Positions 1 through 64,000 of a DNA stretch of 64,000 nt are shown in pieces (positions within the stretch are counted from its first letter, which is position 1; the number at the start of each line of letters is the position of its first letter). A program made the translations under genes and the position numbers. The notes under the pieces were generated by a model. It saw nothing but the letters and a program-made list of their open reading frames with translations. It had not been told where the DNA came from and ran no database searches. Source of the DNA: a virus (lineage: Duplodnaviria > Caudoviricetes); IMG/VR virus record IMGVR_UViG_3300021400_000049, positions 1-64,000 of that record. One strand, 5' to 3'.

Positions 1-2
1 CC

Positions 3-275
3 TTTAGAAAATGGGGAAAAATTTGTACAGTATCATTCACAGGTGCTTTTAATGCCGATTTTGCTTATGATGTACCATTTTTAAATATTCCAAGCGGTTT
101 TGCACCTAAAGTTAATTGTCAGATGTTATCAACTAACAAGCTATCTTCAGTGCAAGATAGAATAGTATTGAATATTGGATATAATGGCACAATAAATGTT
201 GCAGGGCAAAACGTAGCAAGTGGTGATGCACTTAGAGGTTCATTCACTTATATAAATAACAGCGTAAACGAGTAA
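3..275 (+). CDS. Tail fibre / receptor-binding protein C-terminus (5'-partial)
   Basis: Open frame from window edge FRKWGKICTVSF...NIPSGFAP...RGSFTYINNSVNE*, beta-rich tail-fibre-like end, just upstream of lysis genes. Confidence 0.6.
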   Translation, partial: FRKWGKICTVSFTGAFNADFAYDVPFLNIPSGFAPKVNCQMLSTNKLSSVQDRIVLNIGYNGTINVAGQNVASGDALRGSFTYINNSVNE

Positions 276-300
276 AACAAAAGAAAGAGAGGAAAAACAA

Positions 301-546
301 ATGAATTATCTTATCGAAGTAACAAACTACAATGATGGTACAGCAGAGGCAAAGGGCATTTATCCCTATGCCACAGAAAATGAAGCTATTGCAAACTTCC
401 ATTCAAAGATGGGTGGTGCTATGAAGAATGAGAAGTACGCAAGTGAGCTTCTTATGGTAGTAACCAACACAGGCGCAGTTATCAAGAGCGAGTATTGGGT
501 TAGACCTATTGAGGTTGAGGAAGAGCCGACAACAGATGGTGAGTAA
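301..546 (+). CDS. Small tail-associated hypothetical protein
   Basis: 81 aa ORF, GAGAGG RBS, acidic C-terminus. Confidence 0.6.
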   Translation: MNYLIEVTNYNDGTAEAKGIYPYATENEAIANFHSKMGGAMKNEKYASELLMVVTNTGAVIKSEYWVRPIEVEEEPTTDGE

Positions 547-553
547 TCTCCAT

Positions 554-581
554 TTGACCTAACAATTGAATAAGTTATAAT
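554..581 (+). promoter_or_regulatory. sigma70-type promoter
   Basis: TTGACC-N16-TATAAT. Confidence 0.7.
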
Positions 582-584
582 AAA

Positions 585-677
585 TATACGCACCTAGTCA
601 GACGTGACGAAAGCATACAATCGCTAGTATGTTGGTGCGTATAACAATTTTAGCGAGTTTACGAAAGCGAGGTAAAC
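585..677 (+). ncRNA. Structured 5' leader RNA (three-way junction plus possible pseudoknot), unclassified
   Basis: TATACGCACC/GGTGCGTATA stem enclosing GTCA/TGAC and GCATAC/GTATGT hairpins; loop TCGCTA (621-626) complements TAGCGA (651-656); GTTTAC/GTAAAC hairpin covers the RBS. Confidence 0.55.
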
Positions 678-680
678 AGT

Positions 681-884
681 ATGCTTAAAGCAAAATCATT
701 AGAAGAGTTATACAATGCAGATATTTTTACTCAGAGGGCACAAGGAATAGAGAACATTCCCAAAAATTCAGAAATCGAAGTTGAAGAAAATCTATGTAGA
801 AATCTATATGGATTATGGGCAAAAGTTTATTACAAGGGTAATCTGTATTATGTAGACCCATCTAAAATACAGTTAGTTCGTTAA
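681..884 (+). CDS. Hypothetical 67-aa protein
   Basis: ORF with GAGG RBS behind its own promoter. Confidence 0.6.
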   Translation: MLKAKSLEELYNADIFTQRAQGIENIPKNSEIEVEENLCRNLYGLWAKVYYKGNLYYVDPSKIQLVR

Positions 885-951
885 AGGTTACATTTTACGA
901 ACCTACACCAGAGACTGAGTCAGAGGAATAATTCACAATAGATTTATTCAG

Positions 952-984
952 TGAAAAAGAGGAATATTAAATATTCCTCTTTCA
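952..984. terminator. Intrinsic (possibly bidirectional) terminator
   Basis: AAAGAGGAATAT/ATATTCCTCTTT inverted repeat. Confidence 0.6.
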
Positions 985-1129
985 TTTTCTTATAATCATG
1001 TTATAGTATGTTTAAGCAGTTGTGCAACTAGCTTATTTGCCCCATTTATCCAAATAAATAGTGTAAGTATTCTTCTTATGTTATAATTTAGTTGAGATAT
1101 TTACTAAAGACAGATTGTAGAGGAATAAT

Positions 1130-1486
1130 ATGCTAAATCAGTTTTCAGAAATTTTAAAACTTCTATTACAGATAGCTAATATCACAATCATTGGATATGG
1201 TCTGTATAAATTTCTGAATAAACCTCATGACACTTTGGAAGAGCAGGTCAGAGCTATTGAAAAGAGAGTAGATAAAAATGATTTGAAATTGCTCGAAATT
1301 GAAAAATCCTTAGATTCTAGCCATGAGAAGCATAGAAACCAGAAGGAAATCAACACAGTATTCATTAACTGTATGTTGGCTTTTATTGATTTTGAAATAG
1401 CCTTTTGCCAACATACAAATTATGAGCATACAGAAGATTTAGCAAAAGCTAAACAGACTTTGCAGGAATATCTATCTAATAAATGA
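1130..1486 (+). CDS. Membrane-anchored coiled-coil protein of lysis module
   Basis: N-terminal TM helix plus coiled coil; upstream of holin/endolysin. Confidence 0.6.
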   Translation: MLNQFSEILKLLLQIANITIIGYGLYKFLNKPHDTLEEQVRAIEKRVDKNDLKLLEIEKSLDSSHEKHRNQKEINTVFINCMLAFIDFEIAFCQHTNYEHTEDLAKAKQTLQEYLSNK

Positions 1487-1713
1487 GGAAAATTATGAAG
1501 AAAAAGTTATCTGTATTAGATAAATATTGTATATTTTCTTTTGTTTGTTTATTGATATTCACTGTAATGGTAAGTATATTTCAATTTATTTATCCTGATT
1601 ATATATTTAGTGATACGCTTATAACCGCTTTCTTTAGTGCATTTGGTGGTGAGTTGCTTCTTTGCGCCATGATAAAAAGATTAAAATTAAAGAGGAGTAA
1701 TACAGATGAGTGA
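1483..1713 (+). CDS. Two-TM membrane protein (holin-like)
   Basis: Two hydrophobic helices, basic C-terminus. Confidence 0.55.
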   Translation: MRKIMKKKLSVLDKYCIFSFVCLLIFTVMVSIFQFIYPDYIFSDTLITAFFSAFGGELLLCAMIKRLKLKRSNTDE

Positions 1714-2023
1714 TGTAACATTTTATGTACTACAACTTATTGTTTGTGTGTCCATCGTCATAATTATGCGATATGTTATTCCCTATCTTCGCATTAAACT
1801 TCTCAAAGTAACTGATGATAGCATATTTAGTGAAGTTATTAAGGCAGTAAAGTCTGTTCAGCAGGATCCTATTTTTAAAGAGAGCTTAGGCTCTGTAAAG
1901 AAAGAAGAAGTTATTATAAGAATTACTGCATGGGCAAACTCTTGTGGCATAAAGATTTCACAAAAGCAATTATCTCAACTTATTGAAACCGCAGTATACA
2001 TGATGAAGAATGAGGATAAATAA
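1706..2023 (+). CDS. Holin (LL-H-like)
   Basis: N-terminal TM; KKEEVI...QLSQLIETAVYMM pattern; directly upstream of endolysin. Confidence 0.65.
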   Translation: MSDVTFYVLQLIVCVSIVIIMRYVIPYLRIKLLKVTDDSIFSEVIKAVKSVQQDPIFKESLGSVKKEEVIIRITAWANSCGIKISQKQLSQLIETAVYMMKNEDK

Positions 2024-2025
2024 GC

Positions 2026-2655
2026 ATGGCAAGTTCAGCTCAGGCTAAAGAGTTTATTCAAAGAATTGCTCCTATAATACAGGATGAGGCCATAAAGAGA
2101 GGTTATAAAGTATGCTCACCTATTATAGCACAAGCCTGTATTGAAAGTGGATTTGATACTTCCTTACTTGCGTATAAATTCCACAATTATTTCGGTATGA
2201 AATGTGGAAGTTCTTGGAAAGGTAAATCTGTAAATCTCAAAACAAAAGAAGAGTATACCACAGGAACTCTGACAATCATACGAGATAATTTTAGAGCATA
2301 TAATAGTATGGAAGAAGGTGTAAAAGGTTACTTTGATTTTATATCGACAAAAAGATATAGTAATCTTAAATCTGCCGATTCTCCTGAAGTTTATTTGCAA
2401 AGAATTAAAGCTGATGGCTATGCAACCTCAAGTAGATATGTACAAACAAATATGAACTGTATTAAAAAATATAATCTTACAGATTGGGATCCTCACTACA
2501 TTGCTGATTTAAAATCAATGGATGAAATTGCTAGAGAAGTTTTAGATGGAAAATGGGGTAATGGAGCAATTAGAAAACAAATGCTTAGGTCAGCAGGTTA
2601 TAATCCTGCAATGGTACAAGCTAAAGTCAATGATATTTTAAAGAAAGGAAATTAA
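2026..2655 (+). CDS. Endolysin: GH73 glucosaminidase plus CW_7 (Cpl-7) binding repeat
   Basis: IAQACIESG, HNYFGMK, GYATSSRY motifs; C-terminal MDEIAREVLDGKWGNG..RKQML..AGY. Confidence 0.9.
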   Translation: MASSAQAKEFIQRIAPIIQDEAIKRGYKVCSPIIAQACIESGFDTSLLAYKFHNYFGMKCGSSWKGKSVNLKTKEEYTTGTLTIIRDNFRAYNSMEEGVKGYFDFISTKRYSNLKSADSPEVYLQRIKADGYATSSRYVQTNMNCIKKYNLTDWDPHYIADLKSMDEIAREVLDGKWGNGAIRKQMLRSAGYNPAMVQAKVNDILKKGN

Positions 2656-2659
2656 CCCC

Positions 2660-2935
2660 ATGGAAGATGAGAAGAAAGAAAAAGTCTCATACTTTGTGTT
2701 GGAAGGAATAACTACACACTTCTCTTTAATAATTAAACGACTAATTCTACTTTGCATTGTTATTTTAATCGCATGGCTAATTACTATTGGTGGTTTTCTC
2801 TGGTATATCAGTTTACCCGTTGATGAGTATTCGACTGTTACAGTAGACAGTGAGGATGGTAATGCAAATTACATCGGGAATGATATGAAAGGAGATATAA
2901 ATAACTATGGCGAGAGCGAGAGTAATAGTAAATAA
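2660..2935 (+). CDS. Single-pass membrane protein
   Basis: One long TM helix. Confidence 0.6.
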   Translation: MEDEKKEKVSYFVLEGITTHFSLIIKRLILLCIVILIAWLITIGGFLWYISLPVDEYSTVTVDSEDGNANYIGNDMKGDINNYGESESNSK

Positions 2936-2968
2936 ATATACAAGACGAGCATCAAGAAGGCGTAAGAA

Positions 2969-3181
2969 ATGAAACTGGATGATATGGACAACTATGAAAT
3001 TGCAGAAGCAATAGATAGGTATGTTCGTGGTGAACGAGCAAGATCCATATTAAAGCGTAGGTTAATTGATGAGATATGCTATGAACCTTTAGCTGAGGAA
3101 TTTGATATATCTGTATCTCAGCTAAAGAGAATATTAGCAAAATCTCAGGAGCAGTTATTCAAAAATTTGGAGAGGAGATAA
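2969..3181 (+). CDS. Small HTH protein (sigma region 4-like)
   Basis: CYEPLAEEFDISVSQLKRIL helix-turn-helix pattern. Confidence 0.55.
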   Translation: MKLDDMDNYEIAEAIDRYVRGERARSILKRRLIDEICYEPLAEEFDISVSQLKRILAKSQEQLFKNLERR

Positions 3182-3184
3182 GCT

Positions 3185-3382
3185 ATGCTACTTAGTGATT
3201 TTTTATCAGCTTTAAAAACTGAGGGAGTAAAAGTTACATTGATTGATGAAGATGGTAAAGAGATGATAAAATTCTTCTCTGAGGGTTACATCAATGTCGA
3301 ATCTGATATTTTAGCTAGGACAATTAAGAAGTTTGAGATAACTTCTGCCACATCAATTTCAGTAGTTATCAACAACGTTTAA
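3185..3382 (+). CDS. Hypothetical protein
   Basis: 65 aa ORF with GGAG RBS. Confidence 0.5.
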   Translation: MLLSDFLSALKTEGVKVTLIDEDGKEMIKFFSEGYINVESDILARTIKKFEITSATSISVVINNV

Positions 3383-3418
3383 TTGAACCGTTATTGAATT
3401 GAAAAATGACTCATATTT

Positions 3419-3455
3419 GAGCTATCCACGAACTCGTGGATAGCTCTTTCTTTTT
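3419..3455 (+). terminator. Intrinsic terminator
   Basis: GAGCTATCCACG/CGTGGATAGCTC stem plus T tract. Confidence 0.8.
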
Positions 3456-3468
3456 CTATCATTTATGT

Positions 3469-3849
3469 ATGTCATACATAAATTTTAATCCCAATCCCGA
3501 CAAAAAGAATATTGGTGACTGTGTTGTAAGGGCAATATGTGCGGCTACTGAATGTGACTGGGAATCTGCATATATAAAGATTGTACTCAGAGGTTTTATC
3601 TTGCATGATATGCCATCTTCTGATGATGTATGGGGCGCTCAGTTATATAGTGAAGGTTTTATAAGAGAAATTATTCCTAATTCTTGCCCTTACTGCTACA
3701 CAGTTAAAGACTTCTGTAGCGAACATCCTGAAGGAGTATATGTTTTAGGAACTGGTACTCATGCAGTCGCAGTAATAAACGGTGATTACTACGATGCATG
3801 GGATAGCGGAGATAAAGTACCACTATTTTATTGGCGAAAGGAGAAATAG
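3469..3849 (+). CDS. Putative Cys-His-Asp (papain-like) protein; possibly leaderless
   Basis: GDCVVRAI...THAVAVING.YYDAWDSG; ATG 6 nt after TATCAT, no SD. Confidence 0.55.
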   Translation: MSYINFNPNPDKKNIGDCVVRAICAATECDWESAYIKIVLRGFILHDMPSSDDVWGAQLYSEGFIREIIPNSCPYCYTVKDFCSEHPEGVYVLGTGTHAVAVINGDYYDAWDSGDKVPLFYWRKEK

Positions 3850-3851
3850 AT

Positions 3852-4310
3852 ATGCCATATTTTAACAACAATCCATATCAACAGAGCTACAACAATCCAT
3901 ATCAGCAAAATTACACACAAAATCAACAGAGTTATGCACAAAATAGCTACACTCCACCTCAGATGAGTATGGCACAGCCATCACAATCATCAACAATCAA
4001 CTGGGTTCAGGGTGATGTAGGAGCAAGAGCTTACCCAATTCAGCCAGGTATGTCTGTATTATTGATGGACTCAGAAGGTCAGAACTTCTACATTAAATCA
4101 GCAGATACTATGGGTATGCCTTCACTTAAAAAGTACGCTTATTCAGAAGTAGTCGAAGAACCTATGCGTTTAGAATCACATGAAGCTAAACAGATTGACA
4201 CCGCATTTACGGCTACAAGAGAAGAAGTTAAACAGATGCAGGAAGAAATTAAGCACCTTAAAGAGCAGATAGCACAGATGGAAAAATCAGGAGTGAAGAA
4301 AAATGGCTAA
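3852..4310 (+). CDS. Gln/Asn/Tyr-rich hypothetical protein
   Basis: Low-complexity NPYQQ N-terminus, C-terminal coiled coil. Confidence 0.7.
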   Translation: MPYFNNNPYQQSYNNPYQQNYTQNQQSYAQNSYTPPQMSMAQPSQSSTINWVQGDVGARAYPIQPGMSVLLMDSEGQNFYIKSADTMGMPSLKKYAYSEVVEEPMRLESHEAKQIDTAFTATREEVKQMQEEIKHLKEQIAQMEKSGVKKNG

Positions 4311-4569
4311 TGCTGTTTATGAACAACTGAATGGAAATCAAACGAACGGAAATCAAACGCAAAATAATACGTCTGATTTTCAATCACAGTTTCAGCTATT
4401 CAGACAAAATCCTATTCAGTTTATGGCTCAGAGAAATCTTAATATACCCGCAGAGTATCAGAGTGATCCTCATTCTGCCGTAAACTATTTGATACAGAGT
4501 GGCAGAATGAATAGTGGAGCTATGCAGAGAGTAATGGGAACATTACAGAGAATGGGATTTAGGTTCTAA
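4303..4569 (+). CDS. Gln-rich hypothetical protein
   Basis: 88 aa ORF overlapping previous stop. Confidence 0.65.
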   Translation: MANAVYEQLNGNQTNGNQTQNNTSDFQSQFQLFRQNPIQFMAQRNLNIPAEYQSDPHSAVNYLIQSGRMNSGAMQRVMGTLQRMGFRF

Positions 4570-4716
4570 AAAATGTAAATGAATTAAACTTTTTGCTCAC
4601 AAAAAATGTAATTCATTCTCAAACATCGTTCATAAAAGTGTGTTTTTAGAAATGAATTTAACTTAGGTTTCAATCCTTGCAAGGGAAACTATATATCTTT
4701 TAGAAAGGAGAATACT

Positions 4717-5640
4717 ATGGACAACGGTACTAATATGTATATGCCAGTAGCTCCAGCATATGGTTATGGAAACAACAGTGGTTTCGGTAATGGTATGTGG
4801 GGAGATGGCTGGTGGGTTATCTTATTCCTCTTTGCTCTTATGGGCAATGGTTTTGGAGGATGGGGAGGATTTGGTGGAGCAGGAAATGCTCAGCTTAGTT
4901 ATGACTTCCCTTGGCTTATGAATGGCCAGAATGGCATAAACAACAATGTCAATGATGGCTTCCGTGATGCACAGTTAGCTTCTCAGCTTTCAGGTATTCA
5001 GAGCGCAGTTACAAGTGGCTTTGGCGACACTGCTCTCGGAATAGCAGGCATCAATCAGAACATCTGTCAGACAGGTAATGCTATTACAGGCACTATTACT
5101 AATAGCTTTGCTAATGCAGAAACTGCCGCTAACGCTAGACAGATTGCTAATCTCCAGCAGGCATTTAATTCACAGACTGCTATTACAGGTGGTCTTACAA
5201 ACCTCTCATCTCAGTTTGCTAACTGTTGTTGCGAGAATCGCCTTGCTACTTGCCAGACTCAGAACATCATTCAGAATGAAGGTAATCAGACAAGATTTGC
5301 TGACGCAAACAATACAAGGGATATTATTCAGAGTCAGACAAATGGCACACAGGCGATTCTTGATAAACTCTGCCAGCTTGAACTTGATGGTGTTAAAGCA
5401 CAGGTTGAAGCTAAGAATGATAGAATTGCAGAGCTTACAACCGCTCTTAATATGGCAACTCTCAGAGAATCACAGACTGCTCAGAACGCTTTCATTTCAC
5501 AGGGCTTTGCTAATGAGGTAGACCAGCTTTACAACAGACTCAACAACTGTCCTGTTCCTTCAACTCCTGTTTACGGTCGCACCCCTATCTTCACTTGCAA
5601 TCAGAACATGGGATGTGGATGTGCTTGTGGCATGTCATAA
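4717..5640 (+). CDS. Gly-rich membrane/coiled-coil protein with Cys clusters (spore-coat-like)
   Basis: GWW..LFLFALMG.GFGGWGG, CCCEN, terminal CGCACG; AAAGGAG RBS. Confidence 0.65.
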   Translation: MDNGTNMYMPVAPAYGYGNNSGFGNGMWGDGWWVILFLFALMGNGFGGWGGFGGAGNAQLSYDFPWLMNGQNGINNNVNDGFRDAQLASQLSGIQSAVTSGFGDTALGIAGINQNICQTGNAITGTITNSFANAETAANARQIANLQQAFNSQTAITGGLTNLSSQFANCCCENRLATCQTQNIIQNEGNQTRFADANNTRDIIQSQTNGTQAILDKLCQLELDGVKAQVEAKNDRIAELTTALNMATLRESQTAQNAFISQGFANEVDQLYNRLNNCPVPSTPVYGRTPIFTCNQNMGCGCACGMS

Positions 5641-5654
5641 AGTGAGGTGATACT

Positions 5655-6110
5655 ATGGCAGAGTTTACCTATAATCCTGTTCAGTTAGTAAATCCTAATC
5701 AGCCTGTGATTCTGAACAATAGCATATCATGTAACAAGGGATATGTGCTTCACAGAAATGAATCAGGAATTGTAACTCTCAGAGGTATTGTAAATAGTCC
5801 TTACACTTGTTTCGCACGTTATCAGATTACATTTAATGGAAACATAGCGGTGCCAGAAGGTACTGCACCTGGACCTATTGCAATAGCACTCACTCTAGGT
5901 GGTGAACCTATACTCACTAGTAGAGCAATAGTTACTCCTGCAGCCGCTGATGAATACTTTAATGTAACCTCAACTGCAATCATTACTGTGCCTAGAGGAT
6001 GTTGCTTTAATGTTTCAGTAGATAATGTGACTGAGCCTATTGACTCTACAACACCAGCTATTCAGATAAATGTTCAGAACGCTAACCTTACAGTTAGCCG
6101 CATAGCATGA
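5655..6110 (+). CDS. Beta-sandwich protein (BclA C-terminal/C1q-like, tentative)
   Basis: All-beta pattern, YQITFNGNIAVP, NANLTVSRIA end. Confidence 0.5.
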   Translation: MAEFTYNPVQLVNPNQPVILNNSISCNKGYVLHRNESGIVTLRGIVNSPYTCFARYQITFNGNIAVPEGTAPGPIAIALTLGGEPILTSRAIVTPAAADEYFNVTSTAIITVPRGCCFNVSVDNVTEPIDSTTPAIQINVQNANLTVSRIA

Positions 6111-6124
6111 GAAAGGAGGATAGT

Positions 6125-6547
6125 ATGTCAAAGAAATTAGAAAGCCTCCGTGATACACTTTGCGGAGAACTTGAAAAGGTAGCTAAGAAAGAAGAAATAA
6201 ATCTGAGTGACCTTGATGTTATAGACAAACTCACACACTCCATTAAAAATCTTGATAAAGTAATGCTCGGTAATGAGATGATAGAGCAGTACGGCTATGA
6301 CTTTCCTAGTTATAGCGGAGCTAGAAGAGGAAGAGATGGAGATAGTGACGGGAGATATAACGAAGGAAATAGACGAGGTAGAAGTCGTGACAGTTACGAC
6401 TCCAGCTACGACTCATACGGAAGAAGCTATAACGATGGAAGAAGCTACGAAAGAGATTATTCCAGAGAAAGAGGTTATAGTGGACACGAACACTCAGACA
6501 TTGACCGCTTTAAACACATGATGCAAGACGCAGTAAATCAGCTATAA
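6125..6547 (+). CDS. Hypothetical protein with Arg/Ser/Tyr/Asp low-complexity tract
   Basis: AAAGGAGG RBS; RSYNDGRSYERDYSR repeats. Confidence 0.65.
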   Translation: MSKKLESLRDTLCGELEKVAKKEEINLSDLDVIDKLTHSIKNLDKVMLGNEMIEQYGYDFPSYSGARRGRDGDSDGRYNEGNRRGRSRDSYDSSYDSYGRSYNDGRSYERDYSRERGYSGHEHSDIDRFKHMMQDAVNQL

Positions 6548-6577
6548 CTAAAGTACACCTATATCTTATTCTTTTTT

Positions 6578-6606
6578 GAGCCAGCTAGAAATAGCTGGCT
6601 CTTTCT
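6578..6606 (+). terminator. Intrinsic terminator
   Basis: GAGCCAGCTA/TAGCTGGCTC plus T-rich tail. Confidence 0.8.
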
Positions 6607-6615
6607 ATTGCAGAT

Positions 6616-6644
6616 TTGACAAGCACTTAAATATGTTATAGAAT
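6616..6644 (+). promoter_or_regulatory. sigma70-type promoter
   Basis: TTGACA-N17-TAGAAT. Confidence 0.8.
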
Positions 6645-6672
6645 GTTTAGCAGAAAGTGAGATATAATATTT

Positions 6673-8364
6673 ATGATTACAGTAAGAATTAAAAAATCTA
6701 AGTTTATGCCCGAAGATTATTCAGCGTATCTCTCTTTCCCATTCAATCAAGATGTAATTGATGCGATAAAAGAATTGAGGTATAGAAGCTGGATAAAAGG
6801 GTCAAAAGAGTGGGAGATACGAATAGAAGATTTACCATTCATGTTCAAAAGATTTCCTAACCATGACTTTGATATTAGTGGTAGATATGTTGAACTTAAT
6901 CCCTCACTTAATTTCAGTCTTGATGATTATAAGTTTAAGACTAAGTGCTTTAAGCATCAGGAAGAAGGATTTAAGTATGGAATGATGCATGAAAGATGGT
7001 TACTAGGTGATGACCAAGGGTTAGGTAAAACTAAGCAAGTTATTGATATTGCAGTAGCCAAAAAGCAGTTTTATAATTTCTCGCATTGTCTTATAGTGTG
7101 CGGAGTAAACGGATTAAAATGGAACTGGCAAAATGAGATTGCAAAACATTCTAATGAGAAAGGTTATATATTAGGTCAGAGAGTCAGAAAAAGAACAGGT
7201 GAAATGTATATAGGAAGTACAAAAGATAAATTATACGATTTAGAGCACCTGGATGAGATTGATGATTACTTTCTTATTACTAATGTAGAAACGATAAGAA
7301 ATGACGATATACTAGACTGGATTGTTAAATGGCTACATTCTGAAAGTAGTTGCAAGATAAATATGATAGCGGCAGATGAAGTACATAAAATGAAAAATCC
7401 TTCATCTCAACAAGGTCATAATTTTATCAAACTAGATGCAGATGTAAGAATAGCTCTTACAGGTACACCTCTTATGAACTCGCCACTTGATTTATATATC
7501 ATTCTTAGATGGTTAGGATATGAAAAACACGCATTTTATACATTTAAGAATTATTATGCAGTATTTGGTGGATATGGGGGATATGAAATAGTAGGCTATA
7601 AACATTTAGATGAGTTAGAAGAACAACTGCAATCTATAATGTTGAGGCGACTCAAAAAGAATGTTTTAGATTTACCAGAAAAGACATATATAGATGAATA
7701 TGTTGATATGACTGCAAAGCAGGCAATCATCTATAAGGAGATTAAAGCTGAGATTAAATCTAATATAGATATGATTTCTGTTTCACCTAATCCTCTTGCA
7801 GAAATGATAAGACTAAGACAAGCTACTGGATATACAGGTATCTTATCGAGTCAAGTACAAGAGAGCGCAAAGTTAGACAGAATGGAAGAACTCATATCTG
7901 ATGCAATAAGTAATGGTCAGCAAGTAGTAGTATTCTCTAACTGGTCACAGATAACAAATGAAGCATACAATAGGCTATCACAGAATTATAGATTAGGCAT
8001 TATAACAGGAGATACACCTGATAATCTCAGACAAGACGTAGTAAATAATTTTCAGAGTGGCACTACAGATGTGATTATTGGTACTACTGGTGCCATGGGT
8101 ACAGGACTCACATTGACTGCGGGCTCAGTAATAATCATGCTTGATGAGCCATGGAGCATGGCTTTAAGAGAACAAGCAGTAGATAGGTGTCACAGAATTG
8201 GTCAGAATAGTAATGTCACTATATACACCATTATGTGTAAAAACACTATAGATGAAAAGATACATAAGCTCGTTTATGAAAAAGGTGAACTAAGTGATTC
8301 CATTGTAGATGGTAAAATAGTTGGCATGAATAAACGAGAGTTAGTAGATTATCTTTTAGACTAA
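6673..8364 (+). CDS. SNF2-family (HARP-like) helicase
   Basis: DDQGLGKT, DEVH, TGTP, QAVDRCHRIGQ motifs; N-terminal HARP-like domain. Confidence 0.9.
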   Translation: MITVRIKKSKFMPEDYSAYLSFPFNQDVIDAIKELRYRSWIKGSKEWEIRIEDLPFMFKRFPNHDFDISGRYVELNPSLNFSLDDYKFKTKCFKHQEEGFKYGMMHERWLLGDDQGLGKTKQVIDIAVAKKQFYNFSHCLIVCGVNGLKWNWQNEIAKHSNEKGYILGQRVRKRTGEMYIGSTKDKLYDLEHLDEIDDYFLITNVETIRNDDILDWIVKWLHSESSCKINMIAADEVHKMKNPSSQQGHNFIKLDADVRIALTGTPLMNSPLDLYIILRWLGYEKHAFYTFKNYYAVFGGYGGYEIVGYKHLDELEEQLQSIMLRRLKKNVLDLPEKTYIDEYVDMTAKQAIIYKEIKAEIKSNIDMISVSPNPLAEMIRLRQATGYTGILSSQVQESAKLDRMEELISDAISNGQQVVVFSNWSQITNEAYNRLSQNYRLGIITGDTPDNLRQDVVNNFQSGTTDVIIGTTGAMGTGLTLTAGSVIIMLDEPWSMALREQAVDRCHRIGQNSNVTIYTIMCKNTIDEKIHKLVYEKGELSDSIVDGKIVGMNKRELVDYLLD

Positions 8365-8374
8365 AGGAGGTATT

Positions 8375-8638
8375 ATGGAAGGATATATCAAAATCGAAGA
8401 ACTTGCTATGCGCATTGATTCTTCCACACAGACAATTAACAACTGGTATAAGTGGAAGAGAGAGAACCCAGATAATGAGCTTGCATCTCTGTTACCTGAA
8501 TATATTCAAGAGGGTAACAGACAGACAAGATATTGGAATGTAAAAGATATATGGAAGTTCATTGAATTTAAAACCGCGATTGTTCATGGAAGAAATGGAA
8601 TAATGGGACAGTTTCGCAGAAAGAAGGAGAAAACATGA
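8375..8638 (+). CDS. Winged-HTH (MerR/Xis-like) DNA-binding protein
   Basis: IKIEELAMRIDSSTQTINNWY...RYWN. Confidence 0.55.
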   Translation: MEGYIKIEELAMRIDSSTQTINNWYKWKRENPDNELASLLPEYIQEGNRQTRYWNVKDIWKFIEFKTAIVHGRNGIMGQFRRKKEKT

Positions 8639-9075
8639 GAAAGAATTTTTTAGACACAGATACACCCGTAAAGCAAAATTTAGTGCCTTCCTCAGCGTTG
8701 GAGAAATTAGTTGAAAGTTATATCGTCAACAAAAGAAATGAAGAGGATTTCAAGAAACAGGCGTCAGCAGAGAATACTCAGATTAAGGAACTCATGCATG
8801 AGTATAACCTTACAGAAGTAGCTACTTCATTAGGAACTGCAAAGATTACAGAGCAGGAAAAAGTCACATTCATAGAAGATAAACTTATCGAGTTTCTTAA
8901 ATCTAACAATATTGCTGATAATATTGTTAAGACAAAAGAATATGTGGATTTTGATGCACTTGAATCAGCCATATATCATGGAAAAATATCTGATGAGTTA
9001 GTACAGTCTATGTCAGATTGTCAGGAGAAGAAGGTAACAACTGTTCTTAGAATATCTAAGAAGAAAGGAGAATAA
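8635..9075 (+). CDS. Hypothetical phage protein
   Basis: 146 aa ORF with RBS, ATGA coupling. Confidence 0.6.
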   Translation: MRKNFLDTDTPVKQNLVPSSALEKLVESYIVNKRNEEDFKKQASAENTQIKELMHEYNLTEVATSLGTAKITEQEKVTFIEDKLIEFLKSNNIADNIVKTKEYVDFDALESAIYHGKISDELVQSMSDCQEKKVTTVLRISKKKGE

Positions 9076-9076
9076 T

Positions 9077-9181
9077 TTGACAGTAGATCCTTTTGTAGCA
9101 GGAGTATTTTGTACTCTATTTTGTGAGATGGCAATAATAGTTATATTTGCAATATTAACATCATTCGGAGGTAAAAAATGA
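9077..9181 (+). CDS. 34-aa membrane peptide (not in ORF track)
   Basis: AAAGGAG RBS, TTG start, LTVDPFVAGVFCTLFCEMAIIVIFAILTSFGGKK. Confidence 0.5.
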   Translation: MTVDPFVAGVFCTLFCEMAIIVIFAILTSFGGKK

Positions 9182-9414
9182 GTAATGAAAATTATGTGGT
9201 TCGTGCAGTTCCCACTGAAATTACTGCTACTTCTCGTAGTGCTATACGTATTAAAGAAAATTATTATACCATTGAGGTGTCTGAAAAAAGAACTATCAAT
9301 GCAAATGATTTAGACGGCATAGATATGGACAAAGAATATGAAGCACTATTTAACGAGGTAAATGATGTTGTCGATAAACAGTGTGAGTCTATAGTAAAGA
9401 CCTTTGCTAAGTAA
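9178..9414 (+). CDS. Hypothetical protein
   Basis: 78 aa ORF with GGAGG RBS. Confidence 0.6.
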   Translation: MSNENYVVRAVPTEITATSRSAIRIKENYYTIEVSEKRTINANDLDGIDMDKEYEALFNEVNDVVDKQCESIVKTFAK

Positions 9415-9424
9415 GAAGTTCCTA

Positions 9425-9561
9425 TTTACACTATAATTTAATCATGTTATAGTGTTATTACAGACAAGATATTACTTGTTCTGTTATGAAATCTTCTTTC
9501 ATATAGTGTGTGTTCGTTTACAGAAATAGCGGGAACTTTTGTTCTCGCTATTTTCTTTTTT
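9425..9561 (+). ncRNA. sRNA unit 1 (promoter, hairpins, terminator); antisense to a phage leader
   Basis: TTTACA-N17-TATAGT (9425-9453); no ORF; terminator ATAGCGGGAAC/GTTCTCGCTAT plus T tract; 9501-9511 is the exact complement of 51370-51380. Confidence 0.7.
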
Positions 9562-9563
9562 GC

Positions 9564-9783
9564 TTTACATTTAATTTTACCTATGATATATTGATTAAGT
9601 CAGCTCACACCATATGCGTAAGCAGATGGTTATAGAAAGAAGAAGAAAGACCAACGCTTCGGCATTGAGACGAAATTCTCTTTCTGAGCTGATATGAGTC
9701 AAATCATTGGTTAGCTCCTTTGTTTTTGACGAAAGATAAGTTCCTGTGTAGAGTAATCTATGCATGGAACTTTTTCTTTTTTA
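9564..9783 (+). ncRNA. sRNA unit 2: structured RNA with anti-SD loop
   Basis: TTTACA-N17-TATATT; TCAGCTCA/TGAGCTGA stem, GTAA and TTCG tetraloops; GTCAAA/TTTGAC stem presenting TCATTGGTTAGCTCCTTTG; terminator about 9738-9783. Confidence 0.7.
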
Positions 9784-9885
9784 TTGACACACATATATCA
9801 ATATGTTATAGTATGTTTAGTCTTTAAGACTTGATACACATTTCAATTCATTGGTCGCTCCTTTGATTTAGATGTGTTATAATGT
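9784..9885 (+). ncRNA. sRNA unit 3 with anti-SD loop
   Basis: TTGACA-N17-TATAGT; ACACAT/ATGTGT stem presenting TCATTGGTCGCTCCTTTG. Confidence 0.65.
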
Positions 9886-9889
9886 GAAT

Positions 9890-10000
9890 AAGTCAGTCGG
9901 TGGGGCTATACATCAACTGATGATGTTAACCTAATATCGACTGACTATGATAAGTCCTTACGAAGATGATAGCCCATCTTAGTATAGGACTTTTCTTTTT
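9890..10000 (+). ncRNA. Kissing-loop/pseudoknot RNA ending in a terminator-like hairpin
   Basis: TGTTATAAT extended -10 at 9875-9883; AGTCAGTCG/CGACTGACT stem; GGGCTAT (9903-9909) complements ATAGCCC (9969-9975). Confidence 0.55.
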
Positions 10001-10015
10001 GTAAGGAGAGATTAT

Positions 10016-10198
10016 ATGCGAGAAATTGATAAAACATTTCTTATGTTATTTAAAAACATAAGAATCGTGGAAAATGAGCAGGGTGGATATACTGCTTACT
10101 CAACAAATGGAGTAAATGCTATTCCAAATAAAGAGATTGTAGGACTTGTAAAAAAATATCAAGAACTACTTATAAATGAGTTAATTAAAGAAAATTGA
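10016..10198 (+). CDS. Hypothetical protein
   Basis: 60 aa ORF with AAGGAG RBS. Confidence 0.5.
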   Translation: MREIDKTFLMLFKNIRIVENEQGGYTAYSTNGVNAIPNKEIVGLVKKYQELLINELIKEN

Positions 10199-10202
10199 TA
10201 TA

Positions 10203-11174
10203 ATGGAGGTTAATATTATGGGGATATTTAGGGTAGAAAAATCAGAAAATTTTACAATAATGAGCAATTATCATTTTAGAGAAAAGAAAATGTCTTTAAA
10301 AGCAAAAGGTCTTTTATCTTGGATGCTCTCACTTCCAGATAACTGGGATTACTCAATAAAAGGTATGTGCAAATGTCATAAAGATGGAGAAGATGCTATA
10401 ACTTCCGCATTAAAAGAATTACAGAGTTTTGGATATCTTGAAGTAGTAAAGTTAATGCCTGGAACAATCATAGAAAACTCAGATGGTAGTACATACACAT
10501 TAAATCGTATAGATTACGACTATGTGATACATGAAAAACCTATAAATACTCAAGACACTGATTTTCAGTGTACTGAAAATCAAGCTACTGAAAATCAAGC
10601 TACTGAAAACCCCTACCAAATAAATACTAAAAAAACAAATACTAAAAAAACAAATACTAACCAAAAAAGCACCGGCTCCGGTGCTTCTTCTAAAAATCAT
10701 TCTCAGGTCTACAAGAAAAGAGAAGTTCTAAATGATGATTTACAGAGTGGAAAAGATATAGATAAACAAAAGAGTGACCAGAGAAAATCTCCAAAAGACA
10801 AATTCAAAGATGAGTGTTTAGATATTATAGATAAAGAGTATTCAGACGAGACCAAAGATTTACTTATAGAATACTTTGATTTTGTTAGTTCTGTTCCAGA
10901 AGATAAAGACAATCTATGTAAGCGTGTTAAGACTGTAAAAGCATGGAGACATAAGTTAGACAGACTAAATGAGCTTGTAAAAGATGGCTATGACCCGATA
11001 GCTATTATTCAGCAAAGTTTGGATAAGAAGCAGTATGTATTTTATCCACTACAGTCTGTACAAAAGAAATCTAAAGGAAAAGAAACGCTCAGTGATAAAC
11101 TTGTAGGTACAGATTTAGAGGATGCAAAAAGAAGATACCAAGAAGCAATAGATAATGGGGAGGAGTTTTTCTAA
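10203..11174 (+). CDS. Phage replication initiator (wHTH replisome organiser)
   Basis: FTIMSN...SLKAKGLLSWMLSLPDNW...ALKELQSFGYL; internal iteron-like repeats; followed by loader ATPase. Confidence 0.8.
   Translation: MEVNIMGIFRVEKSENFTIMSNYHFREKKMSLKAKGLLSWMLSLPDNWDYSIKGMCKCHKDGEDAITSALKELQSFGYLEVVKLMPGTIIENSDGSTYTLNRIDYDYVIHEKPINTQDTDFQCTENQATENQATENPYQINTKKTNTKKTNTNQKSTGSGASSKNHSQVYKKREVLNDDLQSGKDIDKQKSDQRKSPKDKFKDECLDIIDKEYSDETKDLLIEYFDFVSSVPEDKDNLCKRVKTVKAWRHKLDRLNELVKDGYDPIAIIQQSLDKKQYVFYPLQSVQKKSKGKETLSDKLVGTDLEDAKRRYQEAIDNGEEFF
10562..10660 (+). repeat. Iteron-like 15-bp tandem repeats (candidate origin)
   Basis: TACTGAAAATCAAGC x2.6 and AAATACTAAAAAAAC x2.6 inside the initiator gene. 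Confidence 0.6.
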
Positions 11175-11857
11175 TGAATGAGACAATGAATGAAGCAAAT
11201 TGGCATGTATGGAATAAAGCTCAACTAGATAGTTTAGATTTCACAGAAAAATTTATACTAAAGAATAGTTATCTTCCAAGATACCAATATATAGAAGATA
11301 ATTTAGTACCTGATATAGATACTACACAATTTCTAAGGCTGAGAGAAATAAGAGGTAATATGCGTAACTTTTTAAATAGCAGTACAAATAATCTCGTATT
11401 GTGTAGTGAACATCTAGGTAATGGTAAAACATCATGGGCAGTAAAATTGATGCTTACATATATAGAGTTACAAAAGGGTAAATTAGACTATGTAGATGAG
11501 AATGAGGTGAATGTAGATAATTTTGATTATTGTGTATTTTGTCAGTCAGTACCTTTTCTTGTAGAGATGAAACAGTTCGGTAACAATAAGAAAAGCTATG
11601 AAATGTATCAAAGATTATGCAAAACAAATTTAGCAGTCATTGATGATTTAGGCGCAGTACCTATGTCACAGTATGATTACAACATTATATATGCAATTCT
11701 TGAAAGAAGGCTGTTCTCAGGATTACCTACTATTATCACAACAAACTTTGTATCAAAAGATTTAGCAGAGAAGGAGTTAGGTGTAAGACTAGCAGATAGA
11801 ATATGGAATAATTCAGAAATAATAGAATTTAAAAGTAAGGGGTTTAGGGGAGTATGA
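11174..11857 (+). CDS. DnaC/IstB-like helicase loader ATPase
   Basis: HLGNGKTS Walker A, VIDDLG, PTIITTN, RLADRI. Confidence 0.85.
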   Translation: MNETMNEANWHVWNKAQLDSLDFTEKFILKNSYLPRYQYIEDNLVPDIDTTQFLRLREIRGNMRNFLNSSTNNLVLCSEHLGNGKTSWAVKLMLTYIELQKGKLDYVDENEVNVDNFDYCVFCQSVPFLVEMKQFGNNKKSYEMYQRLCKTNLAVIDDLGAVPMSQYDYNIIYAILERRLFSGLPTIITTNFVSKDLAEKELGVRLADRIWNNSEIIEFKSKGFRGV

Positions 11858-13203
11858 GTGCAATACATTTGCAAGTATTGACACGAATAGTTGATGGTAA
11901 AGACTATTCGTTTATAGAGGATAATAACCTCACAAGTGATATGTTTGATGCATACTCTGATGTGTTCGATTTTATAGTAGACCACTATAATCAATACAAA
12001 GTTATTCCTGAAGACACGACGGTTCAACAGAAGTTTCCAGACATTGAGTTTGTTGAGGTAAATGAAAGTGACGATTATTTATTAGATGAGTTACGGAGTG
12101 AGAATATCACCAGTAAACTACAAAATATATTCAGACACGCTAATGAGGTTTCAACAAAAGACGGAGCTATAGCCACATTAGAGTATCTTAAAAATGCAAT
12201 AGCTCATGTTGAGTTTGACAATAGTATAGCTTCCACAGAGATTATAAGCTCATTTAATGATAGACTTCAACATACTACAGAGGTATCATTAAACAAAGCT
12301 GATTGGTTTATACCTACAGGTTTTGATGAGCTAGATGCAGATATAAATGGTTTTCTGAGAGGTGATGAGCTTGTAGTTTTATTTGCTCGTACTAATCAAG
12401 GTAAATCATGGATTTCTGAGAAGATTGCTACATATATGGCAGAAATAGGGTTCAGAGTAGGTTACTTCTCTCCTGAGATGGGTGAACTTGATATAGGATA
12501 TAGATTTGATACTTTACATGGTCACATCTCAAACAATGCTATGAGATTGGGCAGAGAAGATGATAAGTTTAGTCTTGAATCTTATAAAGAGTATGGAGAT
12601 ACATTGAGTGCTATATCCGGTAAGTTGTTTGTTACAAGACCTAAGACATTCAATAGAAAAGTAACTGTATCAAAGTTAAGACAGTGGATAAAGTCTGATA
12701 AATTAGACGCACTCTTTATAGATGGTATTACATATCTTACTGATGAGAGATTTAAGAGAGGTGACAGTAAGACAATCTCATTGACCAATATCTCAGAAGA
12801 TTTGATGGAACTATCAGCAGAACTGAAACTTCCAATAATAGTTGTAGTGCAAGCTAACAGAGGTGGTGTAGTAGAAAAGAATAGTTTAGACACTCCAGAG
12901 CTAGAAAATATCAGAGATAGTGATGGTATAGCACAGAATGCCAGTATTGTGTATGCCATACGACAAGTGAAAACAGGTAGTGGTGAGACATTTCTTATCT
13001 TTGACAATAAGAAGATGAGAGGTGGAGAAGTAGGTAAATCCTATAAATATAAATGGGATATTAACTATGGTAAGTTTGTTACTGTGACAGATAATGAAAT
13101 ACAACTAAATCAAGATACAGAAGAAGCTCCAGTAAGAGAAAAGAAAGAACCTACTGCAGGTAAACGTGCTAGACGTAGATTAGAGGCAGAAGATGATTAT
13201 TGA
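11854..13203 (+). CDS. dnaB: Replicative DnaB-family helicase
   Basis: IPTGFDELD, ARTNQGKS, FIDGITY, VVQANR, SDGIAQNA. Confidence 0.9.
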   Translation: MSAIHLQVLTRIVDGKDYSFIEDNNLTSDMFDAYSDVFDFIVDHYNQYKVIPEDTTVQQKFPDIEFVEVNESDDYLLDELRSENITSKLQNIFRHANEVSTKDGAIATLEYLKNAIAHVEFDNSIASTEIISSFNDRLQHTTEVSLNKADWFIPTGFDELDADINGFLRGDELVVLFARTNQGKSWISEKIATYMAEIGFRVGYFSPEMGELDIGYRFDTLHGHISNNAMRLGREDDKFSLESYKEYGDTLSAISGKLFVTRPKTFNRKVTVSKLRQWIKSDKLDALFIDGITYLTDERFKRGDSKTISLTNISEDLMELSAELKLPIIVVVQANRGGVVEKNSLDTPELENIRDSDGIAQNASIVYAIRQVKTGSGETFLIFDNKKMRGGEVGKSYKYKWDINYGKFVTVTDNEIQLNQDTEEAPVREKKEPTAGKRARRRLEAEDDY

Positions 13204-14140
13204 TAATACAGAATACTTAATGGACTCAATAGATATAATCAATCTGTTAAAAGTCGATTTAGCGCAACATAACATTGATTATCTGAAAGATATAAAAGAT
13301 GGTCCAAAGAATATACAGATTACTTGTCCTTATCATGCTAATGGTCAAGAGCATAAACCATCAGCAGGTATAAGAAAGTCAGATGGAGTATTTCATTGTT
13401 TTAGTTGTTGTGAAACTCACACTCTACCCGAAGTAATATCATACTGCTTCGGGTATGATGTGAGTAGTTATGGTAAAAGATGGTTAGATACTCATATACA
13501 AGATAGAGTCTACACAAATGGCATAGCCAGATATAAAGAGAGACAGAAAGAAGTAGTAACAAATAACTTTGTATCGGAAGAAGAACTTGATAGCTATAGA
13601 TGGACACATCCATATTGGGCAGAAAGAGGTATAGTAAATGAGAGAATCATTGAATTGTTCGATTTGGGATATGATAAGAAAACTCAATGCATCACATTTC
13701 CAGTTAGAGATAGACAAGGAAACTGTGAATTTGTTGCAAAGCGTTCGGTCAATACAAAGTTCTTCCAATACCCACAAGGAGTTTCAAAGCCATTGTATGG
13801 ACTCTATGAGCTATGCTATTTGGGCTTACAAGATGAAGAAATAATTGTATGTGAGTCAATGATAGATTGTATTCTATTATGGCAATCAGACCATTATGCA
13901 GTAGCATTGAATGGTCTAGGTAATGAAAGACAATTCAAACAATTAAGAGAATTACCATGTAAAAATCTGATATTAGCTACAGATAATGATAAAGCTGGCA
14001 GAGATGCAAGACAGAGGATAAGAAGTAAAGTAACTAATAAATGGATTTCAGAAATAGCATTTCCTAAAGGAATAAAAGATATAGGGGAATGTTCTAAAGA
14101 GCAGATAGATAATATTTTAGATTGGAGGAAATGGTTATGA
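13193..14140 (+). CDS. dnaG: DNA primase (CHC2 zinc finger plus TOPRIM)
   Basis: CPYH...FHCFSC; CESMIDC; ATDNDKAG. Confidence 0.9.
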   Translation: MIIDNTEYLMDSIDIINLLKVDLAQHNIDYLKDIKDGPKNIQITCPYHANGQEHKPSAGIRKSDGVFHCFSCCETHTLPEVISYCFGYDVSSYGKRWLDTHIQDRVYTNGIARYKERQKEVVTNNFVSEEELDSYRWTHPYWAERGIVNERIIELFDLGYDKKTQCITFPVRDRQGNCEFVAKRSVNTKFFQYPQGVSKPLYGLYELCYLGLQDEEIIVCESMIDCILLWQSDHYAVALNGLGNERQFKQLRELPCKNLILATDNDKAGRDARQRIRSKVTNKWISEIAFPKGIKDIGECSKEQIDNILDWRKWL

Positions 14141-14772
14141 ATGAAGAACGATTTTTCAGCATTATAGTGCCCGCTCATAATGCAGGGAAAACATTGGACA
14201 AGTGTCTAACGTCAATCAAGAATCAAAAGTTTACCAATTATGAATTGATAGTGGTGTGTGATTCTTGTGATGATAACACGGAAGAAATCGCTAGAAAGTA
14301 CACAAACAAAGTAGCAAAAGTAAATTATCATAGTGATGGTTCAGCAAGAAATGTCGGATTAGATATTGCTAAAGGTAGATGGGTGATGTTCATGGATGCA
14401 GATGATTGGTATTTACATGAATATTGCTTTAAAATTTTAGCAGACTGCTTGGGTAAACATAATGAGGATGTACTTGTCTACTCAATAATATGGAAACATA
14501 TAGGTTATGTTACTGCGAGAAGTAAGATGGGTACATTATATCCTCATTGTACTAATAAATGCTGGAAGAGAAGTTTTATAGGTAATACAAGATTTCCAGA
14601 TAAGTATGTAGCTAATGATGCAGGATTTCACGAATTGATGATGGCAAAGAATCCTGTAATCTATGAGTATGATACACCGATATATTACTATGATTATCTG
14701 AATGGACATAGTAAGTCAGATGAGATAGGTAGAACTGTCGAGAATACAAAAAAGTATTGGAGTACACATTGA
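14137..14772 (+). CDS. Glycosyltransferase family 2
   Basis: FSIIVPAHN, ARNVGLD, FMDADD. Confidence 0.85.
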   Translation: MNEERFFSIIVPAHNAGKTLDKCLTSIKNQKFTNYELIVVCDSCDDNTEEIARKYTNKVAKVNYHSDGSARNVGLDIAKGRWVMFMDADDWYLHEYCFKILADCLGKHNEDVLVYSIIWKHIGYVTARSKMGTLYPHCTNKCWKRSFIGNTRFPDKYVANDAGFHELMMAKNPVIYEYDTPIYYYDYLNGHSKSDEIGRTVENTKKYWSTH

Positions 14773-15395
14773 TGAGATTTAGCATAATAATTCCTGCTTA
14801 CAATTCAGCTAAATATATCGTAAAGGCATTAGAAAGCGTTAAAGCCCAGTCTTTTACAGATTATGAGTTGATTGTAGTTTGTGACTCATGTAAGGATAAT
14901 ACTGCTGAGATAGCTATGAGTTACGGTGCGAAAGTTTATATTGGTAATTTTCATAATGATGGATTATCCAGAAGCAAAGGATTAGATGTAGCTCAAGGTG
15001 AGTATGTTTTATTTATGGACGATGATGATTGGTGGCTACATGAGTATGTATTAGAGCAGTTAAATGAGGAGTTAACAAGATTAAAGGATGCTGATGTACT
15101 AGCATTTTCTTTTATATTTAAAGGTATAGGCTACGCATCACCAACGAAAAATCAAGGTAAGTTATGGGTAGCTGTGTGGAATAAATGTTGGAAACGTGAG
15201 TGTATAGGTAGCACAAGATTTCCTAAAATACATTCATGCAGTGATAGATACTTCCATGATGCTATGATGGAAAAGAAATTGAAAATTTACACATGGGATA
15301 TGCCTATGTATTATTACAACTATCTTAGAGAAGGTAGTATTTCTCAGAAAGACGGGAGAAAGGTGAGTGAATTGAAAAAATGTCTAAATATCTAA
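14772..15395 (+). CDS. Glycosyltransferase family 2 (paralog of previous)
   Basis: FSIIIPAYN, SRSKGLD, FMDDDD. Confidence 0.85.
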   Translation: MRFSIIIPAYNSAKYIVKALESVKAQSFTDYELIVVCDSCKDNTAEIAMSYGAKVYIGNFHNDGLSRSKGLDVAQGEYVLFMDDDDWWLHEYVLEQLNEELTRLKDADVLAFSFIFKGIGYASPTKNQGKLWVAVWNKCWKRECIGSTRFPKIHSCSDRYFHDAMMEKKLKIYTWDMPMYYYNYLREGSISQKDGRKVSELKKCLNI

Positions 15396-16042
15396 TTCAC
15401 GCTTGCGCAAAACGAAAGTGGTATGTAGATGAATTTTTAGTACCATCCATGCTTAAACAAGGTATAGAACGAGAAAATATATTAGTCTATAATGATAGCT
15501 CTAAAGAAGGCTGCCTTAAATCGTTTTTATCATCATATGATAATATTGCATCTGTAGTTGGTGGTATATGGCATTTACAAGATGATGTAATAATAAGCTC
15601 AAACTTTAAGGAGATAACAGAGACATATGATAAAGGTATAGTATGTGGATTCTGTAGTTTTTATAGCGAAGATGTTCCTTTTGGTATAAGACCTATCAGC
15701 GATATTTGGTATTCTTTTCCATGTATACGAATACCAAATATGGTATTTAAGAATTTTGTTAATTGGGTAAAATCTCCAGAAATACAGAATAAATATAGAG
15801 TATATATTGAACAGAATAAATTTGTGGATATGCTATTTAGAATATTTATAATACAGACTTATCCTGATAAGTTGGTACATAATCTGTGCCCTAACATAGT
15901 TGATAATGTTGACTATCTGTTAGGTGGCTCAGTGATAAATTATATACGGGATAAAGAGCCTTTATCATTATATTTTAGTGAGCAAAATTTAATAGAGGAA
16001 CTTAAACATTCCATAGATAATTCAGTTTACAGACAGAAATAA
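15380..16042 (+). CDS. GT-A-fold glycosyltransferase-like protein
   Basis: IWHLQDDVII DxD-like motif; adjacent to two GT2 genes. Confidence 0.55.
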   Translation: MSKYLIHACAKRKWYVDEFLVPSMLKQGIERENILVYNDSSKEGCLKSFLSSYDNIASVVGGIWHLQDDVIISSNFKEITETYDKGIVCGFCSFYSEDVPFGIRPISDIWYSFPCIRIPNMVFKNFVNWVKSPEIQNKYRVYIEQNKFVDMLFRIFIIQTYPDKLVHNLCPNIVDNVDYLLGGSVINYIRDKEPLSLYFSEQNLIEELKHSIDNSVYRQK

Positions 16043-16102
16043 ATATGTTATAGTATGTTTGTAGTCAACAAAACACGTTTAAAACGAAAGGAAACGAAAG
16101 AC

Positions 16103-16816
16103 ATGGCAACAGAAAAGAAACCAGTAGGCGAAGTTGGAATTATTGGACAGATGTATGAAGAAAGAAAGTCCAAGAAAGTAGGTGTATTAGAGAGTAGAAA
16201 CGAGAAGTTTAAGACTTTGATGATGCGAGATAAAGACGGAAAGTCTTTTAACGTTCAGTATTCTACTTTCAGAAGTAACTGGAGAAAGTATCAGGGCGAA
16301 GAAGTTATTCAGACTTCTGAACAGAAGGAAGAAATTAAGCAGGCAGCTAAAGAGGAGCTTAAATTAGCTAAAGAGGAAATGTCAAAATCTACTGAGACCA
16401 CAATCAAATTCAGTAGACAGGAGAGAGCTGATGCAATTAAGGCTCTTAGAGTTGTGCTTAAAGATGCGATTAAAAATGCAAAGTATCCTCTTGAAATTGT
16501 AAGTCTTGCAAAGGGTGGTACAGTAGTTAAGCTCAAAGGTAAAAGACGTACAATGTTTGAGATTTGGTTACCTTTAAGATATCCGGATGTATACTCATTC
16601 AGAATGAGAGATGATATTGATAAGTACATCAATCTTACTGAGTCTAAGGAAATCCTTGAGAAAGACACAAACAATATTCGTTATAGACCTAAGCGTGAGA
16701 GGTTTAATGATGTTCTCAAGGAAGTCTTGAGTGCGGTAGAACAGTTTGTTGATGAGACAGACTTTTTACAGAAAAACGAGAAGAACGAAAAGAACGAGAA
16801 AAAGGAGAAAAACTAA
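16103..16816 (+). CDS. Hypothetical two-domain protein (possible regulator)
   Basis: Own promoter (TTTACA...TATAGT about 16027-16055); N-terminal beta domain, coiled coil, C-terminal alpha/beta domain. Confidence 0.6.
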   Translation: MATEKKPVGEVGIIGQMYEERKSKKVGVLESRNEKFKTLMMRDKDGKSFNVQYSTFRSNWRKYQGEEVIQTSEQKEEIKQAAKEELKLAKEEMSKSTETTIKFSRQERADAIKALRVVLKDAIKNAKYPLEIVSLAKGGTVVKLKGKRRTMFEIWLPLRYPDVYSFRMRDDIDKYINLTESKEILEKDTNNIRYRPKRERFNDVLKEVLSAVEQFVDETDFLQKNEKNEKNEKKEKN

Positions 16817-17523
16817 TGCCACGATTTTCTTATGAAGAAGCTGATAACTACGGAAGTCAGAATTTTGAGGGAAAGATTAATTACTTTCAGTTAAGAAAAG
16901 ACGGAGAGAAAGCGTACATTCATTTGTTAGGTAATGATATGAATGATTTTCCTGGCTATGCAGTTCATCAGATAACTGTAGGTCAGTCAAAAGCTGGCAA
17001 AGATGTACACAGATATGTAAACTGTCTTAGAGAAGCAGGTGCTCCAGTTACAGAGTGCCCGTTCTGTGCAGAGGGTAAGCATAATCCTGAGTTAAGTAAG
17101 GTGTATGCTAAGTTGTTTATTCCTGTATATAATTGTGATACTGATGAGGTGCAGATTTGGGAAAGAGGTAAGAAGTTCTTTAGGACTCTTGCAAGTTATT
17201 GTTCTCATAATCCTAATGTATCAGAGATTGTTACAGAAGTAGAAAGACAGGGTGCAGTAGGAGATACTGCTACTACATATGGATTATATCCTACAGACGA
17301 GAAAGATGATTTCAAGATGGAAAATATCTCAGAAGATATACCTGAGATTCTCGGAGATGTTGTACTTGATAAGTCTTTTGATGAGATGGATTATTATGTT
17401 AAGCATAATGAGTTTGAAGGAGATAAGTCAAATTCAGATTCAGGTGTAACAAGGAGAGATTCAGGTGAAGCTACTAGCAGAAGAACTCCTACAAGAAGAA
17501 GATCCGTAGAAGATGAATATTGA
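16816..17523 (+). CDS. Single-stranded DNA-binding protein (gp32-like)
   Basis: H...CL...CPFC zinc site, QIWERG, acidic C-terminus. Confidence 0.7.
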   Translation: MPRFSYEEADNYGSQNFEGKINYFQLRKDGEKAYIHLLGNDMNDFPGYAVHQITVGQSKAGKDVHRYVNCLREAGAPVTECPFCAEGKHNPELSKVYAKLFIPVYNCDTDEVQIWERGKKFFRTLASYCSHNPNVSEIVTEVERQGAVGDTATTYGLYPTDEKDDFKMENISEDIPEILGDVVLDKSFDEMDYYVKHNEFEGDKSNSDSGVTRRDSGEATSRRTPTRRRSVEDEY

Positions 17524-17641
17524 TTTAATGCCCGTAGAAGTTTGAGGACTGTCTATGAAAGCTCGTAAATAATGAGAAAGGCATACCCCCAAGTCAACTG
17601 CATTTTAGCCAATGCAGTCTCTTTCACAACAAAAGTCGGGT

Positions 17642-17735
17642 AGCACAGTAACTCAGTTGGCTAGAGGAAGTTATGAGTCTTTTGGTAAGCGTTTCAACTC
17701 ATAGTGTGTCATGGGTTCGAGTCCCATCTGTGCTA
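17642..17735 (+). tRNA. Atypical tRNA-like RNA with enlarged anticodon arm (Lys-UUU-like reading possible)
   Basis: Acceptor AGCACAG/CTGTGCT, D arm ACTCAGTTGGCTAGAG, T arm ATGGG-TTCGAGT-CCCAT; 94 nt; no encoded CCA. Confidence 0.6.
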
Positions 17736-18025
17736 TTAGTTGTTCATGGTCAGAGCAACTAATCTAGTAGTATTATTTTTCATGGTATGATTAACGCTAC
17801 AAACAACTTATTTATGTCTACTTTGCTCTATTACATATCAGATAGAGCGGTAACCGTAAACTACATCTTGTGGTTAAGATGTTTTTGGATACACAAATGC
17901 AAAACACATTGGTCTAAATCGTTTTGTTGTTCAAGTACAACTCCTGACATAAATTGATTAGCTAAGTTGTAGGTGTCGAACTAAACCGCGACATGGTTTA
18001 TAAGCTAATACTAAAGGAGAATATT

Positions 18026-27892: not shown

Positions 27893-28339
27893 ATGATAGA
27901 GGAATGGAGAGATATTAAGGGATATGAGGGAATCTATCAAGTCAGTAACTTAGGTAGAGTAAAGAGCTTAGCTCATACTTATAGTAGAAGAAATGGCATA
28001 ACTAAGGCTGAGCATATTATTACTACATCAGAAAGAGTTCTATCACCTTTAAATGTTGGTAGATATTTAAGGATAGGGCTTACTGATGTGAAACATAGAA
28101 CTGTACAACATTCAATACATAGACTTGTTGCGGAAGCCTTTATACCGAATCCTGACAATCTTCCTGAAGTTAATCATTTGGATTGTGATGGTCACAATAA
28201 TATCGTAAGTAACTTGGAGTGGTGTTCACATTATGATAATATTCACTATGCTCCAAGCTCAATGCGTCGTGTAATTGGTGTGAAGAAGAATTGGATATAT
28301 AGAAAAGAAAAGTATGGTAGTACAGGAAAAAGCTATTGA
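27893..28339 (+). mobile_element. NUMOD4-HNH homing endonuclease
   Basis: EEWRDIKGYEGIYQVSNLGRVKS; IHRLVAEAFIPNP..LPEVNH.D....NN..SNLEWC. Confidence 0.9.
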
Positions 28340-28347
28340 TTCATACT

Positions 28348-28382
28348 TTCCAGTCGATACCGCTTTGATTGTGTCTTACAAT
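28348..28382 (+). promoter_or_regulatory. TTCCAG-class promoter
   Basis: TTCCAG-TCGATA-N17-TACAAT. Confidence 0.65.
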
Positions 28383-28417
28383 ATAAAGTGAGAAGTGAGA
28401 AATTTTGACAGTAGAAA

Positions 28418-28645
28418 GTGAGAAATTGTATGGGAGAGCTTTTAACTTTTGAAAGAGGATGTAATCATTGTGAGAATTTAGTAAGAGTAGGTAAGAATAC
28501 ATATGTTTGTAATGCTAGGGCACATATGGACGACACAGATGTAGTTCCGATAATAGATGGCAAACATACAGAAGATTGGAATATTTGTAATGGTGAAGAT
28601 TATCATTATTTTAGAACATTAAAGCTACACACAACTGCAAACTGA
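28418..28645 (+). CDS. Cys-rich hypothetical protein
   Basis: CxxC and further Cys/His; behind a TTCCAG-class promoter. Confidence 0.45.
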   Translation: MRNCMGELLTFERGCNHCENLVRVGKNTYVCNARAHMDDTDVVPIIDGKHTEDWNICNGEDYHYFRTLKLHTTAN

Positions 28646-28656
28646 AAGGAGAAGTC

Positions 28657-29154
28657 ATGGTAAATAATGAGTTGTTAAATAAGATAGAAGAAAATTCGGC
28701 TGAAATAGACCAGACAGTAAAAGATATTATCGAAAAATATTCGGGTGAGCTTGATGATTATATGAATTTTATCAGAGGTATTCTTAGAAATGATGAGCAA
28801 CCACCTACAGATGCAGAGCTTGATGATTTTGCACTTAACCTTTCCACTATGATTTATTACACAAGTGTTGGTGCTGAGCAAATGGGAATAAGAGATGATA
28901 TATCAAGTTCAGCATATAAAGAAGCGTACAATGTTGCCCGCTCTTTACAGAAGTCTGGTACAGTAGCAGATAAAAATACACAGGCTGAACTCGATGCTAT
29001 GGCAGAAAAAGTCATAAGCATAGTTTACAGTAAAGCCTATCGTATTCTTAAAGCTAAAGTAGAGTCAGCACAGGAAGTGCTTTCATCAGTTAAGAAAATC
29101 ATTTCTAGGCGTATGAACGAGTACGAGCTTTCACGAATGAATATGAATAACTAA
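28657..29154 (+). CDS. Helical protein upstream of recA (UvsY-like mediator, tentative)
   Basis: All-helical 165 aa, position before recA. Confidence 0.5.
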   Translation: MVNNELLNKIEENSAEIDQTVKDIIEKYSGELDDYMNFIRGILRNDEQPPTDAELDDFALNLSTMIYYTSVGAEQMGIRDDISSSAYKEAYNVARSLQKSGTVADKNTQAELDAMAEKVISIVYSKAYRILKAKVESAQEVLSSVKKIISRRMNEYELSRMNMNN

Positions 29155-29165
29155 GGAGGAGTACG

Positions 29166-30206
29166 ATGGCTAAAGATAAATCAATGTCACTTGATGAAAT
29201 AATCAAGAAGATAAATAAAGATGCGGGTTCAAATATTGTTGGTTATGGTATTCCTAAGAAAGAATGTACTAGAATACCATTTACTTCACCTCGTATGAAC
29301 TATTGTACTTATGGGGGAATACCTACTGGTAGACTGATTGAGTTCTTTGGGGAGGAGCATGGTGGTAAAACGAGCAGTGCATTAGATATTGTAGGTAACT
29401 ATCAGAGAATGGAAACAGGAAAGAAAGTAGCTTACTTTGATAGTGAGAACACACTTGAACCAGAATGGGCTGCAAAACTTGGTGTAGATTTAGATAATCT
29501 TATTTTATTGCAGCCGGAATCTCAGAGTGCGGAAGATATATTACAGTATATTTTAGAGATGATGGACACAGGAGAGGTAGGATTAGTTATCTTAGATAGT
29601 ATTGCCGCTATGGTATCAGCACAAGAAATGGATAAAACTGTAGCAGATAAAACGTATGCCGGAATATCTATGCCACTTACTGTGTTTGGTAGAAAAGCTG
29701 AGATGTTGTGTCATAAATATAATTGTACTGTAATAGGAATAAATCAGATACGAGATGATTTATCAGCTATGTATGGCGGTGCAATAAAGACACCTGGTGG
29801 TAGAGCATGGAAACACCTATGCAGTGTTCGTATGCAGTTTATGAGAGGTAGCTTTATTGATGAAAAGGGTAATGAGATTAAGAGAAGCTCAGAAAGTCCT
29901 GCAGGTAATAAAGTTCTTATGACAATGGTGAAGAATAAGACTTGTCCTGCAAATAGAAGAGGCGGTTATTATACACTTGACTATGCTAATGGAATAGATT
30001 ACTTAGCAGACCTCATAGAAGTAGCTCTTAGATATAATCTGATAGTACAAAAGGGAGCATGGTTCTCGATAATAGATCCCGATAATGGAGATATATTAGC
30101 TGATAAGATACAAGGTATTGCTAATGTAAAAGAGTTCTTTATGGATGAGGCGAATGAAGAAATACTCACATTCGTAGAAAAATATATAGATAGTAAAATA
30201 CAGTAA
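29166..30206 (+). CDS. recA: RecA-family recombinase
   Basis: GEEHGGKTS, DSENTL, LDSIAA, INQIR, TPGGRA. Confidence 0.95.
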   Translation: MAKDKSMSLDEIIKKINKDAGSNIVGYGIPKKECTRIPFTSPRMNYCTYGGIPTGRLIEFFGEEHGGKTSSALDIVGNYQRMETGKKVAYFDSENTLEPEWAAKLGVDLDNLILLQPESQSAEDILQYILEMMDTGEVGLVILDSIAAMVSAQEMDKTVADKTYAGISMPLTVFGRKAEMLCHKYNCTVIGINQIRDDLSAMYGGAIKTPGGRAWKHLCSVRMQFMRGSFIDEKGNEIKRSSESPAGNKVLMTMVKNKTCPANRRGGYYTLDYANGIDYLADLIEVALRYNLIVQKGAWFSIIDPDNGDILADKIQGIANVKEFFMDEANEEILTFVEKYIDSKIQ

Positions 30207-30211
30207 ATATT

Positions 30212-30238
30212 TAGCGGGAACTTATCAGTTCCCGCTTT
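30212..30238 (+). terminator. Intrinsic terminator
   Basis: AGCGGGAAC/GTTCCCGCT stem. Confidence 0.7.
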
Positions 30239-30434
30239 ACTTTTATATAAACGTGTTATAGAATGTTTATATAAAAAATACGCACAAATGAAAGGAGATA
30301 AATGAAACAGTTATTAGAGCAGTGGTCTGGTAAGTTTGAAATCAACGGGGAAATAGATGTCAACTTAGACAAGCTGAATGTAAAAGATGGAGAAGAGTTT
30401 AGTGTAAGACTCATACCTAAAAACAGAGAGGTAG

Positions 30435-30650
30435 ATGATGGAGAAGATTTATTGTCAGCCTACTGACTGTGAGAATTGTGCTTATGCAGATTGTATAGGT
30501 ACAATTAGAAAGAAAAGAGGAAGAAAGCCATTACCACCTGAAGTTTTGCATCAGCATAGATTAGAGCAGAACAGACGGTATCAAGAACAACACAGAGATG
30601 AAATAAGAAAAAAGAATAGGGAGAGATACCATGCGAAAAAGAATAGCTGA
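30435..30650 (+). CDS. Small basic Cys-containing protein
   Basis: CQPTDCENCAYADC, KKRGRKP. Confidence 0.5.
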   Translation: MMEKIYCQPTDCENCAYADCIGTIRKKRGRKPLPPEVLHQHRLEQNRRYQEQHRDEIRKKNRERYHAKKNS

Positions 30651-31167
30651 GATGTTAGTCCTAGCATCCTTTTTAGCTATTTTTGCAGTCACTAATAGAA
30701 ATAGTCAAGAAGATAAAGACGAGAGCATACAGGCACAAGAAATTGAAGATACAGAGACTTATTATATGTTGCATCACGAAGATTTTAGAGAAGAAATAGA
30801 GGAAGTTAGAAATGAGGTGATGTATGGTGAAGTTGAGTTACTAGCTATATTGATTCAAGCAGAAGCGGGCAATCAAGATGAACTTGGTAAAAGATATGTA
30901 GCAGATGTGGTATTGAATCGAGTAGACAGTAAACAGTTTCCAGATACTATTGAAGAGGTAATAAATCAAGATAATCAATTCTCAGTAATATTAGATGGTG
31001 CATATGATAAAGCTGAGTGGACAGTGTGTGAAGATTGTTTTACAATCGCACTAGATGAATATACAGGACCAAGAAAGAATACAGAGATATTGTATTTTAC
31101 AAGTGGTGAGTATAATAGTTCAGGAATACCAGCGTTTAAATATGGCAGTCATTATTTCAGTAAGTAA
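30631..31167 (+). CDS. SleB/CwlJ-like cell-wall hydrolase (Hydrolase_2)
   Basis: TM/signal N-terminus; LAILIQAEAG, VADVVLNRV, FPDTIEEVINQ.NQFS, GSHYF. Confidence 0.85.
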   Translation: MRKRIAEMLVLASFLAIFAVTNRNSQEDKDESIQAQEIEDTETYYMLHHEDFREEIEEVRNEVMYGEVELLAILIQAEAGNQDELGKRYVADVVLNRVDSKQFPDTIEEVINQDNQFSVILDGAYDKAEWTVCEDCFTIALDEYTGPRKNTEILYFTSGEYNSSGIPAFKYGSHYFSK

Positions 31168-31186
31168 GAGAAAAGGAGCTAACAAA

Positions 31187-31696
31187 ATGAATGTAGGTTA
31201 TAAGGATATTAACACGGTAGATGCCGCAAGGATGTTGAAAGTAGATAAATCATCAATAGTATATTGGTGTACTAACAATTACATCAATTATACAAATGTT
31301 AGTGACGGCATACATAAGAAAAGATACTTAATTTCTGAGGAAGAAATAGATTATATTAAGAGTCTTATCAAGGAGCATGGCAAAAGAAACTGGCGTAAGT
31401 TTTACGACAAAGATTGGAATAAGAAGGAGAAGAAACCAATGAACGTCATTACATCAGATGAAGCCATGTTTATTGAAGAAGTTAGGGAGAAAGAAGAAAA
31501 AGAGAATAAGCCAGCTACTAATAATAAGGTAGATATAGATAGTGTAGCAATAACTATTGGTTATATACAGGACATCAAAGAGCGACTAAAAGACTTAGAG
31601 GCAGAGAAGGCACAGTTGCTTAACGAATACTCTCAGCTTAAACAGGAAGTAATTAGCGCAATATCATTGGACAATGATTTAGAAAGTAAGGAATGA
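31187..31696 (+). CDS. HTH plus coiled-coil protein (putative regulator)
   Basis: AAAGGAG RBS; TVDAARMLKVDKSSIVYWC HTH. Confidence 0.6.
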   Translation: MNVGYKDINTVDAARMLKVDKSSIVYWCTNNYINYTNVSDGIHKKRYLISEEEIDYIKSLIKEHGKRNWRKFYDKDWNKKEKKPMNVITSDEAMFIEEVREKEEKENKPATNNKVDIDSVAITIGYIQDIKERLKDLEAEKAQLLNEYSQLKQEVISAISLDNDLESKE

Positions 31697-31697
31697 T

Positions 31698-33732
31698 ATG
31701 GAAATGACGATTGATGAAGCTATTAGGTATTATGAAGATAAAAATGTTGTTCTTACCGAAGAAGAAGCATTAGCTAATACTGTAGCAATAGAAACCATGA
31801 AGAAATATCAGCATATAGAGGATGTAATGAAGGACTATCGTAGTAATCCTATAGACTGTTTGTTTAGGATACATAGAATATTAGAGGGGTGAGATATGGC
31901 AGATATAGAATTAGTAATTAAAATACCAGAGGATGAATATAACATAGCAAAATACGGTCAATATGGAAACATAAATGTTAATGTTGTTAGAAAAGCAATA
32001 GCAAACGGCACACCACTTCCTAAAGGGCATGGAAGATTGTTTGACGAACGAGATATTGTTAGTAGTAACTATGAGGTTATTGGTAATAGAATATATGAAT
32101 TAGAGCCAATCATAGAAGCAGATAGGGAAGAAAAGGAGAATAAAAATGCGTGATTATTTACCAGAAATTATATCCATCATTGTGATTATATCAGTAGCTG
32201 CCGCAATTATCTTTGGAGTATATAAAGCTGGAATAAAACGAGATGACAAACTTTGGAATGATGGTCATTGTGACGTTTGTGGAGGCACTTGGAAGTATGA
32301 ACAGTCAGTAGGGCATAGGTATTCTACAACATATATTTATGTTTGTGAAGACTGTGGTAAGAGGATAGAACTTAATGAGGTGAGATGAATGACAAGAGAA
32401 GAAGCAATTAAAAGATTAAATCTTATTCTTGAAACTAACAAAATGACACTTAATGGATTTAATACACCACATGAGCCGTTAGAAAAAGAAATTGAAGCCC
32501 TTGATATGGCAATCAAAGCATTAGAGCAAAAGCCAAGAGAAGGGAAATGGATTTCAAAACCTAATGTATATGGAGTAACGTACTGTTCAGAGTGCGATTT
32601 TGAATTAAAGATAGATGATACTAATTATTGCCCTAAATGCGGTTGCCGTATGATTGAGCCACAGGAAAGTGAGGATAAGGAATGATTACAGATGCTATTA
32701 TTCCATACGAAGATATAGATGAAGAAATTATAGATTTATGCAGAGCATTTAATGACATTGATGGGATTGAAACAGTAGAAAGTTGTTGTGGACACGGAAA
32801 AGAAACTTGCAAAATATGGTTTATAGTAAGAGATATTAAAACATTGAGCAGATTATGTTTCCATTGTTTTAATCACGAAGATTTTTGGAAAATTCAAGTT
32901 GATTTGGGCGACCCACATAGGGATTGGAATGAATTACATTTTTGTTTAATATCAAAAAGAATTTGTAAGCAATCTGATTTTGACAAACTTGCTGACAGGA
33001 TAAATCAAAGAAAAAAAGATATGTTGTATTCTGATGATGAATGGAAAAGTTTTCGGTACTTTGAAATTCAAGAAAATGCAATTAAAGAACTTTCAGAAAA
33101 AGAAAATTATTCGACAGTTTATGTTTGTTAAGATAAGGAGAGGTAGAAGATGGGCGAACATGATGAACATATTGCTTTTGAAATGGGGTATGACAAAGGC
33201 TTTAAAGATGGCATAAAAGGCTCAATCCCAAAAGCCGACTACGAAAATCGCTTAAAGGCTGATTTAAAGGCTATTCTTGTTGAGTTGCAGTTGGAGATTG
33301 AGGAAAATGGCATTGTAGATTTTGAGGAAACCTATGTTGATGATGGAGAATGTATTATTTCTGTTAGTGAGTGTAATAGGCTTATTCAAGAGAAAATCAA
33401 CGCACTAAAAGGAGATGCAGATGAAACCTAAACTATTGTTGCCCTTCGTATTATTGTTTGTGCTTACAGGTTGTTCAGAAGTAGAAAGTAAGTACATTGT
33501 GGACTACAGGTATAATGCACCAAGAACAGATGTAGTGACTGATTATAAGTATGAATGGAATTGGCATGAGGATGAATATCAATTAGTGCCTGATACTCAC
33601 ACAAAATATGTACCAGAATCTTATGAGCTGATGTGGGAAATCAGATACGATAATGGTCACATATCAAGAGATTGGGAATCATGTACCAGATATGAGTATG
33701 AAAATGCGAAAAAGGAGTTGGGAGATGAGTGA
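31698..33732 (+). other. Run of small accessory ORFs (31698-31892, 31896-32153, 32146-32388, 32389-32685, 32682-33131, 33150-33431, 33421-33732)
   Basis: Tightly packed ORFs with RBSs; Zn-ribbon proteins, a GIETVESCCGHG protein, a probable lipoprotein (LTGC). Confidence 0.6.
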
Positions 33733-34045
33733 GAAAGTTAGAGCCGAGAAATCTTTGAAAGAGAAAGGACTTATTTAGATGTGTATTGTAGCGATAGTAT
33801 CTGGTTTATGTTTAGTGTCTTATGTAATTGGTTATAAGATAGGATATTCTGACTGTTTTAAATACTTAAAACAAAAGTTAGAGGAGTATAAACATGCCAA
33901 AGAAATGTGAGACTTGTAAATATGCAGTTATAGGTAAGTATAGTCATTTATATGGTGGTAGACCTATAGGTTGTGCATATCCAAATGATGGTAAATATAG
34001 GCATTGTAGGAAAGAAGCTGATAATATTAGGGGGATAAAAGTAAA

Positions 34046-34486
34046 ATGAAATATGAAAGGTTAAATGTTTTAAAACAAAAGAGTATTAGCGAATATATGT
34101 CCGATGATTGTATTCAAGATGTCGCCAACCTTTTAAAATCAAAAGGTGGTAATAGAAGTCAGAGAAGAAGATTGGAGAAGTCTTTAAATAAAGTCGAGAA
34201 CGTATTATCCCATGCTCAGAGAAGGGTAGATGATTCAGCATATAGGGAGTATCAAAAGGCCGTAGATAGAAATTATGTGCATTTCTTTTCATGCCTAGCA
34301 CTGACAATGATAGAAGATTATGGTTGGCAAGAAACTGAGAATAATGACCACGGGCAAATAACATCTTTATTAGAAAGAGTGGATAAAAAGATAAAGAAGT
34401 ACGCAGATTTAGGATATACTACAGAAGATTTAACCAAAAAGCTAGATGATATTACAGGAATATTATTAGTGCCAGATGAGCATTAA
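34046..34486 (+). CDS. Hypothetical protein
   Basis: 146 aa ORF. Confidence 0.55.
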   Translation: MKYERLNVLKQKSISEYMSDDCIQDVANLLKSKGGNRSQRRRLEKSLNKVENVLSHAQRRVDDSAYREYQKAVDRNYVHFFSCLALTMIEDYGWQETENNDHGQITSLLERVDKKIKKYADLGYTTEDLTKKLDDITGILLVPDEH

Positions 34487-34498
34487 AAGAGGTTAGCT

Positions 34499-34867
34499 AT
34501 GCAAACAATCAAAGAGAAGATAAGACAAAGAAGAAGGCAGATGTTAGTTCATTCTTATATATACTATGAGCTAAATGAGAATATAGTAAGTGATGCACAG
34601 TGGGCTAAATGGGCTAAAGAATTACAAGAGTTACAAGAAAAATATCCTAAAGAGTCAGCAGAAGTGGAGGAATATGAACAGTTTAAGGACTGGGATGGTA
34701 GTTCAGGTGCATTTTTAAATTTTGGAGAAAACACAAAGACCGTCGCAAAAATTCTTTTAGATATGAAATCAGGAAGTAAAATCTCAAATTCTACTATTTT
34801 AATTTACCATTCTGAGAAAAAATCTCAAAATACAAAAGTTAAATCAAATACAAGGAGTTTATTTTAA
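34499..34867 (+). CDS. Stand-alone NAD-dependent ligase domain Ia-like protein
   Basis: HSYIYYELNENIVSDAQWAKW..EL.ELQEKYP resembles the LigA N-terminal Y..Y...P.ISD.EYD pattern; no ligase core. Confidence 0.55.
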   Translation: MQTIKEKIRQRRRQMLVHSYIYYELNENIVSDAQWAKWAKELQELQEKYPKESAEVEEYEQFKDWDGSSGAFLNFGENTKTVAKILLDMKSGSKISNSTILIYHSEKKSQNTKVKSNTRSLF

Positions 34868-34966
34868 ACGTATTGACTTTTACGTTGCATTACTGTAATA
34901 TTGATATTGTAAATGATATATAACACGTTTAAAACGATATGAACGAGAAAAAGGAGAAAAAACGAG

Positions 34967-35251
34967 ATGACACTATTAGAATTACAGGATGTATTAGGAG
35001 ACAGAATTAAAGTAGCTTTAAAAGAGAACATGACACCAGAACAGAGGCAGACAGAGAATGAGCAGTCAGCATTGATTGTAGGCTTAGCAAAGCAGATGAT
35101 TAACAATGGAGACCTTATTCTCAGAACAGAGAAACTTGCCGCTCAGACAAAATCACTTTCAGAGTCAGCCGCTATGAAGCTGATAACAGGCAGATTGATA
35201 GACGAGCAGAAGAAAGTAGAATCGGCTATTGAGAATGTAGTGGAGAAGTGA
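34967..35251 (+). CDS. Helical protein paired with HNH gene
   Basis: AAAGGAG RBS, own promoter (TTGACT about 34874). Confidence 0.55.
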   Translation: MTLLELQDVLGDRIKVALKENMTPEQRQTENEQSALIVGLAKQMINNGDLILRTEKLAAQTKSLSESAAMKLITGRLIDEQKKVESAIENVVEK

Positions 35252-35252
35252 T

Positions 35253-35939
35253 ATGAGCAGAGAGTATACGGAAGAGCAGATAGAGTGGATAAAGGGTAAC
35301 AGAAGCGGTCATTCTTATCAGGAATTAACTGAGCTGTTTAATGAGCGTTTTGGCACAAACAGAACATTTAATGGTATAAAGACAATGTGTACTCATAGAC
35401 TTCATGTCTGTGATACACATGAGCCCTATACAAAAGAACAGGATGAATGGTTAATCGAAAATGCTTTGAAGTATAACAATTATGCAGAAGTTGCCGAAGA
35501 GTTTAATAAGCTCTTCGGCACAAATAAAGTTGATAGAGGTGTTCAGTCTCATTGTGTTAGAGTATTGAACATAATATCAGGCAGACAGTCAAAAGCTCCT
35601 AGTGGTTGGAATAAGCAGCCTATAGGCGCAGAGTTGCTTACTAAAGAAGGTTATACTTTAGTAAAAATAAATGACACAGGCATTAAGAATAAAGACTGGA
35701 TAACTAAACAAAGATATATCTACGAACAACACTACGGTAAGATAGGCGACACTGATATAGTAGTATTCTTAGACGGAGATAAATCAAATTATTCTTTAGA
35801 TAATCTTGAGGCTATACCTAGAGCTATAAGTTTAAGAATAAACGCTAATAAATGGAATCATCCTAATAAAGAGTTCACTTTAGCCGCTATAAGATGGTGT
35901 GAGTTGTATTATGTGTTGAAAGCGCAAGGCGCTATTTGA
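35253..35939 (+). CDS. HNH endonuclease with N-terminal SANT/Myb-like repeats
   Basis: YTEEQIEW repeats; VVFLDGDKSNYSLDNL HNH-type motif. Confidence 0.75.
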   Translation: MSREYTEEQIEWIKGNRSGHSYQELTELFNERFGTNRTFNGIKTMCTHRLHVCDTHEPYTKEQDEWLIENALKYNNYAEVAEEFNKLFGTNKVDRGVQSHCVRVLNIISGRQSKAPSGWNKQPIGAELLTKEGYTLVKINDTGIKNKDWITKQRYIYEQHYGKIGDTDIVVFLDGDKSNYSLDNLEAIPRAISLRINANKWNHPNKEFTLAAIRWCELYYVLKAQGAI

Positions 35940-35954
35940 AAGGAGAATTAAGAA

Positions 35955-36257
35955 ATGGAAAACGCAGTAACAAACAATGTAGTATTAGACAAGAAGTTAG
36001 ATGGATATTCAATCGAGATGAATAACTATATAGCTCCTCAGGAAATCACAGTTACCATTACTCTTGCAGAGTATAGAGAACTGGTGAAGAAAGTAGCAAC
36101 AAGAGATGCAGATGTTGATAGGGCTAATGCTGACAAATGGAAGAGAGAGGATGAGAACAGTAAGCTCAAAGCGGAAGTAGCTGAACTTAAGGCGAAGCTC
36201 TATGAATTACAGAATAACATGAATGATGCTAAGGAAGAAAAGTCAGATGAGGCCTAA
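35955..36257 (+). CDS. Coiled-coil hypothetical protein
   Basis: AAAGGAG RBS. Confidence 0.55.
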   Translation: MENAVTNNVVLDKKLDGYSIEMNNYIAPQEITVTITLAEYRELVKKVATRDADVDRANADKWKREDENSKLKAEVAELKAKLYELQNNMNDAKEEKSDEA

Positions 36258-36594
36258 GAATTTTTCTACAAGATTTTATAGCTCTCGTCAAGAGAAGCGT
36301 GTGGCGAAAGCAGTAAATGGTAAACAAGTGGCAAACTCTGGTGCACCTATATTTGTGGCAGGTGATGTAAGAAATGACCTCTTCTTATTAGAATGTAAGA
36401 CACATACAGAGTTCCGTGAAAACTTTACAGTAAAGCATAGCTGGATAGAAAAGAACAGAGAAGAAGCATTTCAGATGGGCAAAAGATACTCAGCACTCGT
36501 TTTAGATTGGGGCGATGGAGAAAATCATTATCTTATTGATGAGAGGTTGTTTCAAGAGTTGTTAGAGCATTTAAGAGAGGTGAATAAAGAATGA
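36247..36594 (+). CDS. PD-(D/E)xK Holliday-junction-resolvase-like nuclease
   Basis: QEKRVAK, NSGA, GDV, LLECKT. Confidence 0.7.
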   Translation: MRPKNFSTRFYSSRQEKRVAKAVNGKQVANSGAPIFVAGDVRNDLFLLECKTHTEFRENFTVKHSWIEKNREEAFQMGKRYSALVLDWGDGENHYLIDERLFQELLEHLREVNKE

Positions 36595-36866
36595 CATTCC
36601 GAGAAGAGGAGAGAATAAAAAGAAATAGATTGATATTTGAAGATTTAGATATAGGCGACGTATTTACTCCATTGGGTGCAAAATATTGTGATGTAAAGTT
36701 CGTTAAATTGAGTAATCTTAAAGAAGAGGATAAGCCGATACCAAAGAGACTGCCAAATGCAATAGCATTATACAACACTCATTATATTGTATTTCCGCAG
36801 AAATATCGGGTTAAGAAAGTAAAGTCAATCACAGACAAATTTACTGAGGATGAAGATGAAAATTGA
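36591..36866 (+). CDS. Hypothetical protein
   Basis: 91 aa ORF. Confidence 0.5.
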   Translation: MTFREEERIKRNRLIFEDLDIGDVFTPLGAKYCDVKFVKLSNLKEEDKPIPKRLPNAIALYNTHYIVFPQKYRVKKVKSITDKFTEDEDEN

Positions 36867-36992
36867 TATTTTAGAGTATTTAAAAGAAGAGGAGAAAAAG
36901 AAAAGAGAACGGGAAATACAACTATATGAGGAACTAGAGTATATGTATGAGTGTGGATTATATAATCCACATGAAGATGCGGGAGATAGAAT

Positions 36993-37208
36993 ATGAATAA
37001 AACTCAGTTAGTAAGAGAACATCTTTTAAAACATGGCAGTATTACTTCTTGGGATGCCATAAATCTTTATGGCGAAACAAGATTATCTGATGTAATATTA
37101 AAACTCAGACAAAAAGGCTGGGACATAAGAACTATTATGGTAGAATTTACAGATAGATATGGTAATGTTGGTACTTATGCAAATTATGTATATAAAGGAG
37201 ATAAGTAA
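36993..37208 (+). CDS. Winged-HTH protein
   Basis: HLLKHGSITSWDAINLYG.TRLS.VI.KLR..GW.I. Confidence 0.65.
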   Translation: MNKTQLVREHLLKHGSITSWDAINLYGETRLSDVILKLRQKGWDIRTIMVEFTDRYGNVGTYANYVYKGDK

Positions 37209-38275
37209 TGGAAAAATCATTGGCTATCAAATATAGACCTCACTGTTGGGAGGATGTAATTGAACAGGATGCAGTAAAGATTATTTTAAAACAACAGTTA
37301 AAAAGCGGTAGTGTTCATCAAGCTATGTTATTCTGTGGACCATCTGGTGACGGCAAGACAACAACTGCGAGAATACTTGCAAACGAGCTGAACAAAGGTA
37401 AAGGTAATGCTATAGAGATGGATGCAGCCAGCCATAATAGTGTAGATGATGTCAGAGAGATTATAAAAATGGCAAGCTCAAAGACTATTGATGGCTCAGA
37501 ATATAAAGTATTTATCATTGATGAGTGCCATTCACTTTCAAATACTGGTTGGCAAGCATTTCTGAAATGTATAGAAGAACCGCCAGCTAAAGTGGTGTTT
37601 ATCTTCTGTACAACTGATCCTCAAAAACTTCCTGCTACAATTCTGAGCAGAGTACAGAGATTTCAGTTTCAGAAAGTAAGTACAGACGGCATATTTAAGA
37701 GATTGGTACATATACTGTCAAAAGAATATCCATCAAAAATATCTGAGAATGATGTGGGTACAAAAGTAGACCGAGATGCTCTAATGTTTATAGCTAAGTT
37801 AGCAGATGGCGGTATGAGATTAGCTATTCAGTATCTTGAAAAATGCTTGGCATATAGTGATGAACTTACAGTAGAAAATGTGGTAAAAGCTCTTAATGTC
37901 ACAAATTATGATGATTATATAGGCATAACTAATCTTTTATTTGATCCTAGTGACAGAGCTAGTCTAATTACAAGATTAGATGAAATTTATGCGTCAGGAG
38001 TAGATTTTAAGCAGTTTTTAAAGCAGTATGTATCATTTATATTAGATGTAAATAAAGCGTTGATTTTAGACGACCTTGATGATGCATTTCAGTATATCAA
38101 TCTGCCAAGAACAAGTGAGATTGAGACGTGGCTAACTACCATTTTAGAACATGGAGATTTAGAGTTCTTCAACAAACTACTTTCCCATTTAGTAAAACTT
38201 GACGGTGATGTGAAATATTCACAGAGCCCTAAAGTCGATATTGAAGCAGGTATATTATTGTTTGAGGTGAAATGA
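37208..38275 (+). CDS. dnaX: Clamp loader gamma/tau subunit
   Basis: LAIKYRP, GPSGDGKTT, MDAASHNSVDDVR, IIDECHSLS, LKCIEEPP, TILSR. Confidence 0.95.
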   Translation: MEKSLAIKYRPHCWEDVIEQDAVKIILKQQLKSGSVHQAMLFCGPSGDGKTTTARILANELNKGKGNAIEMDAASHNSVDDVREIIKMASSKTIDGSEYKVFIIDECHSLSNTGWQAFLKCIEEPPAKVVFIFCTTDPQKLPATILSRVQRFQFQKVSTDGIFKRLVHILSKEYPSKISENDVGTKVDRDALMFIAKLADGGMRLAIQYLEKCLAYSDELTVENVVKALNVTNYDDYIGITNLLFDPSDRASLITRLDEIYASGVDFKQFLKQYVSFILDVNKALILDDLDDAFQYINLPRTSEIETWLTTILEHGDLEFFNKLLSHLVKLDGDVKYSQSPKVDIEAGILLFEVK

Positions 38276-39129
38276 TGATAGGACAACAGAAGTTAGTAGC
38301 ACAGATAATTGACCTTATTGAGAGAGATAAGTTTCCTCGTTTCTCTATAGTAGTGGGTGAAAAGGGTATGGGGCATGAAGATGTTGGCAGAGTAGTAGCA
38401 GAACAGTTAGAGTGTCCATATATTTTATTGCAAGATGTTAAGGTAGATACCATTAGAAAGATGATAATTGACGCTTATAAGTTACATGAAACAATGGTAT
38501 ATATCATTCCTAATGCAGATGATATGTCCATTAACGCTAAGAATGCCCTATTGAAGGTAGTAGAAGATACTCCTAATAAGGCATACTTTATCATGTGTTT
38601 AGAGGATCTATCTAATACACTGGCTACAATTCAGAGTAGAGGCATAGTGTTTAGAATGTGTCAGCCTACTGTAGACGAGATAAAGGAGTATGCCAGAGAG
38701 TTGTATGTTAATAAAAGCGATATAGATGAGGAAGAAATCAAATATGTAGGTGAAATATGTACGAGCGAAGGTGATGTTGTTTACATGACTCATCATGGAG
38801 CAAAGAACTTTTATAGATATGCTCAGTATGTGGCAGATAATGTAACAAATGTGTCAGGAGCAGAAGTCTTTAAATTCTCAGATAAGTTGGCGCTTAAAGA
38901 TGAAGAGGATAAATATGATGTGAGATTATTTCTCAGAGCATTACAGTATGTATTGATGAATGAGGCGACAAAGTATTTAGATAAGGAAGCAGAATTTAGA
39001 ATAAAAGTAAGAGTGCCAGCATTGATAGGTAAGTATATGCAAGATTTAAGAATAAAGGGTATAAACAAGACAATGCTTATGGATAATCTATGGATAGAGG
39101 TAAGAAAGTTATGGAAATCGCAGACGTAA
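38272..39129 (+). CDS. holB: Clamp loader delta-prime-like subunit
   Basis: ADDMSINAKNALLKVVED, TIQSRG. Confidence 0.75.
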   Translation: MMIGQQKLVAQIIDLIERDKFPRFSIVVGEKGMGHEDVGRVVAEQLECPYILLQDVKVDTIRKMIIDAYKLHETMVYIIPNADDMSINAKNALLKVVEDTPNKAYFIMCLEDLSNTLATIQSRGIVFRMCQPTVDEIKEYARELYVNKSDIDEEEIKYVGEICTSEGDVVYMTHHGAKNFYRYAQYVADNVTNVSGAEVFKFSDKLALKDEEDKYDVRLFLRALQYVLMNEATKYLDKEAEFRIKVRVPALIGKYMQDLRIKGINKTMLMDNLWIEVRKLWKSQT

Positions 39130-40028
39130 AGCAACATATAAAGACGGGTAAGCTAGATAAAGTCTATATTTTCTATGGAGAAGAGTATGCAATTATCAAG
39201 TTATACCTAAAAATGATGGCAGAAAAAGCAAATCTTGAACTAACTTATGCCGACAGTGTTATGGATTTAATGACCGGAGTTCGTACAAAATCTCTTATTC
39301 AGTCGCACCATTTATATGTAGTAATGGATGATAAGGAATACATCACTAATGAGAAGATGCAAGAAAGATTTAAGGGATTAAATGACGATATTGTAGTTCT
39401 GTACTACACAAATGCCGATAAGCGTTTAAAATTTTGGAAACAGAATAAAGACCGTGCGGTTGAGTTCAGTAAGTTAGAGAGCAGGATTTTAGTAAAGTAT
39501 ATTAAGAAAGAGGCACCATTAAGTGACGATTATTGCCTTAAACTAATTGATATATGTGAGAATGATTTCGGCAGAATATTGTTAGAGTTGAACAAGATAA
39601 ATACTTATGCCAAATCTGAGTGTATGACAGTCGATGAGGCGTTTAAAACTTTAATCGCACAAAATGTAATATATAGACAGCCTAAAGACGCAATATTTGA
39701 TTTTGTAGCCGCAGTTTTAGAAAGAAATCCTAGTAAAGCATACGATTTACTACAACAATCAAAAGCGATAGGAGAAGCTAATTTAACACTCCTATCAGTT
39801 CTTTATAATAATATAAAGACATTACTACAAATACAGTCAACAAACGACTATAAAGGCTTAGGTATAAATCAATTTATCATCAATAAAGTTAAAGCATATA
39901 AGAGCAATTATAGTAATGGCGAGTTAGTGAATGCCATGAAACTTATTAGATATGTAGAAAAGGGTATAAAGACAGGTACTATACCCGATGATTTAAGCAT
40001 AGAGTATGTGTTGGTGAGAGTAATGTAA
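39111..40028 (+). CDS. holA: Clamp loader delta-like subunit
   Basis: VYIFYGEE, ELNKI, IFDFVAAVL, IKTG. Confidence 0.8.
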   Translation: MEIADVKQHIKTGKLDKVYIFYGEEYAIIKLYLKMMAEKANLELTYADSVMDLMTGVRTKSLIQSHHLYVVMDDKEYITNEKMQERFKGLNDDIVVLYYTNADKRLKFWKQNKDRAVEFSKLESRILVKYIKKEAPLSDDYCLKLIDICENDFGRILLELNKINTYAKSECMTVDEAFKTLIAQNVIYRQPKDAIFDFVAAVLERNPSKAYDLLQQSKAIGEANLTLLSVLYNNIKTLLQIQSTNDYKGLGINQFIINKVKAYKSNYSNGELVNAMKLIRYVEKGIKTGTIPDDLSIEYVLVRVM

Positions 40029-40124
40029 TGGAAACTATAAATAAAGTATTTTATATTGTAATTCTATTTTGCCTAATATGTTTTTTAGTATTCGGTGATA
40101 GAGATAACTGAGAGGAGATACCAT

Positions 40125-40409
40125 ATGAGATGTCCAAATTGTGATAGTGATAATATCTCTGTTTTAGAGACAATCAATCAGCCTAAAGCTACCCTTAGAC
40201 AGAGGAAATGTGCTGAGTGCGGAACTAAATTTTATTCTAAAGAAGAAGTGGCACCATTAGATAGTGTAAAACCTGTATTCGATGAATGGTTAAGGGAACG
40301 TTCAAGAAAATGCAGAGCTAAGAAGAAAGGAGAGGAATACAATGTCAAGTTTGAAGATGGCAGAGAGCAGCCAGCAGTCCCTAAAAAACCAACATCCCCT
40401 CTGTTTTAG
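40125..40409 (+). CDS. NrdR-like zinc-ribbon protein
   Basis: MRCPNC...VLET...RQRKCAECGTKF. Confidence 0.65.
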   Translation: MRCPNCDSDNISVLETINQPKATLRQRKCAECGTKFYSKEEVAPLDSVKPVFDEWLRERSRKCRAKKKGEEYNVKFEDGREQPAVPKKPTSPLF

Positions 40410-40523
40410 ATGTGGTCGTAAGCTCAAATCTGAGCAGTCGAGAATATTAGGCATGGGACCTACTTGTTTCAGAAAGTGGCAAAATGAACAAAATACTAAG
40501 CCACTGATATAGAGGTGTGATAT

Positions 40524-40832
40524 ATGCAGATAAGACCTAGAAGAAAATCATATCCATATATGTGTCCATATTGTGATGAACTTACATATCCTAGTAAGAG
40601 TAGACCACCACTTATATTGCACAATAGGTCAATCACATTGTGGGTATGCCCTAACAATCACGAATTTTTTACATATGAAAGGGTGTGTACTCATCAAGAT
40701 TGGGCATACAAAGTATTTAACGGCATAGAGCAGTGCTGGCGAAAAGATTCAGATAAATGGCTAAAAGAGTTAATTAAAAAAGGGTTTGGTGTAGAGGAAT
40801 ATAATAACACAATGTCAAATAATGATGAATGA
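40524..40832 (+). CDS. Zinc-ribbon protein
   Basis: CPYC...CPNNHEFFTYE. Confidence 0.55.
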   Translation: MQIRPRRKSYPYMCPYCDELTYPSKSRPPLILHNRSITLWVCPNNHEFFTYERVCTHQDWAYKVFNGIEQCWRKDSDKWLKELIKKGFGVEEYNNTMSNNDE

Positions 40833-40854
40833 TCCTCTACATATTAAATGTGAA

Positions 40855-40888
40855 AAATCGACTAGAGAAATCTGGTCGATTTTTTTTA
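40855..40888 (+). terminator. Intrinsic terminator
   Basis: AAAATCGACTAGA/TCTGGTCGATTTT plus T tract. Confidence 0.75.
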
Positions 40889-40963
40889 TTCCTGTTGATG
40901 TTTATTTATAGGTATATTACCTTATACTTGTAAACGAAAACATAGTTTTTGAAAGGAGAAATT

Positions 40964-43900
40964 ATGCAGGTATTATTTGACGAAAGGGATTATGAACCAT
41001 TAAAAGAAGGAGAGACTTACGAAGGCAAGTTTGTAATTATTACACCTGAGTTCTTCAAGCCAGAGTTTAGAAATGCAAAATATCAGTTGTTTCATGCAGA
41101 AGCAGGATTTGGATGTGATCCTAGTAAGATAGGTAATGCAGTGTTTGGTAAAGATTGTGAGGAGACTTACAGACAGGAGAGATACAATATTCTCGGTGTA
41201 GCTAAGGAGTCCGCAATTCGTGAGTGGGAAAGAACATACCACATGAGTAGAGAGGTTTTCTACAGAAAGGAGAATGATTGATGGAAGAATTTACAACAAC
41301 ATTTTGGCAAGATTTCACAATAGCTGACGCCTTCGGTGCGTCAGCTATCAAAGACACCTTTAAGAGAGCGTTTGAAGAATGGAAGTCAGACTACAGATAC
41401 CTTACTGATTTAGTAATGGTAGTAAATCATAAGTGCTGGCAGCATTATGAGGAAGGCAATACAGAGATTAGCCAGATTTATTCAGATTTATATTATAAGG
41501 CTGATGCTTATGCCTGCGAGAACTTAAAGGGTGAAGAGTTGAGTTACTATTTTAGGGTAACAGATTGAAAGGGAAATATTATGAAATCTGAAATTAAGTG
41601 GAGAGATAATCTTAAAAGTATAGGTACTAATATTCCTAGGGTTGTTCCTAATGAAATCTACATGGCTATGAGTTCTATCGAATTTTATACAAAGACAATC
41701 AAGGCATTAGAAAGAGTGGGATGGAAATACTCGGGACGAGATGGAATGATTACTGGTATACATAACGAAAGGGCTATACAGATAGATATTGTGGAACAAT
41801 ATAATGACCATATGTACTTAGTAAAGTTCTGGAAAGACGGCAGTGTACATCTATATTTTAGAGATGAATACCTTAAAAACAGATATGGAAGGAGAGTATT
41901 GATATGAGTAAACCATATAGCAGAGATTATGAATCGGAACTATTAGATTTAGTCAGAGAGAACGGAATAACAGATGAGGACTTAGTGTCCTCATTCCTGT
42001 GTTATTTCAGTTCAGATGATACCTGTGCTTGTCTTGAAGATGTGTGCAGAACCTATGATATAGAGTATGAGGAAGAATAACTTCCTGTTGATAGGATAGC
42101 TGAAATATGCTATCCTATTTTTGTAAACAAAAACACACAAATGTTTGAAAGGAGAATATTATGGCAGTAAGGATTATGAAGAGGTGTTTCTGCTGTGGCA
42201 GAGAATCATCATTGGAGATTACTGATGAGGTAAATAAGAGGTATGAGATGTATCTCAATGGAGTAGGATATATACAAGATATTCCACTACCAGCAGACCA
42301 GAGAGAATTTTTAAAGACAGGTATGTGTCTCAGTTGTCAGGAGTTAATCTTTGCAGATCCTGATGAAGAATAAATTCCTATTGATAAGGTAGCACCTTAG
42401 TGCTACCTTATTGTTGTAAACAAAAACACATTATGAAAGAGAGGTACCAAATGAAACGAGTTATTTATTTACCAGATGAGCTTAACGAGAATAAGCATAT
42501 CCTCAAAGAAGTCTATGAGGGACATGGTGTATACAGAAGATACACACCCTCAGGATATCCAGTACATCAAGAGTGGGCAATAGTAAGAGAAAGTGATGGC
42601 TTCACTATTGTTACAGAGTCCTATAATAGTCTTGACCGTGTAGATATGCTGGATGCTATTGATAACTACAAAGAAACAGGTAAATATGGTTTTACCTGCT
42701 TACAGACACACAAAGGTAAAGAGCATGGCTACTACAATGTACATAGAGGAGGTAATTTAAAGCTATGAGTTTTTGTGATTTCCATACAATGCAGACAAGG
42801 AGCGGTAAAGTATTCACCCCACTTTCTACAAATGATGTGGTAGATGTAATCAGAGATGAAATGGGTGATGAGATAGCTGATTACCTCGATGAGTGTTTTT
42901 CAGATACTGCCTTAGAACAAGATACTGCCTATACATTATTACAGGATGAGTTTGCAAGTTACGAGCAGGAGAACGAGAACTGGCATAACTTTGTAGATGA
43001 ACTGTCAGAAGAAATAGAGGCAGTTAGAAGGAAGATAGAGGATAACAAATTAACAAAAGCCAAAATATCCATAGAGCTATATAAAATATATGAAAAGATG
43101 AGAAAGGAACTTTAATATGGACGAATTACAACTTATGGTACAGGCATTAGCCGGTACAATCGAAGATAATACGGCAGAGCTTAGAAAGATGAAGTCAGCA
43201 GGTAAACAGGATACAAAGATGTATATCCATAAGTTAGGAGAGATTTCAGCTTATGAGGATGTACTTAATATGGTCATATGGAGAATCAATCAGCTTTCTA
43301 ATAAGTGAGGTGAATGATATGTGGTACTTAGTATTATTTATCCTCTTTTGTATATTCTTTCTTTAATAAGTTCCTGTTGAACTGGTATCTCCTACATGAT
43401 ATCCTATTCTTGTAAAGAAAACAAGAACACATATCTTGAAAGGAGATACCAAAATGACTAAAGAGGAAATTAAGCAGTACGAGAACAAGGAACCCATAGG
43501 TATATACGCACTCAGTAATTGGGGTGGCATAGAGATTTTAGATATTCTCTATGGTATTGATGATTATGTGGTAGTAAGATACTATGGTAAGTCCTATCAT
43601 AGAGTAAAGATTCACTATGGTGTAAACCATAGTTCATTCAGAATAGGCAGATTGACAATACGCCTTGATGAGTGTATGAGAGTGTGAGGTAAAACCATGA
43701 AAGAGTATATTATAGTAGGGGATACAAAGTCTTTTAAGGATTGTCTTATCACTGTAGTGAGGGGTGATAGAAATGCCGCAGAGAAAGTGTTGGAGCGTAT
43801 GCTATATGCTCCAACAGAAAATGACTATAAACTTATGGAAGGTCATAAGAATCTGAGAATCAAAGAGGTTAAAGAAAAAGACCAGTGGTGGAATGATCCG

Positions 43901-44170
43901 TTCTTAGCAAATTGAGAGGAGAAAGAGGATGCGAAAAATTAGTAAGAGTAAGTGGAAGAAGTGGTTATTGATGCATAGAGATTCAATACTTTAAAGGAGA
44001 AAGAAGATGAGTCAGTTAGGATATGAATGTTGTATATGCCATAAGATATTTACAGATTGGGGTAATGACCCATGGCCAGTAGTGAAAGATGATGATGCAA
44101 GGTGTTGTGACGACTGTAATAGTTCAGTGGTACTGCCTGCAAGATTAGCACAATTATTAAATAAGGAGGA
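40964..44170 (+). other. Early-region small ORFs, part 1 (40964-41281, 41278-41568, 41581-41907, 41904-42080, 42161-42373, 42451-42768, 42765-43115, 43117-43308, 43454-43687, 43697-43915)
   Basis: Short acidic hypothetical proteins with strong RBSs, arranged in promoter-headed cassettes. Confidence 0.65.
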
Positions 44171-44176
44171 TAATAA

Positions 44177-44437
44177 ATGAAGGATTTTGTAAATGATTTT
44201 GAGGTAAGAAAGGGAAAGTTAGATACTCTTGTAGCCAATGCTGGTTACAAGAGTTTTAGAGAGTTTGCCAAAGATACAGGAGTAACTGCCGCAAATCTAT
44301 ATTCAAATCTTCATGGTACATGGCATATGTCAATGAAAAGAATGTTTAAGGTAGCAAACACACTGAATGTGCCTATACTTCAGGTAATAGAGATTTTCTA
44401 TCCAGATGAGCTGGCAGAGAATCAGGCATTGTTCTAA
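44177..44437 (+). CDS. XRE/Cro-family HTH regulator
   Basis: SFREFAKDTGVTAANLYS...MKRMFKVANTLNVPI. Confidence 0.75.
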   Translation: MKDFVNDFEVRKGKLDTLVANAGYKSFREFAKDTGVTAANLYSNLHGTWHMSMKRMFKVANTLNVPILQVIEIFYPDELAENQALF

Positions 44438-44519
44438 AATGTTCCAGTTGTATTCAGCTACAGGATATATTACCTTATACTTGTAAACAAAAACAGTTCT
44501 ATTTGAAAGGAGAACCAAT

Positions 44520-47500
44520 ATGTTAGTAACATCAATAGAAATCAGAGAGTGGTTAGATAAACAGATTGAGGCCTATCACACATCCTTAGAGAAGTTGATA
44601 GTCAATGATGATGGAGATTACCTTAGTAACATCGGTGTTCAGGACAGAGGTATTCATCTCTGCTCAGATGCAGTAAGGTTTATTGCAGACAGACTTGGTA
44701 TTGACCTCTGTGTAACATTAAGAAAGAGGGATACGGAGAATCCGTATGAGATTTTCATTCTGTATAAGGGTGAGAAGTTCTTCGGAATTGAAACTGAGGA
44801 AGAGTATCAGGAGAAAGGGGCAGTGGTATAAACCACTGCTCTTTAAAGAGGATAATGCTATGATGAAGTTTGTAACATCCTGTATAGATGAAAAGACAGG
44901 ATATGAGATGGTTTTATCAGAAGTCAGCTATAATGTAGCTATGGATTGGCTACAAAGGCAGTGTGAGAAGTATTTCAAGGAGATATTTAGAACCGAGAAT
45001 AATGGTACAGATGATGTGTGGATATATGTAGGTACACCTAAGAAAGATGTAAATCCTATGACAGGAGAGGTAGATGTGTGGTATACAAATCAAGTTATAT
45101 TCCACTATGACGAGAGCAGAGGATATTTGATGCAGGAGTAAGATATGAATTTTGAGGATTTTTTACAGAACCTATACGGTATTTCAAGTATGTCCAATGA
45201 TTATGAAGAAAGGGTTGTAGTTAATACCCAAGAAGATGATTGGGTAGTAGACACTGCAATAGTTACAGATAGGAGCTGGACATATGAGACCGCAGTAATG
45301 AGTCCACATTTCAGAAATAATAAATGGATAATAGTCGGTAAAGCAGATACCGAAGAGGATGCAGTTAAAGTGCATGAACAATGGGTTGATATGATGAGAA
45401 ATGATCCTAGGGCATTATGGGATATATATGAGGAGAAAATATTTATACACGATTGATTATAAGCTACTGGAACTTAATATTCCAGTAGCTTTTATTTTAC
45501 CCATATGCTACCTTATATTTGTAAACAAGAACACATAGTTACGAAAGGAGACCACTATGATACAGATTGAGGTTAAGTCAGAGAATGTATTCGGAGATGT
45601 GAGATTTTCTTATTGCCAGGTAGAAGATATTCCAACGCACTTCGCAAGATTAAAGTTTGAAGGCTGGGATAATATACTATCAACCCATCTTGTAGATGAG
45701 TTTGGCAGACTACTTAATGAAGATGGACAGTTAGTGTGAAAGGAGACCATTATGAAAGTTTACAGAGATAAGGCAACAGGTAAGAAGTTATATCCCGTAT
45801 GCTCATGGGAAAGAAATCAGCATAAGCTCTATAATGCCATAGATAGGGCACATAATGCAGTTACCGATTTGTATGAAGACAAGTCGGCTACAATAGAGCA
45901 GATTGATAAGGCAGAAGCGTGGGTTCAAGAAGTAGAGAGGTTGACCAGTATATTCGATAGTCATGTAGCACCTAATGGTGTAGTTTATGCACTATGGGAA
46001 GATGGTCAGAAAATAAAGGACATCATATACGGTTATGATTGTAGGCATGACCAGCTTGAGGCAGAAAGGAGAATGTGATATGTGCCAATATCCATGTAGA
46101 AACTGTGTTTATTATAAAGAGTGCGGTGAAAGCACAAGAACAATGCCATGTAATGGCAGAATGACGAAGAGTCAGCAGAAAGGGCTAAAAGCAAGCCTGA
46201 TTGTAATGGATGAGTTTCCTTTAAAGACAAGAGAGGAACTAATAAGAGAAGGAGAAAGAGAACAGGCAAGAAGAGCCTTCTATGAGGATTGAAAGGAGAC
46301 CATTATGTGTAGAAACTGCGAGAACTGCCAATATTGTAAAGAGGACTTTGAATATGATGATTTTGGTAATACCTTCGATTACTGCAAGTGTGTACTCACC
46401 AATGAGCTGATTGATTGTTCAGAAGCAGAGCATTGTAAGGATTATACAGAGTAGTCCATAAAGTGTTAGGAATCGACTCCTAACACTTTTATTTTATTTT
46501 GATATAAAGTATCAACGAGCAGATAAAAACGTCAGGAAAGAGCAGGAAATGAGTTGAAATATTCCTGTTGTCAGGTATATACCTGTATGCTATCCTATAT
46601 TTGTAAACAAGAACAGAGAGTAAGTTTCATGGTGCCAAGTATATCTTCGCTATGGATGCTGAAATCGCCATATATGAAAGGAGAGAATATGATACTGAAT
46701 GATGGATTTTACCCGTCAAAAGAGAGCGGGGTTGTACTAGAAAGATTTGAAGATATGTGGACAAAACACTCGATGTCCGATAAGTATGCAAGGGATATTG
46801 TGACTACCAGCAATAGTAATATTCAGACCTACTCTGATGCCTTTATGTCAGAGATGGCAGGGGATGAGATATTCTTTGCAGACTGGATAAGATATAATGA
46901 GGGATTACTACCTTACATCAAGAAAGCCGCTGATACAGTGCGTTGGCTACATGAGAATGGATATACAGAGTACAAAGTCAATATGCAGTCCGGGATAATA
47001 AAATAAAGCGCCTGGATTAGATTTTTATCTTATAGTTGATAAATTGCACACATTGAAAGGAGAAAGTTAAAAATGGCAACAATGATTAAATATGGAACAA
47101 AAGCAGGAGAAGACCTCATACATGATATGAATTACAGACACCCTAAAGGAAATACCCTTTATGATGTGTACGGTAAAGTTTCTTCAAAGAAGGCGAAAAG
47201 TTGGGAGAAAATCAGAGATGATTGCAACTACCTCAAAGGTAGACGCCTTCATATTATAGGAGCATCAAGTTATGGGTATTCCTGCATATATGCTTATCCT
47301 ATATATGACCATAGAGATGAGAGCATTATATCCATGATGATTAGAAAGGAAACAAAGGCGAATACCTATGAGATGGAAGTGCCTATAGATGAATATGATA
47401 AGAGAATTATACACAAAGGAGAATAAGGAAGATGTTGATATATGATGTAAACCGATATTCAGAGGATGTATGTAAGTTACCTGATACCATAGTATTACCT

Positions 47501-49523
47501 GATGATTTAGAAAAGGACGATGTTGATGCCACAGTCAATGCCATAATAGAGTTTGTAGAGAAGATGTATGGCAGAAAACCGAGCGCATTTGGTTGTAGAG
47601 CAAATGGCCAGATTATAAGATACAGAGCATGAATCAAATAAGTTCCAGTTGAAAAGGTAGCACCTGAGTGCTACCTTTTTCTTGTAAACAAAAACATTTC
47701 TTGAAAGAGAGGACCTATTATGAAGTACATTACCGAAAACATTACAGAGATTGAAAAGCTGGCCGTATCTATGATGCTCTTTGCTACTTGCGGTGAAGAT
47801 GAAGATACAATGGCAAATGCCGAAGTATCAAAGACTTCCCCTAACACATTCCACATTGAATATGATGTAGCAAATCCTTTTAATGGAATATCCCTTACAG
47901 TAGAGATTCACCGAGAGAGCTATGCTAACGGACAATCGTCAGTATTCCACTACAACGTCATATCTAGTGCCTATGGTGATACCGGAGAGTTCACACTGAC
48001 AATCGAATAAGTTCCTGTTGATAGGATAGCACCTCTGTGCTATCCTATACTTGTAAATAAGAACACATATTGAAAGGAGAACCATTATGTTGATGATGTT
48101 AGAAGAAGTATTCCCTGGGCAGAATAGAATGAATGAATATCCTATGGGAGAAGAGCAAGAGTTCCAGAGCATGAAAGAGTTTATATCCTGGAACATAGAG
48201 CAGATTGACGAAATCCTGAAAGATGCTCCAGAGGAGCAGATAACAAAAGATAAGCTGACCAACGGTGAGTATTCAGTCTATGAAAAAGATGGCGTGGTGT
48301 ATGTGAGAGTGGAGGTGATAGCATGATTACAAGAGCAAGATTGGAAATGGTGAATGCCAATAACAAGAAAGTGTTTGGCAGAAGTATGTGGGGCTATTGT
48401 GAATTATCCGATTTAATAGTGAAGTTTTTCAGAATAATGCCTGATTATGTGGACCAAAGTAAATGTAACCTCAGGGTTTATGATGTGAGTCATTGATATT
48501 CCAGTTGATAAGGTACTACATATGTAGTACCTTATTCTTGTAAAGAAGAACACATACATTGAAAGGAGAACCAATTATGAGAGACATTGATATGAAATGG
48601 AGTACCGCAAGAGCTACATACGACCTTATAGTAGATGGAGAGTGGTATGCAGAGGGCAATTATGAACAGATGGATGATATGGCAAGAGCCATGAGATTAG
48701 CTGATATTGAAGAGGAAGAAGCCAGATGTTCTCAGCCTAGTGATGATTACTACGGTGATGCAGATGATTGGGATGAGTGCTGACTTATCCCATATAGAAA
48801 GGAAACCATTATGGACAAGATAGTTTTGAAACTGAAAGGCAAACTAATAAAGGCCGATGTGATAGATTTTTCAGACAGATTAAAGTACGGCGAGATGTTA
48901 ACCTATGAAGATGCAGATGATGATTGGGAGATATTCTCAGTAAAAGGAACAAAATTCTATGTAGCCTATCAGCAGTGTTCTGCCTACGATAGGGTGTGAA
49001 AGGAGACCGATATGAGTGAAAACATGGTTCTTATAATGATTGATGAGTGCGGAGATGAGCGGGAATATGACCGTTATACTGTAGGAGATGATTTAGATGA
49101 GGATTATCTCGAAATGTGGCAAGAAATGAAAATTTCCAAAGCCAGAGAAGATTATCCAGAAGCCCGTAGATTTTACTTTGAAGATAGGCGCAATTGGAAT
49201 AGCATGATAAATGCCATGATTAGAGATGATGAGGGATATGACCCTTGGGAAGATGAAGAGGTGCCAGTATGAATATCATAAAGCAGAATAAGAAAAGGCA
49301 GTTAGTAGAAGAATATGGACCATACATGAATAAGAGATATGCCATATATGACACAATGGGCATAATGGAAGTATGGTTCTCAGACAAACAAAAAGCGTTG
49401 TCCCATTGGGAGAAATATAAAAACGCGGAGACTTGGGCAGAAAAGAGAGAGCGGTATAAACAAGAATTATTAGCCACAATAGAAAGAGGTGGTCCAGAAT
49501 TAGATGAACTACCATTTATCTGA
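44520..49523 (+). other. Early-region small ORFs, part 2 (44520-44831, 44860-45141, 45145-45456, 45557-45739, 45752-46078, 46080-46292, 46305-46454, 46689-47006, 47073-47426, 47432-47632, 47720-48010, 48087-48326, 48577-48783, 48811-48999, 49012-49272, 49269-49523)
   Basis: Short hypothetical ORFs, most with AAAGGAG-(N)ACCA-ATG RBS. Confidence 0.65.
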
Positions 49524-49569
49524 GCATATATCAGCTCATTAAAAAGTTGGCGGGCGAAAAGACAACCTA

Positions 49570-49930
49570 ATCCATTCATAAATCTATCTATAGAACTAGG
49601 CAAATATAAACCATAGATTATAATACAAAAACAAAGCGGAACATAGAGGCCATGTAGAGATACATGACCTTTTAGTGTATACCATATACGACTCTGTAAA
49701 ATCAGAAAAGAGGGCGGTAAAAGAGTCCTGTTCATATACTCCATTTATTATACCAAATACTAATACCATATAAACCATATATAGAAACCATATAAATACC
49801 ATTCTTTAGCCATTTATGCCATTCGTGACATGACTTTATTTAGTCTGTATCTAGGGCCATTCAGTAGCCATCTAGACTCCTTTCACCTTCTCGCCATTTA
49901 GCCCACAATATAGCCAGCCATTCACCCGAC
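49570..49930. repeat. Non-coding tract of short (A/G)CCAT repeats
   Basis: Repeated ACCATA/GCCATT units, dense at 49740-49925. Confidence 0.5.
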
Positions 49931-50260
49931 ATTATCCCCGGCGCCTGGAAACGAAAATTGATTCAAATCAAGAAATTTTAGTCCACTAAAGTGCACCTTG
50001 CACAAACGGCACCAGGCCACTAGCTTTGCCCCTTGTGGCTAAATTTTGGCGGGCGTCACTATTAGGGAAAAGTGCCGAAAAATACGGGGTAGGTATCCGA
50101 TTTTTAAAAGCCCGCCAAAACCTATTCGTCAAATTGCACAAAAACCACTAGAGGCCTCTGACCGAACTCCGATAAGACGTATTCCTGTTGTAAGGTTATA
50201 TAGGCTAGATTACCATAAAATAAAAAACACACACATAAATATGAAAGAGAGGATACCAAT

Positions 50261-50611
50261 ATGACAAGAAATGCATTAGTATTAGAGTCTGCCAAAGAAT
50301 ATGCAAGAAAGGGTGCATGGAAGACCGCAGACAGAACATTACATGAAGTTATGGTAGATCCATATAACTTTGATGATGAAGAACAGGAGATGGAAGCAAG
50401 AGAGTTACAGGTAGAGATAACTTCTCATGTAGCCCTCACTTATGAGCAACTCATGGATTTAGCCCTTAAGCATTATAACAAGGGCGGGGATAGTACATAT
50501 GAATGTTGGGAAGAAAGAGATTACCAAGAACATGGACCTATGAGTAAGTATGAAGCACTCCGTATGTTTGCTATGGATTATGATATAGAAAGGGATAGAA
50601 TGGGTTGGTAA
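50261..50611 (+). CDS. Hypothetical early protein
   Basis: Behind TTCCTG promoter, GAGAGG RBS, followed by terminator 50628-50660. Confidence 0.65.
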   Translation: MTRNALVLESAKEYARKGAWKTADRTLHEVMVDPYNFDDEEQEMEARELQVEITSHVALTYEQLMDLALKHYNKGGDSTYECWEERDYQEHGPMSKYEALRMFAMDYDIERDRMGW

Positions 50612-51008
50612 TATACAATCCATTATTTAGCTCCGCCCATTATCTGAGCGGAGCTTTTCTTTTGCCCATTTATTACCTCTAGAGGTATATATTAATATAG
50701 AAGAAACGGAACCTAAAATATAAAAATCATTGACACCGCCTTCTTTTTAGATGTATTATAACCATGCAGAGAATAGTGAGGCGAGAGTGAAAACCATGAC
50801 CCCTAAAAGAGATTGAGATTGGGGTATGAAGGAGTAGCTAGGCCAAGCGAAAAACGGTTAAGCGAAAGAAACATGGGCTTACTGAAAAGAAACGATGGCT
50901 TACTGAGCAGAAACTGGCAGAAACGAACATTCAAATACAGGTGTCATTACTAGGCAGAGATATGGAATTTACATACCTCTGGTTTTGTGCGTCTGGAATC
51001 CATTCTTT

Positions 51009-51112
51009 TAGGCCCATCAACTCTTTGCCCATATTCCCATAGAGGCCCATTGTCTATTAGGCCCATTCCTCTATAGGCCCTTTGCTGACGTAGGCCATTG
51101 AAGCCCCTGGCC
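51009..51112. repeat. AGGCCC(AT) repeat tract
   Basis: About six AGGCC(C) copies plus related GCCC units in about 100 nt. Confidence 0.55.
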
Positions 51113-51246
51113 ACACACAGGTGGTGTGGTGGTATGTGAGCTTCGCTCACAGAGGATCTGCTTGCACACAATGTAATAGAATAAAGTGTTATTGTTTACA
51201 ATTAAATAATAAACAATGTTGTTGTTTACATTTTTTAAAATTGTAC

Positions 51247-51275
51247 TTGTAAACAATAACAACTTATGATAATAT
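51247..51275 (+). promoter_or_regulatory. sigma70-type promoter with TTGTAAAC/GTTTACA boxes upstream
   Basis: TTGTAA-N17-TAATAT with TG extension; AT-rich UP-like region. Confidence 0.6.
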
Positions 51276-51398
51276 GATATTGAGCTTCAATAAAGCGTGA
51301 GCTTTGAAGCGTGTTCTATCTGTACTTTAACAAACATAGTTAGCTACTAACTATCATATGGAAACGTAAACACACTATATCGAAACGAGGTAACGAAA

Positions 51399-52016
51399 AT
51401 GGAAAAAACAACTATTCTCAGTAACTACAAACTCGCACAAGCTACTTTTGACAACACTAATAAGCGTGTTGCGATGACTGACAAGGAGCTTGCAACGCTT
51501 AGAGCGATATGCAAAACTAAGACTTTCGGTCTTGTATCGTTAATTGACGATATAGACAACATTGCAACGTTCAATGGCGATTATGATTGCAAGCTTGCTC
51601 AGAGCGGTAACGCAAAAGAGCACACACTCGTGTCTATATGGAGTCGTAACGCTATTAAACACGTTACTAAAAAGAGTGACTATAGAGACTTTGGTGTACG
51701 TTTTCACGTTGATAAGCTTGCTCAGCTTTACAAAAATAAAGACTTTGCAAAGCTGATAGAAAATAGCAACGTGCAAGTGTATTCTCACAGAGACGGTCTT
51801 GAAATAAGATTTACGTTTAAGTCACTTGCTGACTGTCTCAAGTTTGTTGCTGATATAGACAACGCAACAAAAGAGACTCAAAGCAAGACTCAGACTCAAA
51901 AAGAGACAAAGTCTCAGAGCAAAGCAAAAGAGCAAAGCAAGACTCAGAGCAAAGCAAAAGAGACAAAGTCTCAGAGTAAAAGCAAGACTCTAAAAGAGAC
52001 TCAGAAAAAAGCGTAA
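51399..52016 (+). CDS. Proline-free 205-aa protein with basic QSK/KET low-complexity tail (putative immediate-early regulator)
   Basis: GAGG RBS; ORF has no CC dinucleotide; function inferred only. Confidence 0.75.
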   Translation: MEKTTILSNYKLAQATFDNTNKRVAMTDKELATLRAICKTKTFGLVSLIDDIDNIATFNGDYDCKLAQSGNAKEHTLVSIWSRNAIKHVTKKSDYRDFGVRFHVDKLAQLYKNKDFAKLIENSNVQVYSHRDGLEIRFTFKSLADCLKFVADIDNATKETQSKTQTQKETKSQSKAKEQSKTQSKAKETKSQSKSKTLKETQKKA

Positions 52017-52088
52017 ATGCTCATGATAGCAACATTTATAGTAGTGATAATATTATTCTTACTCTTACTTGCTTTTATCTTTTGCTGA
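52017..52088 (+). CDS. 23-aa hydrophobic membrane peptide (not in ORF track)
   Basis: ATG abuts previous TAA; MLMIATFIVVIILFLLLLAFIFC. Confidence 0.5.
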   Translation: MLMIATFIVVIILFLLLLAFIFC

Positions 52089-52101
52089 TAGCTTAAACAT
52101 T

Positions 52102-52135
52102 AAAGCACTAGCATTTTTTGCTAGTGCTTTTTTGT
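52102..52135 (+). terminator. Intrinsic terminator
   Basis: AAAGCACTAGC/GCTAGTGCTTT plus T tract. Confidence 0.8.
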
Positions 52136-52202
52136 TTGCATTAAAGCGTTACATACCACCCAGCATCTTTGTTAGCATATGCTAACACGATTGCTGAGTG
52201 AG

Positions 52203-52410
52203 GGGTCTTGCTCCCGTAGGTCAGCATTTTTTATAATGACCGTGTCTCACTTATAAAGCCCGTGGTCTTTCTCCCACAGGAGGCTGCTTTTTATAAAGAC
52301 CGTGTCACTTAGGTTTTATTTATAATGACCGTGCCACTCAGATTATTCTTTCCAGTAAGAGGCTTTCTGTCTAAAATACCTGGCCACATATAATCTAAAG
52401 ACCGTGAAAC
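52203..52410. repeat. TTATAAWGACCGTG direct repeats (candidate pac/terminase-binding site)
   Basis: Copies at 52231, 52251, 52291, 52320, 52395 (partial); two longer units spaced 60 bp. Confidence 0.6.
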
Positions 52411-52488
52411 ACTCAGCATCGGTCCAGGAACTTGCTACTGATTACATTTTAGTGTTATAGTATGTTTACAATAATAAGGAGAATAACT

Positions 52489-52857
52489 ATGTCACCAACA
52501 CCAATAACGATAGCTAGGACAATAGCAAATGCGCTGAACATGATATATGGCACACATATAGTAATAAATACGTCACAGTTCTTTGGCGGCGAAGGTAAAT
52601 TAGTACGAATGTATGTCATTAAAGACGCATTTTATTATGGCGGTAAAAGTGAGTATTCAGATAAAGAGCTATTCAAGACCGCCAGCGGAGTGTATGCGTG
52701 TTTGTACATGAGGGATATGCTTAATGCCTTCAAGGGAGAAGAGATTAAGGAGGATAATCAAGGTTATCTTAATGTTTTAGCTAAGAAGAATGGCAGAGCT
52801 AATATAGATTACATGGTGAAAACTTATTTAGGAGGAAAGGAAAATGGCAACGATTAA
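52489..52857 (+). CDS. Hypothetical protein upstream of terminase
   Basis: AAGGAG RBS; TGTTATAGT promoter upstream. Confidence 0.6.
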   Translation: MSPTPITIARTIANALNMIYGTHIVINTSQFFGGEGKLVRMYVIKDAFYYGGKSEYSDKELFKTASGVYACLYMRDMLNAFKGEEIKEDNQGYLNVLAKKNGRANIDYMVKTYLGGKENGND

Positions 52858-53344
52858 CTCACAGATACCTGAGGATGCTTCGCCCAGAACACTGGATAAA
52901 TTGCTTACAGGAACTTGCATTACTCACGATGGCTCAAGAATCTCACCTAAACAGGATAAGTTTATTAACCTGTATATCAAATACTCTGATCCTGCTCAGG
53001 CTGCGGAAGAAGCAGGATACATGGTTAGGAATACTAGAAAAGACAAGAGAGCCGCATATGCCAGAAAAGGCAAAGAGTTGCTTAGAGATGATGTTATAAG
53101 GAATGAAATTGCGGCTAGAATGGATGATATTAGAGGAGCTGAGATTGCTGACGCTACGGAAGTTCTAGTCTATCTTACAAGGGTTATGAGAGGAGAAGTT
53201 AAAGACCAGTTTGGAATTGACGCTTCGTTGCAGGAAAGAACTGCGGCGGCTAAAGAGCTTAACAGAAGGCTCAGAGAGCTTGAACAGGATAAAGAGATGG
53301 GTGGAACTGGTAAAGAAGTACACCTCATATTGAGGAGAGAGTGA
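52844..53344 (+). CDS. terS: Terminase small subunit
   Basis: KQDKFINLYI...QAAEEAGY, IADATEVLVYLTRVMRGE, RTAAAKEL. Confidence 0.85.
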   Translation: MATINSQIPEDASPRTLDKLLTGTCITHDGSRISPKQDKFINLYIKYSDPAQAAEEAGYMVRNTRKDKRAAYARKGKELLRDDVIRNEIAARMDDIRGAEIADATEVLVYLTRVMRGEVKDQFGIDASLQERTAAAKELNRRLRELEQDKEMGGTGKEVHLILRRE

Positions 53345-53347
53345 TTT

Positions 53348-54655
53348 ATGGGTAGACACAAAAAGGCTAAGGAGAAAAATGGTGAAATTGTTTTGGATGT
53401 TAATGAAGCCATTGCTCCTGTTTATTTTGACGCTATGGATGATATTTTAGACCATAAGCACGTTCATTATGTGTTTAAAGGCGGAAGAGGTTCTGCTAAA
53501 TCTTCTTTTATTTCTGAAATGATACCTCTGGTATTAGTGAATAATCCTAAAGTTCATGCCCTTGTATTCCGAAAGATAGGTAATACTATAAAGAACTCTG
53601 TATGGTCACAGGTAGTATGGGGCATAGATAAATGGGGCCTAAGAGATTACTTTCAGATACCTAAGACTATTGCAAATCCTATAGTGTATAAACCTACAGG
53701 TCAGCAGATATTGTTTATGGGACTTGATGATCCTAACAAAGTTAAGTCTGTAAAGTTGCCTTTTGGATATATAGGAATAACATGGTTTGAAGAGTTAGAC
53801 CAATTTGCAGGTGAGAAGGAAATTCGTAAAGTATTACAGTCTACAATGAGAGGTGGATTATTATTTTGGGATTTTCGTTCATTTAACCCACCTATATCTA
53901 ATCTAAACTGGGCTAATCAGTATGCTACAGATGCACTCAGTAGAGAGAACACACTGGTAACCTCGACAAATTACATTGATATACCTGAAGAATGGCTTGG
54001 ACAAGCGTTTATAGATGAAGCTGAGGACTTGAAAGAGACAAATCCACGAGCTTATGAGCATGAGTATTTAGGTATACCTGTTGGTACAGGCGGTAATGTC
54101 TTTGAAAATGTTGAGCCTATGTACATGAATGATGATTTTATACTTGGCTTTGAAAGATGGTTAAGAGGAGTCGATTGGGGATGGTTCCCAGACCCATTTG
54201 CTTTCACATTATCTCACTTTGAGCCATCTACAAGAACTTTGTATATATTTGGTGAGTTTAGGTGTAACAAGTTATCTAATAGAGACACTTTCGATAAGGT
54301 GTTTAACGAATTACAAATTGCTGGAAGACCACTTGCATCTCCTGATGATATTATAATCTGTGATAGTGCTGAACCTAAGTCTATTTCTGACTGGAAGAGC
54401 TACGGAGCATATGGTGCTAGACCTGCTAAGAAGGAGCCTGACAGTGTTACTTACTCTATGAAGTGGCTACAGTCACTAAAGCATATTTATATTGATCCTA
54501 AGAGATGCCCAGCTACATACAAAGAATTTATCGAATATGAGTATGATAGGGATAAAGAAGATGAAGTTATCAGTGGTTATCCTGATAAAGATAACCACTC
54601 CATCGACTCTGTGCGTTATGCTACTTCCAAGTATTGGGTAAGAAGAGGACAGTAA
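53348..54655 (+). CDS. terL: Terminase large subunit (PBSX-like)
   Basis: GGRGSAKS, WFEE, SFNPP, GVDWG, CDSAEPKSI, HSIDSVRY. Confidence 0.95.
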   Translation: MGRHKKAKEKNGEIVLDVNEAIAPVYFDAMDDILDHKHVHYVFKGGRGSAKSSFISEMIPLVLVNNPKVHALVFRKIGNTIKNSVWSQVVWGIDKWGLRDYFQIPKTIANPIVYKPTGQQILFMGLDDPNKVKSVKLPFGYIGITWFEELDQFAGEKEIRKVLQSTMRGGLLFWDFRSFNPPISNLNWANQYATDALSRENTLVTSTNYIDIPEEWLGQAFIDEAEDLKETNPRAYEHEYLGIPVGTGGNVFENVEPMYMNDDFILGFERWLRGVDWGWFPDPFAFTLSHFEPSTRTLYIFGEFRCNKLSNRDTFDKVFNELQIAGRPLASPDDIIICDSAEPKSISDWKSYGAYGARPAKKEPDSVTYSMKWLQSLKHIYIDPKRCPATYKEFIEYEYDRDKEDEVISGYPDKDNHSIDSVRYATSKYWVRRGQ

Positions 54656-54720
54656 TTGAATACACAGCCACTGAATGTTATACTACATATAATGAAGGTC
54701 ATTTGTAGAGGAGAACAGAA

Positions 54721-56517
54721 ATGAGCTTATGGGATAAATTGAAAGGAGCAATAAAGTCTATGTTTGGGCGTGATGTTGTTGAAAAAGTGCTATCTGTGAA
54801 GTCGGCAGTATCTGACGATATGGTGAATAGTATTCAACTCTGGTCAGCTATGTATGAAGGAAGAGCCCCGTGGCTAAAAGAGGCTACTCCAGGTAGTCCT
54901 GAGAGAGTAGTATCACTTGGTCTACCAGCTCTTATAGCTAGTGAGAAAGCAAGAATGGTTACATTAGAGATGGAGAGTGAAATTACTCCACCTATGAAGG
55001 ATGTAGAGAAAGAGAACCCCGATTATCAGCCACCTGGTATTGATGCTGATGGTAATCCTACAATGGGACAGGGTGCTATGATGATTACAGAGCCTGAGCC
55101 AGATGGTCCTGTAGAGAGGGCTAACTTTTTGAATGATTCTTATAAGAAGTTGCTCAAACAGATAAGAAGACAGTTGGAATATGGTATAGCTAAGGGTGGA
55201 TTAGTTATTAAGCCATATATTGTGATGTATGATGAAGGTTCACCTACTATTGAAGATAAGACGAAAGAAGAAAGTGAGCGACTATCTTCTGAAAAGCCTT
55301 TGCCTAAGTATGAGTTTAATTTTGACTTTGTACAGGCTGACAGATTCTATCCTCTTTCTTTTGATAACAACGGAAAAATAACTGAGGCAGCCTTCTTACA
55401 GACAAAGACTGATAACGATAAAGTGTATACAAGAGTAGAGTATCATAAGCTGGAAGGTAGAACGATTACAGTCAAAAACTATGCTTTTGTATCTCACAAT
55501 AATACAGGAATAAACAGAATCTTTGTTCCTACAACTGTTAGTGATTTAGGTAAGCCTTGTGCATTAGCGGAAGTTTCTGAGTGGGCTAATCTTGAAGAAG
55601 AAGTAACTATTAAGAATGTTGATAGGCCTCTGTTTGCATATTTTAAAATGCCTGAAGCTAATACTATTGATCCATACTCACCTCTTGGAGTATCAGGATA
55701 TAGTAGAGTTGTTTCCCTCATTAAAGATGCTGATGAACAGTATTCAAGAATGTTGTGGGAATTTGAAGGCGGAGAGCTTGCTATTGATGTAGACCGAGAT
55801 GCCTTGAAGATTACAGAGTATCAGAATAGACAACATCAGACAGAGATGCCGGCTAAACAGGAAAGATTGTTCAGAAAGGTAGACCTGAATAGTGAGGAAA
55901 CATATAATGTATTTGCTCCTGCGTTAAGAGACCAGTCACTTGCTAATGGACTCAATATCATTCTCACAAGAATAGAGGATATTGTAGGCTTTAGTAGAGG
56001 TACAATATCAGAAGATGTGGGCAACATTGAAAAGACTGCAACCGAGCTAAAAATCAATAAACAGAGGAGCTATTCTACTAATGCTGATATACAGGCAGCC
56101 CTTGAAGATGCTTTAAGAGATGCAGTTTACGCTATGGATGTGTATTGTACACTCTATCAAGTAACACCTCCTGGTGAGTATCAGATTTCATTTGAGTGGG
56201 ATGATTCTATCATTGTTGATACAGAAGCAGAGCTGAATACAAGAATGTCCATGATAAATGCAGGCATTACATCTAAGCTAGAGACTAGAATGTGGTACTT
56301 CGGTGAAACAGAGAATCAGGCTAAAGCCGCATTACAGAAAGTTGATGATGAGAAGAAGCAGAGTATGGAAACAAATATTCAGGCTCAAGCTCAGTTAGGT
56401 GATGTTGCTCAAGGTAAAGATTTCTCAGGAAATAATAACAATCCTGAGCCAGATGCAGAAAAGAAGGATGTTACTAAACACAACACATCAAATAAGAATG
56501 CGGTAGCTAAAAACTAG
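54721..56517 (+). CDS. Portal protein (A118/SPP1-like)
   Basis: 598 aa after terL; PLGVSGYS, TATELK, WDDSIIVD. Confidence 0.85.
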   Translation: MSLWDKLKGAIKSMFGRDVVEKVLSVKSAVSDDMVNSIQLWSAMYEGRAPWLKEATPGSPERVVSLGLPALIASEKARMVTLEMESEITPPMKDVEKENPDYQPPGIDADGNPTMGQGAMMITEPEPDGPVERANFLNDSYKKLLKQIRRQLEYGIAKGGLVIKPYIVMYDEGSPTIEDKTKEESERLSSEKPLPKYEFNFDFVQADRFYPLSFDNNGKITEAAFLQTKTDNDKVYTRVEYHKLEGRTITVKNYAFVSHNNTGINRIFVPTTVSDLGKPCALAEVSEWANLEEEVTIKNVDRPLFAYFKMPEANTIDPYSPLGVSGYSRVVSLIKDADEQYSRMLWEFEGGELAIDVDRDALKITEYQNRQHQTEMPAKQERLFRKVDLNSEETYNVFAPALRDQSLANGLNIILTRIEDIVGFSRGTISEDVGNIEKTATELKINKQRSYSTNADIQAALEDALRDAVYAMDVYCTLYQVTPPGEYQISFEWDDSIIVDTEAELNTRMSMINAGITSKLETRMWYFGETENQAKAALQKVDDEKKQSMETNIQAQAQLGDVAQGKDFSGNNNNPEPDAEKKDVTKHNTSNKNAVAKN

Positions 56518-56557
56518 CCCGCTTAATGTTTACATATACGAAAATGTGTTCTATAAT

Positions 56558-56720
56558 GAATGTGGGTGAGATGTTGACTCGGTCGCATTTTCCCCTCCTA
56601 GGGCCCAGAGGAGTTTTCCTCTGGGTTGAGGTAATAACTCGATATGAGATTATTATAAATTCGTCAATGCGGTGCGACATTTAACCACCCGCACATTCCA
56701 GCGTAGAGCGTGACTACGCA
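56558..56720 (+). ncRNA. Structured RNA between portal and scaffold genes
   Basis: Promoter TTTACA-N17-TATAAT (56529-56557); nested stems GAATGTG/CACATTC, TTGAC/GTCAA, GTCGCA/TGCGAC, CCCAGAGG/CCTCTGGG. Confidence 0.55.
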
Positions 56721-56762
56721 CTTACAAATTAAACGGATATAAGAATGTAGAAGGAGAAAAGT

Positions 56763-57434
56763 ATGTTACTAAAGGAAATTTTTGACAAGGCAACATCTGA
56801 AAACGGCGCTCTTACATTGGAGGAGTTTGAGCGTATTGCTAAGGAAAACAAAGCAAAATTCACAGATTTATCTGAAGGTAAATATGTGGATCGACAGAAG
56901 TATGAGGATGACCTTGCTAAGAAGGACACAGAGATTACATCTCTGAATGACACAATCACTAGCAGAAACGCAGACCTCGAGCAGTTAAAAACTCAGCTCA
57001 AAGATGCTGGTAGTGATGCCGGAAAGTTAGAGGAGCTTAATAGCAATCTAACCGCTTTACAGGCTAAGTATGATGCTGACACCGCAGCCCTTCAAACTAA
57101 GCTATCAACACAGGCCTATGAGTTTGCAGTTCGTGATTATGCAGGTAAACAGAAATTCTCTAGTGAGGCCGCTAGAAGGGACTTCACACGCTCAATGATA
57201 GACAAAAAGCTCCCTATGGAAGATGGAGCTATCATGGGAGCAGATGATTATATGAAGGCATATGCTAAAGCAAACGCTGATGCATTTATTCAGAAAGAAT
57301 CAGCTCCTAAAGCACCTGCTCCTGAGTTTGTAGGCTCAGCTACAGGTGGTAAAGATAAAGCTACAAAAATGTCATTATCAGAGATGATGGCAAAGAAGAA
57401 TGAAGATCCAAATTTTGTTATAAGTTTTGACTAA
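56763..57434 (+). CDS. Capsid scaffolding protein
   Basis: GKYVDRQKY, coiled coil, position before MCP. Confidence 0.8.
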   Translation: MLLKEIFDKATSENGALTLEEFERIAKENKAKFTDLSEGKYVDRQKYEDDLAKKDTEITSLNDTITSRNADLEQLKTQLKDAGSDAGKLEELNSNLTALQAKYDADTAALQTKLSTQAYEFAVRDYAGKQKFSSEAARRDFTRSMIDKKLPMEDGAIMGADDYMKAYAKANADAFIQKESAPKAPAPEFVGSATGGKDKATKMSLSEMMAKKNEDPNFVISFD

Positions 57435-57453
57435 TTGAAAGGAGAAAAATATT

Positions 57454-58521
57454 ATGCCATTTTTTGATGCGAAATTATTTAATGGTGAAGTATTTCAGAA
57501 ATATGTAGATAGAATTCCTAATATGCATCTGAATACACTTATTAAGTCTGGAGCAATCGTTGGCAGACCTGAGCTTGCGGCTTCAATGTCTGACCAGGTT
57601 GGTGGTAACTACTTGACCACACCTCTTAAGGGTCTCATCGGTGGAACACCTCTGAACTATGATGGTGTTACAAACATCACATCTACAGGAACACAGACTT
57701 ATTCACATTCCAGAGTTGTTGTAGGACGTGCTAAAGCATGGACAGAAAAGGATTTCTCTTACGACATCACTGGCGGAGTAGACTTCATGCAGAATGTCGC
57801 TGAACAGGTTGCTGAGTATTGGGATGAGCAGGATCAGGCACTTCTTATCAAGATTCTTGATGGTGTGTTCGCTATGTCAGACGATGCAGGAGCTGAGTTT
57901 GTAGAGGAGCATACACATGATGTATCTGGTGTTACAAACAGTGAGGGTGTTCTTGGTTACATGGATGCAACCACACTTAACACTGGTATGCAGAAGGCTA
58001 TGGGAGACCATAAGCAGAAGTTCGCTCTTACACTTATGCATTCCGCAGTAGCTACACATCTTGAGAACTTGAAGGTACTTGTTTACCTCAAGTACAACGA
58101 TGCTAACGGTATGGAGAGAGACCTTAACATCGGTACTCTTAACGGACGTATGGTTATCGTTGATGATGATATGCCTGTTATCACAGAAGGATCTGGCACA
58201 TCAGCAGTTAAGAAGTATGTTACTTATGTATTCGGTCAGGGTGCAGTTGAGTACACTAACTGCGGTGCTAAGGTTCCTGCTGAGATGGCAAGAGATCCTT
58301 ATAAGAACGGCGGTGAGGATACACTCATCACAAGAAATAGAAAGTGCTTTGCTCCTTATGGAATTTCCTTCAAGGGCATCGGCGACATCGCAACACTTTC
58401 TCCTACAGACGCAGAGCTTGCAACTGGCGCTAACTGGGAGATTGTAAATACAGGCGGATCATCTAAGATGTATCTTCCTCACAAGGCTATTCCTATTGCC
58501 AGAGTAATTTCACTCGGCTAA
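57454..58521 (+). CDS. Major capsid protein
   Basis: 355 aa; FNGEVF, GRAKAW.EKDF, TLNGR.VIVDD, APYGISF. Confidence 0.9.
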   Translation: MPFFDAKLFNGEVFQKYVDRIPNMHLNTLIKSGAIVGRPELAASMSDQVGGNYLTTPLKGLIGGTPLNYDGVTNITSTGTQTYSHSRVVVGRAKAWTEKDFSYDITGGVDFMQNVAEQVAEYWDEQDQALLIKILDGVFAMSDDAGAEFVEEHTHDVSGVTNSEGVLGYMDATTLNTGMQKAMGDHKQKFALTLMHSAVATHLENLKVLVYLKYNDANGMERDLNIGTLNGRMVIVDDDMPVITEGSGTSAVKKYVTYVFGQGAVEYTNCGAKVPAEMARDPYKNGGEDTLITRNRKCFAPYGISFKGIGDIATLSPTDAELATGANWEIVNTGGSSKMYLPHKAIPIARVISLG

Positions 58522-58570
58522 TAACAGCGGGTTCCTCCTCTGTTTAAATCTAAGAAAGGCGGTCAAGTCT

Positions 58571-59017
58571 ATGTATCTAACATTTGAAGAATATTCTGAA
58601 TATGGTGGGACACTAGATGAGACCGCCTTTAATGATTTAGAATTTGATGCAGAAAGCACAATAAACTGGTATACATTTAACCGACTCAAAAGACCAGAGT
58701 GGGCAGAAGCATTAAATACAGAGGAGTTAAAACGTTGTGTATATCAGCTTATACGTCTGAAACAGATGGAAGATGCACTCCTTACATCAAGCGTAGGTGG
58801 TGTAGGTGCAGGAGTTGGATGGACAAAAGAAGCTGGAATAACACAGGAGTCTAATGACGGAGTGTCTACGAGCTACAACACTTTAAGTAGTGGTGAACTC
58901 ATGGCATTTCTTAACGGCTCTAAAACAAAGAAAGACCTCATTGACCAGTATCTTAATAGCATAGTCAATGATTTAGGAAGAAAACTTCTCTATAGGGGAG
59001 TTTATCCGGGAGAGTAA
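58571..59017 (+). CDS. Head-tail connector (adaptor)
   Basis: MYLTFEEYSEYGG, ESNDGVSTSY, LLYRGV. Confidence 0.8.
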   Translation: MYLTFEEYSEYGGTLDETAFNDLEFDAESTINWYTFNRLKRPEWAEALNTEELKRCVYQLIRLKQMEDALLTSSVGGVGAGVGWTKEAGITQESNDGVSTSYNTLSSGELMAFLNGSKTKKDLIDQYLNSIVNDLGRKLLYRGVYPGE

Positions 59018-59018
59018 T

Positions 59019-59336
59019 ATGGTAGGATATATCTTTAGGGCTGAAAATACAGTCACTAAGAAAACTTATATTGGAAAATATCTATCTGTTGCATTTAACA
59101 AGAAGTATATAGGAGACAATCCTAACGTCCTTTCTGACGCTGAAAAGTATGGTGCAGACAAGTTTATAGTCAATATGATAAAGGCTTGTGAAACAGTCAA
59201 GGAATGCGATTTTGCATATGATGTTATACTTAAAGAACTTGGTGCAAAGACTGATGAGAAGTTTTATAACTTTGAGATAAAATCAGAAGAAGCACCAGCA
59301 AAGAGAACCAGAAAGAAGAAAGTGGTAGAAGAATGA
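59019..59336 (+). CDS. Degenerate GIY-YIG-like domain protein
   Basis: GYIFRAENTVTKKTYIG...KYG..KF; nuclease domain only. Confidence 0.55.
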   Translation: MVGYIFRAENTVTKKTYIGKYLSVAFNKKYIGDNPNVLSDAEKYGADKFIVNMIKACETVKECDFAYDVILKELGAKTDEKFYNFEIKSEEAPAKRTRKKKVVEE

Positions 59337-59779
59337 ACCATTACAGTCAATGGTGGGATGATACAATCACACTCTATAACAAATACATAGAGCCTACTAC
59401 TAAGAAGGTAAAATGGTATCGTCATGTTATTGATGGTTGTTTTTATAAGCATACTGTAGAAAAACTGACAGTAGGTAAAACCACTATTGATACTAATGTT
59501 TCTATATGTCGTATCCGTGTCTCTGATAAGTTTATAGATAAGAAGTCTTGGATGAAGCTGGATGATAGTGAAAGGGCTGAAAAATTCACACTATCTGGTG
59601 GTGATATTGTTGTTGCTGATGAGACTGATTTTATTATAGACGAGTATGTATCTGGCATGAGGTCAGCAGACCTCATAAAAGAGAATAAAGAGTGGCCCGG
59701 TTGCTTTACAGTAGAGACTGTAAATATAAACGTTGGCGGTGGTAGAGGTGATGAGCATTATCATCTAAGAGGTACTTGA
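59333..59779 (+). CDS. Head closure / minor capsid protein
   Basis: WDDTITLYNK, LSGGDIVV, HYHLRG; synteny. Confidence 0.7.
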   Translation: MNHYSQWWDDTITLYNKYIEPTTKKVKWYRHVIDGCFYKHTVEKLTVGKTTIDTNVSICRIRVSDKFIDKKSWMKLDDSERAEKFTLSGGDIVVADETDFIIDEYVSGMRSADLIKENKEWPGCFTVETVNINVGGGRGDEHYHLRGT

Positions 59780-59780
59780 T

Positions 59781-60203
59781 ATGGCAAAAGACTTTACAAT
59801 ACACACCAGAATACATACAGAAACATTGGATAGAGCCTTAAATAGAATTTTAAAAGATAAGTATGATAGAGCTATGCTTACTGGAGAAATTCAAGAAGAG
59901 GCTGCAAGGAAATATGCGGAGCAGTTAAATCATTATGTACCTAGTTCTATTCCTGGTGGAGATGGAAATTTAAGAAGTGCATTGGAGTTTCCAAGATATA
60001 AAGGTACAGTTGCAATACATTATGTTGCAGAGAATAAATATGGAGAACACTACGCATCAGCTCAGTTTAATGCTCCTGATTGGTGGAACAGAACTAATGA
60101 GGGAACATTCAGCCATTGGAGTCAGCATATAACTCCAGAAGAAAAAGAAGTAGTTTATAGGCATGTAGCTAAATTGATAGTGGAGGGTATGAATAATGCC
60201 TGA
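59781..60203 (+). CDS. Neck / minor capsid protein
   Basis: HYVP...GNLR, YASAQF; synteny. Confidence 0.6.
   Translation: MAKDFTIHTRIHTETLDRALNRILKDKYDRAMLTGEIQEEAARKYAEQLNHYVPSSIPGGDGNLRSALEFPRYKGTVAIHYVAENKYGEHYASAQFNAPDWWNRTNEGTFSHWSQHITPEEKEVVYRHVAKLIVEGMNNA

Positions 60204-64000: not shown

Follow-up and report, generated by a model that had tools for sequence, protein, structure and literature searches.

Introduction

To our knowledge, only few RNA regulators by which phages control phage genes are known from experiments, and most of them are cis-antisense RNAs or the operon-embedded c4 RNAs of temperate coliphages. The OOP RNA of lambda and the sar RNA of P22 are small phage RNAs which are transcribed opposite their target, are perfectly complementary to it and silence a phage gene. 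The c4 antisense RNA of P1 and P7 (immI; Rfam C4) has a length of about 77-105 nt and acts in trans on phage mRNA; it pairs by short blocks around the ribosome-binding site and blocks translation, and its specificity follows from co-variation of c4 RNA and target sites between related phages (PMC12197685, PMC8546580). A protein with a related task is the endoribonuclease RegB of T4, which brings about a class-wide inactivation of early mRNAs at a GGAG Shine-Dalgarno (SD) sequence (PMC3014915).

The locus described here belongs to an uncultured rumen phage of about 74 kb. The first 64 kb of its 74,461-bp virus record were analyzed and are called the window in the following. The locus, sRNA1, appears to encode a free-standing RNA reaching from promoter to terminator which is antisense to a common family of leaders. 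The closest known system is c4, with the same logic in another genomic layout: c4 is processed from the operon of its target, whereas sRNA1 has its own promoter and terminator and its predicted targets are located 31-42 kb away in other transcription units. Unlike c4, sRNA1 is complementary to a whole leader family, and the host of the phage is probably Gram-positive; a module for lysogeny was not noticed in the window. The two-site pairing of c4 is resembled by a two-block pairing of sRNA1 around a target hairpin in two types of leader (type B and G001, see below). The Rfam C4 model gave no match at gathering score on the whole window and was not among the matches with E <= 1 on 9380-10030. 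Compared with OOP and sar, sRNA1 is encoded 42 kb off on the strand of the target and pairs imperfectly, but silencing by base pairing would be alike. The proposed outcome also resembles that of RegB, since many phage early mRNAs with a common SD context would be inactivated at the ribosome-binding site; RegB, however, is a protein nuclease reading GGAG with the help of S1, whereas sRNA1 is an RNA whose specificity would come from leader complementarity. We regard this parallel as one of logic, not of homology.

With moderate confidence we favor the reading that sRNA1 is an independently transcribed non-coding RNA antisense to the phage's own leaders, a multi-target anti-leader and anti-SD repressor which appears to have originated from an inverted cassette.

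Results

The whole record (G000) carries an exact terminal direct repeat of 107 bp, in agreement with a complete genome of about 74.35 kb from a circular assembly. Nearly all genes in the window are located on the + strand, and the GC content is 33-40%. The terminase, SPP1-type portal and capsid genes show 25-39% identity to siphophages of Gram-positive gut bacteria. Among deposited phage genomes no close relative was found, and a megablast search of the sRNA1 locus and of the locus of the predicted target, ORF 51399, against 50,697 phage records gave 0 matches. Two further RNA features of the window were recorded: a GP20-a RNA motif (Rfam) at 56659-56760 between the portal and scaffold genes, with 69.7 bits compared to a gathering score of 47.2, and a tRNA-Thr(GGU)-like gene of 88 nt at 17649-17736. 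The latter exceeds the length of a class I tRNA and may contain an insert or an extended anticodon arm.

The region 9415-10015 is a gap of about 600 bp without an ORF, in which three TG-extended promoters are each followed by a terminator of their own. The promoter of the first unit, sRNA1 (9419-9453, + strand), consists of a TTCCTA box abutting the -35 element TTTACA (9425-9430), a 17-nt spacer and the TG-extended -10 element TATAGT (9448-9453). It reached 10/12 in a consensus scan, with the TG, and the box, the -35 and the extended -10 are almost invariant across six relatives. From these signals we infer transcription of a non-coding RNA of about 105 nt (9460-9566, + strand), with a fold energy of -31.6 kcal/mol (z -5.2 versus shuffles). 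Two metatranscriptome runs of the probable source sample yielded nothing that could be placed on 9100-10300, and no RNA run was listed as containing the locus, which counts neither for nor against transcription. The predicted transcript starts with a 5' stem-loop (9460-9484), which is conserved in part and shows some compensatory pairs. It is followed by the interaction region (9488-9526), unpaired in the consensus structure, which comprises an anti-SD motif, a variable anti-leader stretch and then GUUUACAG. An intrinsic terminator (9523-9566) with a 14-bp stem at 9523-9554 and a U tract closes the unit. The anti-SD motif, CUUCUUUC at 9493-9500, is near-invariant; the variable stretch includes 9501-9511, the segment singled out in a preliminary description of this DNA. 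In the consensus fold, an open center (alignment columns 34-79, about 45 columns) separates the 5' hairpin from the terminator. In the window, L001 and L005, part of the anti-SD motif is taken up by a local hairpin, which counts against the proposed pairing.

Compensatory changes affect 9 of the 18 predicted pairs of the consensus structure and are mostly located in the terminator stem. A conserved ORF was not found in sRNA1, as the window's short ATG frame (6 codons) is missing from G005 and G001. Searches with Rfam gave no family at gathering score and only weak matches far under the threshold (sraA, L20 leader and others). Since no gene lies opposite 9460-9566, sRNA1 is not a cis-antisense RNA of the OOP or sar type, and its targets would be located elsewhere on the same strand. 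An ORF-less unit enclosed by its own promoter and a Rho-independent terminator, as observed here, is characteristic of trans-encoded base-pairing sRNAs.

Pattern and covariance-model searches restricted sRNA1 to a narrow clade, with seven sequence variants in the window, G005 (75 kb, complete), G001 (59 kb), L001, L005, L036 and G009. Complete but more distant relatives (G006 and G010-G015) lack it. A pattern scan of metagenomes gave 26 loci, five of which are true copies (four already in the set and one near-duplicate), the rest being chance matches. The sequence CTTCTTTCAT is invariant in six of the variants and reads CTCTTTTCAT in G009. The flanks of sRNA1 diverge to about 70% identity, with an invariant promoter core. 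As promoter, single-stranded center and terminator are kept in seven variants and the terminator shows compensatory changes, sRNA1 looks like a real gene.

The two neighboring units, at 9564-9782 (unit 2) and 9784-10002 (unit 3), are each enclosed by a TG-extended promoter and a terminator and fold strongly (z -5.5 and -6.3). They have the motif CAUUGGU..GCUCCUUUG in common, which is antisense to the typical SD-to-AUG stretch of the cassette translation initiation regions (TIRs) described below (GGAG..ACCAAUG). An exact-pattern test of this motif against the cassette TIRs was not significant by itself. Judged from these sequences, the three units would share out the start region of an mRNA, with sRNA1 on the 5' leader up to and including the SD and units 2 and 3 on the stretch from the SD to the AUG.

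The proposed target is preceded by a sigma-70-type promoter without a TTCCWG box (51246-51278, + strand; TAAACA-17-TATGAT, 9/12). By eye, TTGTAA-17-TAATAT with a TG fits too, and the promoter is conserved in L007. Starting from the putative transcription start, the 5' leader (51285-51398) contains hairpins at 51285-51309 and 51336-51354 and then an unstructured 3' part. In three type-A leaders both hairpins are preserved by double changes, and in the consensus fold the leader is unpaired from GUAAAC to the AUG, including the SD and the predicted sRNA1 site. ORF 51399 (51399-52016, + strand) encodes 205 aa with a tail rich in Lys, Thr, Ser and Gln. Its product belongs to no Pfam or PHROGs family, its 18 homologues are all metagenomic, and a search with its AF2 model (pLDDT 63) gave no Foldseek match at E <= 0.001. 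A strong terminator at 52102-52130 (52102-52140 in its widest limits), with a 12-bp stem and a T run, closes the unit, so that the predicted target is a single gene with its own promoter and terminator and not the operon assumed in the preliminary description.

Around the -35 of this promoter (51183-51261), the leader-family motif TGTAAACAA was found by nhmmer on both strands as an inverted repeat, which looks like an operator. The motif is also located at the predicted +1 of every cassette and may therefore be read by a DNA-binding regulator. Downstream of the ORF 51399 terminator and ahead of the packaging-operon promoter (52432-52461) we observed four or five repeats containing GACCGTG (52230-52415). 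They may represent a site for packaging (pac) or terminase recognition; in G009 the repeats at this place are of another sequence, CCTGGACACAGCCTGG.

The starting point for this target was that 9501-9511 and 51370-51380 are exact reverse complements of each other. We confirmed these 11 nt and also the pairing of the flanks. The bare match was nevertheless rejected as evidence because shuffling the 67-nt sRNA core with its dinucleotides preserved still gave an 11-nt complement somewhere on the + strand in 439 of 500 trials (88%); in 124 of the 500 one lies at most 60 nt upstream of a start codon. The extended duplex is more informative. It connects sRNA 9490-9523 with the predicted binding site at 51350-51392 and comprises an 11-bp helix (51370-51380), a GAAA block (51382-51385) and the GAGG SD (51387-51390), which faces CUUCUUUC (RNAduplex, ViennaRNA duplexfold). 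The pairing had been described as ending just 5' of the SD; as RNAduplex extends from -49 to -7 and the GAGG is located inside the duplex, the predicted pairing covers the SD. The duplex has an energy of -28.1 kcal/mol, compared to a shuffle mean of -12.8 (sd 3.0), and this value was reached by 1 of 150 shuffles. A seed that is single-stranded in the consensus and complementary to the target TIR beyond chance, as found here, is a further property of trans-acting sRNAs.

Although the match of sRNA1 with the ORF 51399 leader is well beyond that of shuffles, it is neither exclusive nor top-ranked, the lack of a top rank being a point which the preliminary description had named as speaking against it, with position 7 of 128 TIRs in RNAduplex and 9 of 128 with accessibility (dimer partition function). 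By the latter method the G005 orthologue ranks 14/125 and the G001 analogue 1/85. Six leaders at 40.9-48.6 kb score better in RNAduplex, all of them belonging to cassettes on the + strand defined by a TTCCWG box, a TAYCYT -10 element and a leader which starts with TTGTAAAC and ends with GAAAGGAG. The strongest predicted duplex was obtained for the leader at 42117-42163 (-34.1 kcal/mol), whose L043 orthologue ranks 1/49 with the L001-type sRNA. It is followed by the leaders at 40924-40966 (-31.6), 48534-48579 (-31.4), 45515-45559 (-30.8), 48047-48089 (-29.6) and 43406-43456 (-28.1 kcal/mol). The leader of the gene at 50261 (50224-50263, + strand), which contains a 10-nt exact block, ranks 2/128 with accessibility, and its orthologue in G005 3/125. 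Several cassette leaders at 40.9-50.3 kb are thus equal or stronger predicted partners than ORF 51399.

For these comparisons the 39-nt center and dimer partition functions were used, because the 67-nt core was too noisy in RNAduplex, with coding sites down to -40 kcal/mol. A whole-genome RNAduplex scan with the 39-nt center gave a mean of -13.8 (sd 3.6) over about 7,400 windows; within the same genome the cassette leaders took ranks 1-4, 6 and 8, and the site at 51358 rank 9. The best TIR (-34.1) lies beyond the mean of the shuffle-best values (-24.1), and none of 150 shuffles reached it. The mean of nine cassette TIRs (-28.7 versus -13.6 for shuffles; 0/150) and the energy of the 9th-best of the 128 TIRs likewise lie beyond all 150 shuffles. 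Among the TIRs predicted to bind sRNA1 best, promoter-defined cassettes are over-represented both in the window (p = 4e-4) and in G005 (p = 5e-3), and in L043 they occupy ranks 1, 2 and 4. The energy rankings are indecisive in so far as unrelated TIRs and coding sites show similar energies; the purine (A/G)-rich coding strand pairs readily with any U/G-rich RNA, which explains the high noise. Taken together, the predicted antisense partners of sRNA1 form a whole leader family, and the leader of ORF 51399 would be one of them.

This complementarity may partly reflect common descent. Using a profile of nine cassette leaders, the best match outside the cassettes was the minus strand of 9491-9526 (E = 0.05); in G005 the cassette profile does not pick up the sRNA1 locus. 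The minus strand of 9485-9570 aligns with the cassette at 42082-42165 over a stretch that includes the promoter-spacer palindrome, the leader and the SD (z = 6.5, 0/300 shuffles). sRNA1 therefore looks like an inverted cassette and appears to be a reused copy of a cassette promoter and leader, in which the promoter palindrome seems to have become the sRNA1 terminator and the leader the antisense seed. As sRNA1 is an inverted homologue of the leader family, its complementarity is partly inherited and alone no proof of function.

One could go further and regard the locus as an inert relic of the inverted cassette, with leftover promoter and terminator features and complementarity as mere inherited homology. 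The alignment with cassette 42082 from palindrome to SD and the chance level of the exact 11-mer would agree with this. A relic, however, would not be expected to co-vary with a target (see below), nor to keep an invariant + strand promoter core and a compensatory terminator across seven variants while the flanks fall to about 70% identity, and a start codon is missing from the minus strand where the cassettes have theirs. We consider a relic very improbable.

The ORF 51399 leader was also compared between related phages. In both the window and G005, the orthologous leader contains the longest stretch genome-wide that is exactly complementary to the sRNA core (11 nt at 51370 and 12 nt at 15890, respectively), and the sequences differ: CUAUAU pairs with AUAUAG in the window and CAAUAU with AUAUUG in the 75-kb relative. 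The A-U pair 9505/51376 corresponds to a U-A pair in G005, where a bulged C is lost as well. In the type-B leaders (L006, L043, L134 and L137), AUUUUGUA is present in place of UAUAU and a hairpin is inserted before the SD. The L001-type sRNA carries the mirror of this element, UACAAAAU, as a 7-nt replacement, and the pairing picks up at GAAAGAGG past the hairpin. In the cassette leaders of L043 and L006, AUUUUGUA was not found. L001 and L006 were assigned to one genome because an ENA contig of 41.7 kb is near-identical to both: over the sRNA locus its identity with L001 is 99.97%, and over the stretch between the interior of the target ORF and the portal gene its identity with L006 is 99.7%. 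As this contig starts 103 nt inside the ORF and lacks the leader, the type-B leader sequence was taken from L006.

In G001 (L040-L042) the position of ORF 51399 is occupied by a Lys/Thr-rich gene of 153 aa (reverse complement of 8250-9021, promoter TTGCAA-17-TATAAT), which has at most marginal similarity to ORF 51399 (E = 0.028). Its leader pairs in two blocks with the sRNA1 of G001, with a perfect GAAAGAAG opposite the motif, and ranks 1/85. As far as the sequences tell, the gene is a different one in G001, but the sRNA1-complementary leader was kept.

When sRNAs were compared with leaders in a matrix, nine of the ten leaders paired best with the sRNA of their cognate type. A hand count from this matrix showed that, of the 24 permutations possible with the four genome pairs, the identity assignment is the best; one of these pairs was joined via the contig without leader, and one involves the non-homologous gene. 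ORF 51399 or its analogue is the sole gene in the cognate-advantage top 10 in all three complete or near-complete genomes, as judged by coordinate mapping. G009 has a variant of sRNA1 but contributes no sRNA/leader pair because the contig ends ahead of the target region. In IMG/VR, the partner leaders predicted for L005-type and G009-type sRNAs were not found; the matches were all due to chance, as in the GC-rich L228. The preliminary description had proposed conservation in relatives as a check, and here it held: the complementarity survives sequence change on both partners, and the link was kept in four phage lineages, a small sample of four cognate pairs. Such co-variation of sRNA and target across relatives (n=4 cognate pairs) is again in line with the trans-sRNA class. 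Within this set of sequences, the ORF 51399 leader is the partner whose pairing is demonstrably kept by two-sided changes.

It could be argued that only the cassette leaders are working targets of sRNA1 and that the ORF 51399 match is a by-product of membership in the same leader family (GUAAAC ... ACAC ... GAAAG.AGG). The homology of sRNA1 to an inverted cassette, the six cassette leaders scoring above ORF 51399, the enrichment of cassettes among the top TIRs of two genomes and their ranks 1, 2 and 4 in L043 are all compatible with this. The lineage-specific changes, however, follow the ORF 51399 leader, as AUUUUGUA is absent from the cassettes of L043 and L006 and yet mirrored in the L001-type sRNA; moreover, this leader provides the longest exact match in two genomes, and ORF 51399 is the only orthologous gene in the cognate-advantage top 10 of all three. 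We therefore consider a restriction to cassettes unlikely.

The same data bear on a function of the units at 9419-10002 in cis, either as tandem promoters or attenuators for the replication operon from 10016 or as origin-region transcripts, with functionless complementarity in trans. The units are located downstream of a SNF2 helicase gene and directly upstream of an operon which starts with a 60-aa ORF and a gene for an HTH_36 protein, and antitermination could allow read-through of the tandem terminators. This leaves unexplained why the stretch between the hairpins is complementary to a leader 42 kb away, with double changes in four lineages, and why the anti-SD motif is near-invariant. A role purely in cis appears improbable to us.

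Discussion

According to the favored reading of sRNA1 as an antisense repressor of phage leaders, the pyrimidine motif CUUCUUUC would mimic the anti-SD of 16S rRNA and face the SD of the target leaders, and the lineage-variable stretch would face the leader upstream of the SD. The duplex would cover the SD and the 30S landing zone and block translation initiation, and the duplexed mRNA would probably be exposed to double-strand-specific cleavage. Since the binding site and the SD are predicted to be single-stranded, occlusion and repression would be the simplest outcome, and an SD which is open in the free leader makes activation less likely.

5'-end protection by sRNAs is known in Firmicutes, and sRNA1 could in principle pair with the leaders and activate or stabilize them, for example by shielding the 5' end from a 5'-exonuclease. 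In the cassettes and in G001 the pairing does extend to the predicted extreme 5' end of the mRNA. On the other hand, a free leader with an unpaired SD leaves nothing to unmask, and the SD is located inside the duplex in all four lineages. To activation we give the least weight of all the readings considered here.

The promoters allow a suggestion about the timing of the proposed repression. A TTCCTG box is common to the sRNA1 promoter and the cassettes, and the ORF 51399 promoter is without it. This pattern fits a switch in which a later regulon silences an earlier gene, but does not show it.

A more far-reaching idea draws on the analogy with c4 in the heteroimmunity of P1 and P7. The fast-evolving, co-varying pair of the variable sRNA1 stretch and the ORF 51399 leader would be a specificity determinant in the competition of related phages and, together with sRNA2 and sRNA3, part of an RNA-only system for early shut-off and exclusion in a virulent-looking phage of a Gram-positive host. 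This we regard as quite unlikely and put forward as speculation. If it were true, a super-infecting relative with the same leader type would have its early cassettes and its sigma-70-driven gene of the ORF 51399 type silenced by the sRNA1 of the resident phage, and escape of the leader followed by a matching change of the sRNA would give rise to the leader types A, B and C.

The case presented here is that of a phage RNA which seems to have evolved jointly with one distant leader: both partners show substitutions and a mirrored 7-nt replacement, and in one lineage even the gene downstream of the leader is a different one. If the favored reading as an anti-leader repressor is true, the leader and sRNA types could set cross-regulation between related phages, and a phage RNA could shut off a class of mRNAs, a job which is done in T4 by the RegB protein.

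Follow-up and report, generated by a model that had tools for sequence, protein, structure and literature searches.

A CC/GG-purged island upstream of the terminase genes

The window, i.e., the whole stretch of 64,000 nucleotides analysed here, holds an island at 51113..52155 that is purged of the CC and GG steps, with abrupt edges and CC/GG-rich flanks. On the + strand it contains 0 CC, against 30.4 expected from the local composition (P ~6e-14), and 15 GG, against 36 expected; the next-longest CC gap in the 74-kb genome (G000) is 323 nt. Inside the island lies a short operon on the + strand. Its promoter at 51247..51278 appears, from promoter analysis and sequence, to be sigma-A-like with an extended -10 element and no CC box. 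It had been described as a canonical promoter without a TTCCWG box; the box is indeed absent, but the promoter is not fully canonical, with 8-9/12 consensus matches in addition to the extended -10. Three relatives (G006, G014 and L026) have a near-perfect consensus, and further box-less sigma-A-like promoters are found at 9566, 9783 and 52432. The promoter is followed by the starter ORF (51399..52016, 205 aa, no proline), a 23-aa hydrophobic peptide ORF (52017..52088) coupled to the starter stop, and a predicted intrinsic terminator (52102..52130) that ends the operon. In most relatives, a similar ORF of 18–27 aa directly follows the starter. The conserved right border, of ACCACCC type, an 18-bp palindrome at 52170 and then ACCGTG repeats make up a region at 52149..52410 that precedes gene 52489 and terS and is a candidate packaging site.

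That an AT-rich gene without proline, as the starter indeed is, produced the gap by chance has a negligible probability, given the P value above, the C content of the island (17%) and the fact that its non-coding stretches are purged as well. Synonymous recoding gives ~5 CC and 16 GG per CDS, whereas most starter homologs have 0-1 CC and 6-9 GG, and in the starter CDS itself 6 of the 8 GG are forced by Gly or Trp. A 43%-identical starter homolog that lies outside any island has 10 CC and 39 GG; therefore, the protein sequence does not force the purge. Chance is also refuted by the conservation of the island across non-homologous genes. The island shows a selection strong enough to strip Pro, Gly and Trp from proteins. 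The earlier note had called the operon CC-free and modification-free. The first holds for 51113-52155, but with 15 GG the operon is not strictly CC/GG-free; as to the second, the operon is at most putatively free of modification.

The island is kept at the same place in more than 20 related loci, with non-homologous genes and on either strand, and the largest islands reach 1,600 bp with 0 CC and 0 GG against 78 expected. It is always immediately upstream of gene 52489/terS, its borders are sharp and conserved, and in many relatives it adjoins the terminase genes even when the genes inside are different or inverted. In G011, a complete genome, a 506-bp island contains no genes at all, while in G013, G016 and G030 the depletion is weak. 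The purge also extends well past the limits of the starter transcription unit. Because the operon is inverted within the island of L081, and both CC and GG are absent in G014 and G011, a strand-specific or RNA-level cause was rejected; the purge is symmetric at the DNA level. A replication origin at the island is unlikely, as iteron-like repeats sit in the rep gene of G001 and G003.

Another reading is that the island is a genome-end element (a terminal repeat, pac-adjacent or first-entering DNA) which is unmarked or exposed and avoids a CC/GG-reading nuclease or protein, the resident genes inheriting the rule. The fixed position next to gene 52489/terS with its sharp borders, the reach beyond the transcription unit, the gene-less island and the inverted operon all agree with this, as does the right border itself, which in G003, G006, G007 and L023 carries a perfect parS 16-mer. 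However, the terminase belongs to a family usually tied to headful packaging. The 107-nt assembly end repeat is located away from the island. Under-sequencing of modified flanks was also considered: starter-bearing contigs have a median length of 1.8 kb, shorter than the 4.2 kb of those that bear gene 52489 (p 0.011), a comparison that is confounded by cluster size.

Host defence could also be the cause, if a first-expressed anti-defence operon was purged of NGG-type PAMs or of CC-containing restriction or phosphorothioate motifs, all other features being unrelated. The purge acts on both strands, the fast-evolving small genes and the membrane peptide resemble anti-defence cargo, and restriction-site avoidance is strong across the genome, where GGCC, CCGG and GGNCC are found at 0.2-0.8 of expected. 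In the islands, however, CC and GG are removed in every context, while AGCT, TGCA, ACGT and TCGA are tolerated or enriched, and the edges are abrupt between rich flanks. We consider this explanation improbable, and general restriction-site avoidance was rejected. The genome-wide avoidance of GGCC, CCGG and GGNCC is not what full protection would give, and it counts against the marking of CC:GG proposed below.

Early promoters and small RNAs

The early region contains eleven promoter cassettes on the + strand, starting at 40889, 42082, 42375, 43371, 44442, 45480 (a variant), 46562, 47643, 48012, 48499 and 50182 and spanning 40889..50231, in which CC is fixed and a shared A/C-rich leader runs to the Shine-Dalgarno sequence (SD). 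The layout is box, TTG hexamer, 17 nt and TAYCCT, TACCTT or TACCAT. Within the "TTCCWG box" only CC is invariant, 4-3 nt before the -35 hexamer, and its flanks vary. CC is found at this offset in 66/72 early promoter calls against 2/15 others (Fisher p 2e-9), counts that are not independent, since the promoters are paralogs from related genomes. CC within the -10 element was rejected as an invariant feature, as it is lineage-specific (35/72). Promoters inside the islands have the same layout without CC, and G011 and G014 yielded no CC-box promoters. The step banned from the island is therefore the same dinucleotide that marks the promoters. In the early region CC is enriched, at 31 vs 21 per kb expected, and 11/33 early genes vs 0/88 others have ACCA in the RBS spacer. 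Many of the small early ORFs are unannotated.

At 9421-10002 there are four promoter/hairpin units without an ORF, none of which matches an Rfam covariance model at E up to 1. The first, sRNA1 (9421..9562, + strand), has a CC-box promoter with the CC at 9421-9422, an antisense core at 9488-9521 and a strong terminator. It is conserved, and CC is kept at its promoter, which is unrelated to the cassette promoters, in 6/6 genomes. In 5/5 genomes, sRNA1 is predicted to pair with the shared leader/SD of all early cassettes and of the starter. For the cassette leaders the p-values range from 3e-6 to 4e-4 in these 5/5 genomes, and 0-1 of 60 shuffles are equally good; the island gene ranks 4, 2, 9, 13 and 4 among the predicted targets in five genomes. 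sRNA1 thus has the properties of an antisense RNA, i.e., its own promoter and terminator, conservation and above-chance complementarity to translation-initiation regions. It had been proposed to silence the starter; the complementarity is there, but it fits the whole early regulon and not the starter alone. Judged by this pairing, sRNA1 probably represses early messages.

The second unit, sRNA2 (9595..9785, + strand), a structured RNA with an anti-SD loop, is present in 2/6 genomes (G000 and G005 only); its best predicted target is ORF 31187, and its pairing with early vs other genes has p 0.05. Unit 3 (9812..9890, + strand) consists of short hairpins whose pairing has p 0.01 in G000, while the loop differs in other genomes and its anti-SD is not conserved. 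The proposal that these two silence ACCA-type early RBSs is not borne out, and both were dropped, as a role for them in the model is very improbable. Unit 4 (9888..10002, + strand), which precedes the replication initiator, is an RNA of two hairpins in which complementary stretches of 6-7 nt (9903 / 9969) covary; it lies outside the system proposed in the earlier note.

If the island were a genome-end element, the cassette promoters would be ordinary strong early promoters copied by shuffling and working without an activator; in T4, early promoters show additional consensus and work without any phage factor (PMC2988021). This leaves unexplained why the same CC is the sole invariant promoter feature across diverged lineages, and why it is also kept at the unrelated promoter of sRNA1. 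We regard the genome-end explanation as somewhat unlikely.

The starter protein and a putative mark

Searches of Pfam, PHROG and Foldseek-PDB with ORF 51399 gave no match, and Atlas only leads to DUF5655/DUF3788, all scoring <0.9. Structurally, residues 20-157 are predicted to adopt a double-wing fold like the C-terminal domain (CTD) of T4 MotA, followed by a Lys/Gln/Ser-rich disordered tail. The MotA CTD comes first in one fold search (Z 5.5, rmsd 4.1, 107 aligned), and three MotA entries come first in a second (Z 5.1-5.6, next match 4.4), all below the threshold of Z 8. In a third search it comes second (prob 0.90, TM 0.40), a weak match that misses the threshold of E 0.001. Over the top searches the MotA alignments have rmsd 3.6-4.1, 101-107 aligned positions and 4-6% identity. 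ORF 51399 thus models best, albeit weakly, as the MotA CTD fold. However, the starter product had been suggested to be a MotA-like activator, and the N-terminal sigma-region-4-binding activation domain of MotA (~95 aa) is absent: only ~20 residues precede the aligned domain, and the alignment covers MotA 103-211 only. An iterated HMM ties ORF 51399 to the starters of G001, G003, G006, G007 and L023 but gave no link to those of G004, G014, G028, L025, L081 and L146, for which a common fold is suggested by eye only.

Three TAGT-family DNA glycosyltransferases (21980, 22837 and 24204) and a 164-aa partner (23726) are located between polA and the sliding clamp (21980..25070, + strand). The three enzymes score 69-118 bits against PF20691 (cut-off 27.5) and match phrog_842 at E 6e-58 to 1e-24, and the partner matches the C-terminal half of ParB-like proteins. 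This resembles the described TAGT (beta-glucosyl-HMC-alpha-glucosyltransferase) systems in having three members of the family that pass the Pfam cut-off, a ParB-like partner half and a place among replication genes; those systems use GpC (bioRxiv 10.1101/2023.12.21.572611). The pathway differs in that G000 has no homolog of a C5-methylase (PF00145) or thymidylate synthase (PF00303) to supply a hydroxymethyl base, in searches where the controls worked; a search for TET (PF12851), which had no positive control, is not informative on this point. At 14137..16042 (+ strand) there is a pair of GT2 genes, along with a GT-A-fold-like gene (15380), but the GT2 pair was rejected as core writers because it is missing in G001 and G003.

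The glycosyltransferases had been proposed to mark CC/GG, which the relatives do not bear out. The island is present in 6/6 genomes having two or more TAGT, but five unrelated ParB+TAGT phages have no island, the island of G011 exists without TAGT, the three weakly depleted genomes have one TAGT each, and no base hydroxylase was found. A DNA-modification-type cassette follows polA in all near-complete close relatives, and the island persists while this cassette changes; in G011, genes for a YhhQ transporter and a DpdA-like protein take up the TAGT slot instead. The link between glycosyltransferases and island is thus weak. We give a mark at CC:GG an even chance of existing, and it is doubtful that TAGT is its writer.

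The island outlasting changes of the modification cassette would also fit the absence of any chemical mark. Plain CC:GG DNA would then be bound by a protein such as the starter itself, a different phage protein or a silencer from the host. The island would escape this protein, and the CC box would be its operator, possibly a repressing one. The predicted DNA-binding fold and basic tail of the starter, without an activation domain, and the CC enrichment of the early region agree with such an operator. However, without a mark a two-base operator carries too little information, and CC is fixed although no sequence similarity is detectable between the starters of different clades. A plain DNA-binding protein is, in our view, quite unlikely to be the explanation.

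A possible gate on early genes

With the qualifications above, the individual parts of the proposed system hold up, whereas the connections between them do so only in part. The parts had been expected to co-occur. Five of the close genomes span all the regions concerned (G000, G001, G003, G004 and G007), and the island, starter, CC-box cassettes, sRNA1 and TAGT cluster are found in 5/5. This does not extend to sRNA2 or the GT2 pair, and in G009 an unpurged starter-type operon coexists with CC-box promoters.

We suggest that the double-stranded CC:GG step is read by something in the infected cell, most likely as a mark that the phage makes on its own DNA. Without this step the starter operon would be exempt, and host sigma-A polymerase could therefore transcribe it from the incoming DNA. 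The starter product, a MotA-CTD-like DNA-binding protein, would then license the CC-box promoters, i.e., the early cassettes and sRNA1, and sRNA1 would pair with the leader/SD of the cassette and starter mRNAs and end the early pulse. The circuit would be a feed-forward loop with negative feedback. We assign a probability of about 0.35 to the main reading, that a CC/GG-reading mark or factor gates the early promoters and that the CC-free starter escapes and opens them. That the starter acts at the CC box is possible, at somewhat less than even odds. The full epigenetic version is rather unlikely; it would require marked CC:GG in the virion, prior expression of the mark-free starter, a double-wing starter protein able to read or override the marked CC at -39/-38, and an antisense RNA, co-induced, to stop the pulse.

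Short first-expressed regions near a genome end that lack particular motifs are known from the first-step-transfer DNA of T5 and the leading region of T7. Compared to these, and to restriction-site and PAM avoidance, the present purge takes out an entire dinucleotide from both strands, at a cost in Pro, Gly and Trp and with sharp edges. Repeated early promoter cassettes are known from T4 and from SPO1-type host-takeover modules. The ~ten near-identical promoter-leader-RBS units, each before small unannotated genes, are similar, but two features set the present phage apart: the invariant CC at ~-39/-38 across diverged lineages and a predicted antisense RNA devoted to the common leader.

The logic of the cascade has a precedent in T4. 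Both phages have an early gene with a MotA-CTD-like fold (predicted here), a promoter class with a phage-specific upstream element, DNA glycosyltransferase genes and a shut-off (putative here) of early mRNAs, including that of the activator, at the SD (PMC6755090, PMC2988021). However, T4 uses RegB for the shut-off where an antisense RNA is predicted here, it is not known to have a motif-free starter island, and the MotA box replaces the -35, while here the TTG hexamer is kept 17 nt from the -10 and the element is two bases beside it. MotA-CTD straddles a glucosylated cytosine, which speaks for the gating model (PMC6755090). Against it, the early promoters of T4 need no activator even when the DNA is fully modified (PMC2988021). 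That a phage mark can use a motif of 2-3 bases is clear from CAjan, where DpdA marks GA and GGC with 7-deazaguanine and no motif-free island is reported (PMC7544227). The YhhQ and DpdA-like genes of G011 are similar to this system but absent from G000.

In a literature search we found no paper on a dinucleotide that is purged from a whole operon on both strands, yet fixed at a promoter position in the same genome. For this family of rumen phages, the results point to a two-letter switch for early genes that had not been described before. Should the link hold, the DNA mark of a phage would set the timing of gene expression as well as block nucleases. The target motifs of uncharacterised DNA-modifying enzymes could then be read off motif-free islands with nothing but the sequence, and TAGT enzymes that lack a hydroxylase would gain a testable substrate. 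Should the cascade fail, the island still reflects a reader that imposes strong selection on the Pro, Gly and Trp content of the phage proteins.

The CC/GG-depleted island

The phage record is complete and circular, with 74.4 kb at 36% GC and nearly every gene on the plus strand; the window covers its bases 1-64000. Its terminase relatives are Clostridia-type siphoviruses. The close relatives are drawn from IMG/VR, ENA and Logan metagenomes; we infer that these are rumen samples and that the host is Lachnospiraceae-like. Replication genes occupy 10-40 kb and some 30 small early genes 40-51 kb; after these come the island, then gene 52489, terS/terL and the virion genes. A GIY-YIG gene splits PolA (18026-21983) into two parts and another GIY-YIG follows it, unlike the single 765-aa protein of the relative G001. 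A tRNA-Thr(GGT) with a long variable region lies at 17649-17736, and a GP20-a RNA motif (Rfam RF02991) at 56659-56760, ahead of the scaffold gene. Throughout the genome GATC falls to 0.13 and CGCG to 0.23 of expectation, a strong avoidance; among relatives, G011 avoids AGCT, and G014, G016, G028 and G030 avoid CTAG.

The plus strand of the island (51113-52155) contains no CC, where local composition predicts 30.4 (P about 6e-14); the next-longest CC gap in the genome is 323 nt. GG is found 15 times against 36 expected. Within the island lie a promoter, the proline-free ORF 51399 of 205 aa, a hydrophobic 23-aa ORF coupled to it and a terminator. In ten islands, ORF 51399 homologs contain 0-1 CC per CDS, and nine of them 0-3 unforced GG; from phage codon usage about 5 CC and about 10 unforced GG are expected. 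P0020, a homolog outside an island (43% identity), carries 10 CC and 39 GG, so the rule is not imposed by the starter protein.

In more distant phages the equivalent site carries an island with other genes, measuring 767-812 bp (L025/L026), 976 bp (G003), 863 bp (G004), 779 bp (G007) and 1,600 bp (G014; no CC and no GG, 78 expected); in L081 the operon is inverted, and in G011 a 506-bp island is gene-less. Island flanks contain 32-96 CC+GG per 500 bp. Together, these sequence comparisons indicate that the target of selection is the CC:GG step of double-stranded DNA rather than RNA or protein. The island is not universal, as a starter-type operon in G009 (assigned by position and by eye) is not purged, and depletion is only partial in G008, G012, G013 and G016. 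Avoidance of a defence motif is a quite unlikely explanation of the island.

The main rival, that the island is a genome-end element, is possible, if doubtful. It is favoured by the location beside terS, by how sharply the borders are drawn and by the gene-less island of G011. Four relatives (G003 41218, G006 2330, G007 12718, L023 9703) also carry a perfect Firmicutes parS 16-mer at the right border, a further point in its favour. A related 18-bp palindrome replaces parS in our phage (52170-52187), L001 and L005. In this phage and G001, a 10-bp inverted repeat is common to the left (51120-51136) and right (52149-52160) borders. Island edges of relatives are GG-rich on the left and CC-rich on the right, so that C-runs point outward on both strands.

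Early promoters and the starter protein

Eleven cassettes precede early genes in this phage (40889-50231). A search pattern independent of the box was used to gather early-region promoters in 17 genomes and loci. Of 72 early promoter calls, 66 have a CC 4-3 nt upstream of the -35 hexamer, versus 2 of 15 others, one of the two being the sRNA1 promoter; the p value of 2e-9 overstates the evidence because promoter copies are related. This CC is kept even in lineages where the neighbouring gene is only about 30% identical. The flanking bases differ greatly, and a CC inside the -10 is confined to particular lineages. The box should therefore be written as CC rather than as the TTCCWG of the earlier note. 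CC-box promoters were not detected in G011, G013, G014, G016, G030 and G031.

The starter promoter has the cassette layout without CC. It indeed lacks the box, as had been claimed; "canonical" suits it less well, with 8-9 of 12 consensus bases in this phage, and nearly all are matched in G006, G014 and L026. That the step banned from the island and the promoter core are both CC is the strongest new argument for treating island and cassettes as one system. A protein binding unmarked CC:GG DNA would explain both island and box, but we consider this unlikely.

In five of the eleven cassettes (42082, 42375, 47643, 48012, 48499) the -35/-10 spacer and -10 fold together into a strong hairpin of -16 to -19 kcal/mol; the rest fold weakly. 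The motif TTGTAAAC (40928-47682, 51194, 51247 and 52464), a possible operator, coincides with the start site in most cassettes, overlaps the -35 of the starter promoter and recurs in inverted orientation in the starter upstream region.

The model of ORF 51399 residues 1-157 has a pLDDT of 83.8. Its best structural match among 48,161 chains is T4 MotA (Z 5.5, rmsd 4.1, 107 aligned), a second comparison places three MotA entries on top (Z 5.1-5.6; next 4.4), and a MotA homolog ranks second in a viral library (probability 0.90, TM 0.40, E 0.04); all these scores are weak, though they point in one direction throughout. The alignment covers only the C-terminal domain, whereas MotA function requires its N-terminal domain and AsiA, and the MotA box takes the place of the -35 (PMC6755090). 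Of the suggested MotA-like activator the fold resemblance survives, and ORF 51399 is probably a double-wing DNA-binding protein rather than a MotA; it may activate, repress or protect. The double-wing MotA fold straddles glucosylated cytosines (PMC6755090), which fits a putative reader of marked DNA.

Predicted small RNAs ahead of the replication genes

sRNA1 (9421-9562), a predicted ORF-less unit, is found in all six genomes covering its region, each time with a CC-box promoter. Predicted pairing of its 34-nt core is stronger with cassette-leading genes, identified solely through their promoters, than with the remaining genes in five of five genomes (p 3e-6 to 4e-4), and 0-1 of 60 shuffled controls equal it. 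In these genomes the highest-placed island gene comes at rank 4, 2, 9, 13 and 4 among 86-132. In a cross test, the own starter is the best or near-best partner of each sRNA1, and their pairing includes one compensatory change between this phage and G001. The proposed silencing of the starter is thus too narrow: sRNA1 reads as a predicted antisense RNA against the leader and SD that the early regulon, starter included, has in common.

The idea that sRNA2 (9595-9785) and unit 3 (9812-9890) silence ACCA-type RBSs finds no support. sRNA2 is present only in this phage and G005, and its loop pairs with ORF 31187 at -25.2 kcal/mol, beating every ACCA gene (about -18); G003 has an ORF 31187 homolog without sRNA2. 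In relatives, the unit 3 loop contains no anti-SD. ORF 31187 (31187-31696) is an HTH_17 gene whose RBS matches the sRNA2 loop (9700-9732) over 12 perfect nt. The ACCA enrichment is real (11 of 33 early genes versus 0 of 88 others), but is better seen as one aspect of early-region CC enrichment (31 per kb versus 21 expected).

A two-hairpin RNA lies at 9888-10002, ahead of the replication initiator gene, with homologs in G001, G003, G004, G005 and G007. In all six genomes, across four sequence versions, 6-7 nt of its first arm are complementary to the second loop. With a folding z of -7.4 and no Rfam match, it may represent a new RNA of pseudoknotted or kissing type, or an attenuator.

Glycosyltransferases and the integrated model

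The slot between polA and the clamp holds three TAGT genes together with a 164-aa partner. The earlier note proposed that glycosyltransferases may mark CC/GG, and each of the six genomes carrying two or three TAGT genes also has the island. However, G011 has an island without TAGT, its slot holding a weak GT1 match, a YhhQ/Vut_1 transporter (E 8e-43) and a gene read as DpdA-like from its motif only, and phages c5, jlb1, NTR1, MT835491 and HHTV-2 carry partner and TAGT without a CC/GG gap. G013, G016 and G030 have one TAGT each and weak depletion, our phage has no C5-methylase or thymidylate-synthase homologs, and CC/GG-containing palindromes are still avoided genome-wide. From these mismatches the CC/GG mark is unproven and TAGT only a candidate writer; modification is the weakest step of the model. 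The GT2 pair is dispensable. No island is present in G031, whose genes include some that look deazaguanine-like on inspection.

The polA-clamp slot exchanges DNA-modification-type cassettes (TAGT, GT-B-like, DpdA/YhhQ/Que-like) in G011, G013, G016, G030 and G031. The early region is inverted in G011, G013 and G016.

Co-occurrence of the parts, on which the earlier note let its model stand or fall, is seen in the close clade and breaks down at its edges. Three of four links keep some support, namely starter fold, CC box and sRNA1, and the sRNA2/3 link is dropped. The best model, to which we give roughly one chance in three, is that a CC/GG-reading mark or factor would gate the early promoters, while the CC-free starter would escape this gate and open them.

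What the first reader, a model, noticed from the sequence alone, without database searches (positions are those of the whole stretch)
51113..52155. A 1,043-nt island with no CC dinucleotide holding a self-contained two-gene operon
Seen (checked by eye): no CC on the + strand from 51113 to 52155. Only about 10 GG occur after 51160, six forced by Gly/Trp codons and one by the SD. The 205-aa protein has no Pro; the 23-aa peptide gene and the terminator stem avoid CC/GG; CG is common; both edges are sharp. Inference: strong selection to keep this operon free of a CC/GG-linked mark or target. Options are a phage-installed DNA modification that would impede host RNA polymerase on incoming DNA, or host restriction sites/PAMs (NGG, CCN) on the first-exposed DNA.
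Basis: partly seen in the sequence, partly recalled or inferred. Interest (0 to 1): 0.9.

Follow-up and report, generated by a model that had tools for sequence, protein, structure and literature searches.

The report
CC-free regulator cassette in gut phage
A 1-kb self-contained gene cassette in a 74-kb virus of gut bacteria has been purged of the DNA letter pairs CC and GG, to the point of encoding proteins without proline, and its relatives keep it that way. This points to an unidentified CC/GG-reading mark or weapon that this one cassette must stay invisible to.

Summary
Window 51113-52155 has no CC where 30 are expected, and the next-longest CC-free run in the 74.4-kb phage genome is 323 nt. 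GG is at its codon-level minimum. The zone is the genome-wide extreme for CC, GG and GC.

The CC-free state holds in 10 of the 11 homologous cassettes examined (about 45-88% protein identity), including non-homologous leader variants and extra inserted ORFs. Four more distant phages carry similar islands at the same locus, upstream of the terminase genes. One type has neither CC nor GG across most of 1 kb, and its protein has no Pro, Gly or Trp. One divergent homologue shows no depletion and serves as a natural control.

So purifying selection against the duplex CC/GG step is well supported. The agent is not identified.

The cargo is a protein with a MotA-C-terminal-domain-like "double-wing" fold and a basic tail. 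Its gene has a sigma-A-type promoter carrying repeated boxes that recur at 10 early promoter cassettes and at the late promoter. It is therefore probably a transcription regulator.

My best guess, at about 35%, is a starter or regulator cassette kept free of the phage's own context-specific DNA hypermodification. The phage has three TAGT glycosyltransferases and a ParB-like partner, but no CC-specific writer was found. Avoidance of a host PAM or nuclease site is the main rival.

The scan had already flagged this same stretch once, in an overlapping window.

The parts
50980..51112 (+). Left border: CC-dense tract with repeated GGCCCAT-type motifs
   Evidence: The motif block is conserved in the aligned relatives that reach this far upstream, and the last CC before the island lies here.
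51111..51150 (+). Two short border hairpins (CCACAC..GTGTGG, and GTGAGC-TTC-GCTCAC). This tract holds 4 of the island's 15 GG; a fifth lies just downstream at 51154.
   Evidence: Read from the sequence; GG positions. Function not tested.
51113..52155 (.). CC-free, GG-minimised zone
51189..51265 (.). Four copies of the TTGTAAACAA-type box (one on +, two or three inverted) around the promoter; putative operator
   Evidence: The same box sits just after the -10 element of 10 early cassettes and, inverted, at the late promoter.
51247..51275 (+). Sigma-A-type promoter: TTGTAA, 17-nt spacer with TG at -15/-14, TAATAT
   Evidence: Read. The consensus scan picks an overlapping site at 51250-51278. A consensus match only.
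51399..52016 (+). 205-aa protein: MotA-CTD/YjbR-like double-wing fold (weak match) plus a K/S/T/Q-rich basic tail; 0 Pro
   Evidence: No Pfam, PHROG or PADLOC hit. 17 homologues found.
52017..52088 (+). 23-aa hydrophobic peptide ORF abutting the upstream stop codon (TAA-ATG)
   Evidence: A 20-30 aa hydrophobic ORF follows the gene in every homologue whose downstream DNA was read, including the non-depleted L243.
52102..52140 (+). Intrinsic terminator: 12-bp stem without CC or GG, followed by a T-run
52150..52186 (+). Right border: ACCACCC motif (first CC at 52156), then the 16-bp palindrome GTTAGCATATGCTAAC
   Evidence: In the eight relatives whose downstream DNA was read as far as the border, the CC-free zone ends at a CCACC-type motif; L002 has one stray CC about 90 nt before it.
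52225..52410 (+). Four exact GACCGTG copies in TATAAWGACCGTG-type repeats, between the island and the late promoter
   Evidence: 6 matches in the window against 1.2 expected, 4 of them here. They could be activator sites or a pac element; not tested.
52432..52471 (+). Late-operon promoter TTGCTA-18-TATAGT (with TG), with an inverted TTGTAAAC box at its start site
   Evidence: conserved in relatives

Best explanation
SHOWN. The zone is an insulated, autonomous cassette: border hairpins, a sigma-A-type promoter with operator boxes, a 205-aa gene, a 23-aa peptide gene and a terminator. Purifying selection has removed the duplex CC/GG step from it wherever function allows: non-coding DNA, synonymous sites, codon junctions, and even the amino-acid content.

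INFERRED, about 60%. The constraint acts on the DNA rather than on the mRNA. It keeps the cassette invisible to some agent that reads CC/GG.

INFERRED, most likely agent, about 35%. The agent is the phage's own post-replicative, context-specific glycosyl hypermodification. The cassette would be the one transcription unit that stays chemically ordinary DNA. Host sigma-A RNA polymerase and the cassette's own regulator could then always read it, including on freshly injected, fully modified DNA.

INFERRED, function of the product. The product is a MotA-CTD-like double-wing DNA-binding protein. It would act on TTGTAAACAA boxes at its own promoter, at the 10 early cassettes whose promoter elements contain conserved CC (TTCCWG and TAYCYT), and at the late promoter.
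For: Selection.
- CC is 0 against 30 expected, and GG is at its codon minimum.
- The state is kept in L001-L009 and L242 despite 12-55% protein divergence, mosaic non-homologous leaders and extra inserted ORFs.
- Single stray CCs occur in single lineages only.
- 48 control ORFs of the same phage have CC observed/expected of at least 0.53, median 0.89.
- The homologue L243 has the same operon layout but CC 12/17, GG 45/42, 13 Gly and 1 Pro. The protein family itself therefore does not require the depletion.

DNA-level and symmetric.
- In L244/L245 there is no CC across 1056 nt and no GG across most of it. The L016-family protein has no Pro, Gly or Trp, and its ribosome-binding site is a GG-less GAAAGTGAG.
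- The zone includes about 130 nt upstream of the promoter's -35 element and DNA beyond the terminator.

Locus property.
- There is one island per genome, always upstream of terS/terL, in W-type, L016, L024, L026 and L101 phages.

Modification context.
- The phage has 3 TAGT, 2 GT2 and a ParB-like 169-aa partner inside the replication module.
- All three complete island-bearing genomes carry TAGT.
- Published phage post-replicative pathways are specific at the dinucleotide level and co-occur with glycosyltransferases and ParB: NTC or NTG for the thymine dioxygenases in PMC13229309, and GpC in the abstract of PMC8256090.

Regulator.
- Two independent models, W at pLDDT 63 and L016 at 82, both hit MotA. 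BFVD Foldseek gave E 0.014 and 0.006. VIA-align gave Z 4.8 and 5.9 to 6k4y_M. YjbR (2fki) was the top VIA-align hit for the L016 model at Z 6.2.
- Boxes sit at the gene's own promoter, the early cassettes and the late promoter.
Against: - No enzyme that could write a mark on C in a CC context was found. There was no C5-methylase, TET/JBP or thymidylate-synthase homologue.
- The known phage specificities are GpC, NTC and NTG, not CC.
- Two relatives with TAGT (G006, G009) have no island.
- No gene is shared only by island-bearing genomes.
- From my own knowledge, T4's fully glucosylated DNA is transcribed well by host polymerase, so a block by glycans is an assumption.
- Ten GG, which are CC on the template strand, remain in the window's cassette.
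- The fold matches lie below the level at which VIA-align matches are reliable (notes).
- No modification, expression or genome-end data exist.
Confidence: 0.35

Rival explanations
1. Avoidance of a host target. The cassette is kept free of a host immune determinant made of CC/GG alone. Candidates are CRISPR PAMs (NGG for type II-A; CC or CCN for some type I systems) or a frequent CC-reading nickase or nuclease. The cassette could then be neither sampled nor cut before its product acts.
For: - The avoided unit is exactly a strand-symmetric duplex dinucleotide, as a PAM is.
- Each stray CC is confined to a single lineage.
- Genome-wide PAM depletion in phages is documented (PMC4246573, PMC12174588).
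- The cassette has its own promoter and terminator and sits at the end of the early-gene block next to the packaging genes.
- A homologue without depletion (L243) fits a host that lacks the agent.
Against: - Protecting 1.4% of a genome that carries about 1,500 CC and 3,000 GG elsewhere gives little benefit, unless this cassette is uniquely critical or enters the cell first. Neither is shown.
- The cargo looks like a DNA-binding regulator, not a known anti-defence protein.
- No spacer-like hits were found.
- Genome ends are unknown.
Confidence: 0.25
2. An RNA-level constraint. The transcript must lack CC and GG. Possible reasons are escape from a dinucleotide-specific RNA-cleaving or RNA-modifying enzyme, no sequestration of the ribosome-binding site, or no internal ribosome-binding-site-like sequences.
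For: - All well-supported island genes lie on the strand that is strictly CC-free.
- Codon usage in the island differs from the phage's and favours C-ending two-fold codons, CGT, CTT, ACT and GGT. From my own knowledge this resembles the usage of highly expressed Firmicutes genes.
Against: - About 130 nt upstream of the predicted -35 element, and up to about 200 nt beyond the terminator, are also CC-free.
- A strong upstream promoter at 50730-50759 would give read-through RNA that carries the CC-rich border.
- In L026 the longest ORF lies on the opposite strand, yet CC is still absent from the terminase-sense strand. That ORF is preceded by the same GG-less GAAAGTGAG string, but it has no homologues that would confirm it as a gene.
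- L243 has the same operon and is not depleted.
Confidence: 0.12
3. Mutational origin. A context-specific cytosine deaminase or similar damage acts on this segment, for example because it is often single-stranded, and erodes CC on both strands.
For: - CT and TT are mildly enriched in the window's island.
- The island lacks the genome's G>C skew and its CpG suppression, so it is shaped by different forces.
Against: - Removal is essentially complete next to sharp, CC-dense borders.
- Conserved Gly and Trp codons are retained while every dispensable GG is removed.
- CT enrichment is not shared by the other islands.
- No such enzyme is known to me for these hosts.
Confidence: 0.08
4. Inherited composition. 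The cassette is a mobile module from a donor whose DNA is intrinsically poor in CC/GG, and it has simply kept that signature.
For: - The dinucleotide signature and codon usage are foreign to the phage.
- Leaders are mosaic and extra ORFs are inserted, which indicates recombination.
Against: - Synonymous sites are saturated between the most distant members (45-52% protein identity), yet CC stays at 0-1.
- No donor context was found: every homologue on a contig long enough to show its neighbours lies at this same phage locus.
Confidence: 0.05

Closest known systems
Target-free leading regions of T5 and T7: the T5 first-step-transfer DNA lacks EcoRI sites, and T7 gene 0.3 (Ocr) enters first (from my own knowledge, not checked here)
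   Same: A small, early, host-polymerase-read segment that lacks the target of a DNA-level threat while the rest of the genome carries it.
   Different: Here the avoided unit is a dinucleotide rather than a 6-bp site, and the avoidance reaches amino-acid composition. A terminal, first-injected position is not shown, and the cargo looks like a regulator rather than an anti-restriction protein.
Genome-wide PAM or restriction-site depletion in phages (PMC4246573; PMC12174588)
   Same: Selection against a very short duplex motif, including CC for type I-F and GG-containing PAMs.
   Different: The published cases are modest, genome-wide shifts. This one is complete, confined to about 1 kb, and occurs once per genome.
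T4 MotA, activator of middle transcription (PDB 5jlt, 6k4y)
   Same: A double-wing-like alpha/beta fold in both island protein types, a phage gene with its own host-type promoter, and a short box repeated at a set of phage promoters.
   Different: There is no sequence similarity and no MotA Pfam hit. The N-terminal sigma-binding domain and an AsiA partner were not seen. The box lies after the -10 element, not at -30. The protein also has a long basic tail.
Post-replicative, dinucleotide-specific phage hypermodification (5mYOX/TET with ParB and glycosyltransferases; PMC13229309, PMC8256090, bioRxiv 10.1101/2023.12.21.572611)
   Same: TAGT glycosyltransferases and a ParB-like partner sit in the replication module. 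The published pathways write marks in 2-nt contexts.
   Different: No dioxygenase or methylase was detected, and no known pathway targets a CC context. A modification-free island has not been described in the papers I read.

Membership tests
T4 MotA family | Sequence membership (Pfam MotA domains) | tested here: not met
   No Pfam or PHROG hit for the 205-aa protein or its analogues.
T4 MotA family | C-terminal double-wing DNA-binding fold | tested here: inconclusive
   BFVD Foldseek hits to MotA at E 0.014 (W model) and 0.006-0.015 (L016 model). VIA-align Z 4.5-5.9 to 5jlt_A and 6k4y_M, with 99-105 residues aligned. All are below the reliable range.
T4 MotA family | Sigma-binding N-terminal domain and an AsiA-like co-factor | not tested
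   No search for AsiA was made. The aligned part of the model covers only the MotA C-terminal domain.
Phage 5mYOX/ParB/glycosyltransferase hypermodification pathway | DNA glycosyltransferase(s) | tested here: met
   PF20691 (TAGT) three times, E 1.8e-22 to 6.4e-34; PF00535 twice.
Phage 5mYOX/ParB/glycosyltransferase hypermodification pathway | ParB-like activator | tested here: inconclusive
   The 169-aa ORF 23711-24220 hits phrog_620 (ParB-like) at E 2.6e-7, C-terminal part only. It has no Pfam hit.
Phage 5mYOX/ParB/glycosyltransferase hypermodification pathway | TET/JBP-type dioxygenase, or a C5-methylase or thymidylate-synthase homologue, to supply the hydroxyl acceptor | tested here: not met
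   PF12851, PF00145 and PF00303 gave no candidate in the whole genome. The paper notes that many divergent 5mYOX enzymes escape PF12851.
PAM or restriction-site avoidance | Depletion of the motif on both strands beyond codon and composition effects | tested here: met
PAM or restriction-site avoidance | A host system whose determinant is CC/GG, with spacers against this phage | tested here: inconclusive
   The host is inferred only as Lachnospiraceae, from the endolysin. No spacer-like hit was found in a sample of 401 genomes.
First-injected leading region (T5 FST / T7-like) | Position at the physical end that enters the cell first | not testable with these tools
   The assembly is circular with a 107-bp overlap inside a tail gene, and all runs are held as contigs only.
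acr-aca anti-CRISPR operon | A small Acr gene plus an HTH Aca repressor that acts on inverted repeats in the promoter | tested here: inconclusive
   Promoter repeats are present. No HTH or Aca family hit was found, and the cargo is a 150-205 aa basic protein.

The most novel reading that the evidence does not exclude
A dinucleotide-level DNA mark or reader for CC/GG operates in these Lachnospiraceae phage-host systems. It could be a new phage glycosyl hypermodification or a new host nuclease or PAM system. The phage divides its chromosome into marked bulk DNA and a single unmarked master-regulator cassette. That would amount to an epigenetic-style start switch whose footprint is strong enough to strip proline, glycine and tryptophan from the encoded proteins.
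Probability: 0.3. Interest if true: 0.9.

Novelty: new variant of a known kind. Interest (0 to 1): 0.8.

Why it matters
Short-motif avoidance is normally a weak, genome-wide statistic. Here it is absolute and local, it is conserved across diverged phages, and it dictates amino-acid content. That makes it a clean, falsifiable footprint of a CC/GG-reading agent that has not been described.

It gives a concrete test bed for an open question raised in the 2026 paper on phage thymine dioxygenases (PMC13229309): why do phages use post-replicative, context-specific hypermodification? One possible answer is that it lets them exempt chosen genes by sequence alone.

If the agent is instead a host system, the island marks the gene the phage can least afford to have targeted.

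Either way, a search for kb-scale dinucleotide-free islands is a simple new way to find hidden marks and their exempted genes in uncultured phages.

Tried and rejected
- Chi-like protection. No GC-containing 5-7-mer is shared, strand-biased and common to the non-homologous islands. AGCGG, GCGCGTG and GAAGCGG are not enriched.
- General restriction-site avoidance. Rejected. The L026 island is rich in GCGC and CGCG, and the window's island visibly carries GATC, AGCT, ACGT and GTAC (my reading; not counted against expectation).
- CRISPR spacers. Window 44-64 kb against 401 Lachnospiraceae genomes gave only prophage-gene homology and recurrent short conserved segments.
- Read data. Only Logan contigs were available. 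They cover the island and both flanks in relatives, so no termini, depth or modification inference is possible. No RNA holder was listed.
- Link to TAGT. Present in 3 of 3 complete island-bearing genomes but also in 2 of 5 without an island. Too few genomes to test.
- Comparative gene content. No gene is confined to island-bearing genomes.
- Cargo annotation. Pfam, PHROGs and PADLOC gave nothing above noise for the cargo proteins, Rfam gave nothing for the window's island region, and the ESM Atlas gave nothing for the 205-aa protein.
- Profile search of 1.84 billion proteins. Only 4 representatives were found, so the family is tiny.
- Sequence homology between the W-type and L016 or L026 proteins. 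Not detectable by hhalign.
- The L026 minus-strand ORF has no homologues, so the argument that the constraint follows the genome strand rather than the gene strand stays weak.
- Packaging type. The nearest cultured TerL relatives (Blautia phage Montmirail, C. perfringens phiCP39-O group, about 46% identity) did not settle whether packaging is pac or cos.

Full report
WHAT THE WINDOW IS

The window is 64 kb of a 74,461-nt contig. A 107-bp terminal overlap lies inside a tail gene, so the assembly is circular. Nearly all genes are on the + strand. The layout is as follows.
- Lysis and replication genes lie at 2-40 kb: helicase, DnaD/DnaC/DnaB-like proteins, primase, SSB, a split family-A polymerase, clamp, clamp loader and RecA.
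- A block of small early genes lies at 40.9-50.6 kb.
- The island comes next.
- TerS (52844-53344), TerL, portal and the structural genes follow.

The portal and TerL are 38-47% identical to those of Clostridium and Blautia siphophages. Endolysin relatives are almost all from Lachnospiraceae genomes. Related contigs come from animal-gut and ruminant-gut metagenomes.

THE OBSERVATION

No CC occurs between 51113 and 52155, and the next-longest CC-free run in the genome is 323 nt. The island has more C than its surroundings: 17% against 14%, with no G>C skew. Composition alone predicts 30 CC, and none of 20,000 shuffles fell below 15.

GG is 15 against 36 expected. Four lie in the border hairpins and a fifth just beyond at 51154. 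Of the other ten, six are Gly or Trp codons and one is in the Shine-Dalgarno sequence.

With the protein held fixed and codons drawn from the phage's own usage, CC should be 6.9 (P of zero = 0.002) and GG 17.5. The observed 8 GG is the lowest value any resample reached. Permuting the island's own codons among synonymous positions still predicts 4.1 junction CC (P of zero = 0.003).

Forty-eight control ORFs from the same phage have CC observed/expected of at least 0.53. In 1-kb windows the island is the genome extreme for CC, GG, AT (all low) and GC (high).

CONSERVATION

The 205-aa protein has 17 homologues in metagenomes. A profile search of 1.84 billion representatives found only four clusters. 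I fetched DNA for eleven of these homologues.

In L001-L009 and L242 (protein identity to the window's copy from 88% down to about 45%) the CC-free state holds. Runs are 600-1,270 nt with at most one stray CC, each confined to one lineage. It holds across two non-homologous leader and promoter types. It also holds across extra ORFs inserted behind the terminator in L005 and L006.

All these proteins have 0 Pro, 5-8 Gly and 1 Trp. GG recurs at the same conserved Gly and Trp codons.

One divergent homologue, L243, has the same two-gene layout, including the hydrophobic peptide. It is not depleted: CC 12 against 17 expected, GG 45 against 42, with 13 Gly, 1 Pro and an acidic tail. The protein family therefore tolerates Pro, Gly, CC and GG. 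The depletion is imposed at the nucleotide level in a subset of phages.

A PROPERTY OF THE LOCUS

Among about 110 related phage contigs fetched through TerL, four further islands appeared. All lie upstream of the packaging genes.
- L016: 1,057 nt, CC 0 against 19 expected, GG 6 against 23.
- L024: about 1 kb.
- L026: 1,812 nt with 340 C and no CC, against 64 expected.
- L101: about 840 nt.

In a relative of L016 there is no CC across 1056 nt and no GG across most of it. That protein family (four members, 67-100% identical) contains no Pro, Gly or Trp, and its ribosome-binding site is a GG-less GAAAGTGAG.

Each island-bearing genome has exactly one island. Five complete relatives have none. No contig showed a GG-poor zone without a CC-poor one on the terminase-sense strand.

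The shared signature is CC near 0, GG at 0.1-0.5 of expectation, GC at 1.4-2.2 times expectation, and G roughly equal to C.

I read this as avoidance of the duplex CC/GG step. The surplus of GG over CC in the window's type is explained by Gly and Trp codons and the ribosome-binding site.

WHAT THE CASSETTE ENCODES

The AlphaFold model of the 205-aa protein is of moderate quality (pLDDT 63). The model of the L016 protein is good (pLDDT 82). The two have the same order of helices and strands, followed by a disordered basic tail.

Both models retrieve T4-type MotA activators from the viral structure library, at E 0.014 and 0.006-0.015. By VIA-align they hit the MotA C-terminal domain at Z 4.5-5.9. 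The L016 model also hits YjbR and DUF419 proteins at Z 5.0-6.2. From my own knowledge these share the double-wing DNA-binding fold. The scores are below the reliable range, so this is a lead and not a membership call.

Independent support comes from DNA. The TTGTAAACAA box occurs once forward and two or three times inverted around the cassette's promoter. It also sits immediately after the -10 element in 10 early cassettes of the form TTCCWG-TTGAYA-17 nt-TAYCYT. It occurs inverted at the start of the late promoter.

These early cassettes exist only in the two genomes that also carry the 205-aa gene. The L016 type has a perfect TTGACA-17-TATAAT promoter preceded by three boxes spaced 30 nt apart. 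Those boxes occur nowhere else in that genome.

I infer an autoregulated transcription factor. The role of the 23-aa hydrophobic peptide is unknown.

WHICH AGENT

The phage is very likely hypermodified. It has three TET-associated glycosyltransferases, a 169-aa partner that hits a ParB-like PHROG, and two GT2 enzymes, all inside the replication module.

Published phage pathways of this kind act after replication and in dinucleotide contexts. Examples are NTC or NTG for thymine dioxygenases, some of which need a ParB-like activator (PMC13229309).

A context-specific mark would explain three things that a host PAM model explains poorly. First, only one transcription unit is exempt. Second, its promoter, operator and terminator are included. 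Third, it encodes the regulator of promoters that themselves carry conserved CC.

However, I found no methylase, dioxygenase or thymidylate-synthase homologue. Two TAGT-bearing relatives lack an island. No gene tracks the island.

The host-target model fits the dinucleotide nature and the symmetry of the avoidance, but it lacks a rationale for the locality. Evidence for that rationale, a terminal position or an anti-defence function, could not be obtained.

An RNA-level cause is weakened by three points: the CC-free DNA outside the predicted transcript, the L026 arrangement, and L243. A purely mutational or inherited origin is weakened by the sharp borders, by saturation of synonymous sites, and by retention of only the functionally required GG.

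VERDICT

Selection against CC/GG is well supported. The mechanism remains open. My odds are about 35% phage self-modification exemption, 25% host-target avoidance, 12% RNA level, 8% mutational and 5% inherited, with the remainder for something not considered.

I know of no described precedent for a kb-scale, complete, conserved dinucleotide exclusion in a phage. The two PAM-depletion papers I consulted report only genome-wide shifts.

Noticed in passing
window 40889-48560: Ten early promoter cassettes with fixed geometry: TTCCWG, TTGAYA, a 17-nt spacer, TAYCYT, about 4 nt, then TTGTAAA(C/G)AARAACA and a strong ribosome-binding site. In several, the spacer and the -10 element form an inverted repeat, for example AGGTAGCAC..GTGCTACCT. 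Six to nine copies occur in relative G001 and none in more distant relatives.
   Followed up: partly
window 21980-25070 and 14122-15395: Three TAGT glycosyltransferases with a 169-aa ParB-like partner (phrog_620, E 2.6e-7; a weak dGTPase hit in PADLOC), plus two GT2 enzymes beside the primase. No base-hydroxylating or methylating enzyme was detected anywhere in the genome. The TAGT genes, the 169-aa ORF and a 71-aa ORF (36993-37208) co-occur in G001, G003 and G006.
   Followed up: partly
window 17993-21983: The family-A DNA polymerase is split into two ORFs (17993-19576 and 20405-21283). One GIY-YIG homing-endonuclease gene (19607-20326) lies between them and a second (21321-21983) lies just after the second part.
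   Followed up: no
window 9486-9525 versus 51356-51400: An ORF-less region 42 kb away carries an exact 11-nt antisense match to the cassette's leader (ACACACTATAT). The match extends through a flanking GTAAAC and GAAA with a 2-nt bulge. An 11-nt match arises by chance in 1.8% of random 466-nt genome segments.
   Followed up: partly
window 52225-52410: Four GACCGTG copies within TATAAWGACCGTG-type repeats lie between the island and the late promoter. They are conserved in relatives and could be late-activator sites or a pac element.
   Followed up: no
L026 864-2675: The largest island: 1.8 kb with 340 C and no CC. It is very rich in GCGC and CGCG, with CG and GC at about twice expectation. It carries five or six ACACGGAT-type repeats and several perfect short palindromes, and has few convincing ORFs.
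   Followed up: partly
L243 1-1000: A divergent homologue of the 205-aa gene with the same downstream hydrophobic peptide but normal CC/GG content, 13 Gly and an acidic tail. Its upstream region has four TTTATAAAGTA-type boxes in place of the TTGTAAACA boxes.
   Followed up: partly
window 47407-48262 and 49220-49744: A few ORFs lie on the minus strand, coinciding with local drops in GC skew. The 174-aa ORF is conserved in G001. They have no family hits.
   Followed up: no
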